Assembly (NCBI RefSeq): GCF_021057185.1
Contig: NZ_CP054059.1
Location: 840,001 to 872,000 of the forward strand
DNA from: Candidatus Absconditicoccus praedator
GTDB taxonomy: Bacteria > Patescibacteriota > Gracilibacteria > Absconditabacterales > Absconditicoccaceae
Length of the DNA stretch: 32,000 nucleotides
Direction: 5' to 3'
Shown: positions 1 to 32,000 of the stretch, piece after piece
Layout of the letters: each line of letters starts with the position of its first letter
How positions within the stretch are numbered: the stretch's first letter is position 1
Notes under the pieces: model-generated
Databases searched by the model: none
What the model was told of the DNA's origin: nothing
Seen by the model: only the letters and a program-made list of their open reading frames with translations
Translations under genes and position numbers: made by a program

Positions 1-1
1 A

Positions 2-961
2 GATAGTGTAGATATATCTTGGATATTTGATGAGTATTGAGAAAAATATATCCAACAAAACATATATTTACAAGATGGTAGTGTATTGTCAAATAGTTTG
101 AGTTTGTTTGTCCAAGAATCTTGACTTTGAGTCTCTCCTTTTCAAATACAGTCAGATTTGGTGTTGTCTACATTTTCATCAAATGTGTTTTCTCTTGATT
201 TTGAAAATATTGATTATGATTATATAGATAAAATTAGGTGGGATTTTTGAGACAAAAATACTATAGTAGATGAAGATATATCAGAGGAAAGTATGGAAAT
301 AGAATATTGATATAATTTATGATGAAATTATGATTTGAAAGTTTTTGTATACACACAATCTTGAGATGTTTTAACAAGTTCAATAAATTTGTATGTGCAA
401 TGACAAGATTTTTGTGATGGTGATGTATCTCAACTAAGTTGTGATATGAGTGGTGATGGAGTGCCTGATTTATGTAGTAATGATATTTCTGGTGATTGAT
501 TTGAGAATGTAGATAATCTTATTGTGTCTGAGCCTGAAGAAAGAGATGATGATGGGAATTGTGTATATGAAGAAGAACATATAAATATTAATGCACTCAA
601 ACAACAAGCTGAAATGGCAAATAATTTCCAAGAATATGATGTTTGTCCTTTTGATGACAATCCAAATCAGACTCATTGAGTAGGTGATTGAATAGGAGAT
701 GAATGTAGGTGGTTGGCTGATATGTTGGATGATGTAGAAGAAAACTTTCATGAACCAGATTTCAACAATGAATTATATATAGATACTGTAAATGTATTGT
801 CTTGTCCTGCTCATTATGCAGACTTTGAGTCAACATTATGGAGGTGAGATACTATAAGAGCTGTGTTGTATGATCAAGATTTGGAGAAAGTTTATTCGGT
901 TTCCAATCTATTTGATTTGGATGAAGATGTAGGTGTATTGGCTCCAGATGTGTCTCCATAA
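2..961 (+). CDS. C-terminal 319 aa of a large secreted/surface protein with thrombospondin type-3-like Ca-binding Asp repeats (5' end outside window)
   Basis: Frame is open from the window edge to TAA 959-961 only if TGA is sense. Motifs DMSGDGVPDLCSNDISGDG and CPFDDNPNQTHGVGDGIGDEC. Third codon positions are A/T-biased. Confidence 0.6.
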
Positions 962-1058
962 TATACTATGAAAAAAATAAATTTTTTTTATTTGCTTATT
1001 TAAGTAGATATCCTAATCTTATTTTCATTTAATTTGTCGTAAAATATATCAAAAAAGT

Positions 1059-1086
1059 TTGACATTTATATTTTTTTTGATATAAT
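1059..1086 (+). promoter_or_regulatory. sigma70-like promoter candidate (TTGACA, 16 nt spacer, TGaTATAAT extended -10)
   Basis: ttgaca at 1059-1064 and tataat at 1081-1086 preceded by tg, about 40 nt upstream of ATG 1127. Such hexamers occur by chance in AT-rich DNA. Confidence 0.35.
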
Positions 1087-1126
1087 TTTGTTGGTATGAA
1101 ATACATTTATAAATAAAAACAAAAAA

Positions 1127-3649
1127 ATGAGATATGTATTTATAATAATATTCGTATTTGTTTTTTGGGGTTGATTGGTTAATGCAGAATGGGTGCATAA
1201 GTGAAATGTATGAAGTAATGGTAGATGTGGTGCTTGAGAATTGGTTCAAGTATATTGATGACCATCATCTTGAACTAGATCTCACGAGCGAGGTGATGGT
1301 ACTACTATATGATGGAATGGTACTAGATATAGGCAGATAAATTGACCATGAAATACAAGTGCATCATGTTTAGAGTGGCAACCAGATACAAGTACAAATG
1401 ATTTTGATGTTACTCTTGACTGAGTAGACTGAACAAGTTCTGAAAATTGGGTCTTAGCAAATGAGCTTACTGTAGAAATTTCTTATGATGAAGATTCTGT
1501 TTGTTGACCTGCTTGATGTAATTCAATTGATATTAGCTGGGAATTTCATAACAGTGATGGTTCTGGTTCTACAACAATAACTTCAACAAGTCATAGTTTT
1601 AGTGTTGATTTGACTGATTTATGAGGTGCAAATGAGCAGGAATTTGAATTGTCAATTGATAATATTGACACTAATGCTACTTCTAATCATAGTCAGAATG
1701 TAAGGTATGACTGGCGAGTATTTGCAAATGAGCCAGTAACTCCACATTTTTCTAATGACTTTTATGATACAAGAGTTGGTAATGATAGTGATAATTTTAG
1801 GTGACGTATAAGATTAAGAGATGAACATGGAAATTATGTAGTACCAGTTCAGAGAATAAATAGAGAAGTAAGAGTAAATTTTGGGTACGATAATCATGTG
1901 TATTTACAACAATATAAAAAAGATTGGGAAGATGACTTGAGTTGAGGAGATAGTTGAATAAGATACCAAAGAACTGCTGATTCAAGCTATAGTAAATTTG
2001 ATATATGAAATTGAAATAATATAAATTATACCTATGATTATAGTGATGGAATATCTGATTGAGTGTATGATGTTGATATTAAATCCTATGTGCCTACATA
2101 TGATTGATATGATTTGGCAAATTGAACATTTTCTGTAGAAGAGTTTAGTTATCAAGTAACTGATAATATGGGTAATAATTGGAGTAATTCAGATAGTAGT
2201 GCTGAAACAAATTTATCATTTGAGCCTAGGTCAAAAGTAAGTGAAATTGACTGACTTCCACCAATGGCCAATGAGGATGGTGAACAAGATTTTGAAGTGG
2301 AGCTTGATAATGCATCTTCTGAATTTATGATAAAATATGATCCTGATTGAGAGCCTATTGATACATATATAGACTGAAATGAATATTGTGTTACTACATA
2401 TTGATTTGATAGTGATGCTTTTGACTGAGATAGTGATTGTAATGAAATTTTGTCTTCATCTACTAGATATGATTTTACACAGTGGTTTGAAAGACATTCT
2501 GGAGAAACCCTTGATCCTGGTGAATTTGGTTATATATCTACTCATTTTGGGTATGATTATGGTGGTGGTGTGTATGCTACCTGGAACTCAGAATTGATAT
2601 GAAGAACAAATTATAATTATAATCCAGAAGAAAGAGATTTGGCTATGCAGTCTGCTATGTGAGTAGAAGGTGCTATCTCTGCAGAAGATTTTGATGCTTT
2701 GAATGAAATATATACTGATGATGAAAGACATTCTCATTGATGACTTTCTAGGTCGGAATTAAGAAACCAAGTAAGAAAATCAGTATGAGGAATGAAGTGA
2801 GGTATAGATGGGAATTCTTGAGGTGGATCAGTAAGTTTATGAAATAGTAGTACATCAGAAAGATACCAGAATACATATGTTCATTTTTTTGATGATGATA
2901 TTTATATAGATTCTAGTAATGTGAATGAGCAAAATTTAGTAGCAACTGAATGATGAGATGTTTTTATAAAGGATAATATTAGAGCAAGTGATGATTGATT
3001 GCTTTGAATAGTTTCATTGATGGATGATGATTATAACTGATGAAGTATATATATACATAAAGATGTTACTCATATAGATGCTTTCTTGTATGCGGAAAAA
3101 GGTGTTTCTACTTATAAGTGAGACTGGGATGATCCTGAATTTAATTTGACGCAGCATGAGCGTAGGCATCAATTATACATAGAAGGAAGTTTATGGTCTT
3201 TCAATACAATGTGATGATCTACAAGAGACGAGCCCGAGTGTCCTTATTTTGTACAATTAGATGATACTGAAACATGTGACACAGAAACTTCAAGAAAATA
3301 TGATTTGGAATTTCTTAGAAGAACATATCTTGTAAGTGCAGATGCATATTGAGCAGATAGTTATGAGTCATTTATCCCATATTATGATGAAAACGAGTGA
3401 TGACCAGCTGAGCTTATTTGAGGTATTGAGTGTGAGGTTTCTGGTGATGTTGTTGAATGTACTCGTACTTCTTGAGAACCAATTTTAGAGGATGATGAAT
3501 GGCAGTGAAGTGATCCTTTTGAGTGTGATCAGTGATGAGGAGCTTGTGATTTAGAAGACTTTATTCATAAGCTATCTCCTATATACCTAAGATATGATAA
3601 TAGAGTTACAGAAAAATGACTTCCTATTTTTTCAGAAGTTGTTAATTAA
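1127..3649 (+). CDS. 840-aa secreted hypothetical protein (N-terminal signal-like segment, Asp/Gly/Asn-rich, several Cys pairs)
   Basis: ATG 1127 to TAA 3647-3649, length divisible by 3, many in-frame TGA and no TAA/TAG. N-terminus MRYVFIIIFVFVFWGGLVNA. No catalytic motif recognised. Confidence 0.7.
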
Positions 3650-3757
3650 GTTGCTTATTTTTAAAATGTAAAGCAATTTTAGATAAAATACTTGCTCTTA
3701 ATGTTGTCTGTATTGTTTGTATTGATTGTGTTAATATTTGCTTATATCAAAATTAGC

Positions 3758-3785
3758 TTGAAAAGGAAATCAAAAAAAATATAAT
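3758..3785 (+). promoter_or_regulatory. sigma70-like promoter candidate for the hxs-type operon (TTGAAA, 16 nt spacer, TATAAT)
   Basis: ttgaaa at 3758-3763 and tataat at 3780-3785, about 50 nt upstream of ATG 3836, at the start of a 12-kb same-strand gene block. Confidence 0.3.
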
Positions 3786-3835
3786 TTATTTAGGTAAAAT
3801 TTAAGTTTGTTTATATTTTAATATAATCATGTGTT

Positions 3836-4030
3836 ATGTGAGAATTTAAATTAGATAGGGGTATATATACGAAGAAAATATTGGAAAAGTCTATTAAGGA
3901 ATTTGAAGATTATTGCTGAAAGAAAATAGATTATGATGAAAATAAAACTGAATTTACTTTGAAGTGTGAAGAAGATGATTTTGTTGATATAGTAGATAAT
4001 TATATTTATTTGTATAATGAAGCTAATTAG
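3836..4030 (+). CDS. 64-aa protein, truncated paralog of the N-terminal half of the downstream HxsD-like protein
   Basis: ATG 3836 to TAG 4028-4030. LDRGIYTKKILEKSIKEFEDY...DDFVDIVDNY aligns with VDGKIFDKKTILRAAYELVDK...DGIVDSF of the next gene. Stop lies 1 nt before the next ATG. Confidence 0.45.
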
Positions 4031-4031
4031 A

Positions 4032-4562
4032 ATGGAAAATTTTGTTAAAAAAATAGAAAAATGAACATTTAATTTTGAAATGGTAGTAGATTGAAAAATC
4101 TTTGATAAAAAGACTATATTAAGAGCTGCATATGAGCTTGTAGATAAAGTGTATATGTTTTTTAAGAAAGATGGGGATGATTTTGTTGTTCAGTTCAAGC
4201 TTAAAGATGAAAAACTAGATATGGATGGTATTGTAGATTCTTTTTGAGAAGAGTTGGTGTTTCATGATTTGAGGTCTCAGATAGATAAAAAAACAGGTAA
4301 AATGAAGGAAAGAATTATGGAAACAGCTTTAGGTTATGGTTTAACGTTAGAGGATGTTAAGTTAGATCTAGAAAAACTTCTTCCTTGATCGAACCCTTGA
4401 TCTCTTGATTGATGAGATGAGTGAGATCAAAAACAAAAGTCTATTGATGAAATAATGAAAGAAATAGAAAGTGATCCTGATTTTGAGGATGATAAAGATG
4501 AGATTTTGTGAATACTTAAGGAAATAGAAGAAGATGAGATGGAAAATAAAAAAGAAGGATAA
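4032..4562 (+). CDS. hxsD: HxsD-like His-Xaa-Ser system protein (176 aa) with acidic C-terminal tail
   Basis: ATG 4032 to TAA 4560-4562. Segment EELVFHDLRSQIDKKTGKMKERIMETALG resembles, from memory, the LLNDYxLRE signature region of the HxsD family (TIGR03976). Lies directly upstream of the HxsB-like and HxsA-like genes. Confidence 0.55.
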
Positions 4563-4591
4563 TTATTTACATTTATATAATCTTATTGGTG

Positions 4592-6010
4592 ATGGAAAAA
4601 ATCAATCTAAAAAATAAAAAAATATTGCCATTTAAATTTAAAAAACTAAAAAGTTGAAAATATTTTTTGAGTAATGATTTTTGACAATGGTTAATATTGT
4701 CTGAAAGAGAATTTAATGATTTTATTGATTGAAAAACTTCTTCTGAATTGGAAGATAGGTTGGTTTCAGCTGGTATGCAAAAATCAAGTAGATTAGATAA
4801 AAATGATGAAATGTATATTAAATATCTTGCTTGAAAATGGTTGAATAGATATCATTATATAATGCAATGACCAAGCTTGCATATAATAGTATTAACGTTA
4901 GCATGTAATCATTCTTGTAAATACTGTCATGCTAGTGCTAAAATCGATGATTCATGAAAATATCATTTATCAAATGAAAAGATAAAAAAGACTATAGATG
5001 TGATATTTAATACAACTGCATGAGCTATAGATATAGAATTTCAGTGATGAGAACCAACTGCTAATTGGGAAGGTTTGAAGTATGCTGTTGAATATATTCA
5101 TGAAAAAAACAAAGTGTATAATCTAAAAGTAAATATAAACTTAGTTTCAAATCTTACAATGATTGATGATGAGAAGATGAACTTTTTGTTAGATAATTGA
5201 GTAGATATTTCTACTAGTATAGATTGACCAAAAGAAGTTCATGATTGGAATAGAGCTTGGATAGGTGATACAAGTAGTTTTGAGACTGTTTCAAAGTGGG
5301 TTAAAAAAATTAATTTTGAGTATGAGAAAAGGTGACTTGAGAAAAAAGTATGAGCTATATGTACAGTTACAAATAAGCTTCTTGATAAACCACAAGAACT
5401 AGTAGATACTTATATAAGTTTATGACTAGATAATATATTTGTAAGACCTTTAAATCCTTATGGTATGGCTACGAAACTATGGGATAGTATAGGATATAAT
5501 TATGAAGAATACTGGAGCTTTTATGAAAAAATGTTAGATTATATAGAAAATAAGCAAGAAAAATGAATAAATATATCTGATACATACTCTCATAAAATAC
5601 ATTGTTGAAACTTAAGATCATCTAAAAGAATAAATTATATGGAAGAGAGGAGTCCTTGTGGTGCTGTGCTTGGTCAGGTAGCCTATAACTGGGATTGAGG
5701 AATATATACATGTGATGAATGAAGAATGCTAGCTCAAACTTGAGATTGTTCATTTAAGATATGAGAAATTGATAATAGATCTGCTGAAGAAATATATAAA
5801 TCTATGGTTTTAGATGTTGTAACAAAGGTTATGTTGTCTGCAAGTATTATAGACTATCTTCCTGGTTATGACACCAATCCAGTAAGTAATTATATATGAA
5901 CTTGCCCTATATACAGTTATACAATTAGTTGAAATATTAATAGTAAGTACAAAAAAGAAGATAGGTTTAAGCTTCAAGAAGATACTCTTGAAAGACTTGT
6001 AGATCAATAA
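4592..6010 (+). CDS. hxsB: HxsB-like radical SAM maturase with C-terminal Cys-rich (SPASM-like) region, 472 aa
   Basis: Read codon by codon from ATG 4592 to TAA 6008-6010 with no TAA/TAG. Motifs CNHSCKYC and QGGEPT (tga tga gaa cca). C-terminal CGAVLGQVAYNWDGGIYTCDEGR...GDC...GTCPIY. Immediately precedes the His-Xaa-Ser repeat gene. Confidence 0.75.
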
Positions 6011-6035
6011 TTTTTAAATATTAAAAATAATTTAA

Positions 6036-6500
6036 ATGATACATAAGAAAAAAAATATTAACTCAATGGTTAGACATGAAGATCAAAAGGTTTCTGGTAA
6101 AAAAACAAATTTACCTTTATATGTTTGAGCTTTGTTTGCTGCAGGAGCGTCTTCTGCATGAGTGTCTTCAGAGGAAAATATTAGTAAATATTTTGAAATA
6201 GAGTCTGCTTATGCTTTTAATTATGGTGTTAGTAATGATAGTAATACCCATCATACAGATACTGATGATAGCTGATTTGATAATGTTGAGGTTGAAATAG
6301 ATCAAAAAACTTTTACTATTGATAAAAATGTGAATGGGCATATTAGTTGATCTATAGATACAAGAAATTATGTAGGCTTATCTCATTGAAGTCATGGTAG
6401 TCATGCTAGTCATTGAAGTCATTGAAGTCACTGAAGTCACTGAAGTCATTGAAGTCACTGAAGTCACTGAAGTCACTGAAGTCACTGAAGTAGGTGGTAA
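6036..6500 (+). CDS. hxsA: HxsA-like His-Xaa-Ser repeat precursor protein, 154 aa
   Basis: ATG 6036 (alternative ATG 6066) to TAA 6498-6500. Hydrophobic N-terminal segment LPLYVGALFAAGASSAGVSS. C-terminus LSHGSHGSHASHGSHGSHGSHGSHGSHGSHGSHGSHGSRW. Confidence 0.85.
6381..6488 (+). repeat. 12 tandem 9-bp units (ag/tc)t-ca(t/c)-(tga/ggt/gct) encoding Ser-His-Gly/Ala
   Basis: Direct reading: tct cat tga, agt cat ggt, agt cat gct, then nine copies of agt ca[tc] tga. Lies inside the hxsA-like CDS. Confidence 0.95.
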
Positions 6501-6527
6501 TTTTTTTAAAATTTAAGTATAATATTA

Positions 6528-7970
6528 ATGTTTACAAATAAAGTGTTTGTTATGTTTTTTTCTTTAATATTATTCTTTTTTCTTGTAATATTTGTTTATT
6601 ATTTCTTAGTTAATGATAGGTCTATACATGAAAGTGATGGAGAATCTGCTTTGAATCAAGATGATGATAGAATTGAATTAGATGAGGAAAATGAAGAGGA
6701 AAATGAAGAGGAAAATGAAGAGGAAGAAGATTATGTAGAAAGTGTTGAGAATGCTCTAGGTTCAGATTATCTTGAAAGAGAAAGAGAACAATTTTGAGAA
6801 GATTTTAATAAAAATAGGCCTTTGACAGATGAAGAAATAGAAGAAACAAAAAAAATACTAGTAGAAGAGTATTGAGTTGATTTAGATGAACACAATAATA
6901 TAGAAGAACTTATAAAAGAAAATTATGAGCAAATTACTGTCGAATGAGGATTTGAAGTTGGTCGTGATTTGTCTAGTTCTGAAAGAGAACTTATAATATC
7001 TATTTTAGAGGATCATGAAGAAGCTTGAGATATACCAAATTTATCAAATCAACAAAAAGAAAATTTTGCTTATTGGATGGAAGTGGAAGATTTTCGTTAT
7101 TTTGTTAATAATCCTATTTATTATTTAAAAAAGTTTTTTAATGAACATGAAGATATAGATCATGATTCTGTTGAGCTAGAATTAAGAAATTTTATAAATG
7201 AACAAATAAATAAATGAACTTTCCCTAAAATGTCTAATAAAGAAATTAATAATTTTGTATCTTATATAGAACCTAATGATAAAGAAAATTTTATGAAAAA
7301 CCCTGAAAAATATATTGATGAATTTATTAGTGAGCAAAAAAGAAGTAGAGATTATGTTATGTCAAGCTGAGAGTATAAATTATGGAAGATGTTTTTAAGT
7401 TGAAATTCAGATGAAGCATTTGAAAAATTAAATAAGACTGCCGAAGAAGAATGATATAGAACTGATATATATGCAAAAATATTTAAAATATACAGTGACT
7501 ATATTTTTGGAACAAATTATTTTGAGTCAGAAGAAAAAGAAAGATTTTTTAGTTGTTTATCAACTTGAACTTATAATGAATCATTTGATGATGAAGTATT
7601 AGATAAGATTTGTGAATGAAAAGATGAAATTATATATTATGATGATGATTGAGAAGTTTTTGTTAACTATTGATTTGTTAATTATACACTTAATTATTTA
7701 AAAGAATTAAATGATTGAAATGAAGACAAATTAACTGAAATTTTGAATACTAATTATAATCATAACAACTTAAAAAGTAGTACATGAGAGAATTATGATC
7801 ATTGAAAAAAAATTTTATATTATTTAGTTTGAAAAGTAATTATTTGATATGATATAGATGTTATAAAAAATGATTATGATGAAATAGAACATTCTTTGGA
7901 AAATAACTGAGATTGTGAACAGATAAGTGATTCTAATTTAAAAAATTATTGTGAAAATATTTTTTATTAA
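6528..7970 (+). CDS. 480-aa membrane-anchored, highly acidic protein of unknown function
   Basis: Start matches track ORF 6528-6797. Read through in-frame TGAs line by line to TAA 7968-7970. N-terminal TM helix FVMFFSLILFFFLVIFVYYFLV, then EENEEENEEENEEEE. C-terminal module is paralogous to CDS 17773-18600. Confidence 0.7.
6684..6719 (+). repeat. 3 perfect tandem copies of 12-bp gaggaaaatgaa (EENE) plus a degenerate fourth unit
   Basis: Direct reading of gaggaaaatgaa x3 followed by gaggaagaagat, inside CDS 6528-7970. Confidence 0.9.
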
Positions 7971-7988
7971 TTCTTTTAATTGATTATT

Positions 7989-9074
7989 ATGCTAAAGAAA
8001 TATTATTGACCCTCGACTGAACGATGAAATTTAAAAGAAATAATTGTATGAGATGTAGAAAACTTTAACTTAAAAAATATTGAAGAAACATTTAAAGTTT
8101 TGTTTTGAGAAAATTTGAGGCATAGTACTTTTGAAAATTTTAAAGATTACCGTGTTGATTCACAAAAAATTAAAGAAAGACAGGAAGATTTAGATAATCT
8201 ATCAGAGCTTTTGAAAAAGCTTTGAGTGAAAGTTTATAGACCTGAAAGATTAGAAAGGGTAAAGGCTTTCAGAGGCCCATATTTTAAAGGTGTGATGTCA
8301 TCTGCTGCCAATCCTAGAGATTTGATTTTTGTTTATAAGGATAAAATTATAGAAAGCACTCCGTGAGGGGTGAACAGATATTTTGAAAAAGATTTATATT
8401 ATAAGATATTACAGGAAAAATTTGAAGAAGGAGCAGTATGGCTTTCTGCTCCAAGTCCTTCTTTTAGAAAAGGTCGTTTTGATTTTAAGGAATGGGATGA
8501 AAAAAGAGATTTTAAAAATTTTGATAGGTTAAAATATGATATAGTTTTTGAGGCAGCACATATGTTAAAATTGTGAGATGATATATTGTTTAATATATCA
8601 AGTTATATGCATGAGTTGTGAGCTGATTGGATGCAAAAAGTTTTGTGAAGCGATACAAGAATACATAAGGTTTATTACTTAGATGACAATCATATTGATT
8701 GAAAATTATCAGCTCTTAGTAGATGAATATTTTTGGCAAACAATGAATTAATGCAAAAAGATATTAAAAATTATTTGCCCAAGAAATTTCATGATTGGAA
8801 AGTAATTTATACCTGAGAAGAATCTGGGAAGTTTAATCATAACTCTTATTTGGATACTGATATGAACTATATTCAGCTTTGTAGTATGAGATGAGCAAAT
8901 ACTAATGTTTTGTCTATAAGTGAAAACAGAGTATTGGTTATGGATTATGCAGAAAAAACTATTAAAAAGCTGGAAGAAAATGGTTTTGATGTAATTCCAG
9001 TTAGAATGAGACATTGTGAATTGTTTGGGGGATGATTACATTGTGCTACTTTGGATTTAAAAAGAGAAGATTAA
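7989..9074 (+). CDS. Amidinotransferase-family enzyme (AGAT / StrB1-like guanidino-group transferase), 361 aa
   Basis: ATG 7989 to TAA 9072-9074, in frame with track ORF 8370-8576. Motifs ANPRDLIFVYKDKIIESTPGGVNRYFE...GAVWLSAPSPSF, DDNHIDG, and C-terminal FGGGLHCATLDLKRED, which matches the catalytic-Cys end of glycine / inosamine-phosphate amidinotransferases. Confidence 0.85.
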
Positions 9075-9079
9075 TATTG

Positions 9080-10012
9080 ATGGATAGACCTTTATTATTT
9101 GAAATAGTTATAACAAATTGATGTAATAAAAGATGTCCTTATTGTGATATTAATTTTGAAAGATGATTTATAAAAAATGAAGTTGTTGATAATTTCATTA
9201 AATCTATAAGAAATTATGATTGAGAGTTAGGGTGAATTCATATCAATTTTTTTTGATGAGAGCCTTTGTTGTGAAAACAACATATTGATCATGTTTTAAA
9301 ATCATTAGAAGAAATAAAAACAAAAATAACATATAGTTTGGTTACAAATTGATGGTTAATAGATGATTTTATTATAGAAAGAATATACAAATATGATATT
9401 AAAGTAGATATTAGTATAGATACTATAAATAATGATGTTTTGAAAGAAAATAAACATATAAAAGAGATTGCAAGCAGAGAAAAGACAAGTGTTAATTATA
9501 TATTTGTTCCTTGACAAATGAGTAATATTGAGGAAACAGCTGCTGTTATGAATGGTATCTGATTTGAAAATATTAATATAATACCAGTATATACTACTAT
9601 GAGTTGGAACAATGAAAATATAAAAATATTAGCAAAAAAAATTAATCAGTTTATCAAAATAAGTAAATCCAAAAATATATGATATTTTAAGTATGATAGA
9701 TGATTTTCCAGAGAAAGACAGTTTATATTAGATGTGTGAGGAGAAATATATCAGGATGTAGATAGTGATATTCGGCTTCAAAAGCAATATAATATTATTC
9801 CTGAATTTCTTAAAAAAAAGGTAGAAAATGAAATGTATCTATGAAATATAAACTATCAGAATTTAAATGAGATTATATGTTGATATGATGAGAGCGTTAT
9901 ATACAATTTGCTAAAAGAATTCGAACTTGAAATTTGAAAACAAAAAGAATATAAGAAAATAGATAAGATAATAGATTATTTTAGTATAATGACCAAAGCT
10001 AAGGATAGATAA
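9080..10012 (+). CDS. Radical SAM protein, 310 aa
   Basis: ATG 9080 to TAA 10010-10012. Motifs CNKRCPYC and FFGGEPLL (tga tga gag cct). Confidence 0.85.
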
Positions 10013-10039
10013 AATAATGTTTATTTTTTAAATTTAATT

Positions 10040-10927
10040 ATGAAAAAAAAAACTTCGGAAGTTACTACAGTTACCAGATGAATAGAAGTTGAACTAACAA
10101 GTATATGTTCTCTTAACTGTGAATTTTGTATTAAAAGTTATAGAACAGAGTTTGGTAACATGGATTTTGATACTTTTTCTAAAGTTGTAGATTTTATAAA
10201 ATTTCTTTGATGTATGGAAGTGGATATATCGTGAGTTGGTGATATTTTTCAAAATGATTCTTTGTATGAGTTTATAGATCATTTATTTGAAAAACTTCCT
10301 AATATAGATGCAGTTATTCCTACTAAATGACAGGATGTAACAATGGAAGATCTTAAAAAAATAAAAAGTTATAATGATAAAGGGTATAATATTACATTGA
10401 TGGCATCTGTAATATACTTAACTAAATGGAAATTTGATAAGTTTGTTGGTAGAAATCAATATGAAAAATTTGTTAAGTTTATAGATATGTTGAGGGATTC
10501 AGGAGTTAACTTTTCTCGAGAATTTGTGATACTAAAGAATAATTTGGATGATTTTGAGAAATTTAAAAAATTAGCTGAAAAAATAGGAAAAGAGTATGGA
10601 ACCTTGTTGGCATATAATTTTTGATGAAATCTTTCAGATGAAATTCATAAAAAATATTTTGATGAAGAAATTTTGAGAGATTATTTTGAATATAGGTCAA
10701 AGGAAGATGTATGTGAGGTGATGAAATATGATCATTTTTTTGTAGATTATAAAGGAGATGTATATATTTGTGCTAATATGGGTATAAATCCAGATGCATT
10801 GCTTTGAAATATAAATGATGTTTATCATGATTTTAATATTTTGTTAGAAAGAAAACAAGAATTTAGAAAAAAATATCATGATATTTGTAATAAATGTTTC
10901 TTTTATAAATATAAACTTCATGATTAA
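10040..10927 (+). CDS. Radical SAM protein with C-terminal Cys motifs, 295 aa
   Basis: ATG 10040 to TAA 10925-10927, in frame with track ORF 10343-10624. CSLNCEFC, then later CEV...GDVYICANMG...CNKC. Confidence 0.8.
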
Positions 10928-10929
10928 AA

Positions 10930-12303
10930 ATGATAACTCATACTTTTTATGCTTTAGTCTTATATCAGGCCCAAATATTATACAATCAAGATCTTTGAAA
11001 TGGTTACTTTCTTTTTGATATAAAAGAAAAAACTATGTGAAAAATAATTGTGGAGTTTAAAAAATGAAATAAAAAGAAAGGTATTTTATTTGTGCATAAA
11101 GATTTTAATACTGACAGAGTAGACTATCAAACAAATAATTGGTTTATTGTGTGAGAAAAGAGTTTGGTAGAATTTGTTTGAAAGAAAATATTAGATAATG
11201 AGCATGAAGATTTTAATTTTTTTAAGACATCTGAAGAATATATATGAAAAATATTTTGAGTGGTGCTTACAATAACAACTCATTGTAATCTGGCTTGCTA
11301 TTATTGTTTCAACGATTATGATTATAATTTAGATCAAAGAAACTTTATAAAACCTTTAACTTTTGAACAAATAAAGTGAATAGTTGATGATTTGTATAAA
11401 AATTGATGTAGAGATATTATAATTTCATGATGAGAACCCTTATTGCATTACGATTTTTTTAATATAATTGACTATTGTTTAAATAAGTGAATATATGTTC
11501 GTGTAAATACTAATTGAGATCTCTTGAATTCTAGAATAGTAGATAAAATAATTCAGTATCCTATAAACTTGATGGTTTCAATACACGAATTTAATGAAAA
11601 AGATTATGCATATACAAATGTTAGATGATTCAGTGAAATTTATAAAAAAGATGTGCCAGAAGAAGTTTTTTATAAAAAGTTTAGAAATAAAATAGAAAAT
11701 TTAAAAATAATATATAAATATCCTAATATTAATTTAGAGTTTATGACTATACTTGATAATAAAAATATTATAAACCTAGAAAAAATATATGATTTTTGCT
11801 TGAATCAATTTTGAATAACACAGTGGCATTTTTTTAGGCTATATAGTACAAAAATTTCTAAATGAATTTCAAAATGAATGATGTCACTTGCTATAAGAAA
11901 ATTGTACAATCTTAATAAAAAATATAATGTTGATTATAAAATAGTTGATGCAGTTCCTTTTTGTGTTACTAGAAAAACAGATTTGGCAGAAAAAGTAATT
12001 GAATGAGAATTAGCAGATAATCATAATGTAAAATTTATTATTACCAATGAATGAGGTTTTCAATTGATGTCATGATTTGATACTGTTGTTTGAAGTGTAT
12101 TTGAAGAATCTATTTCAGAACTTTTGAGTAAAGAATTTACTCAAAAGATGCTAAATAATTGATTTCTTCCAAATGAATGTTTGGATTGTGTGTATAAAAA
12201 TCATTGCAAGGGTGGAAGTAGAATGGAAGCACATATAGCTACCTGAAGCTATGCTGATTTTGATCCTTTATGAAAAATAGCAAATAAAAAATGTCAGATA
12301 TAA
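10930..12303 (+). CDS. Radical SAM protein with about 105-aa N-terminal extension and C-terminal C-x2-C-x5-C-x-G motif, 457 aa
   Basis: ATG 10930 (2 nt after the previous stop) to TAA 12301-12303. Motifs CNLACYYC, SGGEPLL (tga tga gaa ccc) and CLDCVYKNHCKGG. Confidence 0.85.
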
Positions 12304-13127
12304 GAATTGTAAATATATGTAATAATAATTGTATATATTGTCTAGAATCTTCTTATAGAAAAAAAAATAAGTATGAATCTTTAGATTATATTTATTTTCA
12401 AATAAAAGAAATTTCTAAAAACACAGATTTTCTATGAATTTTTGGATGAAATCCTTTGTTGCATCCAAATCTTTTGAATATCTTAAATTATGCAAGAACT
12501 CAAGGCATTAACAATATTTCCATACTTACTAATACTTATAAACTGGATAAAAATTTAATAAGTGATTTAGAAAAAAATTGACTAACTTGAATATGATTTT
12601 ATTTTAATACTTTTGATAAGTATACTCATGAATTAGTTAGTTGATGAGGAATATGATATGAGGAGTTATTAAAAAATATAAATTTAATTTCAAAATCAGA
12701 TCTATCTTATAAAGCAATTATTCATATAAATAAACAAAATATCGAAAATTTATATAAGGATGTTTTTATTTTATACAAAAAATTTGGTGTAGAAAGTTTT
12801 GAATTTATTTGATTTTTTCCATTTGACAAACCTTATGAAAAAAATAATAGAAATTTACTTTTTCTTGATTATAATAACTACAGAAAAAGCATAAATAAAT
12901 TGTTTGATGTTTTAGATAAAATTTGAGTAGAAACACATTTTATAAAATTTCCAAGAAGTTTTTTTGGGAACTATTGAAAATATTATGATTATAAATTTTG
13001 AGTATATGAGCAATTATGAAAAGAAGATATACAAAGGTTAAAAAAAACAGAACCGTATTGTAAAATAGAAAATAGGTGTAAATTTTGTTTTTTAATAGAT
13101 TATTGTAATAATGAATGAATAGCATAA
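12291..13127 (+). CDS. Radical SAM protein, 278 aa
   Basis: ATG 12291 overlaps the upstream stop by 13 nt; TAA 13125-13127. Motifs CNNNCIYC, FGGNPLL and C-terminal CKIENRCKFCFLIDYC. Confidence 0.8.
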
Positions 13128-13993
13128 CATTATTTTTAACTAATAAATGTAATTTGCATTGTGATTATTGTATAGTTAATATATGAAATAAATCGATTAA
13201 CGAAAACAATTTTTCTTGTCTATATAATTTTTTAAGTAAAAACATAAAAAAAATAGATACTATAAAATTTCTTTGATGAGAGCCATTGATTGAATATAAT
13301 AAAATTAAAAAAATAGCTAATATTTCTAAAAATATTAATTTTGAATTGGCTACTAACTGATATTTTATTAACAAGGAAATTGCTGATTTTCTGAAAGAAA
13401 AAAACTTCAAAGTTAACTTGTCTTTAGATTTTCAAAATAAAAACTATACTGAGAAATCCGAATATTTTAAAGGTTATAAAGATTTTTATTTTTCTTTGAC
13501 TTTGACACCTGAAAATCTTGATAATGCTTATGAATTTGTCAAAGGTTTTTATAAAAAATGATTTCGTAATTACAATATTTTACCTGTATTTTATAATAAT
13601 CTTTGGACTGATTCAGATATTGAAAAATTAAAATTATTGTATAAAAAACTTTTATCTTTGAAAATAGGATATAAAGAACTTTTTTTTGAGTGAGTTAATG
13701 ATGGGGACGAAAAGTTGTTGAATTATGATAAGATTTTTATAAATTACGATTGAGAAATTTTTTTATCAGATGTGGTGGAAAACTATATAGGAATATGATG
13801 AGATCTAAAAGATTCTGCTAAAATATGAAATATCAAAGATGTTGAAAATATAGATAGTTTGAATAAAATTATTAAAGAAAAAGAATACTTAATAGATAGT
13901 TATTTAAAAAGCTTTGAAGAAAAAGAAAAAAAATTATTTGATGTTGTGGATTATTTTTCAACTTATTATAATAAAATAAGTAAGTATTATTAG
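13115..13993 (+). CDS. Radical SAM protein, 292 aa
   Basis: ATG 13115 overlaps the upstream stop by 13 nt; TAG 13991-13993. Motifs CNLHCDYC and LGGEPLI (tga tga gag cca). Confidence 0.8.
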
Positions 13994-14021
13994 ACTATGT
14001 TTTATTTTTGAAATTTGAATA

Positions 14022-14980
14022 ATGAAATTTTCAATCTGATATAATGAAAAGCCTGGTTTCTTTGACTTATTGTATGAATATATGGATTTTATAAGTTCTG
14101 TTAATTTTGCTCCCCTAAGGAACTAACTTCGACTTGAAGAACTCCAAGGCAGGAGTGAGATTATTGTTGAGACATTTATCGTTTAATAGAAAAATGTAAT
14201 GAGTTTTGAATAGAGCCAATCATGCTTTTAAATTCAATGTTCACTTGAAAAGAAACATTTAGTAATTTAAAAAATATATTTAAATTTATTGCTTTTTTGG
14301 ATGATACTTCTACTATTTCAATAAAAGTTACTAATATGTTACTTTACAAGTTTTTAAGAAAGAAATTTCCAAATAAAAAAATATATTCTTCTGTTAATTG
14401 TAGGGTAAAAACAGTTGAGCATGCTATCTATTTAAAAGAATTATGAGTAGATGTTATAACTATAGATAGGGACATTAATAGAAATATTGAATTAATAAAA
14501 AAAATAAAGAAAGAAACTGGCTTAGAATTGCAACTTATGCTGAATGAAAACTGTTTTAGGAATTGTCCCTTCAGGAATGAGCATTTTCAGGCTGTAGCAT
14601 GATGATATGAAACATTGCATTGAGTGGATTTTGAAGAACTTACTTGTTATCCAATGTTGAGAAAAAATAAAAGAATGTTTTTTAGAATTCCTTTTATCAG
14701 GCCAGAAGATTTGAAACATTATAATTGATATATTAATCATTTTAAGTTGGTTACAAGAGATTCGTCTACAGAACAAATAAAGTTTTTATTAGATATATAT
14801 AAAAATGAAAATTATGATTGAAATCTTATAAATATCTTTGACTGGGAAGTAATTAGTCATTGGTGAAACTTATATGTTGATAATAAAAAACTAGATAGAC
14901 TTAATTTCTTCGAAAAGATCCAGCATTGTCCTTGCAATTGTGATATTTGTAATGTTTGCGAAATATTCTTTGAAAGCTAA
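14022..14980 (+). CDS. U32 (collagenase-like) family protein with Cys-rich C-terminus; reading frame broken at a C4 tract (14112-14115), so a possible pseudogene or sequencing error
   Basis: ATG 14022 gives MKFSIGYNEKPGFFDLLYEYMDFISSVNFAP, then TAA 14124-14126. The frame one base back is open from 14105 to TAA 14978-14980: KELTSTGR...VDVITIDRDINRNIELIKKIKKETGLELQLMLNENCFRNCPFRNEHF...RPEDLKHY...CPCNCDICNVC. First in-frame ATG after the break is 14222. Confidence 0.5.
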
Positions 14981-15045
14981 ATAACCTAAAAGAATTATAT
15001 TTATATAAAATATTAGCTAATTATACTTTTAATTTATTTGTAAAT

Positions 15046-15654
15046 ATGGAAAATAAAGAATTAATAAAAAAATGGAATAAGTATTATAATAAAAATAAGA
15101 CTTCTGTTGATTGGGGATTTTATAAACCAGACCAACATGTTGTTGATTTCTTAAATTACTATGATTTCACTTGTAATTTGAAGGCTTTAGATGTGGGTTG
15201 CTGACATTGAAAGAATTCTTATGCTTTTTTTGAAAAAGGAATAAATTATTATTGAATAGATTTTGCCAAAGAACCCATAGAATATGCATACAATAATATT
15301 TCTAGTGGAAAATTCATATTCTGAGATATTTTAAGTATAAATTTTAACTTAAAATTTGATATCATAGTAGATGCTTGATGTTTTCATGTTAATGAAAAAC
15401 AAAAATGAAGAAAAATTTTAAAGAAATATAAGGAAATAATTAAAAGTACTGGAAAGATTTTTATAAGAGTTTTTAAGGCAAGAAAAATAATAAACCATCC
15501 TTTGTTTTATATCGATTCGGAGTTGCCTGTTTGGGGATACACTTATAATGAGATATATAAAATACTTTCTCAAGATTTCTTTATTGAAAAGAGCATATAT
15601 GATCCCTTTTATTATAAAGAAGATGAGATTTTGTATTTTTATTTAAGCAAATAA
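15046..15654 (+). CDS. Class I SAM-dependent methyltransferase, 202 aa
   Basis: ATG 15046 to TAA 15652-15654. Motif I LDVGCGHGKNS (two Gly as TGA) and post-I acidic IDFA. Confidence 0.75.
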
Positions 15655-15899
15655 ATTTTTATTTGTATTTTCTGTATTCCAATAAATCAATGTCCGAATT
15701 AATTAAACAGTATCTATGTAATAAGTCATTAATCTTTTGAACTTCTACTTTAAAACAATCTAATAGATTTTCCTTTTCTTCATTTTGTAATTTTAGGCAT
15801 AATTAAAAAAATGTGCTACTATTTTAATTGCAATTTTGTGTTGCTATCTTTATAATTAAAATGAGTTAAATTTAAATTATTTATTTGATTTTAATTGAT

Positions 15900-16877
15900 A
15901 TGCTTGAAATTATTTCTAAGTATAGACAACTATTAGATTTTTTATATTTGTATTTTGATAAAGATGAATTTGTTGTTTTCGACTATAGGTTCTTATTTTT
16001 GGAATATTTACCCCCATGTTCTGTAGAAAAATATCATGATATACTTATGGAGTTTTTTGGCCCCAAAAATATAAAAATTTTTTTAGATAGATCAAAGTGA
16101 TTAGATTTTATAAGAAGCTATGAGTATGAAAATCTTTTGACTAAAGACATATCAGTAGATTTTGTGTTTTTATCAAAAGAAGAAATTTTAAATATTAATA
16201 AGTTTGATTTATTCTTTGAAGGTTTTAATTTCTTTGTTGATTATGAATCAATTGAAAAGGAAAATAATTTAATTGTTAAAGATTACTTAAACATTTTTAG
16301 TTTAAATACATATGACTTAAGATCTGAATATTATAATCGTTTTTTATGAGAAAAAAAAAGTTCTAGAGAAATTTTAGATGATAAATTAAGGTCATTAAAG
16401 AGAATATTATATTTTCAAAATAACATAAAAAATGAAATAAAATATAAGACTCAAGAAAAAAAACTTAGTAATTATTGTATTTTACCTGCAATCTTTAAAT
16501 TGAAGTCTGAAATAAAGTTACTTAAAAAATATATTCCCTCTCAAAAAGATATTATTAAATATATTTATTTTCAGTGAGATTTAAATTGCAATATCTTTGG
16601 TGATTATTACAAATGAAAAATTTGTATAATATGAAATAATAATGATTTATATTTTGATATACTTGTATGATATGATGTTGATAACTTTCACTTTAATCTA
16701 CTAGAAAAGGCAAAACTGATTATCGTGGAAGAAAGTACATTGCTTACTCATGCTATTTATATGTGTAGAGAAATTTGAAAACCTATAATTTATGGAGCTG
16801 AATATTTATATGAGGTGCTTGATGATTGAGATTATGTTGAAATTGATTTTAAACAAAAAATAATTAAGAAAAATTAA
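15900..16877 (+). CDS. Protein with C-terminal PEP-utilising-enzyme mobile (swivel phospho-His) domain, 325 aa
   Basis: In frame with track ORFs 15885-16100 and 16137-16349; TAA 16875-16877. C-terminus IIVEESTLLTHAIYMCREIGKPIIYGAEYLYEVLDDGDYVEIDF parallels the consensus xGxxSHAAIxAREyGIPAVxG...GDxVxVDG. Confidence 0.65.
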
Positions 16878-16902
16878 AATTTTATTGTAAATTAATATTG
16901 TC

Positions 16903-17640
16903 ATGTTTGAAAAGTCAAAAAAAATTGATATTTTAAAAAAAGAGCTTGAAAAAAGAAAATTGAAAAACATGGGGGTTCCCAATTATTTTTCTGGCTCTAT
17001 TAATGAGATTCCTAAATATTTTCAGTATTTAAATTCACCTTTAATCCTAAGAAGTTGTGTTAATCATGAGGATTGAAAATACTCTTTTTCGGGAGTATTT
17101 GAATCTTTTTATCCAATATATACAGAAGTAGAACTGAAAAAATATTTATCAAAAATGTCTATTTTTTGAAATATTAAATTGAAAGAATATGAAAAGCTTA
17201 ATGAATTAAATAATTTTCATTATTATATTTATCCTATTTTACAGGAATTTATAATATGAGACTTTAGTTTTGTGATTGATACTTTATTTAAAGATAAATA
17301 TTTAAGGATAGAAGCTGTTCCATGAATAAATGAAAACTTAACTTCTTGAATATCTAGAGAGTCAGTAATTATAAATTATGATAAGCTACAAAAAGAATTT
17401 TACATAGAAAAAAATATTAACAATAATGATTATTTTTTAACTATTTTAAATTGAAAAAAACAAAGTAAGTTTTTCTTAGTGCCTTCTTTTGAAATAAATT
17501 TTTTTAGATATTATGTTAACAAACTTATAAATGCCTGACTTTTGATTGAATATATATTTAGTGGTAAATCACAGATTATAGAGTGAACTATTAAAAATAA
17601 AAAAATATGGGTATTACAATCAAAAGATAAAACTGTGTAA
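16903..17640 (+). CDS. PPDK_N / PEP-synthase-type ATP-binding (ATP-grasp-like) domain protein, 245 aa
   Basis: ATG 16903 to TAA 17638-17640. LILRSCVNHEDGKYSFSGVFESF parallels the RSSAxxEDxxxxSFAGQ motif, followed by QEFIIGDFSFVIDT...EAVPGINENLTSG. Confidence 0.6.
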
Positions 17641-17653
17641 CTGATAATAAGCA

Positions 17654-17700
17654 AAAAATATTTAATTATAAGTATATTTAAATATTTTTGTTTTTATTTT
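17654..17700 (+). terminator. AT-only 12-bp inverted repeat followed by a T-rich run (weak intrinsic terminator candidate)
   Basis: aaaaatatttaa (17654-17665) pairs with ttaaatattttt (17678-17689), then gtttttatttt. Lies 14 nt after the stop of CDS 16903-17640. Confidence 0.3.
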
Positions 17701-17772
17701 AAAACTATGACTTGAAAAAAATAAAAAAATAACTAATATCTTTTAATAGAGTTATATTTATTAAAAGTTTCT

Positions 17773-18600
17773 ATGAAGAAACAAAATTGATATGTAATAA
17801 TTAAAATTCTGTATAAGCTTGAAGAAAAAAATAAAATACCCAAAATCAGACTTCCTGAAAAAAAAAGGTTTGTAGAGTGGTTAGATAAAGACTTAATAAA
17901 GTTATTTTTTTGTGAACCACAAAATATTATAAATAGGTTTTTATCAGAAAAAAATTATAATGAAATAAATGGATCAATAATATCAAAAATAGATTATACT
18001 CATTTAAAGAATCTTTTTAACTTAAATTTAGATTCTTCATTATCCGAACTTTATGAGACAGAAAGGAAAGAATGATATAAGACAAGTGTTTATGCTTTTT
18101 TATTTAAAATTTATAGTGATTTTTTATTCTCTACAAATTATATAAAATTGAAAGAAAAAGAATCTTTATTCAATCATTTAGAAGTATGAAAAAATAAAAA
18201 AAAATTTAAAAATTCTATATTTCAATATATTTATGAGTGAGAAGATGAAGTTATATATTTTGATAATGAGTGAGAAGTGTTTGTGAATTTTTGATTTGAA
18301 AAATATGCTTTAAAGTATTTTAATAAATTAAAACTTTGAAAATCAAATTTTTTACCGGATATACTTTTTACAGATTTTGATAACATAAATAAAAGGTCAG
18401 CCATTATTCAAAATTATAATTATAATAAAAAGATAAATTATTATTTGTTTGGAAGAGCAATTATTAATAATGATTGGTCAGAGACTGAAAAATTATTTTG
18501 TCAAGTAGAAGATGTATTCGATAGCTGACAAAAAGTTGCTAAGATAGAGGACAAAAATTTAAGATTTTATTTAGAAAAAGAACTAAAAGATATAACTTAA
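17773..18600 (+). CDS. 275-aa hypothetical protein, soluble paralog of the C-terminal module of CDS 6528-7970
   Basis: ATG 17773 to TAA 18598-18600. Shared blocks EGY(K/R)T, FKIYSD, TNY, EG(E/K)DE(V/I)IY(F/Y)D and GEVFVN(F/Y)GF. Confidence 0.65.
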
Positions 18601-18637
18601 GAAATTATTTGTTATATATTTTAAATATATGATCTAG

Positions 18638-19588
18638 CTATTTAAAAATTGATTTATTATGTAATATTTTTTTTATTTTTTCTTTTCATCATATATATTC
18701 TAAGAATTTTTTATTAAATCAATGACAATAATCATTAAATTTGCATTTTTTACAAAAACTTAATTTTTGCTTGTCTTCCAATATATGTTCTGTATTAGTT
18801 GTAAAACTTTTATTATTTATTAATGATTTGTACTCATCACTATATTTAGATAGATCTATTATACAAAATGGTGGTGCTGAAAAATGAAAGTTTATATCAA
18901 TATTATTCCTTTCACATAATGATACTATTTTTTTGATTTCTTTTACCTGTTTTGAACTAAAGTCTAATAACACTTCTCTTCTATTTTCTCGAGCATATCA
19001 ATTTGGGAATACAAGTCATATATTTAATTCTCTTTGAAAGAGTAAATCTATTATATCATGGTCTATTAAAAATTGTATAAAATGCTTTGTGTTATAAATA
19101 TTATTTTTTGTAATAACAATATTTATAGTTATTTTTAATTTCTTATGAATATTATTCTTTCTTATATAATTAAACCATTCTATAAATTCTTCTTTGTTTA
19201 AATTTGTTCACATTTTATTATTTATATTTTCATCATGAGAGTGTTGTCATATAAATAACATATCTAATCAATTATTTATTAAGCTATTTATTTTTTCTTT
19301 TTTTTTGAATAGTATTATTCAGTTTGTTTGTAGCTCTATTCATCAAAATCCAATTTTTTGAGCCATTTTAATATATTTTTCTATATTTTTATTTAATAGC
19401 GGTTCTCATCAAGAAAATGTTAAAACAGTATTTTTTAGGTCTGTCTTATTTTTTTTTGCTTTTAAAATTATATTATTAATGATTTCATCTTTTGTTATAT
19501 TTTTTTCAAAATTATTTGTTTCTATAATATTGCAAAAATTACATTTTAAATTGCAATAATAAGTAATTCTTATTACTTCATTTAACAT
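18638..19588 (-). CDS. Radical SAM protein with C-terminal C-x2-C-x5-C-x-G motif, 316 aa; paralog of CDS 22770-23822
   Basis: Extends track ORF 18719-18973 in both directions through TGA. ATG at 19588, TAG at 18638-18640. Motifs CNLKCNFC, SGGEPLL, QHSH and CKKCKFNDYCHG. Confidence 0.8.
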
Positions 19589-19714
19589 ATTTTTTATTTG
19601 TTTATATAAACCATGTCACTATTATAAAAAAACAATAATATTTTTCAATACATAAGTGATTAATTCTATTGAAAAATTCTATAATATAATTAGTATGCTA
19701 TGCTAAATAATAAG

Positions 19715-19757
19715 TGGACCCTTTTTCAAGACCAGTTTATGCATTTATTTAAGGTAG
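19715..19757. repeat. IS terminal inverted repeat (orfB-distal end)
   Basis: tggacccTTTTTCAAgaccagt...atttaaggt, matching the reverse complement of 21045-21077. Confidence 0.7.
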
Positions 19758-19773
19758 TGACATTTTATTTGTA

Positions 19774-20736
19774 TTAAACATTATAAATAAATGGTGCTCT
19801 ATTGACAGTGGTATTAAATATATTGATGTCTTTAGATAATCAATATATTTCTCGTGGAGTTTTATAATTTAATGCCGAATGAAGTCTTTCTTGATTATAT
19901 TTATCAATATATTCTTGCAAACAATTATATGCTTCTAATGGAGTTCTATAATCATATATATATACTTCTTCTTGTTTTATAGTCCTAAAAGTTCTCTCTA
20001 CTATAATGTTGTCTATCCATCTTCATTTTCAATCCATGCTTATTTTTATTCCATTTTCTTTTAGTTTGTTTGTATATCTTACACTTGTAAATTGACTTCA
20101 TTGATCAGAATTAACTATCTCTGGATGTTCATATAATGCAAGTGCTCTATTTAGTGCACTTATACAAAATTCTGACTCTAGTGTTAATGATAATTCCCAA
20201 GATAGTATTGCTCTACTATACCAATCAATTATTACTACCAAATAAACCCATCAATGTTTTAAACGGATATATGTTATATCTGTTGCCCATACTTGATTTG
20301 GTCTTGTGATTTCTAGGTTTCTTAATAAGTATGGATATTTTTCATTTTCTTTATTAGGTATACTTGTTTTTTTTCAAGGGTATATAGCTGTTAGTCACAT
20401 TTCTGCCATAAGACTACTGACTTTCTTTCTTCAAACATTAAATCACTCTCTTTTTAGTTGGTGTTTAATTCTTCTACTTCAGTAATATGGATGTTCTGTG
20501 TATATTTCATCAATTCTATCCATAATTTGTTTTTCTTTATCTGACACCTGTTTTTCATGATATAAGCTCGATTTAGATATTCATAATAATTCAGATTGTT
20601 TATTAATAGATATTTCTTTGTTATCCTTTTCTATTAATTTAATTTTTTCAGAATATGTTAGGTAATTCTCCAATTTTTTTTTCCAGCCACTCTTTTTCCA
20701 TAGTGACTTTTCATAATTTTGAATATAAATGTTCAA
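19774..20736 (-). CDS. IS3-family transposase OrfB (DDE / rve integrase core); open frame, probably expressed as an OrfAB fusion
   Basis: Frame open 20736 to TAA 19774-19776. Motifs WATDITYI, NSDQGSQFTS (the Gly is TGA), ERTFRTIKQEEVY and HSALNYKTPRE. Confidence 0.85.
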
Positions 20737-20953
20737 TTAGCTTTTCATTTTCTTTATCCTTATTGTTTTTTTCTCTCTTGTCGTCAAATATACTTTCAGC
20801 ATTTTCTATAAATTGTTGTTTCCATCTGTTTTGTTGATTAGGATGGACTCAATATTCGCTGGTTATTTGAGATTGAGTTTTATGACCATGTATAAGTTCA
20901 GTAATGACTTGTAGTTTAAATTTGGAACTGTACTTATTTCTCTTATTTCCCAT
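20639..20953 (-). CDS. IS3-family transposase OrfA (helix-turn-helix / leucine-zipper part), 104 aa
   Basis: ATG at 20953, TAA at 20639-20641. MGNKRNKYSSKFKLQVITELIHGHKTQSQITSEYGVHPNQQNRWKQQF...LYSKLGKVTMEKEWLEKK. Confidence 0.8.
20674..20682 (-). other. A9 tract (T9 on the plus strand) at the orfA/orfB overlap; candidate slippage site
   Basis: ctg gaa aaa aaa att in the orfA frame. orfB lies in the +1 frame here and the -1 frame closes after 5 codons. Confidence 0.6.
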
Positions 20954-21044
20954 AATATTGATTTGTTATAAATTAAATCTCTCTAGACAATATTTAATTT
21001 ATAATATTTTCTTATGCCTAATTTTCAACAATTTTGTTAACTAT

Positions 21045-21077
21045 CCACCTTAAATACTGGTCCAGAGATTGGGTCCA
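21045..21077. repeat. IS terminal inverted repeat (orfA-proximal end)
   Basis: Reverse complement reads tggacccaatctctggaccagtatttaaggtgg. Confidence 0.7.
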
Positions 21078-21079
21078 TT

Positions 21080-21427
21080 ATACCTAGTCAACTTTTTTAT
21101 TCAAAATATATTAATTTTACAAGTCATCTTAAAAGATATCTAAAATATTTTAATAAAGATAGAATAAAAGTTATAATTTACGAAGATTTTTTATATGATA
21201 ATCAAAAAATTATCAATGAAATCACTGATTTTTTAAAAATTGAAAAATTTACTATAGTGTATAAAAAAGTTAATACTTCTAATTCTAACAAATCAATTAG
21301 TGAAAATGATAAATTATATTTAATGAAAAAACTTAAGTGAGAGGTTATAAAAATAAATAAACTTTTAAATGATTATAAATTAATTAATAAAGATTTAATT
21401 TCTTATTGGGCTTATGATAAGATATAA
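21080..21427 (+). pseudogene. 5'-truncated sulfotransferase remnant (C-terminal ~115 aa only)
   Basis: Frame reads IPSQLFYSKYINFTSHLKRYLKYFNKDRIKVIIYEDFLYDNQKIINEITDFLKI... to TAA 21425-21427. It starts directly at the IS end, with no N-terminal PAPS-binding loop anywhere nearby. Confidence 0.55.
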
Positions 21428-21521
21428 ATATAATTGTTTTTTTATTTTACTAAAATATTCTTGAATTAAACTATAAAAAACTTAGTATATTAGTATAATT
21501 TTAATTTAAAATATTTTGCTT

Positions 21522-22766
21522 ATGACTATAATTTCTTCTGAAAATAGAGTATGGGTAAGGATAAGTAATTCTTGTATAAGTTCTTGTATATTTTGTTTGG
21601 ATTCAGACAATTTAAAACAAAAAAGTTTTGTAGAAGATAAAATAATAAAGTATGAGTTAGAGAAGTCATATAAAAAATGATATAAAAATAAGGCTATAAT
21701 CTCTGGGTGAGAAGCTAGTATTAATCCTAAATTTATTGATTATATAAAATATGCAAGGGATGTTTGATATACAAAGATACAGACAATAACAAATTGATAT
21801 AAGTTTTGAAGTGAAAGTTTTACAAAAAAATGTATAGATAACTGACTTGATGAAATAACTTTTTCACTTCACTGACATACTCCTGAACTTCATGATAGCC
21901 TTACCTGATTAAAATGAGCTTTTAAAAATATTATAAAAGCAATTTATTATATAAGGAATAATCATCCAGAAACTATAATAAATTGTGATATTATTATTTG
22001 TAAACCTAATGTAGGTTATGCATATAAAATAGTGCAGTTATTGAAAAGGTTGCAAGTTTTTGAGTATGATATACTACAGATTGTCCCTCAGGCTTTAGCA
22101 TGGGAAAATAGAGGTGATTTGTTGTTTGATGATATATATAATCACAAAGAAAGTTTACACAAACTATGGAAAGAGTCTGAAGACAAAAGAGTACATATGC
22201 GAGCTAATAGGGTGTTTCCATGACTTTTAGAGTGATTTGAGGATATGATTCAATCTCCAGAAAAAATGTCAGATGAAGTTCTTAATGAGGCTAAGAAGGA
22301 GTGGGAAAGAGTCTTTAAAAAAAGAAAATTGCCTGAGTGTAGAGATGAAATTAGGTGTGCAAATTGTTATATGAATTGGTTTTGTGATAACCTAAATGAG
22401 TTCTATTTTTCTTCAAATAAAAAAAATAAAAAAGAAAAACTTTTCTCACATAGAAGTATTGATAAAATAAATGAAATTTATCCAGCTGATATTGTTAATT
22501 TTAAATGAGAAGTATTTGGTAGGGATGTTTTAAATCTTCCATACTGTTTATCTTGAAAAAATAATTCATTTACAAATTTTAATGATTATTTGCTAGAACA
22601 TAAAATACAAGCAAACATAGTTAATTTTACTAATTGGTTTATGGATGAATGATTTAGAATAAAATCAACTTGATGTAAAGAATGTAAACTATATAATTCT
22701 TGTAAGTGAATTCATATAAATTTTATAAAAAAATACTGATTTAAAATACTTAATCCAATTAAATAA
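21522..22766 (+). CDS. Radical SAM protein with C-terminal C-x2-C-x5-C-x-G motif, 414 aa
   Basis: ATG 21522 to TAA 22764-22766, in frame with track ORFs 22032-22223 and 22245-22508. Motifs CISSCIFC, SGGEAS, CRDEIRCANC and CKECKLYNSCKG. Confidence 0.8.
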
Positions 22767-22769
22767 TAA

Positions 22770-23822
22770 ATGGTTCAATATATAAATGAGATAATAAGAA
22801 CAAATTATAAGTGTAATCGAAAATGTAAGTTTTGTAATGTACTAAAAACAAATAATTATTGAGTTGTAGATGTTTCTGATTGAGAAGTTATAAATAAAAT
22901 TTTAGAAATTGCTAGAAAATATAATGAAGATCAATTAAAGTATGTAACAATTTCCTTTTCATGATGAGAACCTTTAATGAATAAAAATTTAGAAAAATAC
23001 ATAAAACTAGCAAAAAAAATATGAATATGAACTGTAGAAATACAAACTAATTGAATATTGTTAATCAATAATAAGTTTAAAATTAATAAACTATATGATG
23101 CTTGATTGGATGAAATTTTTATAGCACAACATAGCCATAAAAATGATGTAAATTATAGTTTATGATGCTTTTTGGACACAAAAAAACTAGAGGAGCGAGT
23201 TTTCTATGTTAAAAAAAATAATATTTATACACATGAGAAAAATCAACATTGAGTTTCAATTTATTTAAATATTGTTATTACAAAAATTAACTTGCCCTAT
23301 TTAAAAGAATTTTTATTATATCTAAAAAAAATATGATTTATTGATTTAATAGAACCTAGGCATCATTTTGATTGAAACTGAAATTTGGAAAAGGTGACAA
23401 GGAAAATATCTTTATGATTTGTTCAGCCTCATTGATATGCTTGGGAATATTGAAAAGAGGTATTGCTCGATTTTAATGATGAACAAAAAAGATATATAGA
23501 GGAACTAATAAATTACTGTGAAGAAAATGATTTGTTGCCGGATATTCATTTTGTGGGTCCTCCTCTTTGCTTGATGTATTATCCCAAGTATAATTTAGAA
23601 TATAACAGGTTGAAGAAAATAGAGGAAGATAAAAAAAAGTGACTTCAAAACGATGAAAATATCGACACATTCAGAGTTTTACAGAAAGAAAAAAGTAAAC
23701 TTAAAGAGTGTGAAAGATGCAAATATAACAAATTTTGCTTATGAATATACAAGGCACGATTAGAGTTTTTTGGAGAAGAATATGCTAGGAAAAAAATTAA
23801 TGAATTTATAAAAAAACAGTAA
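22770..23822 (+). CDS. Radical SAM protein, 350 aa; paralog of CDS 18638-19588
   Basis: ATG 22770 to TAA 23820-23822. Motifs CNRKCKFC, SGGEPLM, QHSH, GYAWEYGKEVLLDF and CERCKYNKFCLG. Confidence 0.8.
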
Positions 23823-23826
23823 TATA

Positions 23827-24789
23827 ATGAATATTTGATATTTACAAATAACTAGAATATGTAATCATAAATGTATATTTTGTTCTAACCCTTCAAATGG
23901 TAATTTTTTATCTTTATCTGAAATAGAAGATTCAGTTAAAATACTAAAAAAAGAATGATTTAATTCTATTATAATAACATGATGAGAGCCTACTATTCAT
24001 CCAAATTTTATTGATGTTGTAAATATTATTAAAAATAATTGAATTGAAGCTAGAGTAATAACTAATGGGTACCTATTTTCAAAAACTGAAAATGTAAAAC
24101 AAATTAAAGATGCATGAATAAATATTGTTCATTTATCGGTTTATACATATAAAAAAGAGTTAAACGATAAAATTAGAGAGTATCCTTGAGCATTTGATCA
24201 AATGGTTAAAGCTATTATAAATTTAAAAAAGTATTGAATTACTACTCAAATAACTTCTGTAATTACAAAATATAATCAAGATCATTTGGATAAAACAGTA
24301 AAATTTATTAAAAAACTAAATCCAAATATATCACATTTTGTTCGAAATGTTATGGATCCTGAAATGATGCCAAAAAAATGAAAAGATAAAAAAGATGAAA
24401 TATTACCTGACCTGGAAAAGGCTGGTAATAGCTTGGTTCAAATATTTAAATATTTAGAAAGTATATGAAATACTTTTAGGGTTGAAAAAATGCCACTTTG
24501 TTTCATACCTTGATATGAGTGGGCTAATACTGAATGTAGAAAGATAGTAAAAGATGAAAAAAGATATGTTCGTTTTTTGGACTTTAGAGAAAAAATTAAT
24601 GAGTCTTGAAGAGATTTTCAACATTGATTGCTTGATGATTGTAAAAATTGTATATTAAATGAAATATGTTGATGAGTATATGAAAATAAAAAACGATATA
24701 ATTATATAAATGTGAAACCCAAATGAATTGATTATAAAGGCAATTTAGAAAAGATAATTTTAAAGATAAAATGAAAAACAAAAGGATAG
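23827..24789 (+). CDS. Radical SAM protein, 320 aa
   Basis: ATG 23827 to TAG 24787-24789. Motifs CNHKCIFCSNPS, TGGEPT and CKNCILNEICGG. Confidence 0.8.
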
Positions 24790-25679
24790 AGATACCGTTG
24801 TGATGGAAGTGTAATGAAAGGTGTTTTTTTTGTAGTGAAACAGAGTTGATAGAATATCATAAGTGAAAGTCATTAAGTTTTGAGTATTTTTATAAGTTGC
24901 TAATTTCTTATTATAAAGAAGGTTATAATCATTTAACAATAGTATGATGAGAACCAACTATAGAGAAAAACTTTATGAAAGCAATAAAGTTAGCAAAAAA
25001 ATTATGAATGTGAGTGCAGATATCAACTAACTGATTAAGGTTTGAGGATGAGGTTTTTAGTAAAGAGGCAATGAAGTATATAGACCGAATAACATTATCA
25101 GTTCATACAATAGAAGATGATTTATTTAAAAAGATTACACAAACGAATATAGATTGATGGAAAAGTAGGCTTGAAAAGATATTAAAAAATATTTGAAAAT
25201 ATAAAGATAATCATGAAATAAGAATAAATTATGTGTTAACAAATTACAATATAGAGCATTTAAAAATATTAGACACTATAAATTATATAGAGAAAAATTT
25301 GCCTAATTACACATCTTTTGTACTAACTTATCCGGATATTACAGTTATAGAATCTGGAGAATTAACAAAAAAAATTAAAGTTAAAAAAGATGATTTATTT
25401 TCTTCTTTAGAAATACTTTATGAAAAACTTTCATCTGACCAAACTAGGAAATTGGTATTGGCAGATATGCCATTTTGTTTTGTTCCAGAGGAATTACATG
25501 GGAATTTACAAGATAATTTTATGGCATTAGATAGTATATCAAAAATATTTATAAAGGATGAAAAAAAGAAGCATGATAGGAATAAAGTAGACCCTAGGTG
25601 AAGATTTAAAGCAAATCAATGTAATAATTGTAAGTATTCTCATACATGTTTTTGATTTCCTAACATATTTGAGTTTTAA
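24771..25679 (+). CDS. Radical SAM protein, 302 aa
   Basis: ATG 24771 overlaps the upstream gene by 19 nt; TAA 25677-25679. In frame with track ORF 25233-25601. Motifs CNERCFFC, VGGEPT and CNNCKYSHTCFG. Confidence 0.8.
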
Positions 25680-26929
25680 AGCATTTTTTTGTAGTTTAGT
25701 CAAAATCTGTTTTTAGGGTCTTTGAAAATTAAATAAGATTCGAAAAGACTTTTAGAAATGAATTTTGCATTGTTTGGGTGAGTTTCAATTTTTTCTGGGT
25801 GTCAATTATTATAAATTATTTTAAAATTGTAAATATTATTTTTTTTAAACAGTTTTATTGCATTATTTATATTTTTATAAATTACTAATATTTTATGAAA
25901 TCATAATGGTGTGGTTTCCGATGTTGGTGTTTTAAATTTTTCTGCCAGCTCTTTCCTTCTTATAAAGTTGTGTTTTTGTACAGTTTCTATGGAGCAAAAG
26001 TGTATATAATACGTAGGTTTTTCATTTTTTATTATGTCATGTATTAGCTTTAAAGAAGTTAGTTTACTTCATAATATAGGATATTCTTTTTTAGAAATTC
26101 AATAATACTTTTCTACTAGTTCACCTTTTTGTAAGTCTATTTTGTAATTTAATTTATTATAAATAGTGTTGTGATGTCAGTTATATGTCATTTCATTTAG
26201 ATTAAATCAATTTATTGCATTTTGATCCGATAGTTCTTTCATAATTTTATACATATATTCATAAGTATCAGGTTGTACTGGCATTTCTATAAGTACTGAG
26301 GGGATATATTTTTTTGAAAGTTTGTATAGTTCTGTTTTTGGTTTTTCATAGGGTTTTATGCTGTATCTAAGTTCTGATACTCATTTGTCTTTTAATTTTT
26401 TTAATATTTCTTCATCAATAAAATCTCAAGTAGTATAGATTCTTTTTATAACTCAGCTGTATTTTTCATTTACATAATCTAGAATTTTGAATACTGTTTT
26501 TTTGTGTAAAAATGGTTCTCATCATGTGATTGCTAGGGTTTTGTTGTTTTTGTTTGTGCTGAATGTGTCGTCTATGATTCTTAGACTTTTGTTGTAATCT
26601 TTTTGATTTGTGGCTGCGTTAAAACTATTTTCTGGGCATAAAGGATTTTTTTCATAACAAAAAAAACAGCTTCTATTACATAAATAGCTAATTACAATTG
26701 TGCATCATTGTCATTTTATGCATTCAGAACATCATATAGATCTTCACCCATAAAATAATCAGTCTCAAATTCCTGTGAAAGAAACTCATTCTAATGATCT
26801 TAAATTTTGTTTTATAAAATCTAAATTTTCCTTAGATTCTTTTTTTAATTCAATATCTCAAAATTCTTTAATTCTGTTTTGTATGAATTTTTCTCTAATT
26901 TTTTCTATATTTTTTAGTTCTTTGTTCAT
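25676..26929 (-). CDS. Radical SAM protein with an extra upstream CxxC, 417 aa
   Basis: ATG at 26929 (in-frame stop 2 codons upstream), TAA at 25676-25678, overlapping the convergent stop within TTAA. Motifs CSECIKG, CNRSCFFCY and TGGEPFL. Confidence 0.75.
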
Positions 26930-26971
26930 AAAAAATTAGTACAGCTTAAAATTATAATAATGATATTTAAT

Positions 26972-27706
26972 TTATTTTTTATTTCAAGTTTTGTTTTTTA
27001 TAAATTTATTTAGGTAAAAAAGATTTTTTTTAATTATTTTATTTTCTTGTTTTGATGTGTTGAGTAAATTATATAAGCATTTGTTGAAGTTCATTTCATT
27101 TACTTGTTTTTTGTGTCAGATTTTAATTATTATGTTTCCTTTATAATTTATTAATTTTTCTCATTGTTGAAATTCAATTTCATAGTATATATAATCTATG
27201 TTTTTATTTAGAAGGTAAAAGTTTATGTTTGTCAATATTGTCGAAAAATTTTTATATGTTAGAAAGTATCATAATGAATGTTCTAGTATGTCTCTATCAA
27301 ATGCTGATTTTATTTTAATAGGTTTCCTATTTAAGATTAGATTTAAATATATTTCATCATTGAAATAAAATATGTTTTCTTTATCAATTATTTGATTTAA
27401 TAAATCTAATTCATAAGATACGGGTTTTTCTATTATTATTTTTGAATTTTTAATATTTGTACTAAGTATAAATTTTAATACTTTGGTTTGTTCTGCAGTG
27501 GGACTTATGGCAATTATAATAATATCAAATTTTTCAAAAAATTTTATGTTTTTTATCTTATCAAATTTGAAAATATTAGTTCAATTGAATTTGTTTTTTT
27601 TATCTACTCATGATCTATTGCATAAGCTAATCCTGTATCATAGCGACTTGAAATATTGGTAATATTTGAGTCCTTGTTTTCATGTTCACAATATTAAAAC
27701 ATTCAT
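26972..27706 (-). CDS. Rossmann-fold NAD(P)-binding oxidoreductase-like protein, 244 aa
   Basis: ATG at 27706, TAA at 26972-26974. N-terminus MNVLILGTGKQGLKYY has a GxGxxG motif with two Gly as TGA. Confidence 0.55.
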
Positions 27707-27730
27707 TTTATTTTTTGTAATTTACTTAAA

Positions 27731-28984
27731 TTAGCTTTTGATTCACTCTTTTCTATTTTTTGCAATTTGTAATAATTCTTTTGGGCTCAAAAATATTAAT
27801 CAGTAAAATCATATATTTTTTTCTTCTCAATTGTAATATAAGTACCTATCATCTTCAATTATAATATTATTTTTGATTAAGAAATCTATTTCTTCTTTAA
27901 ACATGTCTTTAATGTTTTTATTGAACTTTTTTTTGAAATCTATTTTGTCTATTTTATCTTGAAAGGATTTTAAAGTATATGATAGAATCTCATAATTATT
28001 ATCTAATTTTTCTATAGAAAAAATAAATTTTCAATTTTTAAAAAAACTTGTTTCATAACTTCATAGATTTCGAACTTTAGAAATGCTTTTGTATCAAACA
28101 CCAAAAATAGATTTTTTTTCATTAGAATACAATCAAAAGCTTTTTTTACTGTTTCAAGATTTTTTATGTTTAAAAATATATCACAACACATTGTTCAATT
28201 TTGTTGTGTTATATTTGTTTTTTATTTTACTGCCTTTAATTGTTTTTGTAAATAAATTTTCCAAATTGTCATAAAATTTATCTCAATATTTTATATATAT
28301 ATTATTTGTCTTGTTTTGTTCTTTCATTACAGTGTAATATGTGATGCTATCAGGCTCACACTCTTTTAATATATTTAAATTACTTATAAAATCACTTATG
28401 TCATCATCTCATAATCATAGAACTAAATCTGTATTTATGAATTCTATTCATACTTTTTTTCAGTAACTTATAAATTCTTTAATTGTTTCTTTATCTACGT
28501 ATCTTCTATTTTCTTTTTCTAGTGTGTTCTTATTGAATGATTGGACTCAAAAGCTTATTCTATCAAATCATAGATCTTTTACTTTTTTTATTTTAGATAA
28601 TGATGTAGAGCAGGGATTTAATTCTATTGTTTTTTGATAGTCTTTATTGAATTTAAAGTTTTTAAAAATATATCAAAATATGTCCTCCATCTCACTTTCA
28701 TTTAATGTGCTAGGAGTTCCTCATCAAACATAAATTCAGCTAAATTCAACTTTCTTAAATAAATCTATAAAATTGTATAAAAAATTTTTAACATCTAAGA
28801 TATAATCTTTTTTTTGTTTTTGATTTGTTAGCAAAAGTTTGTCATACATACAATATTTACAAATTTTTTCACAAAATGGAATATGTAAGTAAAAACTAAT
28901 GGGATGGTTGTTGTCTATAATCTTTAAGTGTTTTTTTCGTAGATTTATTATTTCTGTTTTGCTTACTTCTTTTTTTTTGTTCAT
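27731..28984 (-). CDS. HemN/HemW-family (coproporphyrinogen-III-oxidase-like) radical SAM protein, 417 aa
   Basis: Extends track ORF 28736-28984 through TGA to TAA 27731-27733. Motifs SFYLHIPFCEKICKYC, YVGGGTPS, ISFGVQSF and DLVLGLGDDD. An alternative in-frame ATG lies at 29065. Confidence 0.85.
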
Positions 28985-29151
28985 ACTAAACCTATCAAAT
29001 AAAAAATCATGTCATGGATTTATCAATTTTTTTATTATTCTTCTTTTTTTTTCAATAGAATTCATGTAGAGTAAATAAAATCTAAAAAGTTCTTGAAAAA
29101 ATATTATTTTTTTATAAACTTAATTCAAGTTTATTTTGATATAAATATTGA

Positions 29152-30045
29152 ATGAAAAGAGCTGATATAAAGGTTTGATTTTCTTGTAATAATTTTTGTG
29201 AATTTTGTGTGCAGTGAGATAAAAGGTTTTTGTTTAAGCCACGTTCATTAGAAAAAATAAAAGAAATCACAAAGCATGAATATGATAATTGATGTAGGGA
29301 AGCAGTTTTTACTTGATGAGAGCCAACTGTTCATCCGAAACTTGTGGAGGCGGTTTCATACGCAAGTAGTATCTGATATAAAGAAATACAAATACAATCA
29401 AATTGAACAAATTTTGATGACATTAATTATTGTAAAAGTCTTATTAATGCTTGAGTGACACAGTTTTGACCTTCTATTCATTGAGCTAATCCATCTACTC
29501 ATGATGATTTGGTTAAAACTAAATGAGCCTGGAAAAGGGTTGTAAAATGAGTACATAATCTAAAAAGATTAAGACAAGCTATAATATTTAACATTGTTGT
29601 TACTAAGAAAAATTATAGAGAATTACCTAAGCTTTCAAAAATACTGTGTGAACTGTGAGTTTCTCAACTTCAATTTGCTTTTGTTCATATATTATGATCT
29701 GCTGATAAAAATAAAGTAAAGATTGTTCCTAAAAAGACTGATGTGATGCCATATATAAAAAAATGAATAGATATATGAAATCTCTATAAAATTCCAGTTT
29801 TTACAGAAGCTATTCCATATTGTCTGATGCAGTGATATGAGTATGCAATAGCAGAGAATATAATGCCAGAAACAACAGTTATTGATGCTGAACATACTAC
29901 AGAAAGTTATAAGGATTATAGAGTTGCTGAATGAAAAGTAAAGGTTGAAAAATGTAAGACTTGTAAATACTTTAAGTATTGTGAGTGACCCTGGAAGGAA
30001 TATCCTGAAATATATTGATGGGATGAGTTTGAGCCAATTAAATAA
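29152..30045 (+). CDS. Radical SAM protein with C-terminal C-x2-C-x5-C-x-G motif, 297 aa
   Basis: ATG 29152 to TAA 30043-30045. Motifs CNNFCEFC, TGGEPT and CKTCKYFKYCEGPW. Confidence 0.8.
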
Positions 30046-30066
30046 TTTAGACCTCAAAAATTATGC

Positions 30067-30894
30067 ATGAAAAAGATTGTTATTTACTGAAAGTGATGAA
30101 TTTGAAAATCTACTGTTTCAACTCACTTAAGTGTATATTATGCTCTTAATTGATATAAAGTGCTTCAAGTTGGTTGTGATCCCAAACATGATTCAACAAA
30201 AAGGCTGCTTCCTAAAAATACTGATATAAAAACTGTTATAGATATAACAAAATATTATGATATAGATGAGATTTCTAAAGATATGTTTGTATATAGTTGA
30301 AAATTCTGAATAGATTGTGTAGAGGCTGGTTGACCAATTGCATGAATTTGATGTGCCTGAAGATGAATATCATTAATGTTTGAGATTTTTGAAGAAGTTG
30401 ATTTGCTGCAGACAAGTAACTATGATATAGTTATATTTGATGTACTATGAGATGTGGTTTGTTGATGATTTGCTTCGCCATTAAAAATTTGATTTGCAGA
30501 CAGTGTTTATCTGGTTACCTCTGAAGAAATAATGTCTTTGTATGCAGCAAATAATATTGCTAGAGCAGTAGTTAATTACTCAAGAAATTGAATTGATTTA
30601 TGAGGATTGATTTTAAATCAAAGGAGTAATGATGTTGATATTGCCCCAGTAAAAGGTTTTGCATATAGTATATGAACTAAAATTATATGAACTGTTCCTA
30701 GGTCTAATGAACTTTTGGAGATGGAAAAAAAATGAAAAACAGTTTTTGAAGATGATTCTTTAAGTTATTCCACTATTGTAAAACATTTTAAAGGGATTGC
30801 AGATAATATTGATGAATCTAGATGAGTTGTGCCTACTCCGTTTGATGACAAAGAATTTGATGACTTTGTTTTTTACAACTTTCAAAAAAAGTAA
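30067..30894 (+). CDS. NifH/BchL/CfbC-family nitrogenase-iron-protein-like ATPase, 275 aa
   Basis: ATG 30067 to TAA 30892-30894. Walker A YGKGGIGKST (30085-30114, all four Gly are TGA), VGCDPKHDST, CVEAGGPIAGIGCAGRGI and DVLGDVVCGGFA, so both [4Fe-4S]-ligand Cys are present. Confidence 0.9.
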
Positions 30895-30896
30895 TT

Positions 30897-32000
30897 ATGA
30901 ATAGGGTGTTTTTTTGAGATTATAATGCAAAAAAAATATTTGAAAAATTATTTAACTTAAAAAATCTTGAGATAAAATTTATATCAGCAACACCTGAAAA
31001 TATTTGAATATTTATACAAAAAAATAACTGCTCTCTATACATTAAATTAAAAAACAATGATTGAGTTTGCGTTATTGATTCAAATCAAAAACAAGATGAT
31101 ATATTTATTAAAGCAAAAGAATTTTTTGAAAAAAAAAGTTATTATTGATTTTTTAATATGATTAAAAAAAATTCTTTACAATGAAGTAGTTTAGATATAA
31201 ATGAACAAATTGTTTGATATATTGATGCATGTTTTATAATGTGAGCTTTAAGATCGCATCAAAAATTTCAAAAAAAAGAACTAGATAATATTTTAGATTT
31301 TACATTCTTTTCAGATTATGTGTATGAAAGAAAAGCCAGAGATACTCTTGATTATGAGTTTTCTTCCTGTTATATAAATCATAGTGAGTTGGAGTGTTAT
31401 ATTTGTAATGCTGAATCATTGTTGGGATGAAGTTCTAAGTGAATGAGTAGTTTTTTTGAATTTGAAGATCAAGATAATTATAGTAGTGATTTTTATGAGT
31501 CCGACTATGTTAATGAAGATTGATATTTTACAAATATAACTCAACATGATACAATTGTGGAATGATGAATTTACAAAATAGAGGAAATATTGGATAATCT
31601 TGATTTTGAAAAATATGATGTAATTACAATTAATCAAACTTGTACTCCTTCTATAATTGGGGATGATTTGAGATCGCTTATTAAAAGGTATCAAAAAAAA
31701 ACAAATACGCCTATTGTTTATAAGGATCAAAATGCTTTTGATTCGTACAAAGAATTAGAAGTTCTTGTGAAAAAGAATAAAAATTCTCATAAAATAAAAA
31801 ATAGTTTAATATATGTGTGAGTTTGAGATTATGATTTTATTGAGGAATCAAGTAATTTATTTTGATGAATCTGAATTCGTTTTAATGGTAATATTGTTCC
31901 AAAAGTAAATAAGAAGTTGATAGATATGTACTGAAGATCAGAAACACAAGTTTTATTTAAAAGTGATTTAAATGAAGAATTAAATCATATCTTTGATGAT
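30897..32000 (+). CDS. Nitrogenase component-1-type (NifD/K/E/N, BchN/B, CfbD-like) oxidoreductase with N-terminal extension; 3' end outside window
   Basis: ATG 30897 (2 nt after the NifH-like stop), in frame with track ORF 31590-31820 and open to the window edge. INHSELEC matches the H-x4-C spacing of HGPxGC. ITINQTCTPSIIGDDL matches the TCxxxxIGDD cluster-ligand motif. Confidence 0.65.

What the first reader, a model, noticed from the sequence alone, without database searches (positions are those of the whole stretch)
3836..6500. His-Xaa-Ser (Hxs)-type peptide maturation core with a duplicated HxsD-like gene and no obvious adjacent HxsC
Four co-directional genes are separated by 1-29 nt: a 64-aa HxsD-like fragment paralog, a 176-aa HxsD-like protein, a 472-aa radical SAM enzyme with a Cys-rich C-terminus, and a 154-aa protein with a hydrophobic N-terminal segment and a C-terminal His-Xaa-Ser repeat. 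This matches the genome-mining-defined His-Xaa-Ser system (TIGRFAMs HxsA TIGR03979, HxsB TIGR03978, HxsC TIGR03977, HxsD TIGR03976). To my knowledge its product and chemistry have not been determined experimentally. Three things differ here: the host uses a recoded genetic code, hxsD is tandemly duplicated, and the second paired maturase (HxsC) is not identifiable next to hxsB. Instead 13 other radical SAM genes follow.
Basis: partly seen in the sequence, partly recalled or inferred. Interest (0 to 1): 0.8.

Follow-up and report, generated by a model that had tools for sequence, protein, structure and literature searches.

The report
Extended His-Xaa-Ser system in SR1 bacterium
A tiny predatory SR1 bacterium carries a real His-Xaa-Ser peptide-maturation gene set, already partly annotated in public databases, in an enlarged form that lacks the usual second enzyme next to the first and is followed by 13 more radical SAM genes.

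Summary
Read with code 25 (TGA = Gly), window 3836-6500 encodes a 64-aa HxsD-like protein, HxsD, HxsB and a 154-aa protein ending in 12 His-Xaa-Ser repeats. NCBIfam places HxsD, HxsB and HxsA4 above their curated cut-offs. No radical SAM protein in the window reaches the HxsC or HxsC4 cut-off.

The source is Candidatus Absconditicoccus praedator. NCBI already names its HxsB and HxsD.

- A 2026 paper showed that E. coli HXS blocks phage DNA entry, so the system is no longer uncharacterised. The chemistry of its +8 Da modification is still unresolved.
- The 64-aa gene is not a recent duplicate or a fragment. It is an old, conserved small HxsD paralog found beside hxsB in many phyla.
- The 13 following radical SAM genes are largely a conserved suite. 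Orthologs follow hxsD-B-A in other CPR phyla, Omnitrophota and some other lineages.

The best stand-in for HxsC is gene 29152-30045. It lies directly beside hxsB in other genomes.

Verdict: a new variant of a known kind. The biological role is unproven, and the anti-phage analogy is weak because the HGS repeats carry no basic residues and there is no peptidoglycan-binding domain.

The parts
3758..3785 (+). Best sigma-70-like promoter match (TTGAAA-16-TATAAT) in the 186-nt gap upstream of the first hxs gene
   Evidence: 11 of 12 matches. The total number of such sites in the region is not above chance, so this is only consistent with an operon start.
3836..4030 (+). Small HxsD-like protein (64 aa); NCBI UFX83286.1, annotated 'hypothetical protein'
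   Evidence: NF038315 HxsD_rel 22.7 bits, below the cut-off of 41. Conserved family beside hxsB in 25 aligned loci. hhalign against the HxsD core: probability 94.7%, E 6e-8. Exact match found.
4017..4562 (+). HxsD (181 aa from ATG 4017 as in NCBI UFX83287.1; 176 aa from ATG 4032) with an acidic C-terminal extension
   Evidence: TIGR03976 54.1 bits, cut-off 50. NCBI name 'His-Xaa-Ser system protein HxsD'. Orthologs in L002, L004 and L005.
4592..6010 (+). HxsB, radical SAM/SPASM-type maturase (472 aa); NCBI UFX83288.1
   Evidence: TIGR03978 413.8 bits, cut-off 370. CX3CX2C at residue 105. Invariant Cys at 356, 374 and 438. 31% identical to Aeromonas HxsB. Nearest solved structures are CteB and anSME.
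6036..6500 (+). HxsA-type precursor (154 aa): basic N-region, hydrophobic segment at about residues 24-45, acidic 70-aa spacer, (HxS)12, then C-terminal Arg-Trp
   Evidence: NF038313 HxsA4 56.7 bits, cut-off 55, repeat region only. Hydropathy and charge. Homologous precursors with (HGS)3-22 follow hxsB in 30 loci.
6384..6491 (+). The His-Xaa-Ser repeat itself (12 units; 9-bp DNA period; 11 of 12 Xaa are TGA-encoded Gly)
6528..7970 (+). N-terminally anchored 480-aa protein directly after hxsA. A single-pass membrane protein occupies this position in most related loci, but sequence conservation is poor
   Evidence: Its C-terminal half is paralogous to 17773-18600 (35% over 250 aa).
7980..9074 (+). 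Arginine-deiminase/amidinotransferase-fold protein (C-terminal GGGLHCATLD)
   Evidence: PF02274 25.6 bits, cut-off 22.8, C-terminal 55 residues only. Weak DDAH/ADI NCBIfam hits.
9014..10012 (+). Radical SAM protein resembling the PapB/HxsB N-terminal half, with no SPASM Cys motif
   Evidence: Orthologs in L002, L004 and L012.
10040..10927 (+). Radical SAM/SPASM protein
10930..12303 (+). Radical SAM/SPASM protein (NirJ/AhbD-like)
   Evidence: Orthologs in L083 (301 bits) and L092 (455 bits).
12291..13127 (+). HxsC-like radical SAM paralog (278 aa)
   Evidence: HxsC is the top NCBIfam hit at 53.8 bits, far below the cut-off. C-terminal CxxCx5C motif. Ortholog in L092 at 265 bits.
13115..13993 (+). 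Radical SAM protein (PapB/HxsB-like N-terminal half). Last gene of the tightly packed run 3836-13993
   Evidence: Orthologs follow hxsA in L020, L037, L080 and L083. Gene gaps in the run are at most 29 nt, and no terminator-like site lies between genes.
18638..19588 (-). HxsC-like radical SAM paralog, 41% identical to 22770-23822
21516..22766 (+). HxsC-like radical SAM paralog (416 aa)
   Evidence: HxsC4 105 bits and HxsC 64.7 bits are the two best NCBIfam hits. Orthologs of 180-250 bits in L020, L023, L037, L040, L054, L055, L083 and L092.
22770..23822 (+). HxsC-like radical SAM paralog (350 aa)
   Evidence: HxsC4 78.7 bits is the best hit. Ortholog in L092 at 338 bits.
23827..24789 (+). HxsC-like radical SAM paralog (320 aa); highest score of any window protein on the canonical HxsC model
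   Evidence: TIGR03977 120.5 bits, cut-off 267.9. Best window hit of Leptospira HxsC. Orthologs of about 190-220 bits in many loci.
24771..25679 (+). HxsC-like radical SAM paralog (302 aa)
25676..26929 (-). Radical SAM protein (417 aa)
27731..29065 (-). HemN/HemZ-like radical SAM protein
   Evidence: HemZ 135 bits, HemW 130 bits, both below cut-offs. HemN-like genes recur in related hxs clusters.
29152..30045 (+). 297-aa radical SAM protein ('C297'); best candidate for the HxsC role; NCBI UFX83310.1, annotated 'radical SAM protein'
   Evidence: HxsC4 140.7 bits over the full length, and HxsC 94.2 bits; these are the two best hits and both are below cut-off. 55-67% identical across CPR phyla. 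Directly downstream of hxsB in L008/L009, L044 and L029, and within 10 kb of hxsB in L016, L037, L041, L054, L055, L077, L080 and L083. Exact match.
30067..30894 (+). NifH-like ATPase (a nitrogenase-reductase paralog, not a true NifH)
   Evidence: PF00142 266.7 bits. Below the nifH, CfbC and BchL cut-offs. 100% identical to a Ca. Absconditicoccus praedator protein.
30897..32000 (+). NifD/K-like (Oxidored_nitro) ORF that runs off the window end
   Evidence: PF00148 39.4 bits, cut-off 28.6.

Best explanation
Window 3836-6500 is the core of an extended, CPR-type His-Xaa-Ser (Hxs) peptide-maturation system in Candidatus Absconditicoccus praedator.

Shown here:
- The locus encodes HxsD, HxsB and an HxS-repeat precursor.
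- It also encodes a conserved small HxsD paralog.
- The run 3836-13993 is tightly packed and co-directional.
- It is followed by a suite of radical SAM genes whose orthologs accompany hxsD-B-A in other phyla.

Inferred mechanism:
1. HxsA is made as a precursor. It has a basic leader-like N-region, an export-signal-like hydrophobic segment, a spacer and a (His-Gly-Ser)12 core.
2. In the cytoplasm, HxsB and one or more N-terminally truncated HxsC-like radical SAM enzymes modify His/Ser positions of the repeats. The first candidate is the 297-aa protein at 29152-30045. HxsD and the small HxsD paralog would present the substrate; in E. coli, HxsD forms a complex with HxsC.
3. The other radical SAM enzymes of the suite add further tailoring.
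4. The N-terminus is then removed and the modified His-rich peptide is exported to the cell surface.

By analogy with E. coli HXS, the product may protect the envelope against phage DNA entry. This last step is the weakest inference.
For: - Family assignment: HxsD, HxsB and HxsA4 score above their curated cut-offs. NCBI names the same two proteins HxsB and HxsD.
- Operon-like packing: gaps are at most 29 nt from 3836 to 13993.
- Conserved architecture: a small protein, HxsD, HxsB, an HxsA with HGS repeats and a membrane protein, followed by radical SAM genes, recur in Gracilibacteria loci L002, L004, L005 and L012. They also recur in standard-code Azam-, Buchanan-, Parcu-, Moranii- and Saccharibacteria and in Omnitrophota.
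- Counts in 24 CPR loci: 17 have HxsD, 16 have HxsA, 13 have at least 3 extra radical SAM genes, and 7 have a C297 ortholog within 10 kb. C297 is immediately adjacent to hxsB in L008/L009, L044 and L029.
- HxsC likeness: seven window radical SAM proteins share the HxsC-type layout, with CX3CX2C near the N-terminus and a C-terminal CxxCx5C. Canonical HxsC proteins find 29152 and 23827 as their best window hits. HxsC or HxsC4 is the best NCBIfam hit for 29152, 23827, 21516 and 22770.
- Precursor family: members share a conserved leader (lPkIKKdIKaFLtsEEGkIsKKd), a hydrophobic segment, (HGS)n and a C-terminal aromatic residue.
- Experimental precedent: HxsB, HxsC and HxsD are each needed for cleavage, for the +8 Da modification and for export of HxsA in E. 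coli (PMC13128918).
Against: - No window protein reaches the HxsC or HxsC4 cut-off. All HxsC-like proteins lack the ~105-residue N-terminal domain of canonical HxsC.
- C297 is much more conserved (55-67%) than HxsB (~40%). It also occurs without any hxs gene nearby (L010/L011), so it may have a function of its own.
- The HxsA4 match is marginal and confined to the repeats. The canonical HxsA model does not match.
- The repeats are His-Gly-Ser with no Arg or Lys, and no peptidoglycan-binding domain is present. These are the two features the E. coli model relies on.
- The cluster sits beside housekeeping genes in L004 and L005 and is widely conserved, which is unlike a typical defence island.
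- Nothing here is experimental for this organism.
Confidence: 0.62

Rival explanations
1. The hxs core is the peptide-substrate module of a much larger pathway comprising about 13 radical SAM enzymes, a U32-like protein, a methyltransferase, a split PEP-synthase-like phosphotransferase and a NifH/NifDK-like reductase. That pathway would turn the (HGS)n precursor into a peptide-derived cofactor, metallophore or heavily modified polymer with a core physiological role in CPR bacteria, as PQQ and mycofactocin derive from small precursors. It would not be a defence effector.
For: - Orthologs of the suite follow hxsD-B-A across phyla.
- In Gracilibacteria locus L092 the Nif-like trio is embedded among orthologs of eight window radical SAM genes and the U32-like gene.
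- A NifH-like gene lies within 10 kb of hxsB in L035 and L041.
- The closest HxsB relatives come from CPR, Elusimicrobiota and Myxococcota. Meheust et al. reported group VI nitrogenase paralogs with radical SAM suites in Elusimicrobia, two Gracilibacteria genomes and Myxococcales.
- C297 is very highly conserved, and the cluster has housekeeping neighbours.
- Non-basic HGS repeats fit metal binding or a sacrificial substrate better than DNA binding.
Against: - HxsA carries an export-like hydrophobic segment, which is unusual for a cofactor precursor.
- Nif-like genes are absent within 10 kb in 78 of the 80 hxsB loci.
- The only experimental data on any Hxs system point to a protein effector (PMC13128918).
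- No product is known.
Confidence: 0.22
2. hxsDBA and the downstream radical SAM/Nif-like island are independent neighbours. The island makes a tetrapyrrole-type cofactor, as Meheust et al. proposed. The hxs genes are a separate system that works without any HxsC, or is decaying.
For: - No HxsC-grade protein is present.
- An IS3 element sits inside the island.
- HemN-like and NifH/CfbC-like proteins suggest tetrapyrrole chemistry.
- C297 occurs without hxs genes in L010/L011.
Against: - The same radical SAM families follow hxsA in many phyla without Nif-like genes nearby.
- All hxs ORFs are intact, and packing up to 13993 joins hxsDBA to five radical SAM genes.
- hxsB-C297 adjacency recurs in unrelated loci.
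Confidence: 0.11
3. HxsA is simply an unmodified secreted His-rich metal-binding protein. The neighbouring enzymes act on other substrates.
For: His-rich tails commonly bind Ni or Zn (general knowledge). The repeats contain no other functional residues.
Against: HxS-repeat proteins co-occur strictly with HxsB and HxsD across hundreds of genomes. In E. coli, HxsA maturation requires both radical SAM enzymes.
Confidence: 0.05

Closest known systems
E. coli HXS anti-phage system, HxsD-HxsB-HxsC-HxsA (Li et al., Nat Commun 2026, PMC13128918)
   Same: HxsB and HxsD are family members by curated HMM cut-offs. The precursor carries tandem His-Xaa-Ser repeats and an N-terminal export-like segment. The small HxsD partner carries the LLNDYxLRE-type motif (here GEELVFHDLR).
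   Different: - There is no canonical HxsC; only truncated HxsC-like paralogs, the best of them 23 kb away.
- Gene order is small-D-B-A rather than D-B-C-A.
- An extra small HxsD paralog is present.
- HxsA has 12 non-basic HGS repeats at the extreme C-terminus and no peptidoglycan-binding domain. E. coli HxsA has 5 Arg/Ser-rich repeats and a peptidoglycan-binding domain.
- Thirteen further radical SAM genes follow.
- The host is a CPR bacterium, probably without an outer membrane (my background knowledge, not tested). That paper found 99.7% of systems in Pseudomonadota.
Genome-mined His-Xaa-Ser families: TIGR03976-TIGR03979, credited to Haft and Basu in PMC9062424, and the later NCBIfam variants HxsA2, HxsA3, HxsA4, HxsC4 and HxsD_rel
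   Same: The window proteins hit HxsD, HxsB and HxsA4 above cut-off, and HxsD_rel and HxsC4 below cut-off. Related Gracilibacteria precursors hit HxsA3 through their leader.
   Different: The HxsC4 and HxsD_rel cut-offs are not reached. The CPR-type architecture with a multi-enzyme radical SAM suite was not described in any paper I could find.
Group VI nitrogenase-paralog / radical SAM clusters of Elusimicrobia, Gracilibacteria and Myxococcales (Meheust et al. 2020, bioRxiv 10.1101/765248)
   Same: A NifH-like protein and a NifD/K-like protein sit next to many radical SAM genes, including a HemN-like one, in a Gracilibacteria-related genome.
   Different: The passages of that paper that I read predict tetrapyrrole reduction and do not mention Hxs genes (0 occurrences of 'His-Xaa-Ser'). 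Here the suite is contiguous with hxsDBA. I did not test the phylogenetic placement of this NifH-like protein in group VI.
SPASM-type RiPP maturases (CteB/SCIFF maturase, anSME, PapB)
   Same: These are HxsB's nearest solved or characterised relatives. They have a radical SAM core and a C-terminal auxiliary-cluster domain, and they act on ribosomal peptides.
   Different: Scores are far below those families' cut-offs. The substrate motif (HxS) and the chemistry are different and unresolved.
Peptide-derived cofactor pathways (PqqA/PqqD/PqqE; mycofactocin MftA/B/C)
   Same: A small ribosomal precursor, a small accessory protein and a radical SAM/SPASM enzyme. This is an analogy only.
   Different: No sequence membership. 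Those precursors have no repeats and no export signal.

Membership tests
His-Xaa-Ser system (TIGRFAMs/NCBIfam Hxs families) | HxsB: score at or above the TIGR03978 cut-off (370 bits) | tested here: met
   413.8 bits, model positions 1-445 of 466. NCBI names UFX83288.1 HxsB.
His-Xaa-Ser system (TIGRFAMs/NCBIfam Hxs families) | HxsD: score at or above the TIGR03976 cut-off (50 bits) | tested here: met
   54.1 bits. NCBI names UFX83287.1 HxsD.
His-Xaa-Ser system (TIGRFAMs/NCBIfam Hxs families) | A precursor with tandem His-Xaa-Ser repeats encoded in the cluster | tested here: met
   12 consecutive HxS units at residues 117-152. HxsA4 NF038313 scores 56.7 against a cut-off of 55, repeat region only. 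The other HxsA models in the library do not reach cut-off: HxsA2 18.2/48 and HxsA3 16.7/65.
His-Xaa-Ser system (TIGRFAMs/NCBIfam Hxs families) | HxsC: a second radical SAM enzyme at or above the TIGR03977 cut-off (267.9) or the HxsC4 NF038332 cut-off (500), paired with HxsB | tested here: not met
   Best HxsC score is 120.5 (23827-24789). Best HxsC4 score is 140.7 (29152-30045). None is adjacent to hxsB. The N-terminal ~105-aa domain of canonical HxsC is absent.
E. coli-type HXS defence system (PMC13128918) | Gene order hxsD-hxsB-hxsC-hxsA (99.6% of systems) | tested here: not met
   The order here is small hxsD-like, hxsD, hxsB, hxsA.
E. coli-type HXS defence system (PMC13128918) | HxsA effector with a signal peptide, basic-residue-rich HxS repeats and a peptidoglycan-binding domain | tested here: not met
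   A signal-like hydrophobic segment is present (maximum Kyte-Doolittle 1.36, residues ~24-45). The repeats are HGS/HAS with no Arg or Lys, and no peptidoglycan-binding Pfam domain is found.
E. coli-type HXS defence system (PMC13128918) | Protection against phage by blocking DNA entry; +8 Da modification on an HxS repeat | not testable with these tools
   Needs expression, mass spectrometry and phage assays.
HxsD-like protein (NCBIfam NF038315, HxsD_rel) | Score at or above 41 bits | tested here: not met
   22.7 bits, E 8e-5, model positions 2-45 of 62. Homology to the HxsD core is supported separately by hhalign (probability 94.7%).
Group VI nitrogenase-paralog / radical SAM cluster (Meheust et al. 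2020) | NifH paralog outside groups I-V, with divergent NifD/K-like genes and many adjacent radical SAM genes | tested here: inconclusive
   NifH-like PF00142 266.7 bits, below the nifH, CfbC and BchL cut-offs. An Oxidored_nitro ORF is adjacent, with 14 radical SAM genes upstream in the window. The closest homologs include Elusimicrobia and Gracilibacteria. No phylogeny was built.

The most novel reading that the evidence does not exclude
The hxsD-B-A genes are the substrate and recognition module of the 'nitrogenase-paralog plus radical SAM suite' superclusters seen in CPR bacteria, Elusimicrobia and Myxococcota. On this reading the real substrate of those enigmatic clusters is the (His-Gly-Ser)n peptide and not a tetrapyrrole. 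Ten or more radical SAM enzymes and a Nif-like reductase would convert it into a new kind of peptide-derived cofactor or surface polymer important to the episymbiotic or predatory lifestyle.
Probability: 0.2. Interest if true: 0.85.

Novelty: new variant of a known kind. Interest (0 to 1): 0.58.

Why it matters
The Hxs system was tied to a function only in 2026, and only for the compact four-gene form in Proteobacteria. That study reported 99.7% of systems in Pseudomonadota.

This locus and about 30 related loci show a second, much larger form in CPR bacteria and other poorly known phyla. It has a different precursor type ((HGS)n, non-basic, no cell-wall anchor), an extra HxsD paralog, no canonical HxsC and a conserved set of extra radical SAM enzymes. 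In some genomes it is linked to nitrogenase-like reductases.

The source organism, Ca. Absconditicoccus praedator, is one of the few cultivated SR1 bacteria (my background knowledge; the founding paper is not in the searchable library). That makes the question experimentally approachable.

If the suite acts on HxsA, two open puzzles would join: what Hxs chemistry is, and what the group VI nitrogenase-paralog clusters do.

Tried and rejected
1. BLASTP of the 64-aa protein against HxsD gave no significant hit. Homology was recovered only with family profiles.
2. I tested whether the small HxsD paralog, or HxsD itself, replaces the missing N-terminal domain of canonical HxsC. hhalign against the Leptospira HxsC N-domain gave probability about 0.1%. 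Rejected.
3. I looked for a canonical HxsC anywhere in 80 related loci. Only weak hits of 89-101 bits turned up.
4. PADLOC 2023 has no Hxs models; only weak pVip-like radical SAM hits appeared.
5. A single-sequence search of 1.84 billion representatives with the 64-aa protein found only itself, one 59-aa relative and a spurious hit. The family is too divergent for single-sequence searches.
6. I tried to show that the membrane proteins following hxsA are one family. They split into tiny clusters, and an HMM built from the largest cluster does not hit the window. Only their position and N-terminal anchor are conserved.
7. An exact look-up of HxsA (154 aa or 144 aa) in the protein collection found nothing. 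I could not see how, or whether, NCBI annotates it.
8. A look-up of the source contig through the NifH-like protein failed, so the region beyond the window end was not seen.
9. There is no Rfam family and no tRNA in the window.
10. No solved structure exists for any Hxs protein. I did not run structure prediction because the informative alignments contain locus-derived sequences that the tool refuses.
11. The literature searches returned no paper describing this cluster type in Gracilibacteria or Absconditabacteria.

Caveats:
- My ORF calling on high-GC Myxococcota loci is crude.
- 'Ortholog' means a phmmer best hit, with at least 250 bits required for C297.
- Flanks were limited to 10 kb.
- tblastn ranking penalises TGA-recoded genomes.

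Full report
**1. What is in the sequence**

The window is AT-rich (GC 20-31%). Under the standard bacterial code the region 3000-8000 holds only short ORF fragments. With TGA read as a sense codon, long co-directional genes appear.

TGA encodes Gly (code 25), on three grounds:
- The radical SAM 'GGEP' motif of the 472-aa protein is written TGA-TGA-GAA-CCA.
- Of its 22 TGA codons, 16 fall in alignment columns where homologs mostly have Gly.
- TGA supplies 428 of 577 Gly codons (74%) in the window's genes.

- 3836-4030: 64 aa.
- 4032-4562: 176 aa. NCBI starts it at ATG 4017, giving 181 aa.
- 4592-6010: 472 aa.
- 6036-6500: 154 aa.

The gaps between them are 1, 29 and 25 nt.

The last protein has a basic N-region (net +5 over 25 residues) and a moderately hydrophobic stretch at about residues 24-45. 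An acidic 70-residue spacer follows, then 12 consecutive His-Xaa-Ser units (residues 117-152) and a final Arg-Trp. At DNA level the repeat is a 9-bp tandem array of 11.3 copies. It is the only such run in any frame of the window.

**2.

| Gene | NCBIfam model | Score (bits) | Cut-off (bits) |
|---|---|---|---|
| 4032-4562 | HxsD TIGR03976 | 54.1 | 50 |
| 4592-6010 | HxsB TIGR03978 | 413.8 | 370 |
| 6036-6500 | HxsA4 NF038313 | 56.7 | 55 |
| 3836-4030 | HxsD_rel NF038315 | 22.7 | 41 |

The HxsA4 match covers the repeat region only, and no other HxsA model reaches cut-off. The HxsD_rel hit has E 8e-5.

All 13 other radical SAM proteins were scored. None reaches the HxsC cut-off (267.9) or the HxsC4 cut-off (500). 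The best scores are:

| Gene | HxsC4 (bits) | HxsC (bits) |
|---|---|---|
| 29152-30045 | 140.7 (full length) | 94.2 |
| 23827-24789 | - | 120.5 |
| 21516-22766 | 105 | - |
| 22770-23822 | 78.7 | - |

**3. Source and existing annotation**

Exact-sequence look-ups identify the source as Candidatus Absconditicoccus praedator (SR1/Absconditabacteria), on a 1,129,696-bp contig.

NCBI already names UFX83288.1 'His-Xaa-Ser system radical SAM maturase HxsB' and UFX83287.1 'His-Xaa-Ser system protein HxsD'. The 64-aa protein is annotated 'hypothetical'. The proteins at 23827 and 29152 are plain 'radical SAM protein'. I could not find an entry for HxsA by exact look-up.

Many Gracilibacteria and other CPR MAGs also carry NCBI-named HxsB proteins. 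The core is therefore already known at annotation level.

**4. What is now known about Hxs**

Li et al. (Nat Commun 2026, PMC13128918) report the following for the E. coli HxsD-B-C-A operon:
- It protects against 110 of 113 coliphages by blocking DNA entry.
- All four genes are required.
- HxsA has a signal peptide, five basic HxS repeats and a peptidoglycan-binding domain.
- HxsB, HxsC and HxsD are each needed for N-terminal cleavage and periplasmic accumulation of HxsA.
- A +8 Da modification maps to an SHRSS motif.
- HxsC binds HxsD.

The radical chemistry itself remains unresolved. The authors found 99.7% of systems in Pseudomonadota and 99.6% in the order D-B-C-A.

**5. How this locus differs, and whether the differences are peculiar to it**

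I compared the window with three sets of loci:
- Canonical loci from Aeromonas and Leptospira plasmids.
- Gracilibacteria loci found through HxsB homologs.
- 80 loci from a scan of GTDB species genomes with an HxsB alignment.

The closest HxsB relatives are in Peribacteria/Gracilibacteria, other CPR phyla, Elusimicrobiota, Myxococcota, Omnitrophota and a few archaeal MAGs.

*(a) HxsC.* Canonical HxsC (378-401 aa) has about 105 residues before its CX3CX2C motif. Seven window radical SAM proteins share the rest of the HxsC layout: 12291, 18638, 21516, 22770, 23827, 24771 and 29152. In these the CX3CX2C motif lies at residues 10-20 and a C-terminal CxxCx5C motif is present. They lack the N-terminal domain. 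No locus in this HxsB clade has a canonical HxsC.

The 297-aa protein at 29152-30045 ('C297') is 55-67% identical across CPR phyla. Its ortholog lies immediately downstream of hxsB in L008/L009, L044 and L029. It lies within 10 kb of hxsB in L016, L037, L041, L054, L055, L077, L080 and L083. That is far more often than chance placement in genomes of 1-5 Mb would give.

C297 is the best candidate for the HxsC role. In this genome it sits 23 kb from hxsB, at the far end of the radical SAM island. It is not a member of TIGR03977 or NF038332 by their cut-offs. It also occurs without hxs genes (L010/L011).

*(b) The 64-aa gene.* A 60-99-aa protein with the pattern K-I-Y...A-I..A-I..F...EF-x-N-Y-V-L lies next to hxsD/hxsB in the 25 aligned loci. 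It lies upstream of hxsD in the window and in L002, and between hxsD and hxsB in L004, L005 and most others. BLASTP sees no similarity to HxsD. Profile-profile comparison aligns the family to the HxsD core, positions 13-81, with probability 94.7% and E 6e-8. It is an ancient, conserved mini-HxsD. It is not a recent tandem duplicate or a fragment.

*(c) The precursor.* In 30 loci the gene after hxsB (or one gene further) encodes a 76-174-aa protein. It has a conserved leader (lPkIKKdIKaFLtsEEGkIsKKd), a hydrophobic segment often ending in an Ala-x-Ala-like site, and then (H-G/A/S-S)3-22. It ends in Trp, Tyr, GGWC or Cys.

The window's HxsA is a divergent member with a longer spacer. Its repeats contain no Arg or Lys, and it has no peptidoglycan-binding domain. 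In other code-25 genomes the repeat Gly is mostly GGA, GGT or GGG. The TGA-rich repeat here therefore reflects this genome's codon usage and nothing more.

*(d) The 13 other radical SAM genes.* Genes from 3836 to 13993 are co-directional, with gaps of at most 29 nt or small overlaps. No terminator-like site lies between them. The best promoter-like site sits upstream of 3836. The packing therefore joins hxsDBA to five radical SAM genes.

Orthologs of 13115, 10930, 21516, 23827, 24771, 29152 and the HemN-like gene follow hxsD-(small)-B-A in standard-code genomes. These include Azambacteria (L016), Buchananbacteria (L020), Parcubacteria (L023, L037), Moraniibacteriota (L055, L080), Saccharibacteria (L083) and Omnitrophota (L077).

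In 24 CPR loci:
- 17 have HxsD.
- 16 have an HxS precursor.
- 13 have at least 3 additional radical SAM genes.

The extra enzymes are thus a conserved part of this Hxs variant and not an accident of this genome.

**6. Wider context**

The window ends with a NifH-like gene (30067-30894). It scores 266.7 bits on PF00142 but is below the nifH, CfbC and BchL cut-offs. A NifD/K-like ORF follows.

Meheust et al. described 'group VI' nitrogenase paralogs surrounded by radical SAM genes in Elusimicrobia, two Gracilibacteria genomes and Myxococcales. They proposed tetrapyrrole reduction.

In Gracilibacteria locus L092 the Nif-like trio is embedded among orthologs of eight of the window's radical SAM genes and its U32-like gene. 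NifH-like genes lie within 10 kb of hxsB in L035 and L041. The other 78 of the 80 scanned hxsB loci show none within 10 kb.

A link between Hxs and these clusters is therefore possible but unproven.

**7. Most likely mechanism**

*Shown:* family membership of HxsB and HxsD; the repeat precursor; the conserved small paralog; the conserved suite; the tight packing.

*Inferred, from the E. coli work and from the anatomy:*
1. HxsA is modified in the cytoplasm on its His/Ser repeats by HxsB together with HxsC-like enzymes, C297 first among the candidates.
2. HxsD and the mini-HxsD act as substrate- or enzyme-binding partners.
3. The other radical SAM enzymes add further modifications.
4. The N-terminus is removed and the product is exported.

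Its role could be envelope protection against phage DNA entry. Four points argue against simply transferring the E. coli function. The repeats are non-basic. There is no cell-wall anchor. Related loci have housekeeping neighbours. C297 is unusually well conserved. The main rival is a peptide-derived cofactor or metallophore pathway.

**8. Verdict**

This is a new variant of a known kind: the core is already annotated, and the extended architecture is not described in the literature I could search.

Interest is moderate to high for radical SAM/RiPP, defence and CPR specialists. The reasons are that the organism is cultivated (my background knowledge) and that the locus offers a concrete candidate list for the missing HxsC.

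Noticed in passing
window 19774-20953 (minus strand): An IS3-family transposase pair sits inside the radical SAM island. orfA at 20639-20953 carries HTH_Tnp_1; orfB at 19774-20736 carries rve and HTH_21; the two ORFs overlap. The element separates the minus-strand radical SAM gene 18638-19588 from the block that starts at 21516.
   Followed up: partly
window 30067-32000; locus L092 7117-10819: A NifH-like gene and a NifD/K-like gene lie at the end of the window. They score below the nifH, CfbC and BchL cut-offs. In Gracilibacteria locus L092 the same Nif-like genes are embedded among orthologs of eight of the window's radical SAM genes. This matches the 'group VI nitrogenase paralog' clusters of Meheust et al. 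2020.
   Followed up: partly
window 6528-7970 and 17773-18600: The C-terminal half of the membrane-anchored protein after hxsA is 35% identical over 250 aa to a second protein 10 kb downstream. This is an internal paralog pair of unknown function, and neither protein hit any family in the libraries scanned.
   Followed up: partly
window 18638-19588 (-) and 22770-23822 (+): Two HxsC-like radical SAM genes on opposite strands are 41% identical. This is by far the closest pair among the 14 radical SAM genes, and the IS3 element lies between them.
   Followed up: no
window 15885-16877 and 16903-17640: These two genes look like a split PEP-synthase / rifampicin-phosphotransferase-like enzyme. One carries the swivel His domain (PF00391). 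The next weakly matches positions 101-308 of PEP synthase. A PEP-utilizer protein also occurs in the hxs clusters L002 and L023. It could phosphorylate a Ser of the repeats, but that is pure speculation.
   Followed up: partly
window 7980-9074: A 364-aa protein whose C-terminus matches the arginine deiminase / amidinotransferase / DDAH fold, including the ...GGGLHCATLD catalytic-Cys motif. It lies two genes downstream of hxsA in the same tightly packed run.
   Followed up: no
window 13993-14980: The U32-peptidase-like gene (14222-14980, 252 aa) is shorter than its ortholog in L092 (327 aa). A 34-codon ORF in the 228-nt gap upstream looks as if it could be its missing N-terminus, so there may be a frameshift or a split gene.
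   Followed up: no
window 1088-3649; locus L002 379-3306: A large Gly/Asp/Asn-rich protein with an N-terminal hydrophobic segment lies immediately upstream of the hxs genes, both here and in the related locus L002 (33% identity over 716 aa). It has no Pfam family.
   Followed up: no
locus L001 (Logan contig SRR15691272_1090), end of contig = window ~6443: An independent public assembly of the same organism is 100% identical over the shared genes. It breaks exactly inside the 9-bp HGS repeat array, so repeat number in assemblies of such genes should be treated with caution.
   Followed up: no
loci L016, L023, L037, L049, L060, L076, L080, L083 (HxsD C-termini): Outside Gracilibacteria, HxsD proteins of the extended clusters carry a strongly conserved extra C-terminal motif, DDPLGIAVPWEEKYGKKK. 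Canonical HxsD lacks it, and the window's HxsD has an acidic helix-like tail in its place.
   Followed up: no
loci L010/L011 (Buchananbacteria), 1352-3751: The highly conserved 297-aa radical SAM protein (ortholog of window 29152-30045, 59% identical) is here next to a polytopic membrane protein with a prepilin-peptidase-like GGDAKL motif. No hxs gene is nearby, which hints at a role not confined to Hxs.
   Followed up: partly

What the first reader, a model, noticed from the sequence alone, without database searches (positions are those of the whole stretch)
4592..30045. Fourteen radical SAM genes in one ~26-kb island around the Hxs core
Every one of these CDS carries a canonical CxxxCxxC. 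They are 4592 (CNHSCKYC), 9080 (CNKRCPYC), 10040 (CSLNCEFC), 10930 (CNLACYYC), 12291 (CNNNCIYC), 13115 (CNLHCDYC), 18638- (CNLKCNFC), 21522 (CISSCIFC), 22770 (CNRKCKFC), 23827 (CNHKCIFC), 24771 (CNERCFFC), 25676- (CNRSCFFC), 27731- (CEKICKYC) and 29152 (CNNFCEFC). Most also have a GGEP-type SAM-binding motif. Only one obvious precursor gene (hxsA-like) is present. Such a density of radical SAM enzymes is striking for a lineage known for small, metabolically reduced genomes. Co-located tailoring genes include an amidinotransferase, a methyltransferase, a U32-like gene, a phosphotransferase pair, an oxidoreductase and a nitrogenase-like reductase. Together this suggests a multi-step maturation pathway, for a heavily modified peptide or alternatively a cofactor-like small molecule. 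I cannot match it to any described pathway.
Basis: partly seen in the sequence, partly recalled or inferred. Interest (0 to 1): 0.9.

Follow-up and report, generated by a model that had tools for sequence, protein, structure and literature searches.

The report
Expanded His-Xaa-Ser radical SAM island
A tiny predatory bacterium devotes about 3% of its genome to one conserved gene cluster of 14 radical SAM enzymes plus a nitrogenase-like reductase, built around a protein ending in a (Ser-His-Gly)12 repeat; this joins two published puzzles (the Hxs system and the orphan "Group VI" nitrogenase paralogues) into one testable system.

Summary
Read with genetic code 25 (UGA = Gly), the window from Candidatus Absconditicoccus praedator holds 14 genes with CxxxCxxC. 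All 14 pass the Pfam Radical_SAM threshold, and none reaches the cut-off of any housekeeping family.

The genes are not a chance aggregation. The core is a small ORF, HxsD, HxsB and HxsA, where HxsA has a leader, a hydrophobic segment and (SHG)12. It is followed by seven HxsC-like twitch-type paralogues, two PapB-like, two SPASM-type, one HemN-like and one other rSAM. Tailoring genes follow, then a complete NifH/D/K-like trio that runs past the window end.

The same subfamilies recur next to HxsD-HxsB-(HGS)n HxsA in Gracilibacteria, Peribacteria, Parcubacteria, Elusimicrobia and Myxococcota. In nine loci the nitrogenase-like trio lies with HxsB and/or HxsA within ±10 kb, or within the same island in the window.

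The locus type is therefore already described. It is the "Group VI nitrogenase paralog + extensive radical SAM suite" of Méheust et al. 2020, whose function was still unknown in 2026. The core is the Hxs system, shown in 2026 to be an antiphage system in E. coli. I found no paper linking the two.

Most likely all these enzymes mature HxsA rather than a tetrapyrrole. The product and its role remain inferred.

The parts
1127..3649 (+). g1127p, an 840-aa secreted-type protein with an N-terminal hydrophobic signal and no family match. It is a conserved neighbour of the island.
   Evidence: No Pfam hit. Homologues flank the island in L007 (33.5% over 716 aa) and L004 (26% over 545 aa).
3836..4030 (+). 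Conserved 64-aa small ORF next to hxsD. It overlaps the hxsD start by 14 nt.
   Evidence: Found by code-25 translation. It aligns with 56-67 aa ORFs adjacent to HxsD in L006, L007, L008 and L009.
4017..4562 (+). HxsD
   Evidence: NCBIfam TIGR03976 scores 54 bits against a cut-off of 50. Orthologues are 34-60% identical in L006-L012.
4592..6010 (+). HxsB, a radical SAM/SPASM maturase (CNHSCKYC)
   Evidence: TIGR03978 scores 413.8 bits against a cut-off of 370. NCBI names it HxsB, accession UFX83288.
6036..6500 (+). HxsA precursor/effector. It has a basic leader, a hydrophobic segment, an NGHIS motif and a C-terminal (SHG)12 repeat ending in RW.
   Evidence: NF038313 (HxsA4) scores 56.7 bits against a cut-off of 55. 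It has 12 HxS units, 11 of them with Xaa = Gly encoded by TGA. Equivalent genes lie directly downstream of HxsB in 53 loci.
6528..7970 (+). g6528p, a membrane-anchored protein with poly-acidic repeats. Its C-terminal domain is paralogous to g17773p.
   Evidence: No Pfam hit. It is 35% identical to g17773p over 250 aa.
7989..9074 (+). Amidinotransferase, specific to this window
   Evidence: PDB sequence search hits HsvA (7e-39), SxtG (8e-35) and AGAT (3e-30) over the full length. No homologue appears in the related loci.
9080..10012 (+). rSAM g9032p (CNKRCPYC), PapB-like N-terminal half, no C-terminal Cys cluster
   Evidence: PF04055 68 bits. PapB 80 bits against a cut-off of 340. It is a paralogue of g13115p and has an orthologue in L007 (32%).
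10040..10927 (+). rSAM/SPASM g10040p (CSLNCEFC)
   Evidence: PF04055 49 bits, and SPASM PF13186 at 21.5 bits, exactly at the cut-off. The best NCBIfam hit is spiro-SPASM, 52 bits against 250.
10930..12303 (+). rSAM g10930p (CNLACYYC) with an N-terminal extension and a C-terminal CxxCx5C motif
   Evidence: PF04055 73 bits. NirJ2/AhbD score 76/74 bits against a cut-off of 500. Cys motif.
12291..13127 (+). HxsC-like rSAM paralogue g12291p (CNNNCIYC)
   Evidence: PF04055 73.5 bits. HxsC 54 bits against 268. Full-length similarity to g21522p, g29152p and g23827p. C-terminal CKFCFLIDYC motif.
13115..13993 (+). rSAM g13115p (CNLHCDYC), PapB-like, no downstream Cys
   Evidence: PF04055 45 bits. PapB 74 bits against 340. 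Members of this subfamily recur in L006, L009, L021, L041 and L079.
14222..14980 (+). U32-family protein with a C-terminal Cys cluster
   Evidence: PF01136 25.9 bits against a cut-off of 22.4. The orthologue in L007 is 52.6% identical.
15046..15654 (+). Class I SAM-dependent methyltransferase
   Evidence: Methyltransf_31/25/11 score 39-49 bits.
15900..16877 (+). Protein with a PEP-utilising mobile (swivel His) domain at its C-terminus
   Evidence: PF00391 31.2 bits against a cut-off of 23.1.
16903..17640 (+). PEP/pyruvate-binding (ATP-grasp-like) partner of the gene before it. It is an orphan at the sequence level.
   Evidence: Weak match to the PEP synthase N-terminal region, with the matching NCBI name. 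The only hit among 5.8 billion clusters is its own re-translated copy.
17773..18600 (+). g17773p, paralogue of the C-terminal domain of g6528p
18638..19588 (-). HxsC-like rSAM paralogue g19588m (CNLKCNFC)
   Evidence: PF04055 82 bits. It is 41% identical over its full length to g22770p. CKKCKFNDYC motif.
19774..20523 (-). IS3-family transposase that interrupts the island. It is not part of the system.
   Evidence: rve 92 bits and HTH_21 64 bits. The Logan assembly breaks at window position 21054. No IS is present in the related arrays.
21522..22766 (+). HxsC-like rSAM g21522p (CISSCIFC) with two C-terminal CxxCx5C motifs
   Evidence: PF04055 53 bits. HxsC4 105 bits against 500. Orthologues are 29-40% identical over about 410 aa in L004, L041, L017, L021, L066 and L153.
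22770..23822 (+). HxsC-like rSAM g22770p (CNRKCKFC)
   Evidence: PF04055 55 bits. Orthologues are about 30% identical in L006 and L009.
23827..24789 (+). HxsC-like rSAM g23827p (CNHKCIFC). It is the closest of the 14 to canonical HxsC.
   Evidence: PF04055 110 bits. HxsC TIGR03977 scores 120.5 bits against 267.9. Members of this subfamily appear in 18 GTDB HxsB loci and 9 Nfl loci.
24771..25679 (+). HxsC-like rSAM g24771p (CNERCFFC)
   Evidence: PF04055 71 bits. MoaA/viperin score about 72 bits, below their cut-offs. Orthologues in L006, L009 and L021.
25676..26929 (-). rSAM g26929m (CNRSCFFC) with an N-terminal extension. It is the most divergent of the 14.
   Evidence: PF04055 39 bits against a cut-off of 29.5. 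The best NCBIfam hit is 40 bits.
26972..27706 (-). Rossmann-type oxidoreductase-like protein (weak support)
   Evidence: GFO_IDH_MocA 22.3 bits, below the cut-off of 24. A homologue in L007 is 31% identical.
27731..29065 (-). HemN/HemW/HemZ-like (class C-type) rSAM g29065m (CEKICKYC)
   Evidence: HemZ 135, HemW 130 and HemN 129 bits, all below their cut-offs of 321, 205 and 325. Members of this subfamily occur in L006, L009 (three copies), L041, L034, L021 and L153.
29152..30045 (+). HxsC4-like twitch-type rSAM g29152p (CNNFCEFC). It is the most conserved member and the usual partner of this HxsB clade.
   Evidence: HxsC4 scores 140.7 bits against 500. There are 796 relatives, the top 120 being 55-67% identical. 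It lies directly after HxsB in L002. The family (best-hit full-length homologues) is in 43 loci, and strict orthologues (40% identity or more) are in 9 of 44 GTDB HxsB loci of at least 15 kb. The AF2 model has pLDDT 89.5 and is closest to BlsE and SkfB.
30067..30894 (+). NflH, a nitrogenase Fe-protein homologue with Walker A (GKGGIGKS) and cluster Cys in CAGRG and VCGGF
   Evidence: Fer4_NifH 267 bits. nifH 270 bits and CfbC 260 bits, both below their cut-offs. The best PDB hit is NifH, 204 bits. Homologues lie next to HxsB/HxsA in L046, L039, L144, L154 and L128.
30897..32000 (+). NflD, a highly divergent nitrogenase component-1-like subunit cut by the window end. The full gene is about 560 aa, and a 426-aa NflK follows, ending at window-equivalent position 33876.
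   Evidence: Oxidored_nitro 39 bits. L010 is identical to the window over 10,947 nt and shows NflD (560 aa) and NflK (426 aa), then housekeeping genes. The best NCBIfam hits are nifE at 29 bits and BchB at 54 bits. Conserved Cys residues.

Best explanation
The 14 radical SAM genes belong to one conserved multi-enzyme system: an expanded His-Xaa-Ser (Hxs) maturation system fused with a Group VI nitrogenase-like reductase.

**Shown.**
- The core is a small ORF, HxsD, HxsB and HxsA. HxsA carries a conserved leader, a hydrophobic export or anchor segment and a C-terminal (Ser-His-Gly)12 array.
- A suite of ancient, distinct rSAM subfamilies follows: seven HxsC-like twitch-type enzymes, two PapB-like, two SPASM-type, one HemN-like and one other.
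- Lineage-specific tailoring enzymes and NflH-NflD-NflK come after that.
- These subfamilies and the Nfl trio recur with HxsD-HxsB-(HGS)n HxsA in distant phyla.

**Inferred.**
- HxsA is the common substrate. HxsD, perhaps with the small ORF, presents the leader-bearing protein to HxsB and the HxsC-like enzymes.
- Those enzymes install radical-mediated carbon insertions or cross-links on the His and Ser residues of the repeats. This follows the +8 Da (+C/-4H) change on SHRSS in the E. coli system.
- The extra paralogues carry out further or position-specific steps.
- The HemN-like enzyme supplies SAM-derived carbon.
- The ATP-driven NflHDK, which has a single simple Fe-S cluster, reduces an unsaturated His-derived product.
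- The matured protein is exported to the cell envelope.

**Open.** The physiological role is unknown. Envelope-level phage exclusion as in E. coli is one possibility. A redox-active or metal-binding surface polymer is another.
For: **The genes are real rSAMs, and only the Hxs models reach a cut-off.**
- All 14 pass PF04055.
- HxsB, HxsD and HxsA pass their NCBIfam cut-offs. No other rSAM reaches any curated cut-off.

**Paralogy and fold.**
- Seven genes form a full-length paralogous group.
- Each has a C-terminal CxxCx5C auxiliary-cluster motif.
- The model of g29152p has a twitch-type fold.

**Conservation of the unit.**
- 13 rSAM genes follow HxsD-HxsB-HxsA on one 31 kb Gracilibacteria contig.
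- Eight or more follow the core in a second Gracilibacteria genome.
- Nine lie within 10 kb of HxsB in Peribacteria and in standard-code Parcubacteria, and eight in Elusimicrobia. They include orthologues of g29152p, g21522p, g23827p, g13115p and the HemN-like gene.
- 14 of 44 GTDB HxsB loci of at least 15 kb have five or more rSAM genes.

**HxsA as a leader-guided substrate.**
- An (HGS)n HxsA lies just downstream of HxsB in 53 loci.
- Its leader motif FLTSEEGKIxKK is conserved across phyla.

**The nitrogenase-like trio is part of the system.**
- NflHDK lies between HxsB and HxsA in L046 and L144.
- It lies beside HxsD-HxsB-HxsA in L128 and L154.
- It lies with HxsA in L039 and within about 2 kb of HxsB in L026. 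L035 and L096 also have it within 10 kb of HxsB.
- 15 of 22 NflK-centred loci of at least 15 kb carry HxsC-like rSAM genes.

**Experimental precedent.** In E. coli, HxsB, HxsC and HxsD are all required to modify and process HxsA.
Against: - No biochemical data exist for this variant.
- From the Nfl side, HxsB is within ±10 kb in only 4 of 78 loci, and in 3 of the 22 loci of at least 15 kb. Seven long Nfl loci show neither HxsB nor HxsC-like genes. The link may therefore be facultative. In the window itself HxsB is 26 kb from NflK, so this test under-detects the link.
- From the HxsB side, Nfl appears in only 4 of 80 GTDB loci.
- The g29152 family also occurs away from any Hxs gene. In two Gracilibacteria it lies between nrdD and nrdG.
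- The structural neighbours of g29152p include both small-molecule enzymes (BlsE, DesII, viperin) and peptide maturases (SkfB, SuiB).
- Several window genes have no homologue in the related loci: the amidinotransferase, the methyltransferase, the PEP-utiliser pair, g10040p and g12291p. An amidinotransferase points more towards small-molecule chemistry.
- None of the paralogues reaches the HxsC or HxsC4 cut-offs.
Confidence: 0.6

Rival explanations
1. Tetrapyrrole-type cofactor pathway, as proposed by Méheust et al. 2020. On this reading, NflHDK and the rSAM suite modify a scavenged tetrapyrrole into a new cofactor. The hxsD-hxsB-hxsA genes are merely frequent neighbours.
For: - The characterised NFL enzymes that Méheust et al. 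place next to Group VI (CfbCD and DPOR/COR) reduce tetrapyrrole C=C bonds.
- The window has a HemN/HemZ/HemW-like rSAM and a NirJ/AhbD-like rSAM.
- NflK's best family hit is BchB.
- Many Nfl loci lack HxsB within 10 kb.
- From my own knowledge, the prey Halorhodospira makes bacteriochlorophyll.
Against: - The HemN-like and NirJ-like scores are far below the cut-offs: 129-135 against 205-325, and 76 against 500. Class C HemN-like enzymes also act on non-tetrapyrrole substrates (my knowledge).
- No tetrapyrrole biosynthesis or transport gene is present in the 30 kb island.
- NflHDK sits between HxsB and HxsA in two unrelated loci, and beside the core in others.
- The rSAM genes flanking Nfl belong to the same HxsC-like subfamilies that accompany HxsA.
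Confidence: 0.13
2. Peptide-derived small cofactor or metabolite. On this reading HxsA is a multi-core precursor. Each His-Gly-Ser unit is cross-linked, tailored, reduced and then excised, giving many copies of a small His-derived molecule, in the manner of PQQ or mycofactocin. The alternative is a modified protein.
For: - Repeat number varies widely, from 5 to 42, while the unit stays fixed, as expected for a multi-copy core.
- rSAM/SPASM enzymes with a small partner protein resemble PqqE/PqqD and MftC/MftB (family hits).
- The amidinotransferase, methyltransferase, U32-family protein and phosphotransferase pair are typical small-molecule tailoring enzymes.
- It reconciles the cofactor idea of Méheust et al. 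with the Hxs link.
Against: - No protease or peptidase is conserved in the loci. The U32-family gene is found only in the window and in L007.
- In E. coli the mature HxsA acts as a protein, and all five of its repeats are needed.
- HxsA has a conserved hydrophobic export or anchor segment, which suits a surface protein.
Confidence: 0.17
3. Mixed island. On this reading several unrelated rSAM systems (the Hxs core, lineage housekeeping rSAM genes, other RiPP or defence modules) have simply accumulated in one variable region, helped by an IS element.
For: - An IS3 transposase lies in the middle, and the genes switch strand several times.
- The island's GC content is 23.7%, against 28.6-30.9% in the flanks.
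- The g29152 family occurs next to nrdDG elsewhere.
- Several genes are specific to this window.
- L008 replaces the rSAM run with a YcaO and a methyltransferase.
Against: - The same five to seven rSAM subfamilies co-occur next to HxsDBA across phyla with different genetic codes.
- Related arrays are contiguous, on one strand and free of IS elements.
- No protein reaches a housekeeping-family cut-off.
- PADLOC gives only generic matches to the viperin core.
Confidence: 0.07

Closest known systems
HXS (His-Xaa-Ser) system. It was defined in silico by Haft & Basu 2011 and is captured by NCBIfam TIGR03976-TIGR03979. It was shown to be an antiphage system in E. coli (Li et al., Nat Commun 2026, PMC13128918).
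   Same: - HxsD, HxsB and an HxS-repeat HxsA pass the family cut-offs.
- rSAM enzymes related to HxsC are present.
- HxsA has an N-terminal export-type segment.
- By analogy, it probably undergoes leader- or partner-guided radical modification of His and Ser residues in the repeats.
   Different: [quoted passage not shown]
- Here the order is small ORF, HxsD, HxsB, HxsA, with no gene reaching the HxsC cut-off.
- Thirteen further rSAM genes, tailoring enzymes and NflHDK are added.
- The repeat is a uniform (SHG)12 rather than five basic HxS units.
- No peptidoglycan-binding domain was detected.
- An antiphage function has not been tested.
[quoted passage not shown]
   Same: - NflH keeps the Walker A motif and the Cys97/Cys132 equivalents.
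- NflD and NflK are extremely divergent, with few conserved Cys residues.
- Up to 13-14 rSAM genes lie next to them.
- The loci occur in Elusimicrobia, Gracilibacteria and Myxococcales.
   Different: - Those papers do not mention HxsA, HxsB, HxsD or any peptide substrate (no occurrences). They propose tetrapyrrole reduction.
- Here the rSAM suite is identified as HxsC-like paralogues, and the Hxs core is shown to be physically linked to it.
- This instance is in a cultivated Absconditabacterium.
- Group VI membership was not confirmed by phylogeny here.
Peptide-derived cofactor pathways with an rSAM/SPASM enzyme and a small partner protein (PQQ: PqqA/D/E; mycofactocin: MftA/B/C)
   Same: A ribosomal precursor, an rSAM enzyme with auxiliary clusters, and a small accessory protein encoded next to the maturase.
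   Different: - No protein reaches the PqqE or MftC cut-offs: 71 against 381 bits, and at most 55 against 265.
- The precursor is a long tandem repeat.
- The number of rSAM enzymes is an order of magnitude higher.
DPOR (BchLNB) and CfbCD, ATP-dependent nitrogenase-like reductases with a single [4Fe-4S] catalytic cluster
   Same: - A NifH-type ATPase works with a D/K-type catalytic component.
- Only three to four conserved Cys residues are shared between the two subunits. This is consistent with one simple inter-subunit cluster.
   Different: - The sequences are far below the family cut-offs: BchB 54 against 490 bits, CfbD 16 against 268.
- The genomic partners are peptide-type rSAM genes, not tetrapyrrole genes.

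Membership tests
Radical SAM superfamily (PF04055) | CxxxCxxC cluster motif near the N-terminus of a domain that passes the Pfam gathering score | tested here: met
   All 14 proteins score 39.3-110.2 bits against a cut-off of 29.5.
Radical SAM superfamily (PF04055) | GGEP-type SAM-binding motif | tested here: met
   Ten have an exact GGEP. Four have variants: GGNP, GGEA, GGTP and GVGD.
Hxs system | HxsB maturase (TIGR03978, cut-off 370 bits) | tested here: met
   g4592p scores 413.8 bits over its full length.
Hxs system | HxsD small protein (TIGR03976, cut-off 50 bits) | tested here: met
   g4017p scores 54 bits.
Hxs system | HxsA with tandem His-Xaa-Ser repeats | tested here: met
   Twelve consecutive HxS units. 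HxsA4 model NF038313 scores 56.7 bits against a cut-off of 55.
Hxs system | HxsC rSAM (TIGR03977 cut-off 267.9 bits; HxsC4 NF038332 cut-off 500 bits) | tested here: not met
   The best scores are g23827p at 120.5 bits (HxsC) and g29152p at 140.7 bits (HxsC4). These genes are related to HxsC but fall outside the curated families.
Hxs system | [quoted passage not shown] | tested here: not met
   The order here is small ORF, HxsD, HxsB, HxsA. The HxsC-like genes lie 6-23 kb downstream (paper).
Hxs system | Antiphage activity through matured, exported HxsA | not testable with these tools
   This needs phage challenge experiments. PADLOC 2023 gave no Hxs-specific hit: HxsD matched nothing and HxsB matched only pVip.
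Group VI nitrogenase-like system | NflH with the ATP-binding motif and the two [4Fe-4S] cysteines (Cys97/Cys132 equivalents) | tested here: met
   GKGGIGKS, CAGRG and VCGGF are present in g30067p (sequence). Fer4_NifH scores 267 bits.
Group VI nitrogenase-like system | NflD and NflK highly divergent from NifD/K, without the full set of P-cluster and FeMo-co ligands | tested here: met
   The best hits are nifE at 29 bits and BchB at 54 bits, against cut-offs of 490-650. Only NflD Cys167 and Cys249 (plus Cys551 in 80% of sequences) and NflK Cys41 are conserved, across 49 and 67 sequences.
Group VI nitrogenase-like system | Co-occurrence with many radical SAM genes; taxa Elusimicrobia, Gracilibacteria, Myxococcales | tested here: met
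   The window has 14 rSAM genes. Homologous NflK or NflH genes occur in Elusimicrobia (L026), Myxococcales (L046) and Deltaproteobacteria (L035, L039) with E-values of 1e-53 to 1e-74.
Group VI nitrogenase-like system | Phylogenetic placement inside the Group VI clade | not tested
   The best scores are MoaA 83.6 against 325, QueE 38.8 against 260, HemW 129.6 against 205.4, NrdG 47 against 131 and PflA 46.5 against 232. There are no listed BioB, LipA or RlmN hits.
SPASM/twitch auxiliary-cluster rSAM enzymes | C-terminal Cys-rich domain that binds one or more extra [4Fe-4S] clusters | tested here: met
   - The CxxCx5C motif plus an upstream Cys is present in 8 proteins, twice in g21522p.
- SPASM PF13186 scores exactly at its cut-off for g10040p.
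- The g29152p model is closest to the twitch enzymes BlsE and SkfB.
- Four proteins lack the feature: g9032p, g13115p, g26929m and g29065m.
Prokaryotic viperin (pVip) defence enzymes | Full-length match to the pVip models | tested here: inconclusive
   Most matches cover only the rSAM core, at 38-82 bits. g9032p matches PDLC02904 over nearly the whole profile (7-237 of 262) at 52 bits. NCBIfam viperin scores at most 72 bits against a cut-off of 180.

The most novel reading that the evidence does not exclude
A nitrogenase-family reductase (Group VI NflHDK) acts on a ribosomally made protein. After a relay of about a dozen radical SAM enzymes has cross-linked and carbon-decorated the (Ser-His-Gly)n repeats of HxsA, the ATP-driven Nfl complex reduces the resulting unsaturated His-derived heterocycles. 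The product would be either a new redox-active surface polymer or many copies of a new peptide-derived cofactor. This would be the first nitrogenase homologue in peptide or protein maturation, and it would assign a substrate to an NFL group that has been an orphan since 2020.
Probability: 0.3. Interest if true: 0.9.

Novelty: new variant of a known kind. Interest (0 to 1): 0.68.

Why it matters
- **It gives an orphan enzyme group a candidate substrate.** Group VI nitrogenase-like enzymes have had no substrate since 2020. A July 2026 review still lists only a "proposed tetrapyrrole" role inferred from gene context. Physical linkage to HxsD-HxsB-HxsA names a concrete, genetically encoded candidate that can be tested by co-expression and mass spectrometry.
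- **It widens the Hxs system.** The system was just shown to block phage DNA entry in E. coli and was reported as about 99.7% proteobacterial and four-gene. It has a much larger and older variant in CPR bacteria, Elusimicrobia and Myxococcota, with up to 14 rSAM enzymes.
- **The cost to the organism is high.** A predatory bacterium with a 1.13 Mb genome spends about 2.7% of its DNA on this system, which argues that the product matters for its lifestyle.
- **The organism can be grown.** From my own knowledge, it is available in co-culture.

Tried and rejected
- **Standard-code ORF calling.** It gave nothing useful. All proteins had to be translated by script with code 25.
- **Direct contig look-up.** The downstream region came instead from a Logan contig identical to the window.
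- **Genome paper.** The A. praedator genome paper is not in the library. Searches combining radical SAM with Absconditabacteria, Gracilibacteria or Vampirococcus found nothing.
- **Accessory-gene homologue search.** The central accessory gene g16903p returned only itself, so it could not be used for neighbourhood comparison.
- **GTDB scan bias.** The GTDB scan with HxsB was biased against code-25 genomes, because in-frame TGA breaks tblastn matches. Only a few Gracilibacteria and Peribacteria loci came back. The set was used as a cross-phylum panel instead.
- **Defence island reading.** PADLOC gave mostly generic viperin-core matches, so I rejected this reading as unsupported.
- **Housekeeping identities.** I considered housekeeping identities for the rSAM genes and rejected them on curated cut-offs.
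- **Fold search.** The fold search for g29152p confirmed a twitch-type rSAM but could not separate peptide from small-molecule substrates.
- **RNA genes.** There are no tRNA genes or Rfam families in the window.
- **IS inverted repeats.** No convincing pair was found in this AT-rich DNA.
- **Small ORF.** The small ORF next to hxsD did not match my HxsD profile.

Full report
**Reading the window.** With the standard bacterial code the 32 kb window has no ORF of 150 aa or more. With UGA read as a sense codon it becomes about 91% coding. UGA means glycine here. All 33 Gly codons inside universally conserved glycine motifs are TGA: ten GGEP motifs, the NifH Walker A motif and the HxsA repeats. Exact-sequence look-up identifies the source as Candidatus Absconditicoccus praedator, a complete 1,129,696 bp genome, with proteins UFX83288 to UFX83311. 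I called 31 genes.

All 14 CxxxCxxC motifs are present as listed. All 14 proteins pass the Pfam Radical_SAM gathering score. Ten have an exact GGEP and four have variants. Fourteen of 27 consecutive genes being rSAM genes is far beyond chance.

The co-located genes are also real:
- a full-length amidinotransferase, matching HsvA, SxtG and AGAT with E down to 7e-39;
- a class I methyltransferase, a U32-family protein and a split PEP-utilising phosphotransferase-like pair;
- a weak Rossmann oxidoreductase and an IS3-family transposase;
- a NifH homologue scoring 267 bits.

A Logan contig of the same organism is identical to the window over 10,947 nt. It shows that the NifH-like gene is followed by two Oxidored_nitro subunits of 560 and 426 aa, and then by housekeeping genes (HD, AAA and LigA). 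The island therefore spans about 3836-33876, roughly 30 kb or 2.7% of the genome. Its GC content is 23.7%, against 28.6-30.9% in the flanks.

**What the 14 enzymes are.** Against NCBIfam, only g4592p reaches a curated cut-off: HxsB, 413.8 bits against 370. HxsD (54 against 50) and an HxsA4-type precursor (56.7 against 55) complete the Hxs core. None of the other 13 reaches the cut-off of any family. That includes MoaA, QueE, NrdG, PFL-AE, HemN/HemW/HemZ, PqqE, viperin, HxsC and HxsC4.

An all-against-all comparison sorts them as follows:
- Seven are full-length paralogues related to HxsC/HxsC4: g12291, g19588m, g21522, g22770, g23827, g24771 and g29152.
- g9032 and g13115 form a PapB-like pair.
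- g10040 and g10930 are SPASM-type.
- g29065m is HemN-like.
- g26929m is very divergent.

The seven HxsC-like proteins and g10930p carry a C-terminal CxxCx5C motif with an upstream Cys. That indicates an auxiliary cluster. An AlphaFold model of g29152p (pLDDT 89.5) is closest to the twitch-domain enzymes BlsE and SkfB. This fixes the fold class but not the substrate class.

**Is the island a unit?** Yes.
- g29152p has hundreds of relatives across the CPR, the best 120 being 55-67% identical. In an Altimarinota genome its orthologue lies directly after HxsB, which marks it as the HxsC-type partner.
- The closest relative (GCA_028696815.1) has HxsD, a small ORF, HxsB, HxsA and 12 further rSAM genes on one 31 kb contig. 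It has clear orthologues of g21522p (40%), g23827p (45%) and g29152p (67%), and a homologue of the upstream secreted protein g1127p.
- A second Gracilibacteria genome has at least eight rSAM genes after the same core.
- A metagenome contig whose HxsB is 54% identical also shares the U32, oxidoreductase and g1127p homologues.
- A scan of GTDB species genomes with an HxsB profile returned 80 loci from many phyla. Of the 44 loci of at least 15 kb, 14 have five or more rSAM genes.
- Standard-code Parcubacteria, Elusimicrobia, Schekmanbacteria and Buchananbacteria carry the same subfamilies next to HxsD-HxsB-HxsA: g13115-like, g29152, HemN-like, g21522-like, g23827-like and g24771-like.

The paralogues are therefore old, distinct subfamilies that travel together. 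They are not a recent local duplication.

**The precursor.** In 53 loci an ORF just downstream of HxsB ends in 5-42 His-Xaa-Ser units, with Xaa mostly Gly. The usual tail is HGQW, W or Y. Its N-terminus carries a leader motif conserved across phyla, lPxIKKdIKxFLtSEEGKIxKK, followed by a hydrophobic segment. The window copy is a diverged version with (SHG)12. It is the only such ORF in the window.

**The nitrogenase-like genes belong to the system.** Searching all loci with the three subunits found NflH-NflD-NflK in four GTDB HxsB loci (L046, L039, L026 and L035). In the Myxococcales locus L046 the trio lies between HxsB and an (SHG)15 HxsA.

I ran the reciprocal test with a metagenome scan using an NflK profile, which gave 78 loci.
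- HxsB is within ±10 kb in only four of them. In three of those the trio directly abuts HxsD, HxsB, HxsA and HxsC-like genes (L128, L144 and L154).
- Among the 22 loci of at least 15 kb, 15 have at least one HxsC-like rSAM gene and nine have three or more.
- In the window HxsB is 26 kb from NflK, so a ±10 kb view under-detects the link.

NflH keeps the Walker A motif and both cluster cysteines. NflD and NflK are far from every characterised family, at 29 and 54 bits. Between them they conserve only three to four cysteines. That fits one simple Fe-S cluster.

**Comparison with the literature.** Méheust et al. 2020 described exactly this combination. They reported Group VI nitrogenase paralogues with up to 13 adjacent rSAM genes in groundwater Elusimicrobia, with homologues in two Gracilibacteria and 14 Myxococcales genomes. 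They proposed tetrapyrrole reduction. The paper does not mention His-Xaa-Ser or any peptide. A July 2026 review still lists the Group VI function as unknown.

Separately, Li et al. 2026 showed that the four-gene HXS system of E. coli blocks phage DNA entry. HxsB, HxsC and HxsD are needed to process HxsA and to install a +8 Da (+C/-4H) change on an SHRSS motif. They reported that 99.7% of systems are in Pseudomonadota and that more than 99.8% consist of four proteins. I found no paper connecting the two.

**Interpretation.** The best-supported reading is a single expanded Hxs system in which HxsA is the shared substrate of the rSAM suite and probably of NflHDK.
- Shown: family assignments, paralogy, synteny and the recurrent physical linkage.
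- Inferred: the substrate, the order of reactions, the reduction step and export.

The tetrapyrrole model remains possible, but it now has to explain why Nfl is inserted between hxsB and hxsA in unrelated bacteria. A hybrid model, a small cofactor excised from each HGS unit, is not excluded. A purely accidental aggregation is unlikely.

**Caveats.**
- The Nfl link is facultative: 4 of 80 loci from the HxsB side.
- The g29152 family also occurs between nrdD and nrdG in two Gracilibacteria.
- Several window genes are lineage-specific.
- No paralogue meets the HxsC cut-offs.

**Verdict.** The locus type is already published, but its identity as an expanded Hxs system, and hence a candidate substrate for Group VI NFL enzymes, appears to be new and directly testable.

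Noticed in passing
L001 2537-3430; L005 10001-10894: In two Gracilibacteria genomes the orthologue of g29152p (64-66% identical) lies between the anaerobic ribonucleotide reductase gene nrdD and an nrdG-like activase. No Hxs genes are in view. This hints at a second or different role for this highly conserved CPR rSAM family.
   Followed up: partly
window 3836-4030 (+): A conserved 64-aa small ORF overlaps the hxsD start. Homologous ORFs of 56-67 aa lie just before or just after HxsD in L006, L007, L008 and L009. It matches no family and did not match my HxsD profile.
   Followed up: partly
window 19774-20523 (-), region 19589-21521: An IS3-family transposase splits the island. The independent Logan assembly of the same organism breaks exactly at window position 21054, which suggests a multi-copy IS. 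The flanking g19588m and g22770p are the closest paralogue pair (41% identical) and lie in opposite orientations.
   Followed up: partly
window 6528-7970 and 17773-18600: Two genes share an unknown 250-aa C-terminal domain (35% identical). g6528p also has an N-terminal transmembrane segment and NEEE-type acidic repeats. Neither matches any family.
   Followed up: no
window 1127-3649; L007 379-3306; L004 10974-13649: A large secreted-type protein with no family match flanks the island in three genomes, upstream in two and downstream in one. It may be a functional partner or a target.
   Followed up: partly
L008 10929-13650 and 1118-3050: One close relative (HxsB 58% identical) has a YcaO protein and a methyltransferase after HxsA instead of the rSAM run. 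A DpnII/MboI-type restriction enzyme and a RhuM-like gene lie upstream.
   Followed up: no
HxsA genes in about 50 loci (e.g. L045 12079-12642, L015 11489-11788): The HxsA N-terminus carries a leader motif conserved across phyla, lPxIKKdIKxFLtSEEGKIxKK, followed by a hydrophobic segment. An NGH[YI]S motif ahead of the repeats is found only in the code-25 lineages.
   Followed up: partly
window 3836-32000 versus 1-3800 and L010 12824-18992: The island is 5-7 GC points more AT-rich (23.7%) than the DNA on either side (30.9% and 28.6%). It still uses TGA for glycine throughout, so it is not a recent import from a standard-code organism.
   Followed up: partly
L092, L147, L148, L166: Some metagenome loci carry two or three copies of the NflH/D/K genes side by side, interleaved with HxsC-like rSAM genes. 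This matches the multi-copy Elusimicrobia lineage described by Méheust et al.
   Followed up: no
L049, L063, L079: HxsB loci with (HxS)n precursors occur on contigs binned as Methanosarcinales and Woesearchaeota. L079 has six rSAM genes. These are either archaeal instances or mis-binned contigs.
   Followed up: no
window 6036-6500: The repeated tripeptide Ser-His-Gly is the same triplet that forms the chromophore of blue fluorescent protein (Y66H GFP). This comes from my own knowledge. It is only a curiosity, but it shows that this triplet can be turned into a conjugated imidazolinone.
   Followed up: no

What the first reader, a model, noticed from the sequence alone, without database searches (positions are those of the whole stretch)
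6381..6488. Precursor C-terminus: 12 tandem Ser-His-Gly units whose Gly is written almost entirely with the recoded UGA codon
The last 39 residues are (S-H-G)2 S-H-A (S-H-G)9 S-R-W, encoded by a 9-bp DNA repeat agt-ca[tc]-tga. Ten of the 12 Xaa positions are TGA, one is GGT and one is GCT. The presumed substrate motif of the maturases therefore depends on UGA decoding: under the standard code the protein would stop after the first His of the repeat. The near-perfect nucleotide repeat suggests recent expansion or contraction, so unit number may vary between strains. A regularly spaced His/Ser array could serve as a metal-binding or cross-linking scaffold. That last point is speculation.
Basis: partly seen in the sequence, partly recalled or inferred. 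Interest (0 to 1): 0.8.

Follow-up and report, generated by a model that had tools for sequence, protein, structure and literature searches.

The report
Known His-Xaa-Ser repeat protein, UGA-coded glycine
The 12 Ser-His-Gly units are real, but they are the hallmark tail of an already catalogued His-Xaa-Ser repeat protein (HxsA) beside its HxsD/HxsB partners, and writing Gly as UGA is simply this bacterium's normal habit.

Summary
Window 6381-6488 holds 12 in-frame 9-bp units, (SHG)2-SHA-(SHG)9, followed by SRW and a stop. Ten Xaa codons are TGA, one is GGT and one is GCT.

The window comes from Candidatus Absconditicoccus praedator, which uses genetic code 25. TGA means Gly: 19 of 22 TGA positions in the NifH-like gene align with Gly in a solved NifH structure. 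TGA supplies 75% of all Gly codons in the window, so its dominance in the repeat is not special. Orthologues write the same Gly as GGT or GGG.

The ORF (6036-6500, 154 aa) is an HxsA-type His-Xaa-Ser repeat protein. It sits directly after hxsD and hxsB, and both score above their NCBIfam cut-offs. No canonical hxsC is present, only weak HxsC-like paralogues further downstream. There is no peptidoglycan-binding domain.

Orthologues at the same position carry 4 to 33 units. Across 28 family members Xaa is G (61%), A (18%) or S (15%).

An independent assembly is identical up to unit 7 and stops there, so the count of 12 is not independently verified.

One side result deserves follow-up. This Hxs variant is embedded in a conserved multi-radical-SAM cluster. 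Here and in an Elusimicrobia genome that cluster includes a nitrogenase-like pair matching a published 'group VI' description.

The parts
3836..4030 (+). Conserved 64-aa small ORF upstream of hxsD (GenBank UFX83286.1, 'hypothetical protein'). Homologues of 56-69 aa accompany hxsD/hxsB in every related locus examined.
   Evidence: The comparison with HxsD was inconclusive (hhalign probability 3.9%). The best sigma-70-like site (11 of 12 matches) lies at 3758-3785, but such sites are not enriched over shuffled sequence.
4017..4562 (+). hxsD (181 aa)
   Evidence: TIGR03976 scores 54 bits against a cut-off of 50. The identical Logan contig carries a PF27806 HxsD hit. NCBI names UFX83287.1 'His-Xaa-Ser system protein HxsD'.
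4586..6010 (+). hxsB, a radical SAM/SPASM maturase (472 aa from the ATG at 4592; CNHSCKYC cluster motif)
   Evidence: TIGR03978 scores 413.8 bits against a cut-off of 370. NCBI names UFX83288.1 HxsB. There are 3000 homologues with E <= 1e-30, many named HxsB in Gracilibacteria and other candidate-phyla-radiation groups.
6036..6500 (+). HxsA-type His-Xaa-Ser repeat protein, 154 aa under code 25, with 14 in-frame TGA codons
   Evidence: (NF038313 HxsA4 56.7 bits against a cut-off of 55, repeat region only).
6036..6164 (+). N-terminal basic segment (residues 1-24, 7 K/R) followed by an uncharged hydrophobic segment (residues 25-43). I infer a signal peptide or membrane anchor plus a leader.
   Evidence: Composition analysis. 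Leader similarity to the HxsA4 'KKDIKxFLxSEEGKI' motif is only suggestive (hhalign probability 38.8%, E = 3e-4 over 22 columns).
6327..6347 (+). Conserved 'NVNGHIS' motif (residues 98-104) just before the array. N100, G101 and S104 are invariant in six code-25 orthologues.
6381..6488 (+). The reported array: 12 units of 9 bp, S-H-(G/A), with Xaa written as 10 TGA, 1 GGT and 1 GCT
6489..6500 (+). C-terminal Ser-Arg-Trp plus TAA stop. A terminal Trp (HG[SQ]W or SRW) recurs in the family.
23827..24789 (+). Closest match to HxsC in the window (320 aa), but far below the family cut-off
   Evidence: TIGR03977 scores 120.5 bits against a cut-off of 267.9.
29152..30045 (+). HxsC4-like radical SAM protein (297 aa), directly upstream of the NifH-like gene. 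Its orthologue holds the same position in an Elusimicrobia locus.
   Evidence: NF038332 scores 140.7 bits against a cut-off of 500. It is 66% identical to a gene in L241 and 29% identical to the gene adjacent to nifH-like in L242.
21516..25679 (+). Run of four HxsC/HxsC4-like radical SAM paralogues: 21516-22766, 22770-23822, 23827-24789 and 24771-25679
   Evidence: Orthologous families sit next to HxsA in L239 and L197.

Best explanation
ORF 6036-6500 is the HxsA-type repeat protein of a His-Xaa-Ser (Hxs) system in Candidatus Absconditicoccus praedator, a code-25 bacterium. The 12 S-H-G units are the HxS array that defines this protein family. They are not a UGA-specific device.

Shown:
- TGA means Gly and is the majority Gly codon in this window.
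- The ORF lies 25 bp downstream of hxsB, on the same strand as hxsD and hxsB. Both genes score above their curated cut-offs.
- Orthologous small proteins with the same layout (basic N-terminus, hydrophobic segment, 'VNGH(Y/I)S' motif, HxS array) occupy the same position in related genomes.
- The array length and the Gly codon used vary between these orthologues.

Inferred:
- The 9-bp unit expands and contracts in frame by slippage or unequal recombination, carrying whichever codons the founder unit had.
- HxsB with HxsD covalently modifies His/Ser residues of the array before or during export. One or more of the HxsC-like radical SAM paralogues further downstream probably take part.
- The basic-plus-hydrophobic N-terminus sends the product to the cell envelope or outside.

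Biological role: I rate a lineage-specific, heavily modified envelope or secreted product as more likely than a copy of the E. coli antiphage DNA-entry barrier. This variant lacks the peptidoglycan-binding domain, basic Xaa residues and a canonical HxsC. It also sits in a conserved chromosomal multi-radical-SAM cluster.
For: - Code 25: 19 of 22 TGA positions of the NifH-like ORF align to Gly in PDB 6nzj and none to Trp. Motifs such as 'YgKggIgKST' and 'ggEP' need Gly at TGA. The organism was identified by a 100% match to UFX83311.1.
- Family assignment: HxsB 413.8 bits against 370, HxsD 54 against 50, HxsA4 56.7 against 55. NCBI names the two neighbouring genes HxsD and HxsB.
- Orthologues with HxS arrays sit directly after hxsB in L122, L125, L127, L148/L155, L197, L239, L240, L242 and L243.
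- Array length runs from 4 to 33 units. Xaa is G/A/S at 61/18/15%.
- Each array is dominated by one Gly codon type regardless of the locus-wide TGA share. That fits amplification of a founder unit. CAC is enriched in the array.
- No terminator-like site occurs between 3600 and 8200.
- Precedent for radical-SAM maturation of an HxS motif comes from E. coli: a +8 Da modification on SHRSS, N-terminal processing and export all require HxsB, HxsC and HxsD (PMC13128918).
- A multi-radical-SAM neighbourhood is conserved in Gracilibacteria, Omnitrophota and Elusimicrobia.
Against: - No HxsC reaches its cut-off. The best is 120.5 bits against 267.9, about 17 kb away. In E. coli the HxsC-HxsD complex is thought to install the modification.
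- The HxsA4 match rests only on the repeat. The first 115 residues match no NCBIfam or Pfam family, and leader homology is only suggestive.
- There is no biochemical evidence for any modification, export or cleavage in this organism.
- An IS3 transposase (19774-20736) interrupts the downstream radical SAM suite, so some of those genes may not be co-expressed.
- The unit count of 12 is unverified.
Confidence: 0.72

Rival explanations
1. The protein has the same role as in E. coli HXS. The matured HxsA sits in the envelope and blocks phage DNA entry, making this an antiphage defence effector.
For: It is the only experimentally characterised function for an HxsA/B/D system (PMC13128918). HxsB and HxsD here pass the equivalog cut-offs. 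The N-terminus looks export-competent.
Against: - There is no peptidoglycan-binding domain.
- The array has no basic Xaa residues, and the portion downstream of the hydrophobic segment is acidic (14 D/E against 5 K/R, pI 5.8). The electrostatic DNA-binding model therefore fits poorly.
- Canonical HxsC is absent and the gene order is D-B-A rather than D-B-C-A.
- In related genomes the module lies between ATP-synthase or ribosomal genes and a large radical SAM suite, not in a defence island.
- The 2023 PADLOC library gave only generic viperin-like radical SAM hits and none for HxsA or HxsD. This is neutral, because the library has no HXS models.
Confidence: 0.2
2. The tail is an unmodified His-rich metal-binding segment for Ni, Zn, Co or Cu capture or delivery. 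The neighbouring radical SAM genes act on something else.
For: There are twelve regularly spaced His residues. Metallo-enzyme genes (NifH-like, HemN-like, many Fe-S radical SAM proteins) lie in the same window.
Against: Ser is as conserved as His across the family, which simple metal chelation does not require. The tight, conserved synteny with HxsB and HxsD and the E. coli precedent of modification within an HxS motif both point to a substrate role.
Confidence: 0.08
3. (Gly-Ser-His)n is a short collagen-like Gly-X-Y triple helix.
For: Gly falls at every third residue in 11 of 12 units. There are weak hits to Pfam Collagen and to Scl1/Scl2 models.
Against: Pfam Collagen scores 21.2 bits against a gathering score of 27.2. 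Xaa is Ala or Ser in a third of family units, and L159 has a long run of SHS units (its array has 33 SHx units in all). That is incompatible with an obligatory Gly. Twelve triplets is also short for a stable helix.
Confidence: 0.02
4. The array is not a genuine coding feature. It could be an assembly artefact, a non-coding microsatellite, or a region read in another frame or under another code (TGA as Trp or stop).
For: An independent k-mer assembly breaks inside the array. Under table 11 the repeat yields short (VTE)n, (SLK)n and minus-strand (MTS)n ORFs. Logan gene calls translated TGA as Trp.
Against: The first seven units are reproduced exactly by the independent assembly. Orthologues in at least nine other loci carry HxS arrays in the same frame and position, some written entirely with GGN. 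TGA aligns with Gly and never with Trp in NifH. GenBank accession numbering leaves two protein slots between HxsB and orf7, which fits this ORF and orf6 both being annotated.
Confidence: 0.02

Closest known systems
E. coli HXS antiphage system, HxsA/B/C/D (Li et al., Nat Commun 2026, PMC13128918; families first defined by Haft & Basu as TIGR03976-TIGR03979)
   Same: Both have a small HxsD, a radical SAM/SPASM HxsB, and an exported protein with tandem His-Xaa-Ser units encoded next to them. In both, HxsB and HxsD match the same equivalog models.
   Different: [quoted passage not shown] This protein is 154 aa with no recognisable domain and 12 C-terminal units with Gly or Ala as Xaa. Its portion downstream of the hydrophobic segment is acidic.
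- The canonical gene order is D-B-C-A in 99.6% of systems. Here it is (64-aa ORF)-D-B-A with no canonical HxsC.
- The paper reports 99.7% of systems in Pseudomonadota. This one is in Absconditabacteria.
HxsA4/HxsC4 variant of the His-Xaa-Ser system (NCBIfam NF038313 and NF038332), for example the Omnitrophota HxsA4 P0019 and the Elusimicrobia RBG_16_66_12 locus L242
   Same: Both have (S-H-G/A/S)n arrays that end in a Trp. Both have a basic-plus-hydrophobic N-terminus, an HxsD-(about 65 aa)-HxsB-HxsA order, and many radical SAM genes downstream. A profile of this family finds 996 cluster representatives at E <= 1e-3.
   Different: The hallmark leader 'FLxSEEGKI' is only faintly recognisable here. 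An acidic insert of about 70 residues with an 'NVNGHIS' motif separates the leader from the array. No gene reaches the HxsC4 cut-off. Gly is written as TGA.
'Group VI' nitrogenase paralogue clusters with radical SAM suites (Meheust et al. 2020, bioRxiv 10.1101/765248)
   Same: The window's right end carries a NifH-like gene (30067-30894), a NifD/K-like gene (30822 onward), a HemN-like gene and about a dozen radical SAM genes. The nearest NifH homologues are from Gracilibacteria, then Elusimicrobia and Myxococcales, which are the taxa named in that paper.
   Different: The searches run here turned up no mention of Hxs or His-Xaa-Ser in that paper. Here and in L242 an HxsD-HxsB-HxsA module is part of, or adjacent to, the same gene run.
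Bacterial collagen-like proteins (Scl1/Scl2; Pfam PF01391)
   Same: Gly recurs with a period of three residues.
   Different: Scores are below threshold. In this family His and Ser are the conserved residues, not Gly.

Membership tests
His-Xaa-Ser (HXS) system, canonical | HxsA: a protein with tandem His-Xaa-Ser repeats | tested here: met
   There are 12 consecutive units with His at period 3 and Ser at +2.
His-Xaa-Ser (HXS) system, canonical | HxsB radical SAM/SPASM maturase (TIGR03978) encoded alongside | tested here: met
   It scores 413.8 bits against a cut-off of 370 and its stop lies 25 bp upstream of the ORF. NCBI names it HxsB.
His-Xaa-Ser (HXS) system, canonical | HxsD (TIGR03976 / PF27806) | tested here: met
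   It scores 54 bits against a cut-off of 50. PF27806 hits the product on the identical contig. NCBI names it HxsD.
His-Xaa-Ser (HXS) system, canonical | HxsC radical SAM (TIGR03977) adjacent to HxsB, with gene order D-B-C-A | tested here: not met
   The best HxsC score in the window is 120.5 bits against 267.9, at 23827-24789. The order here is D-B-A. The canonical order comes from PMC13128918.
His-Xaa-Ser (HXS) system, canonical | HxsA carries a signal peptide and a peptidoglycan-binding domain | tested here: not met
   No Pfam domain was found other than a sub-threshold Collagen hit. A basic-plus-hydrophobic N-terminus is present, but no signal-peptide predictor was available.
His-Xaa-Ser (HXS) system, canonical | [quoted passage not shown] | not testable with these tools
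   This needs mass spectrometry and phage assays. It has been shown only for E. coli.
HxsA4/HxsC4 variant (NCBIfam) | Score at or above the NF038313 cut-off | tested here: met
   The score is 56.7 bits against 55, but only residues 113-152 (the repeat) match. Residues 1-115 alone match nothing.
HxsA4/HxsC4 variant (NCBIfam) | Leader motif KKxIKxFLxSEEGKI followed by a hydrophobic segment | tested here: inconclusive
   hhalign of the leader alignments gives probability 38.8% and E = 3.2e-4 over 22 columns. The hydrophobic segment is present.
HxsA4/HxsC4 variant (NCBIfam) | HxsC4 radical SAM (NF038332) above cut-off | tested here: not met
   The best score is 140.7 bits against 500 (orf 29152-30045). 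The gene that follows HxsA in the related locus L148 also scores only 81.9.
HxsA4/HxsC4 variant (NCBIfam) | Array ends with a Trp-containing tail | tested here: met
   The tail here is SRW. L148 and L155 have SRW; P0019, L197 and L242 have GQW; P0003 to P0015 have GSW.
Genetic code 25 (UGA = Gly) | In-frame TGA at conserved Gly positions of well-known proteins | tested here: met
   19 of 22 TGA positions align with Gly and none with Trp against NifH 6nzj. TGA accounts for 4.5% of codons, and Gly reaches only 6.1% when TGA is counted.
Genetic code 25 (UGA = Gly) | A tRNA-Gly with anticodon UCA | not testable with these tools
   There is no tRNA gene in the 32-kb window and the rest of the genome was not available.
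Collagen-like Gly-X-Y proteins | Pfam PF01391 at or above the gathering score, with strict Gly at every third residue | tested here: not met
   The score is 21.2 bits against 27.2. Xaa is Gly in only 61% of family units.

The most novel reading that the evidence does not exclude
The (S-H-G)n protein may not be a phage-defence effector here. It may instead be the dedicated peptide substrate or scaffold of a conserved supercluster of 25-30 kb. That supercluster combines HxsD/HxsB, about a dozen radical SAM enzymes (HxsC-like, HemN-like and SPASM types), a U32-like protein, a methyltransferase and a nitrogenase-like NifH/NifDK pair matching the published 'group VI' description.

If so, the published prediction that these nitrogenase paralogues reduce a free tetrapyrrole would need revising towards a peptide-linked or peptide-derived product.

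The link rests on four observations:
- In Elusimicrobia L242, HxsD-HxsB-HxsA4-2 radical SAM-NifH-like-NifDK-like form one same-strand run.
- The same components lie in this window, about 22 kb apart, with an IS3 element between them.
- Orthologues of orf27 and orf13 flank the Nif-like genes in Gracilibacteria L241.
- Hxs plus a radical SAM suite recurs in L197, L239, L240 and L243.
Probability: 0.25. Interest if true: 0.75.

Novelty: new member of a known kind. Interest (0 to 1): 0.33.

Why it matters
As stated, the finding (Gly written as UGA in a repeat) is ordinary for a code-25 genome. The protein family is already catalogued, and the neighbouring genes are named HxsD and HxsB in GenBank.

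What is worth keeping:
- HXS was characterised only in 2026 and reported as 99.7% Pseudomonadota. The data here show a large, divergent branch in candidate-phyla-radiation and allied lineages (Absconditabacteria, Gracilibacteria, Omnitrophota, Elusimicrobia). That branch lacks a canonical HxsC and a peptidoglycan-binding domain, and it has long neutral arrays.
- This branch is physically tied to large radical SAM suites and, in at least two genomes, to a nitrogenase-like pair matching the 'group VI' paralogues whose function is unknown. That gives a concrete candidate substrate to test.
- A cultivated organism (A. praedator with its Halorhodospira prey, as I recall from the original description) carries the cluster, so proteomics is feasible.

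Tried and rejected
- The stricter 27-nt pattern on metagenome contigs gave 110 hits. Most were microsatellites at 45-65% GC. Only L148, L155, L159 and L197 (GC 17-25%) were true relatives.
- The NCBI versions P0265 and P0145 were not on record for context retrieval.
- Exact-sequence look-ups of ORF5 with four possible starts and with TGA read as Trp all failed, as did three variants of orf6. I could therefore not see how GenBank annotates UFX83289 and UFX83290.
- PADLOC (2023) has no HXS models and gave only generic viperin-like radical SAM similarity.
- No tRNA gene and no Rfam family were found in the window.
- The comparison of the 64-aa ORF family with HxsD was inconclusive.
- Alternative frames of the repeat, (VTE)n, (SLK)n and minus-strand (MTS)n of 26-40 aa, were rejected as by-products of the repeat.
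- No second HxS array exists in any frame of the window.

Full report
**1. The observation**

Window 6381-6488 consists of twelve 9-bp units. They read TCT CAT TGA, AGT CAT GGT, AGT CAT GCT, and then nine copies of AGT CA(T/C) TGA. AGT AGG TGG TAA follows at 6489-6500.

Tandem Repeats Finder reports a 9-bp period with 9.3 copies at 96% match (score 147), and a 27-bp super-period with score 160. The units are in frame with an ORF at 6036-6500 that is open only if TGA is read as a sense codon.

Two details need correcting. The first Ser codon is TCT. The ORF also contains four more in-frame TGA codons upstream, so under the standard code it would stop at codon 31 (table-11 ORF 6036..6128), not at the repeat.

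**2. The genetic code and the organism**

The window is about 25% GC. It resolves into 29 long ORFs only when TGA is a sense codon.

I masked the TGA positions of the NifH-like ORF (30067-30894) and aligned it to solved NifH structures. Of 22 masked positions, 19 fall on Gly in PDB 6nzj and none on Trp. These include all four glycines of the P-loop YGKGGIGKST. This is genetic code 25.

The same ORF is 100% identical to UFX83311.1 of Candidatus Absconditicoccus praedator (Absconditabacteria) on a 1,129,696-bp contig.

**3. Is UGA special in the repeat? No.**

In the other 28 ORFs, TGA supplies 443 of 593 Gly codons (74.7%). Ten TGA out of eleven Gly codons in the array is therefore expected (binomial P = 0.19 even if the units are treated as independent, which they are not).

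Orthologous arrays show no consistent preference:

| Locus | TGA among array Gly codons | TGA share of Gly codons in the locus |
|---|---|---|
| L122 | 0 of 18 | 55% |
| L239 | 0 of 7 | 57% |
| L127 | 2 of 6 | 54% |
| L148 | 7 of 7 | 74% |

Each array is dominated by one codon type. That is what amplification of a founder unit predicts. The window's array shows the same effect for His: CAC is 7 of 12 His codons there but only 10.6% elsewhere.

**4. What the gene is**

The NCBIfam scores are as follows.

| Gene | Coordinates | Model | Score (bits) | Cut-off |
|---|---|---|---|---|
| hxsD | 4017-4562 | TIGR03976 | 54 | 50 |
| hxsB | 4586-6010 | TIGR03978 | 413.8 | 370 |
| repeat ORF | 6036-6500 | NF038313 (HxsA4) | 56.7 | 55 |

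The last match covers the repeat region only. NCBI itself names the two upstream proteins HxsD (UFX83287.1) and HxsB (UFX83288.1).

GenBank accession numbering runs from UFX83288 (HxsB) to UFX83291 (orf7). That leaves two slots for this ORF and orf6, so the ORF is probably annotated. I could not retrieve it.

The repeat is thus the defining feature of the His-Xaa-Ser repeat protein family. S-H-G read one residue later is H-G-S.

**5. Orthologues**

HxsB homologues at 42-58% identity come from code-25 metagenome contigs and from NCBI Gracilibacteria genomes. In every locus inspected, a small ORF directly after hxsB has the same layout: a basic N-terminus, a hydrophobic segment, a 'VNGH(Y/I)S' motif, and then an array with His at every third residue.

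Array lengths are 4 units (L125), 7 (L148, L155, L197), 8 (L239), 9 (L127), 12 (this window), 22 (L122), 26 (L242) and 33 SHx units (L159). In L240 the array has decayed to (SG)n.

Standard-code members from Omnitrophota, Elusimicrobia and unbinned metagenomes carry 7-30 units and usually end in HG(S/Q)W. Over 28 proteins and 466 units, Xaa is G 61%, A 18% and S 15%. Ser is nearly invariant.

A profile of the family finds 996 cluster representatives at E <= 1e-3 and 125 at E <= 1e-10 among 1.84 billion proteins.

Homologues do not end before the repeat.

**6. Reliability of the count of 12**

A Logan assembly of run SRR15691272 is identical to window 1-6443 with 0 mismatches. The contig ends at 6443, after unit 7. 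This is typical of a short-k-mer assembler meeting a tandem repeat. The repeat itself is independently reproduced, but its full length is not.

**7. What is known about the system**

Li et al. (Nat Commun 2026, PMC13128918) showed that E. coli HxsA/B/C/D is an antiphage system. [quoted passage not shown] A +8 Da modification maps to an SHRSS motif in the last HxS unit. Each of the five units is essential. The mature protein is thought to block phage DNA entry through its basic repeats and a peptidoglycan-binding domain. They report the order D-B-C-A in 99.6% of systems and 99.7% of systems in Pseudomonadota.

**8. How this locus differs**

- No ORF reaches the HxsC or HxsC4 cut-off. The best HxsC score is 120.5 bits against 267.9 (23827-24789), and the best HxsC4 score is 140.7 against 500 (29152-30045).
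- The order is (64-aa ORF)-D-B-A.
- The protein has no Pfam domain. Collagen is sub-threshold at 21.2 bits against 27.2.
- Downstream of the hydrophobic segment it is acidic, with 14 D/E against 5 K/R.
- The array is at the extreme C-terminus, and Xaa is neutral.
- The HxsA4 leader motif is only faintly detectable (hhalign probability 38.8%).

For these reasons I file it as a divergent member of the HxsA family. I do not transfer the E. coli mechanism wholesale.

**9. Context**

The window contains about a dozen radical SAM genes. At least five have HxsC or HxsC4 as their best NCBIfam match. It also holds a HemN-like gene, a U32-like gene, a methyltransferase, PEP-utiliser-domain proteins, an IS3 transposase and a NifH-like/NifDK-like pair.

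The same families follow HxsA directly in Gracilibacteria L239 and in L197. L240 and Omnitrophota L243 also carry radical SAM genes after HxsA. In L239 and L240 the cluster lies next to ATP-synthase or ribosomal genes rather than in a defence island.

In Elusimicrobia RBG_16_66_12 (L242, standard code) the run is HxsD - HxsB - HxsA4 (146 aa, 26 units, GQW) - two radical SAM genes - NifH-like - NifDK-like - six radical SAM genes.

This appears to match the 'group VI nitrogenase paralogue plus radical SAM suite' that Meheust et al. (2020) described in Elusimicrobia, two Gracilibacteria and Myxococcales, and predicted to reduce a tetrapyrrole. The match rests on gene content and on the taxa of the nearest NifH homologues, since I ran no phylogeny. 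The searches run here turned up no mention of Hxs in that paper.

**10. Mechanism I consider most likely**

The ORF is a precursor-type protein. Its HxS array is the target of radical SAM chemistry by HxsB with HxsD, and probably by HxsC-like paralogues. Its basic-plus-hydrophobic N-terminus directs export or anchoring.

The array length drifts by in-frame slippage of the 9-bp unit. This changes the number of modifiable units without ever breaking the reading frame.

Shown: gene identities, synteny, the code, and repeat variation. Inferred: modification, export and biological role.

I give the E. coli-type antiphage role about 0.2, a plain metal-binding tail about 0.08, and a collagen-like helix or an artefact about 0.02 each.

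**11. Verdict**

The headline claim of a dependence on recoded UGA is an ordinary consequence of code 25. The family is already catalogued and annotated in neighbouring genes.

Novelty: a new member of a known kind. Interest is modest (0.33). The physical link between HxsA4-type proteins and the nitrogenase-like/radical SAM supercluster raises it somewhat and is worth a dedicated follow-up.

Noticed in passing
window 30067-30894 (+) and 30822-32000 (+, runs off the end): A NifH-like ATPase (269.9 bits to TIGR01287, below the 394 cut-off; 100% identical to UFX83311.1) is followed by a NifD/K-like ORF. The nearest NifH homologues are from Gracilibacteria, then Elusimicrobia and Myxococcales. This appears to match the 'group VI nitrogenase paralogue' clusters of Meheust et al. 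2020.
   Followed up: partly
L242 (Elusimicrobia RBG_16_66_12, GCA_001800005.1) 5295-12624: HxsD, HxsB, an HxsA4 protein (146 aa, 26 SHx units, ending GQW), two radical SAM genes, a NifH-like gene and a NifDK-like gene form one same-strand run in a standard-code genome. This is a direct physical link between the His-Xaa-Ser system and the nitrogenase-like paralogues. I did not find it described in the papers searched.
   Followed up: partly
window 9014-13993, 18638-19588 (-), 21516-26929, 27731-30045: About a dozen radical SAM genes lie in 32 kb of a 1.13-Mb genome. At least five have HxsC or HxsC4 as their best but sub-threshold NCBIfam match. One is HemN-like (27731-29065, minus strand). Orthologous sets follow HxsA in L239 and L197.
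   Followed up: partly
window 19774-20736 (-) with a possible orfA at 20639-20953 (-): An IS3-family transposase (NF033516, 289 bits against a cut-off of 160) is inserted in the middle of the radical SAM suite, next to a 780-bp gap without a long ORF (20737-21515).
   Followed up: no
window 3836-4030 (+): A conserved 64-aa ORF (UFX83286.1, 'hypothetical') ends in ...YNEAN. Homologues of 56-69 aa sit either upstream of hxsD or between hxsD and hxsB in every related locus. It may be a fifth component of this Hxs variant. Its similarity to HxsD was not significant.
   Followed up: partly
window 6528-7970 (+) and 17773-18600 (+): The ORF directly after the repeat protein (480 aa, with an N-terminal membrane segment and an acidic E/N-rich tract) has a paralogue 11 kb downstream (35% identity over 250 aa, E = 6e-47). 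Neither matches any Pfam or NCBIfam family.
   Followed up: partly
window 6684-6725 (+): A perfect 12-bp tandem repeat, GAGGAAAATGAA x 3.5, encodes (EENE)n inside the ORF that follows the HxS protein. It is a second in-frame repeat within 200 bp of the first.
   Followed up: no
window 7980-9074 (+): A 361-aa protein whose C-terminus matches the arginine deiminase / amidinotransferase fold (PF02274, 25.7 bits against 22.8). It lies between the HxS protein and the radical SAM run. The HxS protein ends in Ser-Arg-Trp, so a guanidino-modifying enzyme nearby may be relevant.
   Followed up: no
window 14222-14980 (+): A U32-family-like protein (PF01136, 25.9 bits against 22.4) has a Cys-rich C-terminus. 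It is 44% identical to a U32 protein in the nitrogenase-like cluster of Gracilibacteria L241.
   Followed up: no
Logan contig SRR15691272_1090 (L121), ending at window 6443: The public Logan gene calls for this organism translate TGA as Trp. P0025, for example, is HxsB with 22 Trp residues in place of Gly. Homology searches therefore return '95% identical' hits that are in fact the same gene.
   Followed up: yes
L240 (GCA_028713225.1) 11553-11930: In one Gracilibacteria orthologue the array has lost its histidines and reads HASHASSGSGSGSGSGSW. The family's array can therefore decay to a Ser-Gly repeat while hxsD and hxsB are retained.
   Followed up: no

Follow-up and report, generated by a model that had tools for sequence, protein, structure and literature searches.

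An amidinotransferase of the AGAT/StrB1/HsvA family encoded within a His-Xaa-Ser and radical SAM gene cluster of Candidatus Absconditicoccus praedator

Described amidinotransferases and His-Xaa-Ser systems

The best match of solved structure to the protein encoded at positions 7989–9074 of the window (the whole 32,000-nucleotide stretch of Candidatus Absconditicoccus praedator DNA that was analyzed) is HsvA of Erwinia amylovora (PDB 5WPI), a polyamine amidinotransferase (E 7e-39, 28% identity, TM 0.82). The Cys, His and Asp residues of HsvA align with those of the window protein, and its third triad position is occupied by Asp. The hsv cluster, which we take to be a set of virulence genes, presumably contains neither radical SAM genes nor a precursor peptide. 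The same fold and active-site residues are found in AGAT (1JDW), StrB1 (1BWD) and SxtG (6U1R), at 24–29% identity; their acceptors are glycine, an inosamine phosphate and an aminoketone. Ping-pong transfer from L-arginine is the expected mechanism, in common with the window enzyme.

The antiphage HXS system of Escherichia coli comprises HxsD-HxsB-HxsC-HxsA, and >99.8% of the HXS systems published consist of four genes; they lack an amidinotransferase, and the word stem “amidino” is found 0 times in the text (Li et al., 2026; PMC13128918). HxsD, HxsB and an HxS-repeat protein are also encoded in the window, HxsD and HxsB scoring above their family cutoffs. Unlike the E. coli system, the window has no canonical adjacent HxsC, and it contains 13 further radical SAM genes, with the amidinotransferase as an optional extra.

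Amidinotransferases are found together with ATP-grasp enzymes beside a ribosomal peptide in clusters of the pheganomycin and thiovarsolin types. These provide a precedent for a peptide cluster whose amidinotransferase has as its substrate a small molecule that is later joined to the peptide, although both cluster types are actinobacterial and their partner enzymes are unrelated to those of the window. In the thiovarsolin cluster, the products were unchanged when the amidinotransferase was deleted. The pairing of radical SAM and amidinotransferase genes in Campylobacter phage CP220 has already been remarked upon (Timms et al., 2010; PMC2853527).

Family and active site of the amidinotransferase

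Read with translation table 11, the frame 7989–9074 is interrupted by 14 TGA codons before its single, terminal TAA, while under code 25 (TGA=Gly) it is a single intact ORF of 361 amino acids. In the alignment with non-recoded homologs, the 14 TGA positions correspond to Gly in 55% of cells and to Trp in 4%, and the four TGG positions correspond to Trp in 81% of cells. Code 25 was preferred over code 4 because TGA sites align with Gly and TGG sites with Trp. In the His-Xaa-Ser repeats of the HxsA4 gene, the Xaa codon is TGA in 10 of 12 cases, the remaining two being GGT and GCT.

The encoded protein is confirmed as a member of the L-arginine:X amidinotransferase family (AGAT/StrB1/HsvA/SxtG; pentein superfamily). 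A phmmer search against PDB sequences matched HsvA (E 7e-39), SxtG (8e-35), AGAT (1e-29) and StrB1 (8e-28) over residues 10–360, and matches of this significance across the full length are not due to chance. The preliminary description had recognized an AGAT/StrB1-type amidinotransferase from its motifs, an assignment borne out by these enzymes being closest in both sequence and structure; the motifs NPRD (108–111), IIESTP, GAVWLSAPSP, DNHIDG and GGGLHCATLDLKR are all found in the translation. Pfam family PF02274, the HMM proposed there as a check, scores 25.7 bits against a gathering cutoff of 22.8, with the match confined to the C-terminal 55 residues. The AlphaFold model of the protein has a pLDDT of 92.8 and a pTM of 0.92. 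Foldseek ranks 1–7 obtained with this predicted structure are all amidinotransferases (TM 0.80–0.87, E 1e-26 to 1e-30). Taken alone, the enzyme is unremarkable within a family that is well understood.

Four active-site residues, Asp111, His235, Asp237 and Cys352, are invariant across an alignment of 120 homologs and correspond to D170, H303, D305 and C407 of AGAT. Cys352, the equivalent of AGAT Cys407, lies within the C-terminal GGGxHC motif, and Asp111 and Asp237 are the counterparts of the guanidinium-binding pair Asp170 and Asp305 of AGAT. Of the catalytic Asp-His-Cys triad that the preliminary description had proposed to check, the Cys and His are present, along with the guanidinium-binding Asp pair, while the third residue, Asp254 in AGAT, is not Asp but Glu188. 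Within the recoded clade, Glu at this position is found only in the window protein, the 26 others all having Asp, and Glu is present in 35 other homologs, almost all of them from one clade of proteins of about 394 amino acids. Being unique within its own clade and common in another, Glu188 was rejected as a marker of the clade or an indication of altered chemistry. Judging from the alignment, it is a conservative replacement tolerated in the family, and it may reduce or alter the activity of this particular enzyme.

Glu is also the third triad residue of ADI and DDAH, which would suit a reading in which the fold serves hydrolysis, in the manner of deiminases and dihydrolases, or housekeeping arginine catabolism. 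The sole NCBIfam matches of the protein, very weak DDAH ones at the C terminus, likewise point in this direction. We regard this reading as highly improbable and rejected it on the results of phmmer, Foldseek and the survey of relatives. The phmmer search against PDB that gave transferases at E 7e-39 matched no hydrolase, DDAH and ADI hydrolases reach a TM of only about 0.55 (E about 1e-11) against the predicted structure as opposed to 0.8 and above for transferases, and Glu at the third position occurs in a large clade of amidinotransferase-type proteins as well. Amidinotransferases, not the ADI/DDAH-type hydrolases that would have refuted the preliminary description, head both the sequence and the structure lists. 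A housekeeping role is contradicted by the gene having been found in 0 of the 60 close relatives searched and in 1 of 400 other genomes of the class.

Two other differences from AGAT were noted. The position of AGAT Arg322, which presumably binds the donor carboxylate in the AGAT structure, is occupied by Leu; since HsvA and SxtG also lack Arg there, this position is not diagnostic. A 10-residue insertion relative to AGAT is present at 281–290, where the model has low pLDDT.

The gene cluster and its recurrence

The features of the cluster are listed in Table 1. Fourteen radical SAM genes are present in the window, five of them directly downstream of the amidinotransferase gene. This run of five, and the spacing of the gene, agree with the preliminary description: the stop codon of the upstream membrane-protein gene ends at 7970, leaving an 18-nt gap, and the next ATG, at 9080, is 5 nt past the TAA. 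The placement within an Hxs/radical SAM operon, downstream of HxsD, HxsB and HxsA4, also holds, and the same arrangement is seen in two more independent clusters. Counterparts of the distant HxsC-like gene at 29152–30045 directly follow HxsA in three other loci (G214, L088, and L103).

Table 1. Features of the gene cluster (positions in the window; G and L numbers denote the other loci compared).
Feature	Position	Strand	Evidence or remarks
Small HxsD-like protein, 64 aa	3836..4030	+	NF038315 22.7 bits, below cutoff; small ORF likewise placed in G214, L088
HxsD	4017..4562	+	TIGR03976, 54 bits vs cutoff 50
HxsB radical SAM/SPASM maturase	4586..6010	+	TIGR03978, 414 bits vs cutoff 370
HxsA4 precursor; N-terminal hydrophobic segment, VNGH motif, (HGS)n-R-W C terminus	6036..6500	+	NF038313, 56.7 bits vs cutoff 55
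Acidic protein, 480 aa, one N-terminal hydrophobic segment, no family match	6528..7970	+	Profile searches
Amidinotransferase, 361 aa, 14 TGA=Gly codons, active site Asp111/Glu188/His235/Asp237/Cys352	7989..9074	+	Sequence, alignment, model
Radical SAM gene; orthologs in G214, L086, L103, L108	9080..10012	+	Profile and ortholog search
Radical SAM/SPASM gene; G214 ortholog (33% identity) is the next radical SAM gene after its amidinotransferase	10040..10927	+	
Radical SAM gene, 457 aa, NirJ/AhbD-like; orthologs in G214 (45% identity) and L108 (46–47%)	10930..12303	+	
Radical SAM gene, weak HxsC-like match	12291..13127	+	
Radical SAM gene, fifth and last of the tight five-gene run	13115..13993	+	
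HxsC4/HxsC-like radical SAM gene	29152..30045	+	NF038332 141 bits, full-length alignment, below cutoff

A TGA-tolerant DNA pattern run on metagenomes yielded four loci, two of which were identical over their overlap. Genes for HxsD, HxsB, HxsA with an SRW tail, the amidinotransferase and radical SAM proteins of the 10040 type are present also in G214 and in metagenome contigs L086 and L088. The amidinotransferase gene is co-located and co-oriented with those of HxsD, HxsB and HxsA in the window, in G214 and in L088 (with L086), so that the Hxs-amidinotransferase arrangement, a new observation, extends to two further independent recoded clusters.

The enzyme is not a regular member of Hxs gene sets. 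It is encoded in two of the 33 HxsB-bearing genomes of the class, and L108 has the same cluster gene order without it. These counts and the L108 architecture indicate that the amidinotransferase represents an optional tailoring step. The search for a gene strictly co-occurring with it found none, homologs of the genes at 9080, 10040, 10930, and 12291 being present also at loci lacking the enzyme. Another genome (G032), with an HxsB 80% identical to that of the window, was set aside as a natural knockout: its Hxs genes lie on a 2.5-kb contig and their neighbors are unassembled. The occurrence of the same architecture with and without the gene offers a direct route to the acceptor of the subfamily by comparison of the products.

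Relatives in phages and Bdellovibrionota and the probable acceptor

A tblastn search of phage records in GenBank identified the closest annotated relative, Campylobacter phage CP220 gp086 (YP_009169220, “possible glycine amidinotransferase”), which is 45% identical over 353 residues (98% of the protein) and lies among five radical SAM genes. A scan of viral contigs with the amidinotransferase protein alone gave no match. In the phylogenetic tree, from which CP220 gp086 was absent, a group of 73 rows stands apart from the canonical amidinotransferase clades (support 92); the recoded clade is monophyletic (SH-aLRT 99) and is joined, with support 99, to a sister clade containing Bdellovibrionota. 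Loci of subfamily members contain 1–8 ORFs with a CxxxCxxC motif, as opposed to usually 0 around canonical amidinotransferases. On this sequence evidence the enzyme is assigned to an uncharacterised radical SAM-associated subfamily of the CP220 gp086 type. The partner kept by this subfamily across lineages is a radical SAM battery, with or without Hxs.

As in the window, the phage gene is surrounded by radical SAM genes that are tightly packed and run in the same direction. The phage radical SAM genes are orthologous to those of Peredibacter (31–40% identity), not to those of the window, and BLASTP of the phage/Bdellovibrionota module against the window revealed only generic radical SAM similarity. 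The phage module and its Bdellovibrionota counterpart contain GT-A-like genes and a PAP2 phosphatase, and in Peredibacter also DegT, PIG-L and epimerase genes, with no detectable homolog in the window; the partners here are instead HxsD, HxsB, HxsA4, and HxsC-like radical SAM genes. The amidinotransferase is the only component common to both. When the 293 ORFs of the recoded clusters were searched with a profile of six GT-like partners, nothing matched at E ≤ 10; a sugar-type acceptor, to which the phage and Bdellovibrionota relatives would point, is therefore unsupported here.

Such relatives raise the question of a free-standing small-molecule pathway located beside the Hxs genes, in which the product of the amidinotransferase and the radical SAM battery would have no relation to HxsA and would be a guanidino metabolite or a decorated sugar-like molecule, along the lines proposed for the modules of the phage and of Bdellovibrionota. 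Radical SAM genes, and not Hxs, are the cross-lineage partner of the subfamily; the Peredibacter gene and a GT-like gene overlap, and genes for a DegT aminotransferase, a PIG-L deacetylase and an epimerase come next; and the top structural match, HsvA, amidinates polyamines, for which no dedicated supply is needed. Nevertheless, we consider this pathway improbable, as just the amidinotransferase is shared with the phage/Bdellovibrionota module and neither a GT-like gene nor an aminotransferase was found in the recoded clusters. Moreover, the radical SAM genes of the window are HxsC-like or of types also present at Hxs loci lacking the enzyme, and in all three recoded clusters the gene is located between the Hxs core and the Hxs-associated radical SAM genes.

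The reading that we favor, with a probability of about 0.55, is that of a functional, L-arginine-dependent amidinotransferase belonging to the CP220 gp086-type subfamily, which performs an optional tailoring step on an HxsA4 cluster with an SRW tail, using a small amine or an amine-bearing intermediate as the acceptor. The gene would be co-transcribed with the surrounding genes. By analogy with the family, free L-arginine, bound through Asp111 and Asp237, would be attacked by Cys352 at its guanidino carbon, loss of ornithine would leave an S-amidino enzyme intermediate, and His235, backed by Glu188, would help a primary amine to accept the amidino group, yielding a guanidino product (+42 Da). 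A shift of 42 Da could label the product of the extended Hxs clusters. The preliminary description held that no substrate can be inferred from the sequence, and we agree; most likely, the acceptor is a small amine, or an amine-bearing intermediate supplied by the neighboring radical SAM enzymes, and not the His-Gly-Ser repeat itself. A search of the three recoded clusters for a gene making an amine acceptor, such as an aminotransferase, found none.

Through this enzyme, the subfamily of Campylobacter phages and predatory Bdellovibrionota, with its radical SAM batteries, is tied to the His-Xaa-Ser system, lately shown to act in antiphage defense in E. coli (PMC13128918).

Alternatively, the enzyme might amidinate an amine of HxsA4 itself, namely the new N terminus exposed by leader removal, a Lys, or an amine made by a radical SAM enzyme, to give a guanidinylated mature effector. 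Its gene is two genes downstream of the precursor gene in one tight operon and is associated with HxsA carrying the SRW tail in three independent clusters, and amine-generating or sugar-transfer genes that would indicate a small-molecule acceptor are not present. A positive charge on E. coli HxsA has also been proposed to be important for function (PMC13128918). We nevertheless find modification of HxsA4 unlikely: the characterised relatives AGAT, StrB1, HsvA, SxtG, and CyrA all use small amines, close relatives within the subfamily are encoded in clusters and genomes without any Hxs genes, just 2 of the 33 Hxs systems of the class include the enzyme, and the C-terminal halves of the three precursors have no conserved Lys. 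Should HxsA protein be the acceptor after all, the enzyme would represent a new kind of post-translational modification enzyme. With the odds against it, this would be the first amidinotransferase working on a ribosomal protein, placing a guanidino group onto an amine of radical SAM-matured HxsA4 (the new N terminus or a radical SAM-made one); an episymbiont with recoded UGA would then be tuning the charge of an Hxs-type effector, at its surface or in the periplasm, by a type of enzyme that is also phage-borne.

The Lys residues and the penultimate Arg of the precursor, to which the preliminary description had drawn attention, proved to be poor guides, as no Lys of the mature region is conserved and SRW tails often occur at loci lacking the enzyme. 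We think it very unlikely that the tail Arg (…HGS-R-W) of HxsA serves as the donor, being converted from peptidyl Arg to Orn, or is rebuilt by the enzyme. The SRW tail is present in all three amidinotransferase-bearing clusters, and in two of them contains the only Arg of the precursor; the modified motif of E. coli, SHRSS, likewise has an Arg (PMC13128918). At six Hxs loci the SRW tail occurs without the enzyme, which is missing from the locus and from the rest of the genome alike. We know of no member of the amidinotransferase family that uses peptidyl arginine, which also counts against this role of the tail. The association between enzyme and tail that was apparent at eight loci was rejected at 38, given the six SRW loci without the enzyme; the enrichment, 3/3 versus 6/17, corresponds to a hypergeometric P of about 0.07, calculated by hand with relatedness ignored.

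Reading frame and gene cluster

The window has a G+C content of 24.5%, and under translation table 11 long open reading frames are nearly absent from it; dense coding returns once TGA is read as a sense codon. The frame of the amidinotransferase gene (7989-9074) contains 14 in-frame TGA codons and ends at TAA, and its translation under code 25 yields a 361-aa protein carrying all of the motifs quoted in the preliminary description. The assignment of TGA to Gly or to Trp was tested on this gene itself, against non-recoded homologs: these have Gly in 55% and Trp in 4% of the cells at the 14 TGA positions, and Trp in 81% at the four TGG positions. In the HxsA4 gene, the Xaa position of the His-Xaa-Ser repeats is encoded by TGA in 10 of 12 cases and by GGT and GCT in the other two. 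Many database homologs were translated under code 4 and show W where others have an invariant G (WWWLHC versus GGGLHC). Most of the close homologs in public protein collections (P0002-P0029) were deposited in this way, with Trp at TGA instead of the code 25 residue. Their scores against family models are lower as a result, and not one carries a precomputed Pfam match.

The genes upstream of the amidinotransferase gene encode, under code 25, an HxsD-like protein, HxsD, HxsB, HxsA4 and a 480-aa acidic membrane-anchored protein. The reported spacing of 18 nt from the upstream stop codon and 5 nt to the next ATG is exact, and five tightly packed radical SAM (rSAM) genes indeed lie directly 3' of the gene. 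In total, the window contains 14 rSAM genes, packed within 26 kb (4586-30045). Several of them score best against HxsC4 or HxsC, yet below the family cutoffs (at least genes 29152, 21516, 23827 and 22770); judged from these scores, an expansion of HxsC-like paralogs is suggested. Other genes code for a methyltransferase, a U32-like protein, a split PEP-utilising pair, an IS3 transposase and, at the 3' end, a NifH/NifD-like pair. The IS3 transposase gene lies centrally among the rSAM genes, between two blocks. In G214, the other enzyme-bearing genome of the class, the counterparts of these blocks all lie within one cluster of about 17 kb; the element may have rearranged the window cluster. The NifH/NifD-like pair directly follows the last rSAM gene, in a recoded genome of 1.13 Mb, and could encode a reductase that serves the cluster and not nitrogen fixation.

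Selected genes of the window and their family assignments
Gene	Location	Strand	Score or family
HxsD	5' of amidinotransferase gene		above family cutoff
HxsB	5' of amidinotransferase gene		414 bits
HxsA4	5' of amidinotransferase gene		above family cutoff
IS3-family transposase	19774-20736	-	289 bits
HemN/HemZ-like radical SAM	27731-29065	-	
NifH-family ATPase	30067-32000 region		PF00142, 267 bits
Nitrogenase-component-1-like	after NifH-family gene, running off window end		PF00148

Enzyme identity and relatives

The amidinotransferase family PF02274, to which the preliminary description had pointed, is matched above cutoff (25.7 bits), but only over the C-terminal 55 residues, and an NCBIfam search of the protein gave nothing useful. 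Full-length matches were obtained with phmmer among PDB sequences for HsvA (7e-39), SxtG (8e-35), AGAT (about 1e-29) and StrB1 (8e-28), and no hydrolase was matched in this search. An AlphaFold model built from 120 homologs (pLDDT 92.8, pTM 0.92) was ranked by Foldseek closest to the same four enzymes (TM 0.80-0.87, E 1e-26 to 1e-30), followed by DDAH, ADI, ArgZ and agmatine deiminase (TM about 0.5-0.6, E about 1e-9 to 1e-11). The best homologs are thus amidinotransferases and not hydrolases of the ADI/DDAH type.

Asp111, His235, Asp237 and Cys352 are the counterparts of AGAT residues Asp170, His303, Asp305 and Cys407, and none of the four varies across the 120 aligned sequences. The expected Asp-His-Cys triad is therefore retained at Cys and His, but its third residue, AGAT Asp254, is replaced by Glu188, the sole departure from the AGAT set. 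The other 26 sequences of the recoded clade (the window protein and its closest homologs, most of them with the recoding signature) have Asp at this position, and Glu is found in a different clade whose proteins are about 394 aa long, indicating that the family tolerates either residue. Neither of the two outcomes named in the preliminary description as refuting the assignment was thus seen, the triad being judged from the alignment.

The source genome is complete (1.13 Mb, single contig). A search of 60 relatives, 36 from the same family, did not recover the gene, and among 400 other genomes of the class a close homolog occurs in G214 only (48% identity, 9 in-frame TGA codons). Public protein collections contain a clade of about 27 sequences with 46-53% identity to the window protein, most bearing the W-for-G signature of recoded genomes, surrounded by a shell at 34-43% and then by canonical amidinotransferases at about 30-34%. 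Maximum-likelihood analysis recovered the recoded clade as monophyletic (SH-aLRT 99). The window protein branches off first within this clade, whose sister is a clade of 18 sequences (joint support 99); the whole group, 73 sequences in all, stands apart from the canonical amidinotransferase clades (support 92).

The nearest non-recoded homologs in GTDB genomes belong to Peredibacter, Halobacteriovorax and other Bdellovibrionota (34-39% identity), and the sister-clade motifs are present in three loci of this phylum (L003, L004, L006). In Peredibacter, five consecutive rSAM genes whose stops and starts overlap come before the gene; on its other side lie a GT-like gene, an unknown gene, a DegT aminotransferase, a PIG-L deacetylase, an epimerase, a polysaccharide deacetylase and another rSAM gene. 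None of five Bdellovibrionota genomes tested had HxsB above cutoff or HxsD. Adjoining the first rSAM gene of this cluster in a Peredibacter sp., L003:2072-2671 encodes a 199-aa protein with His/Cys-rich ends and a C-terminal run of CxC-H-type motifs, a candidate protein substrate. ORFs with CxxxCxxC motifs number 1-8 per locus near subfamily members and usually 0 near 66 canonical amidinotransferase loci.

A tblastn search of GenBank phage records retrieved two Campylobacter phages, CP220 and F379, at E about 1e-97 and with 45% identity across 98% of the query. The CP220 gene, gp086, has four rSAM genes before it and, after it, a further rSAM gene, two GT-A-like genes and a PAP2 phosphatase. 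A set of five rSAM genes plus a putative glycine amidinotransferase was described as an interchangeable phage module of unassigned function (Timms et al., 2010; PMC2853527), so that the pairing as such is already published. The CP220 module is orthologous to that of Peredibacter (rSAM genes 31-40% identical, GT-like genes 26-34%), whereas with the window, G214 and metagenomic locus L088 it has the amidinotransferase alone in common. These phage and Bdellovibrionota relatives suggest a sugar-type acceptor; however, no aminotransferase or GT-like gene was found in the recoded clusters, the latter being sought with a profile of six GT-like partners.

The window protein is a new member of a known amidinotransferase family, and of its known but uncharacterised CP220 gp086-type subfamily, in a new partner context. 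HXS were described as four-gene systems with no mention of an amidinotransferase (Li et al., 2026; PMC13128918), and full-text literature searches turned up neither a peptide-directed amidinotransferase nor one located within an Hxs cluster.

Repeated association with Hxs genes and the proposed reaction

The placement of the enzyme in an Hxs/rSAM cluster, initially described for the window, recurs in G214 and in metagenomes. The G214 cluster comprises HxsD, a small ORF, HxsB, HxsA, an HxsC-like rSAM, further genes, the amidinotransferase, an rSAM/SPASM gene and a 457-aa rSAM gene, the last two 33% and 45% identical to the window rSAM genes W_10040 and W_10930, respectively. Four JGI metagenome loci were retrieved with a TGA-tolerant DNA pattern. 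Of these, L088 encodes HxsD, HxsB, HxsA, rSAM genes and the amidinotransferase, and L086 (88% DNA identity to L088) runs on 3' with orthologs of rSAM genes W_9080 and W_10040. A short GFO/IDH/MocA-type oxidoreductase is common to all three clusters. The G214 cluster also contains a DUF3050 protein (L084:2021-2842, 162 bits) without counterpart in the window. No homolog of window genes 6528-7970 (the acidic membrane protein) and 17773-18600 was detected in G214, L086/L088 and 35 other Hxs loci.

By homology to the family, a ping-pong reaction is expected. Cys352 would accept the amidino group of L-arginine, with Asp111 and Asp237 holding this substrate; after departure of ornithine, a primary amine would receive it, aided by His235 and Glu188. 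The precursors of the window, G214 and L088 are alike in having an N-terminal hydrophobic segment, a VNGH motif and an (HGS)n-R-W end. The penultimate Arg noted in the preliminary description is thus shared by all three, but the Lys residues are not conserved in their C-terminal half, which argues against Lys as the acceptor, and the HxS repeat itself offers no amine. Modification of the HxsA4 peptide directly is an improbable, if still live, minority option. The characterised relatives compared all use small amines, the best structural hit is an enzyme that amidinates polyamines, and pheganomycin-type clusters offer a precedent for an amidinotransferase encoded beside a ribosomal peptide and acting on a small molecule, which is joined to the peptide afterwards. 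Together with the arguments against the HxS repeat, Lys or a sugar, this makes a small amine, or an intermediate produced by the rSAM enzymes, the favoured acceptor.

Occurrence among Hxs systems of the class

HxsB is present in 33 of 401 genomes of the class (score above the family cutoff in 30), and only two of the 33, the source genome and G214, carry the amidinotransferase. A strict link between the enzyme and the SRW tail of HxsA was apparent in the first eight HxsB loci, where enzyme-free loci had tails GQW, AAY or GWC, and was dropped once all 38 places were examined: six enzyme-free loci (in G335, G290, G384, G263, G225 and G391) end in HGSRW, and eleven have other tail ends. The enzyme was seen solely with SRW tails (3/3), and most SRW loci lack it (hypergeometric P about 0.07, calculated by hand, uncorrected for relatedness and including the near-duplicates L113 and L114). 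In the Hxs loci compared, none of the window genes showed strict co-occurrence with the enzyme. The enzyme-free locus of G384 (L108) retains the window order of HxsD, HxsB, HxsA(SRW), an unknown gene and W_9080-, W_10930- and W_12291-like rSAM genes, so the amidinotransferase is an add-on, cleanly present or absent, in one kind of Hxs cluster.

HxsA tails following (HGS)n in the class (loci L091-L121) are of the discrete types SRW, GQW, GGWC and A/S-Y; G290 encodes two SRW precursors in tandem, and the two precursors of G230 differ in their tails. W_10930- and W_12291-like genes were observed alongside SRW tails, and the tail type may track the accessory rSAM gene set.

What the first reader, a model, noticed from the sequence alone, without database searches (positions are those of the whole stretch)
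30067..32000. Nitrogenase-like two-component reductase (NifH-like plus NifD/K-like) at the edge of the radical SAM island
CDS 30067-30894 is an unmistakable NifH/BchL/CfbC-family ATPase, with Walker A, switch regions and both [4Fe-4S] Cys ligands (GCAGRGI, VCGGFA). Two nucleotides later begins a component-1-type subunit with H-x4-C and TCTPSIIGDD motifs and a ~140-aa N-terminal extension of unknown origin. It continues past the window. Nitrogen fixation or chlorophyll/F430 synthesis is not expected in a reduced CPR bacterium. Known family members catalyse ATP-driven, low-potential reductions (N2, protochlorophyllide, Ni-sirohydrochlorin diamide, methylthio-alkanes). The pair is co-directional with, and 21 nt downstream of, radical SAM gene 29152-30045. 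This suggests an ATP-dependent reductive step in the same unknown pathway, which would be a new context for this enzyme family.
Basis: partly seen in the sequence, partly recalled or inferred. Interest (0 to 1): 0.75.

Follow-up and report, generated by a model that had tools for sequence, protein, structure and literature searches.

The report
Nitrogenase-like reductase in peptide-maturation island
A tiny predatory bacterium carries an intact, still uncharacterised "Group VI" relative of nitrogenase, and its neighbours and gene fusions suggest it helps radical SAM enzymes modify a His-Gly-Ser repeat protein rather than a tetrapyrrole pigment, which gives this orphan enzyme group a testable substrate.

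Summary
The window comes from Candidatus Absconditicoccus praedator. Positions 30067-30894 encode an intact NifH-family ATPase. Position 30897 starts a PF00148 subunit (NflD, 563 aa). An identical contig shows that a second PF00148 subunit (NflK, 426 aa) follows, so the system has three genes, not two.

It is not a nitrogenase, DPOR or CfbCD. Only 3 of the 6 P-cluster cysteines are conserved, the FeMo-co ligands are absent, and every curated equivalog cutoff is missed. It fits the published "Group VI" nitrogenase-like clade (Meheust 2020: Elusimicrobia, Gracilibacteria, Myxococcales, rich in radical SAM neighbours).

What does seem new is the link to a His-Xaa-Ser system. The radical SAM island is an expanded system of this type (HxsD, HxsB and HxsA4 above curated cutoffs, plus HxsC4-like radical SAM paralogs). 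A 65%-GC Elusimicrobia locus has HxsD-HxsB-HxsA-rSAM-rSAM-NflH-NflD-NflK contiguously. The HxsC4-like radical SAM gene abuts the trio in eight loci and is fused to NflD or NflK in three proteins.

The likeliest role is an ATP-driven reductive step in maturation of the HxsA repeat protein. No Hxs core was seen near five Gracilibacteria-type loci.

The parts
30067..30894 (+). NflH: NifH-family ATPase / [4Fe-4S] electron donor (275 aa, code 25)
   Evidence: PF00142 266.7 bits. Below all NCBIfam equivalog cutoffs: nifH 269.9/394, CfbC 259.7/402, BchL 213.8/345, BchX 157.5/331. Walker A, switch regions, Cys96 and Cys132 are present, and 22 TGA=Gly codons sit at conserved Gly columns. 100% identical to an NCBI protein of Ca. 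Absconditicoccus praedator annotated 'ArsA-related P-loop ATPase'.
30897..32000 (+). NflD, N-terminal 368 of 563 aa (gene continues to window-equivalent 32588; NflK follows at 32596-33876, outside the window)
   Evidence: PF00148 39.4 bits for the fragment and 62.8 bits full length. The identical contig L001 supplies the rest. Cys167 (NifD Cys88 equivalent) and Cys249 (Cys154 equivalent) are conserved in 17/17 homologues. The Cys62 equivalent and the FeMo-co ligands are absent. NflK scores 128.9 bits on PF00148 and retains only the Cys95 equivalent (DGPDC).
29152..30045 (+). HxsC4-like radical SAM enzyme, first gene of the rSAM-NflH-NflD-NflK operon
   Evidence: PF04055 88.7 bits. The best NCBIfam hit is HxsC4 NF038332, 140.7 bits over the full length (cutoff 500 not met), with HxsC second. 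Orthologues abut Nfl genes (gap of 38 nt or less) in L003, L005, L008, L012, L014, L015 and L019. They are fused to NflD (P0216, P0270) or to NflK (L007).
27731..29065 (-). HemN/HemZ/HemW-like radical SAM enzyme
   Evidence: NCBIfam HemZ 135 bits and HemW 130 bits, below cutoffs. Orthologues recur next to HxsA in many loci that lack NFL.
26972..27706 (-). Rossmann-fold (GFO/IDH/MocA-like) protein
   Evidence: PF01408 22.3 bits, below the cutoff of 24. Weak orthologue in L006.
25676..26929 (-). radical SAM enzyme
   Evidence: PF04055 39.3 bits.
24771..25679 (+). radical SAM enzyme
   Evidence: PF04055 70.6 bits. Orthologues in L002, L100 and L101.
23827..24789 (+). HxsC-like radical SAM enzyme (23827 type)
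   Evidence: The best NCBIfam hit is HxsC TIGR03977, 120.5 bits (cutoff 267.9 not met). Orthologues occur in NFL loci L002, L003, L008, L015 and L100, and in many HxsB-anchored loci.
22770..23822 (+). HxsC4-like radical SAM enzyme
   Evidence: NCBIfam HxsC4 78.7 bits. Orthologues in L002, L100 and L101.
21516..22766 (+). HxsC4-like radical SAM enzyme (21516 type)
   Evidence: NCBIfam HxsC4 104.8 bits. Orthologues in L002, L003, L006, L008, L015, L019 and L100, and in many HxsB-anchored loci.
18638..19588 (-). radical SAM enzyme (paralog of 22770)
   Evidence: NCBIfam PqqE-like 70.8 bits, HxsC4 53.6 bits.
14956..15654 (+). SAM-dependent methyltransferase
   Evidence: PF13847 49.4 bits. Methyltransferases also sit beside the trio in L002, L006 and L101.
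14222..14980 (+). U32-family protein with a Cys-rich C-terminus
   Evidence: PF01136 25.9 bits (cutoff 22.4). Orthologue in L002 at 226 bits.
9080..13993 (+). five consecutive radical SAM genes (9080-10012, 10040-10927, 10930-12303 SPASM/NirJ-like, 12291-13127 HxsC-like, 13115-13993)
   Evidence: NCBIfam hits. Orthologues in L002, L005, L100 and L101.
6036..6500 (+). HxsA4 His-Xaa-Ser repeat protein: hydrophobic N-terminal segment, (HGS)x12, C-terminal RW. Candidate substrate.
   Evidence: NF038313 56.7 bits (cutoff 55). Repeat tract at 6384-6491. Homologous precursors end in GQW/GSW/GGWC in 44 metagenome loci.
4586..6010 (+). HxsB radical SAM/SPASM maturase
   Evidence: TIGR03978 413.8 bits (cutoff 370).
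4017..4562 (+). HxsD
   Evidence: TIGR03976 54 bits (cutoff 50).

Best explanation
The genes are nflH (30067-30894), nflD (30897 to window-equivalent 32588) and nflK (32596-33876). They encode a Group VI nitrogenase-like (NFL) ATP-dependent reductase. With the HxsC4-like radical SAM gene at 29152-30045 they form the terminal operon of an expanded His-Xaa-Ser island of at least 30 kb. That island holds HxsD, HxsB, the HxsA4 repeat protein and 14 radical SAM genes in the window. The proposed mechanism has three steps. First, an NflH dimer carries a [4Fe-4S] cluster bridged by Cys96 and Cys132, binds and hydrolyses MgATP, and docks on NflDK. Second, it injects a low-potential electron into a single [4Fe-4S]-type cluster at the NflD/NflK interface. 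The ligands would be NflD Cys167 and Cys249, NflK Cys41, and one non-Cys ligand such as the invariant NflK His53/Asp54 or the near-invariant Glu before NflD Cys167. Third, NflDK delivers electrons and protons to an unsaturated or cross-linked intermediate that the HxsC4-like radical SAM enzyme has made on the (His-Gly-Ser)n tract of HxsA4. This would be a reduction analogous to DPOR's reduction of a pyrrole-ring C=C bond. Shown here: family membership, ligand pattern, operon arrangement, conserved adjacency, gene fusions, and the identity of the island as an Hxs system. Inferred: the electron path, the cluster type, and above all the substrate and the chemistry.
For: Identity: PF00142 266.7 bits and PF00148 62.8 and 128.9 bits. 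NflH groups with the Gracilibacteria sequences at 100% bootstrap, inside a clade with Elusimicrobiota and Myxococcota sequences (54-66%). That clade is separate from a 100%-supported NifH + 9fmg Fe-protein clade. These are the same three taxa in which Group VI was defined. Cluster type: 3 of the 6 P-cluster Cys positions are conserved across 17 homologues, and the FeMo-co ligands Cys275 and His442 are absent. This matches the review's description of Group VI. Pathway: HxsD, HxsB and HxsA4 in the window exceed curated cutoffs. Elusimicrobia locus L003 (65% GC, standard code) reads HxsD-HxsB-HxsA(25 repeats)-rSAM-rSAM-NflH-NflD-NflK contiguously. L019 (73% GC) has the same layout, and L074 (27% GC) has HxsB 8 kb from NflK/D. 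In 80 HxsB-anchored metagenome loci, the radical SAM types that flank the trio (29152, 21516, 23827 and HemN-like 27731) recur directly downstream of HxsD-B-A. They are therefore regular Hxs-cluster members. The 29152-type gene lies within 38 nt of an Nfl gene in L003, L005, L008, L012, L014, L015 and L019, and 21 nt away in the window. Radical_SAM-NflD fusions (P0216, P0270) and an NflK-Radical_SAM fusion (L007) are confirmed by Pfam. In canonical HXS, HxsB/C/D covalently modify an HxS repeat of HxsA.
Against: No biochemistry exists for any Group VI member. HxsA/B/D were not seen within +-10 kb of the trio in five Gracilibacteria-type loci (L002, L005, L006, L100, L101), and no other His-rich or repeat precursor was found there. 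In the window the Hxs core is 24 kb from the trio, with an IS3 element in between. Most Myxococcota loci have the trio with no radical SAM neighbour (L004, L010, L013, L016). Only 3 of 80 HxsB-anchored loci show the trio, and at least L067 and L068 truly lack it locally, so Hxs maturation does not generally need it. The 29152-type enzymes do not reach the HxsC or HxsC4 curated cutoffs. NflD's N-terminal extension shows no similarity to HxsD or to the HxsB N-terminus. The NflD structure model was unusable. Adjacency and fusion fit equally well with NFL feeding electrons to the radical SAM enzyme itself.
Confidence: 0.5

Rival explanations
1. A dedicated ATP-driven electron donor for the radical SAM enzymes. 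NflH and NflDK would act as a low-potential 'activase' that reduces the [4Fe-4S]2+ (or auxiliary) clusters of the HxsC4-like radical SAM enzyme. They would not reduce the peptide intermediate themselves.
For: Tight adjacency and fusions between the radical SAM enzyme and NflD/NflK, and H-D fusions that imply a permanently assembled electron-transfer chain. The trio is dispensable in most Hxs clusters, as expected if ordinary ferredoxin or flavodoxin usually does this job. From established knowledge, radical SAM enzymes need a low-potential reductant, and reduced CPR genomes have few such donors.
Against: Stand-alone trios in Myxococcota have no radical SAM gene nearby. Every characterised NFL D/K component binds and reduces a substrate, not a partner protein (review). 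Metabolically rich Elusimicrobiota and Myxococcota also keep the trio. There is no precedent for this role.
Confidence: 0.2
2. The published hypothesis: Group VI NFL reduces a tetrapyrrole (or another small-molecule cofactor precursor) to make a novel cofactor, and the radical SAM enzymes tailor that small molecule.
For: Meheust et al. argue this from the position of the clade near Groups IV and V, both of which reduce tetrapyrroles, and from neighbouring HemN_C and B12-binding radical SAM genes. The window has a HemN/HemZ-like radical SAM gene at 27731-29065, and some island radical SAM genes score best on the NirJ/AhbD heme-modifying families. The organism is reported as a predator of phototrophic bacteria (my own knowledge), so it could scavenge tetrapyrroles.
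Against: The HemN-like gene recurs next to HxsA in many loci without NFL, so it belongs to the peptide system and is not evidence for a tetrapyrrole. HemN-like radical SAM enzymes often act on non-tetrapyrrole substrates (established knowledge). No tetrapyrrole-biosynthesis gene is in the window or the 12 kb beyond it. A ribosomal repeat precursor with its dedicated maturases is encoded in the same island in four unrelated genomes. The NirJ/AhbD scores are far below cutoffs and lower than, or comparable to, the HxsC/HxsC4 scores.
Confidence: 0.15
3. A NifEN-like scaffold or maturase. NflDK would assemble or hold a metallocluster that is then handed to the His-rich HxsA protein or to another acceptor, with NflH acting as the ATP-dependent insertase.
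For: The weak best NCBIfam hit for the NflD fragment is NifE (28.8 bits). NifH is known to act in cluster maturation as well as catalysis (established knowledge). HxsA is extremely His-rich, with 12 to 28 repeats, and would be a plausible metal ligand.
Against: The NifE score is negligible against a cutoff of 505. No NifB homologue was recognised among the island's radical SAM genes. The ligands for a large cofactor are absent. Canonical HxsA carries a covalent organic modification, not a metal cluster.
Confidence: 0.05
4. A genuine, if unusual, nitrogenase (N2 fixation), like the Group IV-A Nfa system of Endomicrobium.
For: The top NCBIfam model for NflH is nifH (269.9 bits), and the gene order is H-D-K.
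Against: The nifH cutoff is 394 and is not met. Only 3 of 6 P-cluster Cys are present and both FeMo-co ligands are missing in all 17 homologues. No NifB, NifE or NifN follows. NflD and NflK share only about 20% identity with NifD/K-type proteins.
Confidence: 0.01

Closest known systems
Group VI nitrogenase-like (NFL) systems, NflH/NflD/NflK (Meheust et al. 2020, bioRxiv 10.1101/765248 / ISME J; reviewed in Chem Rev 2026, PMC13474568 section 7)
   Same: A NifH-like ATPase with both cluster Cys. Very divergent D and K subunits with at most 4 of the 6 P-cluster Cys and no FeMo-co ligands. No NifB. Embedded among many radical SAM genes. Found in Elusimicrobia, Gracilibacteria and Myxococcales, the same three taxa as the relatives recovered here.
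   Different: This copy is in Candidatus Absconditibacteriota (code 25), a phylum the paper does not list. The published functional proposal is tetrapyrrole reduction. Here the neighbourhood is identified as a His-Xaa-Ser peptide system, with radical SAM-Nfl fusions. Neither paper mentions this.
Dark-operative protochlorophyllide reductase, BchL/BchN/BchB (Group V)
   Same: Three-gene H/D/K architecture. A single [4Fe-4S]-type cluster at the catalytic-subunit interface with three Cys plus a non-Cys ligand. No complex cofactor. ATP-driven reduction of a double bond in an N-heterocycle is the best mechanistic analogy.
   Different: The BchL and BchX models score 213.8 and 157.5 bits against cutoffs of 345 and 331. 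In DPOR the three Cys come from BchN and an Asp from BchB (established knowledge); here two come from D and one from K. No chlorophyll-pathway genes are nearby.
Ni-sirohydrochlorin a,c-diamide reductive cyclase CfbC/CfbD (Group IV-B)
   Same: The CfbC model is the second-best hit for NflH (259.7 bits). It uses simple Fe-S clusters, and the Fe protein is reported to form a persistent complex with its partner. This parallels the natural H-D fusions seen here.
   Different: The cutoff of 402 is not met. CfbD works without a K subunit, whereas NflK is present here. This is not a methanogen and there is no F430 context.
Isethionate reductase IsrBHDK (Group IV-F) and methylthio-alkane reductase MarBHDK (Group IV-C)
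   Same: An NFL H/D/K trio encoded with, and functionally dependent on, a radical SAM partner (PMC11423573; review).
   Different: IsrB and MarB are NifB homologues involved in cofactor supply, and the substrates are small organosulfur compounds. Here the partner is an HxsC-family peptide-maturase-type radical SAM enzyme. The 9fmg Fe protein groups with NifH, not with NflH.
HXS anti-phage system HxsA/B/C/D of E. coli (Nat Commun 2026, PMC13128918) and Haft's His-Xaa-Ser systems (TIGR03976-03979; HxsA4/HxsC4)
   Same: The window encodes HxsD, HxsB and an HxsA4 repeat protein above curated cutoffs, plus HxsC-like radical SAM genes. In HXS the radical SAM enzymes covalently modify an HxS repeat and the product is exported. 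The window's HxsA has an N-terminal hydrophobic segment.
   Different: Canonical HXS has four genes, five repeats, a peptidoglycan-binding domain and no nitrogenase-like genes. This island has 12 repeats, 14 radical SAM genes, a methyltransferase, a U32-family protein and the NflHDK reductase. The HxsC-like genes miss the curated cutoffs. An anti-phage role is untested here.
Mo-nitrogenase NifH/NifD/NifK
   Same: Homologous in all three subunits, same gene order, and the same ATP-gated electron-transfer logic.
   Different: P-cluster ligands Cys62 (D) and Cys70 and Cys153 (K) are missing, as are the FeMo-co ligands. NifB/E/N are absent and the equivalog cutoffs are not met.

Membership tests
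NifH/BchL/CfbC Fe-protein family (PF00142) | Walker A, switch I and II, and two Cys that bridge a [4Fe-4S] cluster; a score above the Pfam gathering cutoff and above the MinD/ParA/ArsA models | tested here: met
   266.7 bits (cutoff 25), against 52 bits or less for the CbiA/ArsA/ParA/MipZ models. Motifs at 8-15, 37-44, Cys96 and Cys132.
Nitrogenase component-1 type oxidoreductase (PF00148), D and K subunits | A match above the gathering cutoff across the three-domain fold | tested here: met
   NflD 62.8 bits (residues 210-515) and NflK 128.9 bits (20-419), cutoff 28.6. All 8 NflD homologues tested match, best E 1e-30.
True nitrogenase (Nif/Vnf/Anf) | Six P-cluster cysteines (D: 62, 88, 154; K: 70, 95, 153) | tested here: not met
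   Only the D Cys88, D Cys154 and K Cys95 equivalents are conserved.
True nitrogenase (Nif/Vnf/Anf) | FeMo-co ligands NifD Cys275 and His442 | tested here: not met
   Replaced by Lys and Asn in the window protein and by varied residues in all 17 homologues.
True nitrogenase (Nif/Vnf/Anf) | NCBIfam nifH/nifD/nifK equivalog cutoffs; NifB/E/N present | tested here: not met
   nifH 269.9/394; nifD 23.4/653; nifK 15.8/427. No NifE/N follows the trio and no radical SAM gene in the window scored as NifB. The rest of the genome was not examined.
DPOR/COR (Group V) | BchL/BchX and BchN/BchB equivalog cutoffs | tested here: not met
   BchL 213.8/345; BchX 157.5/331; BchB 15.2/490.
CfbCD (Group IV-B) | CfbC and CfbD cutoffs; a single catalytic subunit without a K partner | tested here: not met
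   CfbC 259.7/402; CfbD 16.8/268. NflK is present.
Group VI NFL (Meheust 2020) | The NifH-like protein forms a clade with the Elusimicrobia, Gracilibacteria and Myxococcales sequences, outside Groups I-V | tested here: met
   NJ tree: the clade has 54-66% bootstrap, and NifH + the 9fmg Fe protein are separated at 100%. 240-370 bits to clade members against 204 bits or less to any PDB NifH and about 156 bits to BchL. Support is moderate, and few outgroup classes were available (no CfbC or BchX).
Group VI NFL (Meheust 2020) | Sister position to Group V, and direct clustering with the sequences used in the paper | not testable with these tools
   The paper's sequence set and supplements are not held. 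A tree rooted on a single BchL cannot test the sister relation.
Group VI NFL (Meheust 2020) | Highly divergent D/K with at most 4 of the 6 P-cluster Cys, no FeMo-co ligands, and a radical SAM-rich neighbourhood | tested here: met
   3 of 6 Cys. 14 radical SAM genes in the window. Orthologous radical SAM sets in L002, L003, L005, L006, L008, L015, L100 and L101.
His-Xaa-Ser (Hxs) system | HxsA repeat protein, HxsB and HxsD above curated cutoffs, encoded together | tested here: met
   HxsD 54/50, HxsB 413.8/370 and HxsA4 56.7/55, consecutive at 4017-6500.
His-Xaa-Ser (Hxs) system | HxsC (TIGR03977) or HxsC4 (NF038332) above the curated cutoff | tested here: not met
   Best values are 120.5/267.9 (gene 23827) and 140.7/500 (gene 29152). 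Orthologues beside HxsA in other loci also reach only 131-178/500. HxsC4 is nevertheless the top-scoring family for all of them, so they are 'HxsC4-like'.
His-Xaa-Ser (Hxs) system | Anti-phage activity, and radical SAM-dependent processing of HxsA | not testable with these tools
   Experimental properties, shown only for the E. coli system.

The most novel reading that the evidence does not exclude
Group VI nitrogenase-like enzymes would be the first members of the nitrogenase superfamily to act on a ribosomally made protein. In this reading, NflHDK works in a complex with an HxsC4-like radical SAM enzyme and sometimes as a single fused polypeptide. It carries out an ATP-driven, low-potential reduction on the radical SAM-modified (His-Gly-Ser)n tract of HxsA4, for example saturating an imidazole-derived or cross-linked heterocycle. 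This would form a reductive branch of the HXS family, which has an anti-phage role in E. coli.
Probability: 0.35. Interest if true: 0.85.

Novelty: new member of a known kind. Interest (0 to 1): 0.68.

Why it matters
[quoted passage not shown] The only proposal on record, tetrapyrrole reduction, names no specific molecule to test. This analysis shows that the radical SAM genes around the trio belong to an expanded His-Xaa-Ser peptide system. It also shows that the HxsC4-like radical SAM enzyme is adjacent to the reductase subunits in eight loci and fused to them in three proteins. That supplies a concrete, genetically encoded candidate substrate (HxsA4) and a short list of partner enzymes, so the question can be tested by co-expression and mass spectrometry. 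If the link holds, it extends nitrogenase-family chemistry from small molecules to protein modification. It also adds an ATP-dependent reductive step to radical SAM peptide maturation. Finally, it suggests that a 1.1-Mb predatory CPR genome spends about 3% of its DNA on a system related to a known anti-phage system. If the link fails, the locus is still a clean, complete, code-25 example of Group VI from a co-cultured organism (my own knowledge) and is useful for expression work.

Tried and rejected
1. Table 11 translation: rejected. TGA codons sit at invariant Gly positions.

2. Exact look-up of the window's NflH in the contig index: not on record. The code-4-style translation P0002 led to the identical contig L001 instead.

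3. Word-seeded protein searches with NflD, as a single sequence and as an 8-sequence profile: only 3 proteins each time. The exhaustive HMMER search was needed to see the family.

No fold search was run on it. The fold of the N-terminal extension remains unknown.

5. Hypothesis that NflD's N-terminal extension is HxsD-like or resembles the N-terminal peptide-binding region of HxsB: hhalign probability 0.1%. No Pfam family matches the extension in 8 homologues. Rejected at this sensitivity.

6. phmmer of NflK against the PDB: one weak hit. The profile search reached NifK, NifD, VnfD and BchB, but the alignments skipped the ligand region. I therefore built my own MAFFT alignments against annotated NifD/K and BchN/B. 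BchN and BchB aligned poorly at the first ligand positions, so the DPOR ligand comparison rests partly on established knowledge.

7. PADLOC defence models: only generic viperin-like radical SAM similarity. The library predates HXS.

8. Promoter and terminator scan: 47 sites found against 42.7 expected, and no terminators. Uninformative in 25% GC DNA. The operon call rests on gaps of 21, 2 and 7 nt.

9. Search for an alternative precursor (His-rich or tandem-repeat ORF) in the Gracilibacteria loci: none found.

10. Precursor type as a predictor of NFL presence: clusters with NFL have long tracts ending in W, but so do loci without visible NFL.

11. Matching the paper's named genomes to my hits, and fetching the ISME J version or its supplements: not possible.

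12. True nitrogenase, MinD/ParA-type ATPase and pseudogene readings: rejected on scores, ligands and intact motifs.


Full report
1. WHAT IS THERE

Under table 11 the region is interrupted by TGA codons. Under table 25 (TGA=Gly) the whole 24.5%-GC window resolves into long ORFs.

CDS 30067-30894 gives a 275-aa protein with Walker A GKGGIGKS, CDPKHDST, CAGRG (Cys96) and DVLGDVVCGGF (Cys132). It has 22 in-frame TGA codons, and 13 lie in columns where all 20 homologues have Gly. So the gene is intact and native to a code-25 genome.

This protein scores 266.7 bits on PF00142, against 52 bits or less on the ParA/MinD/ArsA-type models. It is 100% identical to a protein of Candidatus Absconditicoccus praedator that NCBI names "ArsA-related P-loop ATPase". 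The phylum is Candidatus Absconditibacteriota.

Two nucleotides after its TAA stop, ATG 30897 opens a PF00148 protein (39.4 bits for the fragment in the window). It carries HSELEC and TCTPSIIGDD.

2. BEYOND THE WINDOW

A Logan contig (L001) is identical to the window over 10,947 nt, with window coordinate = L001 coordinate + 21053.

- NflD is 563 aa and ends at window-equivalent 32588 (PF00148 62.8 bits).
- Seven nucleotides later comes a second PF00148 protein, NflK, at 32596-33876 (426 aa, 128.9 bits, end to end).
- After that come unrelated genes: an HD-domain protein, an AAA_28 protein and DNA ligase.

The system is therefore an H-D-K trio. Gaps of 21, 2 and 7 nt tie it to the radical SAM gene at 29152-30045 as one operon. 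Promoter and terminator scans were uninformative.

3. WHAT IT IS NOT

NflH falls below every curated equivalog cutoff: nifH 269.9/394, CfbC 259.7/402, BchL 213.8/345, BchX 157.5/331.

I aligned 17 NflD and 17 NflK homologues against annotated NifD/K (Rhizobium, Clostridium) and BchN/B (Thiodictyon).

- NflD keeps the Cys88 and Cys154 equivalents in 17/17 sequences. It lacks the Cys62 equivalent and both FeMo-co ligands.
- NflK keeps only the Cys95 equivalent (DGPDC, 16/17). It lacks the Cys70 region and has Pro at the Cys153 position.
- An invariant His-Asp pair follows 12 residues after the retained NflK Cys.

Three conserved Cys at the D/K interface exclude a P-cluster and FeMo-co. They fit one [4Fe-4S]-type cluster with a non-Cys fourth ligand, as in DPOR. 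The cluster type is an inference.

4. WHAT IT IS

Meheust et al. (2020) defined "Group VI" nitrogenase paralogs in groundwater Elusimicrobia. These co-occur with up to 13 radical SAM genes. Homologues were found in two Gracilibacteria and fourteen Myxococcales genomes, and the predicted role was tetrapyrrole reduction. The 2026 Chem Rev review describes the same ligand pattern and states that Group VI has no characterised member.

My closest NflH relatives come from the same three taxa. In an NJ tree:

- The window protein joins the Gracilibacteria sequences at 100% bootstrap.
- That group sits in a clade with the Elusimicrobiota and Myxococcota sequences (54-66%).
- The clade is separate from a 100%-supported NifH + 9fmg Fe-protein clade.

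Similarity scores agree: 240-370 bits within the clade, 204 bits or less to any PDB NifH, and about 156 bits to BchL. I therefore file the trio as a Group VI NFL system. It is a new member in a phylum the paper does not list.

5. THE SURROUNDINGS ARE A HIS-XAA-SER SYSTEM

The left part of the window encodes three consecutive Hxs components, each above its curated cutoff:

- HxsD at 4017-4562 (54 bits, cutoff 50).
- HxsB at 4586-6010 (413.8 bits, cutoff 370).
- An HxsA4 repeat protein at 6036-6500 (56.7 bits, cutoff 55), with (HGS)x12 and ending in RW.

The window holds 14 radical SAM genes. At least seven have HxsC or HxsC4 among their top hits, including gene 29152 (HxsC4, 140.7 bits over its full length). 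None reaches the curated cutoffs. One radical SAM gene is HemN/HemZ-like.

Canonical HXS is an E. coli anti-phage system in which HxsB/C/D process HxsA and add a +8 Da modification inside an HxS repeat. That paper never mentions nitrogenase-like genes. The Group VI papers never mention Hxs. No paper in the library links nitrogenase-like enzymes to RiPP or peptide maturation.

6. IS THE LINK REAL?

Starting from NFL loci:

- Elusimicrobia locus L003 (65% GC, standard code) reads HxsD-HxsB-HxsA (about 25 repeats, ending GQW)-rSAM(21516 type)-rSAM(29152 type)-NflH-NflD-NflK, followed by six more radical SAM genes.
- Gracilibacteria-type loci L002, L005, L006, L100 and L101 carry the trio with orthologues of up to ten or more of the window's radical SAM families.
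- Elusimicrobiota loci L008 and L015 have the 21516, 23827 and 29152 types.

Starting from HxsB (80 metagenome loci):

- 62 loci have HxsD and 44 have an HxS-repeat ORF.
- The 29152, 21516, 23827 and HemN-like types recur directly downstream of HxsD-B-A. They are therefore regular members of an expanded Hxs cluster.
- The trio appears in 3 loci: L019 (73% GC, contiguous), L036 (the same as L003) and L074 (27% GC). Most loci are cut off inside the radical SAM array, so 3 is a lower bound. L067 and L068 do truly lack it locally.

Gene order: the 29152-type gene lies within 38 nt of an Nfl gene in seven other loci, and 21 nt away in the window.

Fusions: an exhaustive HMMER search finds only 253 NflD-like representatives among 1.84 billion proteins.

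- Of the 151 sequences examined, 14 are NflH-NflD fusions.
- Two are Radical_SAM-NflD fusions.
- A Myxococcales NflK is fused to a radical SAM domain whose C-terminal tail matches that of the window's 29152 gene.

7. HOW IT MOST LIKELY WORKS

The proposed sequence is as follows. An NflH dimer (cluster at Cys96/Cys132) uses MgATP to push low-potential electrons into the NflD/NflK interface cluster. The ligands there would be NflD Cys167 and Cys249 and NflK Cys41. The cluster then reduces an intermediate that the HxsC4-like radical SAM enzyme has made on the (HGS)n tract of HxsA4.

Shown: family identity, ligand pattern, operon arrangement, conserved adjacency, fusions, and the Hxs identity of the island. 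Inferred: the electron path, the cluster type, the substrate and the chemistry.

The natural H-linker-D fusions (L008, L011, L019) argue for a stably assembled complex. In those proteins the free-standing NflD's N-terminal extension is missing.

8. RIVALS AND WEAKNESSES

- Electron-donor rival. Adjacency and fusion fit equally well with NflHDK acting as a dedicated electron donor to the radical SAM enzyme.
- Tetrapyrrole hypothesis. It is weakened because its main contextual argument, the HemN-like radical SAM neighbour, turns out to be a normal Hxs-cluster component even where NFL is absent. It is not excluded.
- Gaps in the Hxs link. No HxsA/B/D and no alternative precursor was seen within +-10 kb of five Gracilibacteria-type loci. 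Most Myxococcota trios stand alone. The HxsC-like genes miss curated cutoffs. NflD's N-terminal extension has no detectable relation to HxsD or HxsB, and its structure could not be modelled.

9. VERDICT

- The trio is a new member of a known but uncharacterised kind.
- The added value is a specific, testable substrate hypothesis for Group VI.

Noticed in passing
whole window; e.g. 30067-30894: The genome uses genetic code 25 (TGA=Gly). NflH alone has 22 TGA codons against 5 standard Gly codons. Public translations of the same gene with TGA read as Trp (P0002, P0122) show up as '92-95% identical' relatives and could mislead homology counts.
   Followed up: yes
L008 7608-9977; L011 7632-9986; L019 18123-20414; P0142, P0156 and 12 others: Natural NflH-NflD fusions. 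An intact NifH domain is joined by a 60-80 aa Pro/Ala-rich linker to an NflD that lacks the usual N-terminal extension. They make up 14 of 151 NflD representatives. Neither the Group VI paper nor the 2026 review, as far as I read them, mentions such a tethered Fe protein.
   Followed up: partly
P0216 (770 aa), P0270 (1133 aa); L007 4516-7359: Radical_SAM-NflD fusions and an NflK-Radical_SAM fusion, all confirmed by Pfam. The tail of the L007 radical SAM domain (…CKECSMTDRCLGVPTPYGKHFGLDELQPF) matches the tail of the window's gene 29152-30045.
   Followed up: partly
window 19774-20953 (-): An IS3-type element with two overlapping ORFs (HTH_Tnp_1 35 bits; rve 91 bits) sits in the middle of the radical SAM island, between the left block that begins with Hxs and the right block that ends with Nfl.
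   Followed up: partly
window 6528-7970 and 17773-18600: Two paralogous proteins of unknown function (35% identity over 250 aa, E 6e-47) with no Pfam or NCBIfam match. One is directly after HxsA and has a highly acidic N-terminal half and a predicted membrane anchor.
   Followed up: partly
window 1088-3649; L006 17141-19858; L100 16645-19221: A large (about 850-900 aa) secreted-looking protein with no Pfam match is conserved beside the radical SAM/NFL clusters of A. praedator and of two Gracilibacteria-type loci (98-108 bits).
   Followed up: no
L005 1-237, L006 7844-9955, L100 1-670, L101 7647-9734: A NodU/HypF-type carbamoyltransferase (about 700 aa) is conserved next to the trio in four Gracilibacteria-type loci but is absent from the window. 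It suggests an extra tailoring step in those lineages.
   Followed up: no
window 7980-9074, 14222-14980, 15885-17640: Other island genes: an arginine-deiminase-fold protein (PF02274 25.7 bits, GGGLHC C-terminus), a U32-family protein with a Cys-rich tail (orthologue in L002), and a split PEP-utiliser/PPDK-like pair. All may be tailoring enzymes.
   Followed up: partly
L012 (CAYMIF010000012.1) 8488-13099: A MAG labelled 'uncultured Methanosarcinales archaeon' carries a Group VI-like D-K-H-rSAM cluster. This is either an archaeal occurrence of the group or a binning error.
   Followed up: no
L017-L096 (HxsA ORFs): HxsA4-type precursors fall into C-terminal classes (…HGSHGQW/…GSW, …GGWC, …SSY). 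They have 4-28 repeats and often a conserved leader 'FL(T/L/M)SEEGK'. The window's HxsA lacks that leader motif.
   Followed up: partly
window 30067-30894 and L002/L005 homologues: Public annotation under-describes these genes. NflH is named 'ArsA-related P-loop ATPase' or 'AAA family ATPase', while JGI calls relatives 'nitrogenase iron protein NifH'. Either label could produce false negatives or false positives in nitrogen-fixation surveys.
   Followed up: no
L011 and L015 (same MAG, SO_2017_GW1_178); L008 and L015 (two NflK each): Some Elusimicrobiota genomes carry two NFL copies or duplicated NflK genes. One L015 NflK paralog has lost the conserved Cys (Ala at the DGPDC position).
   Followed up: no
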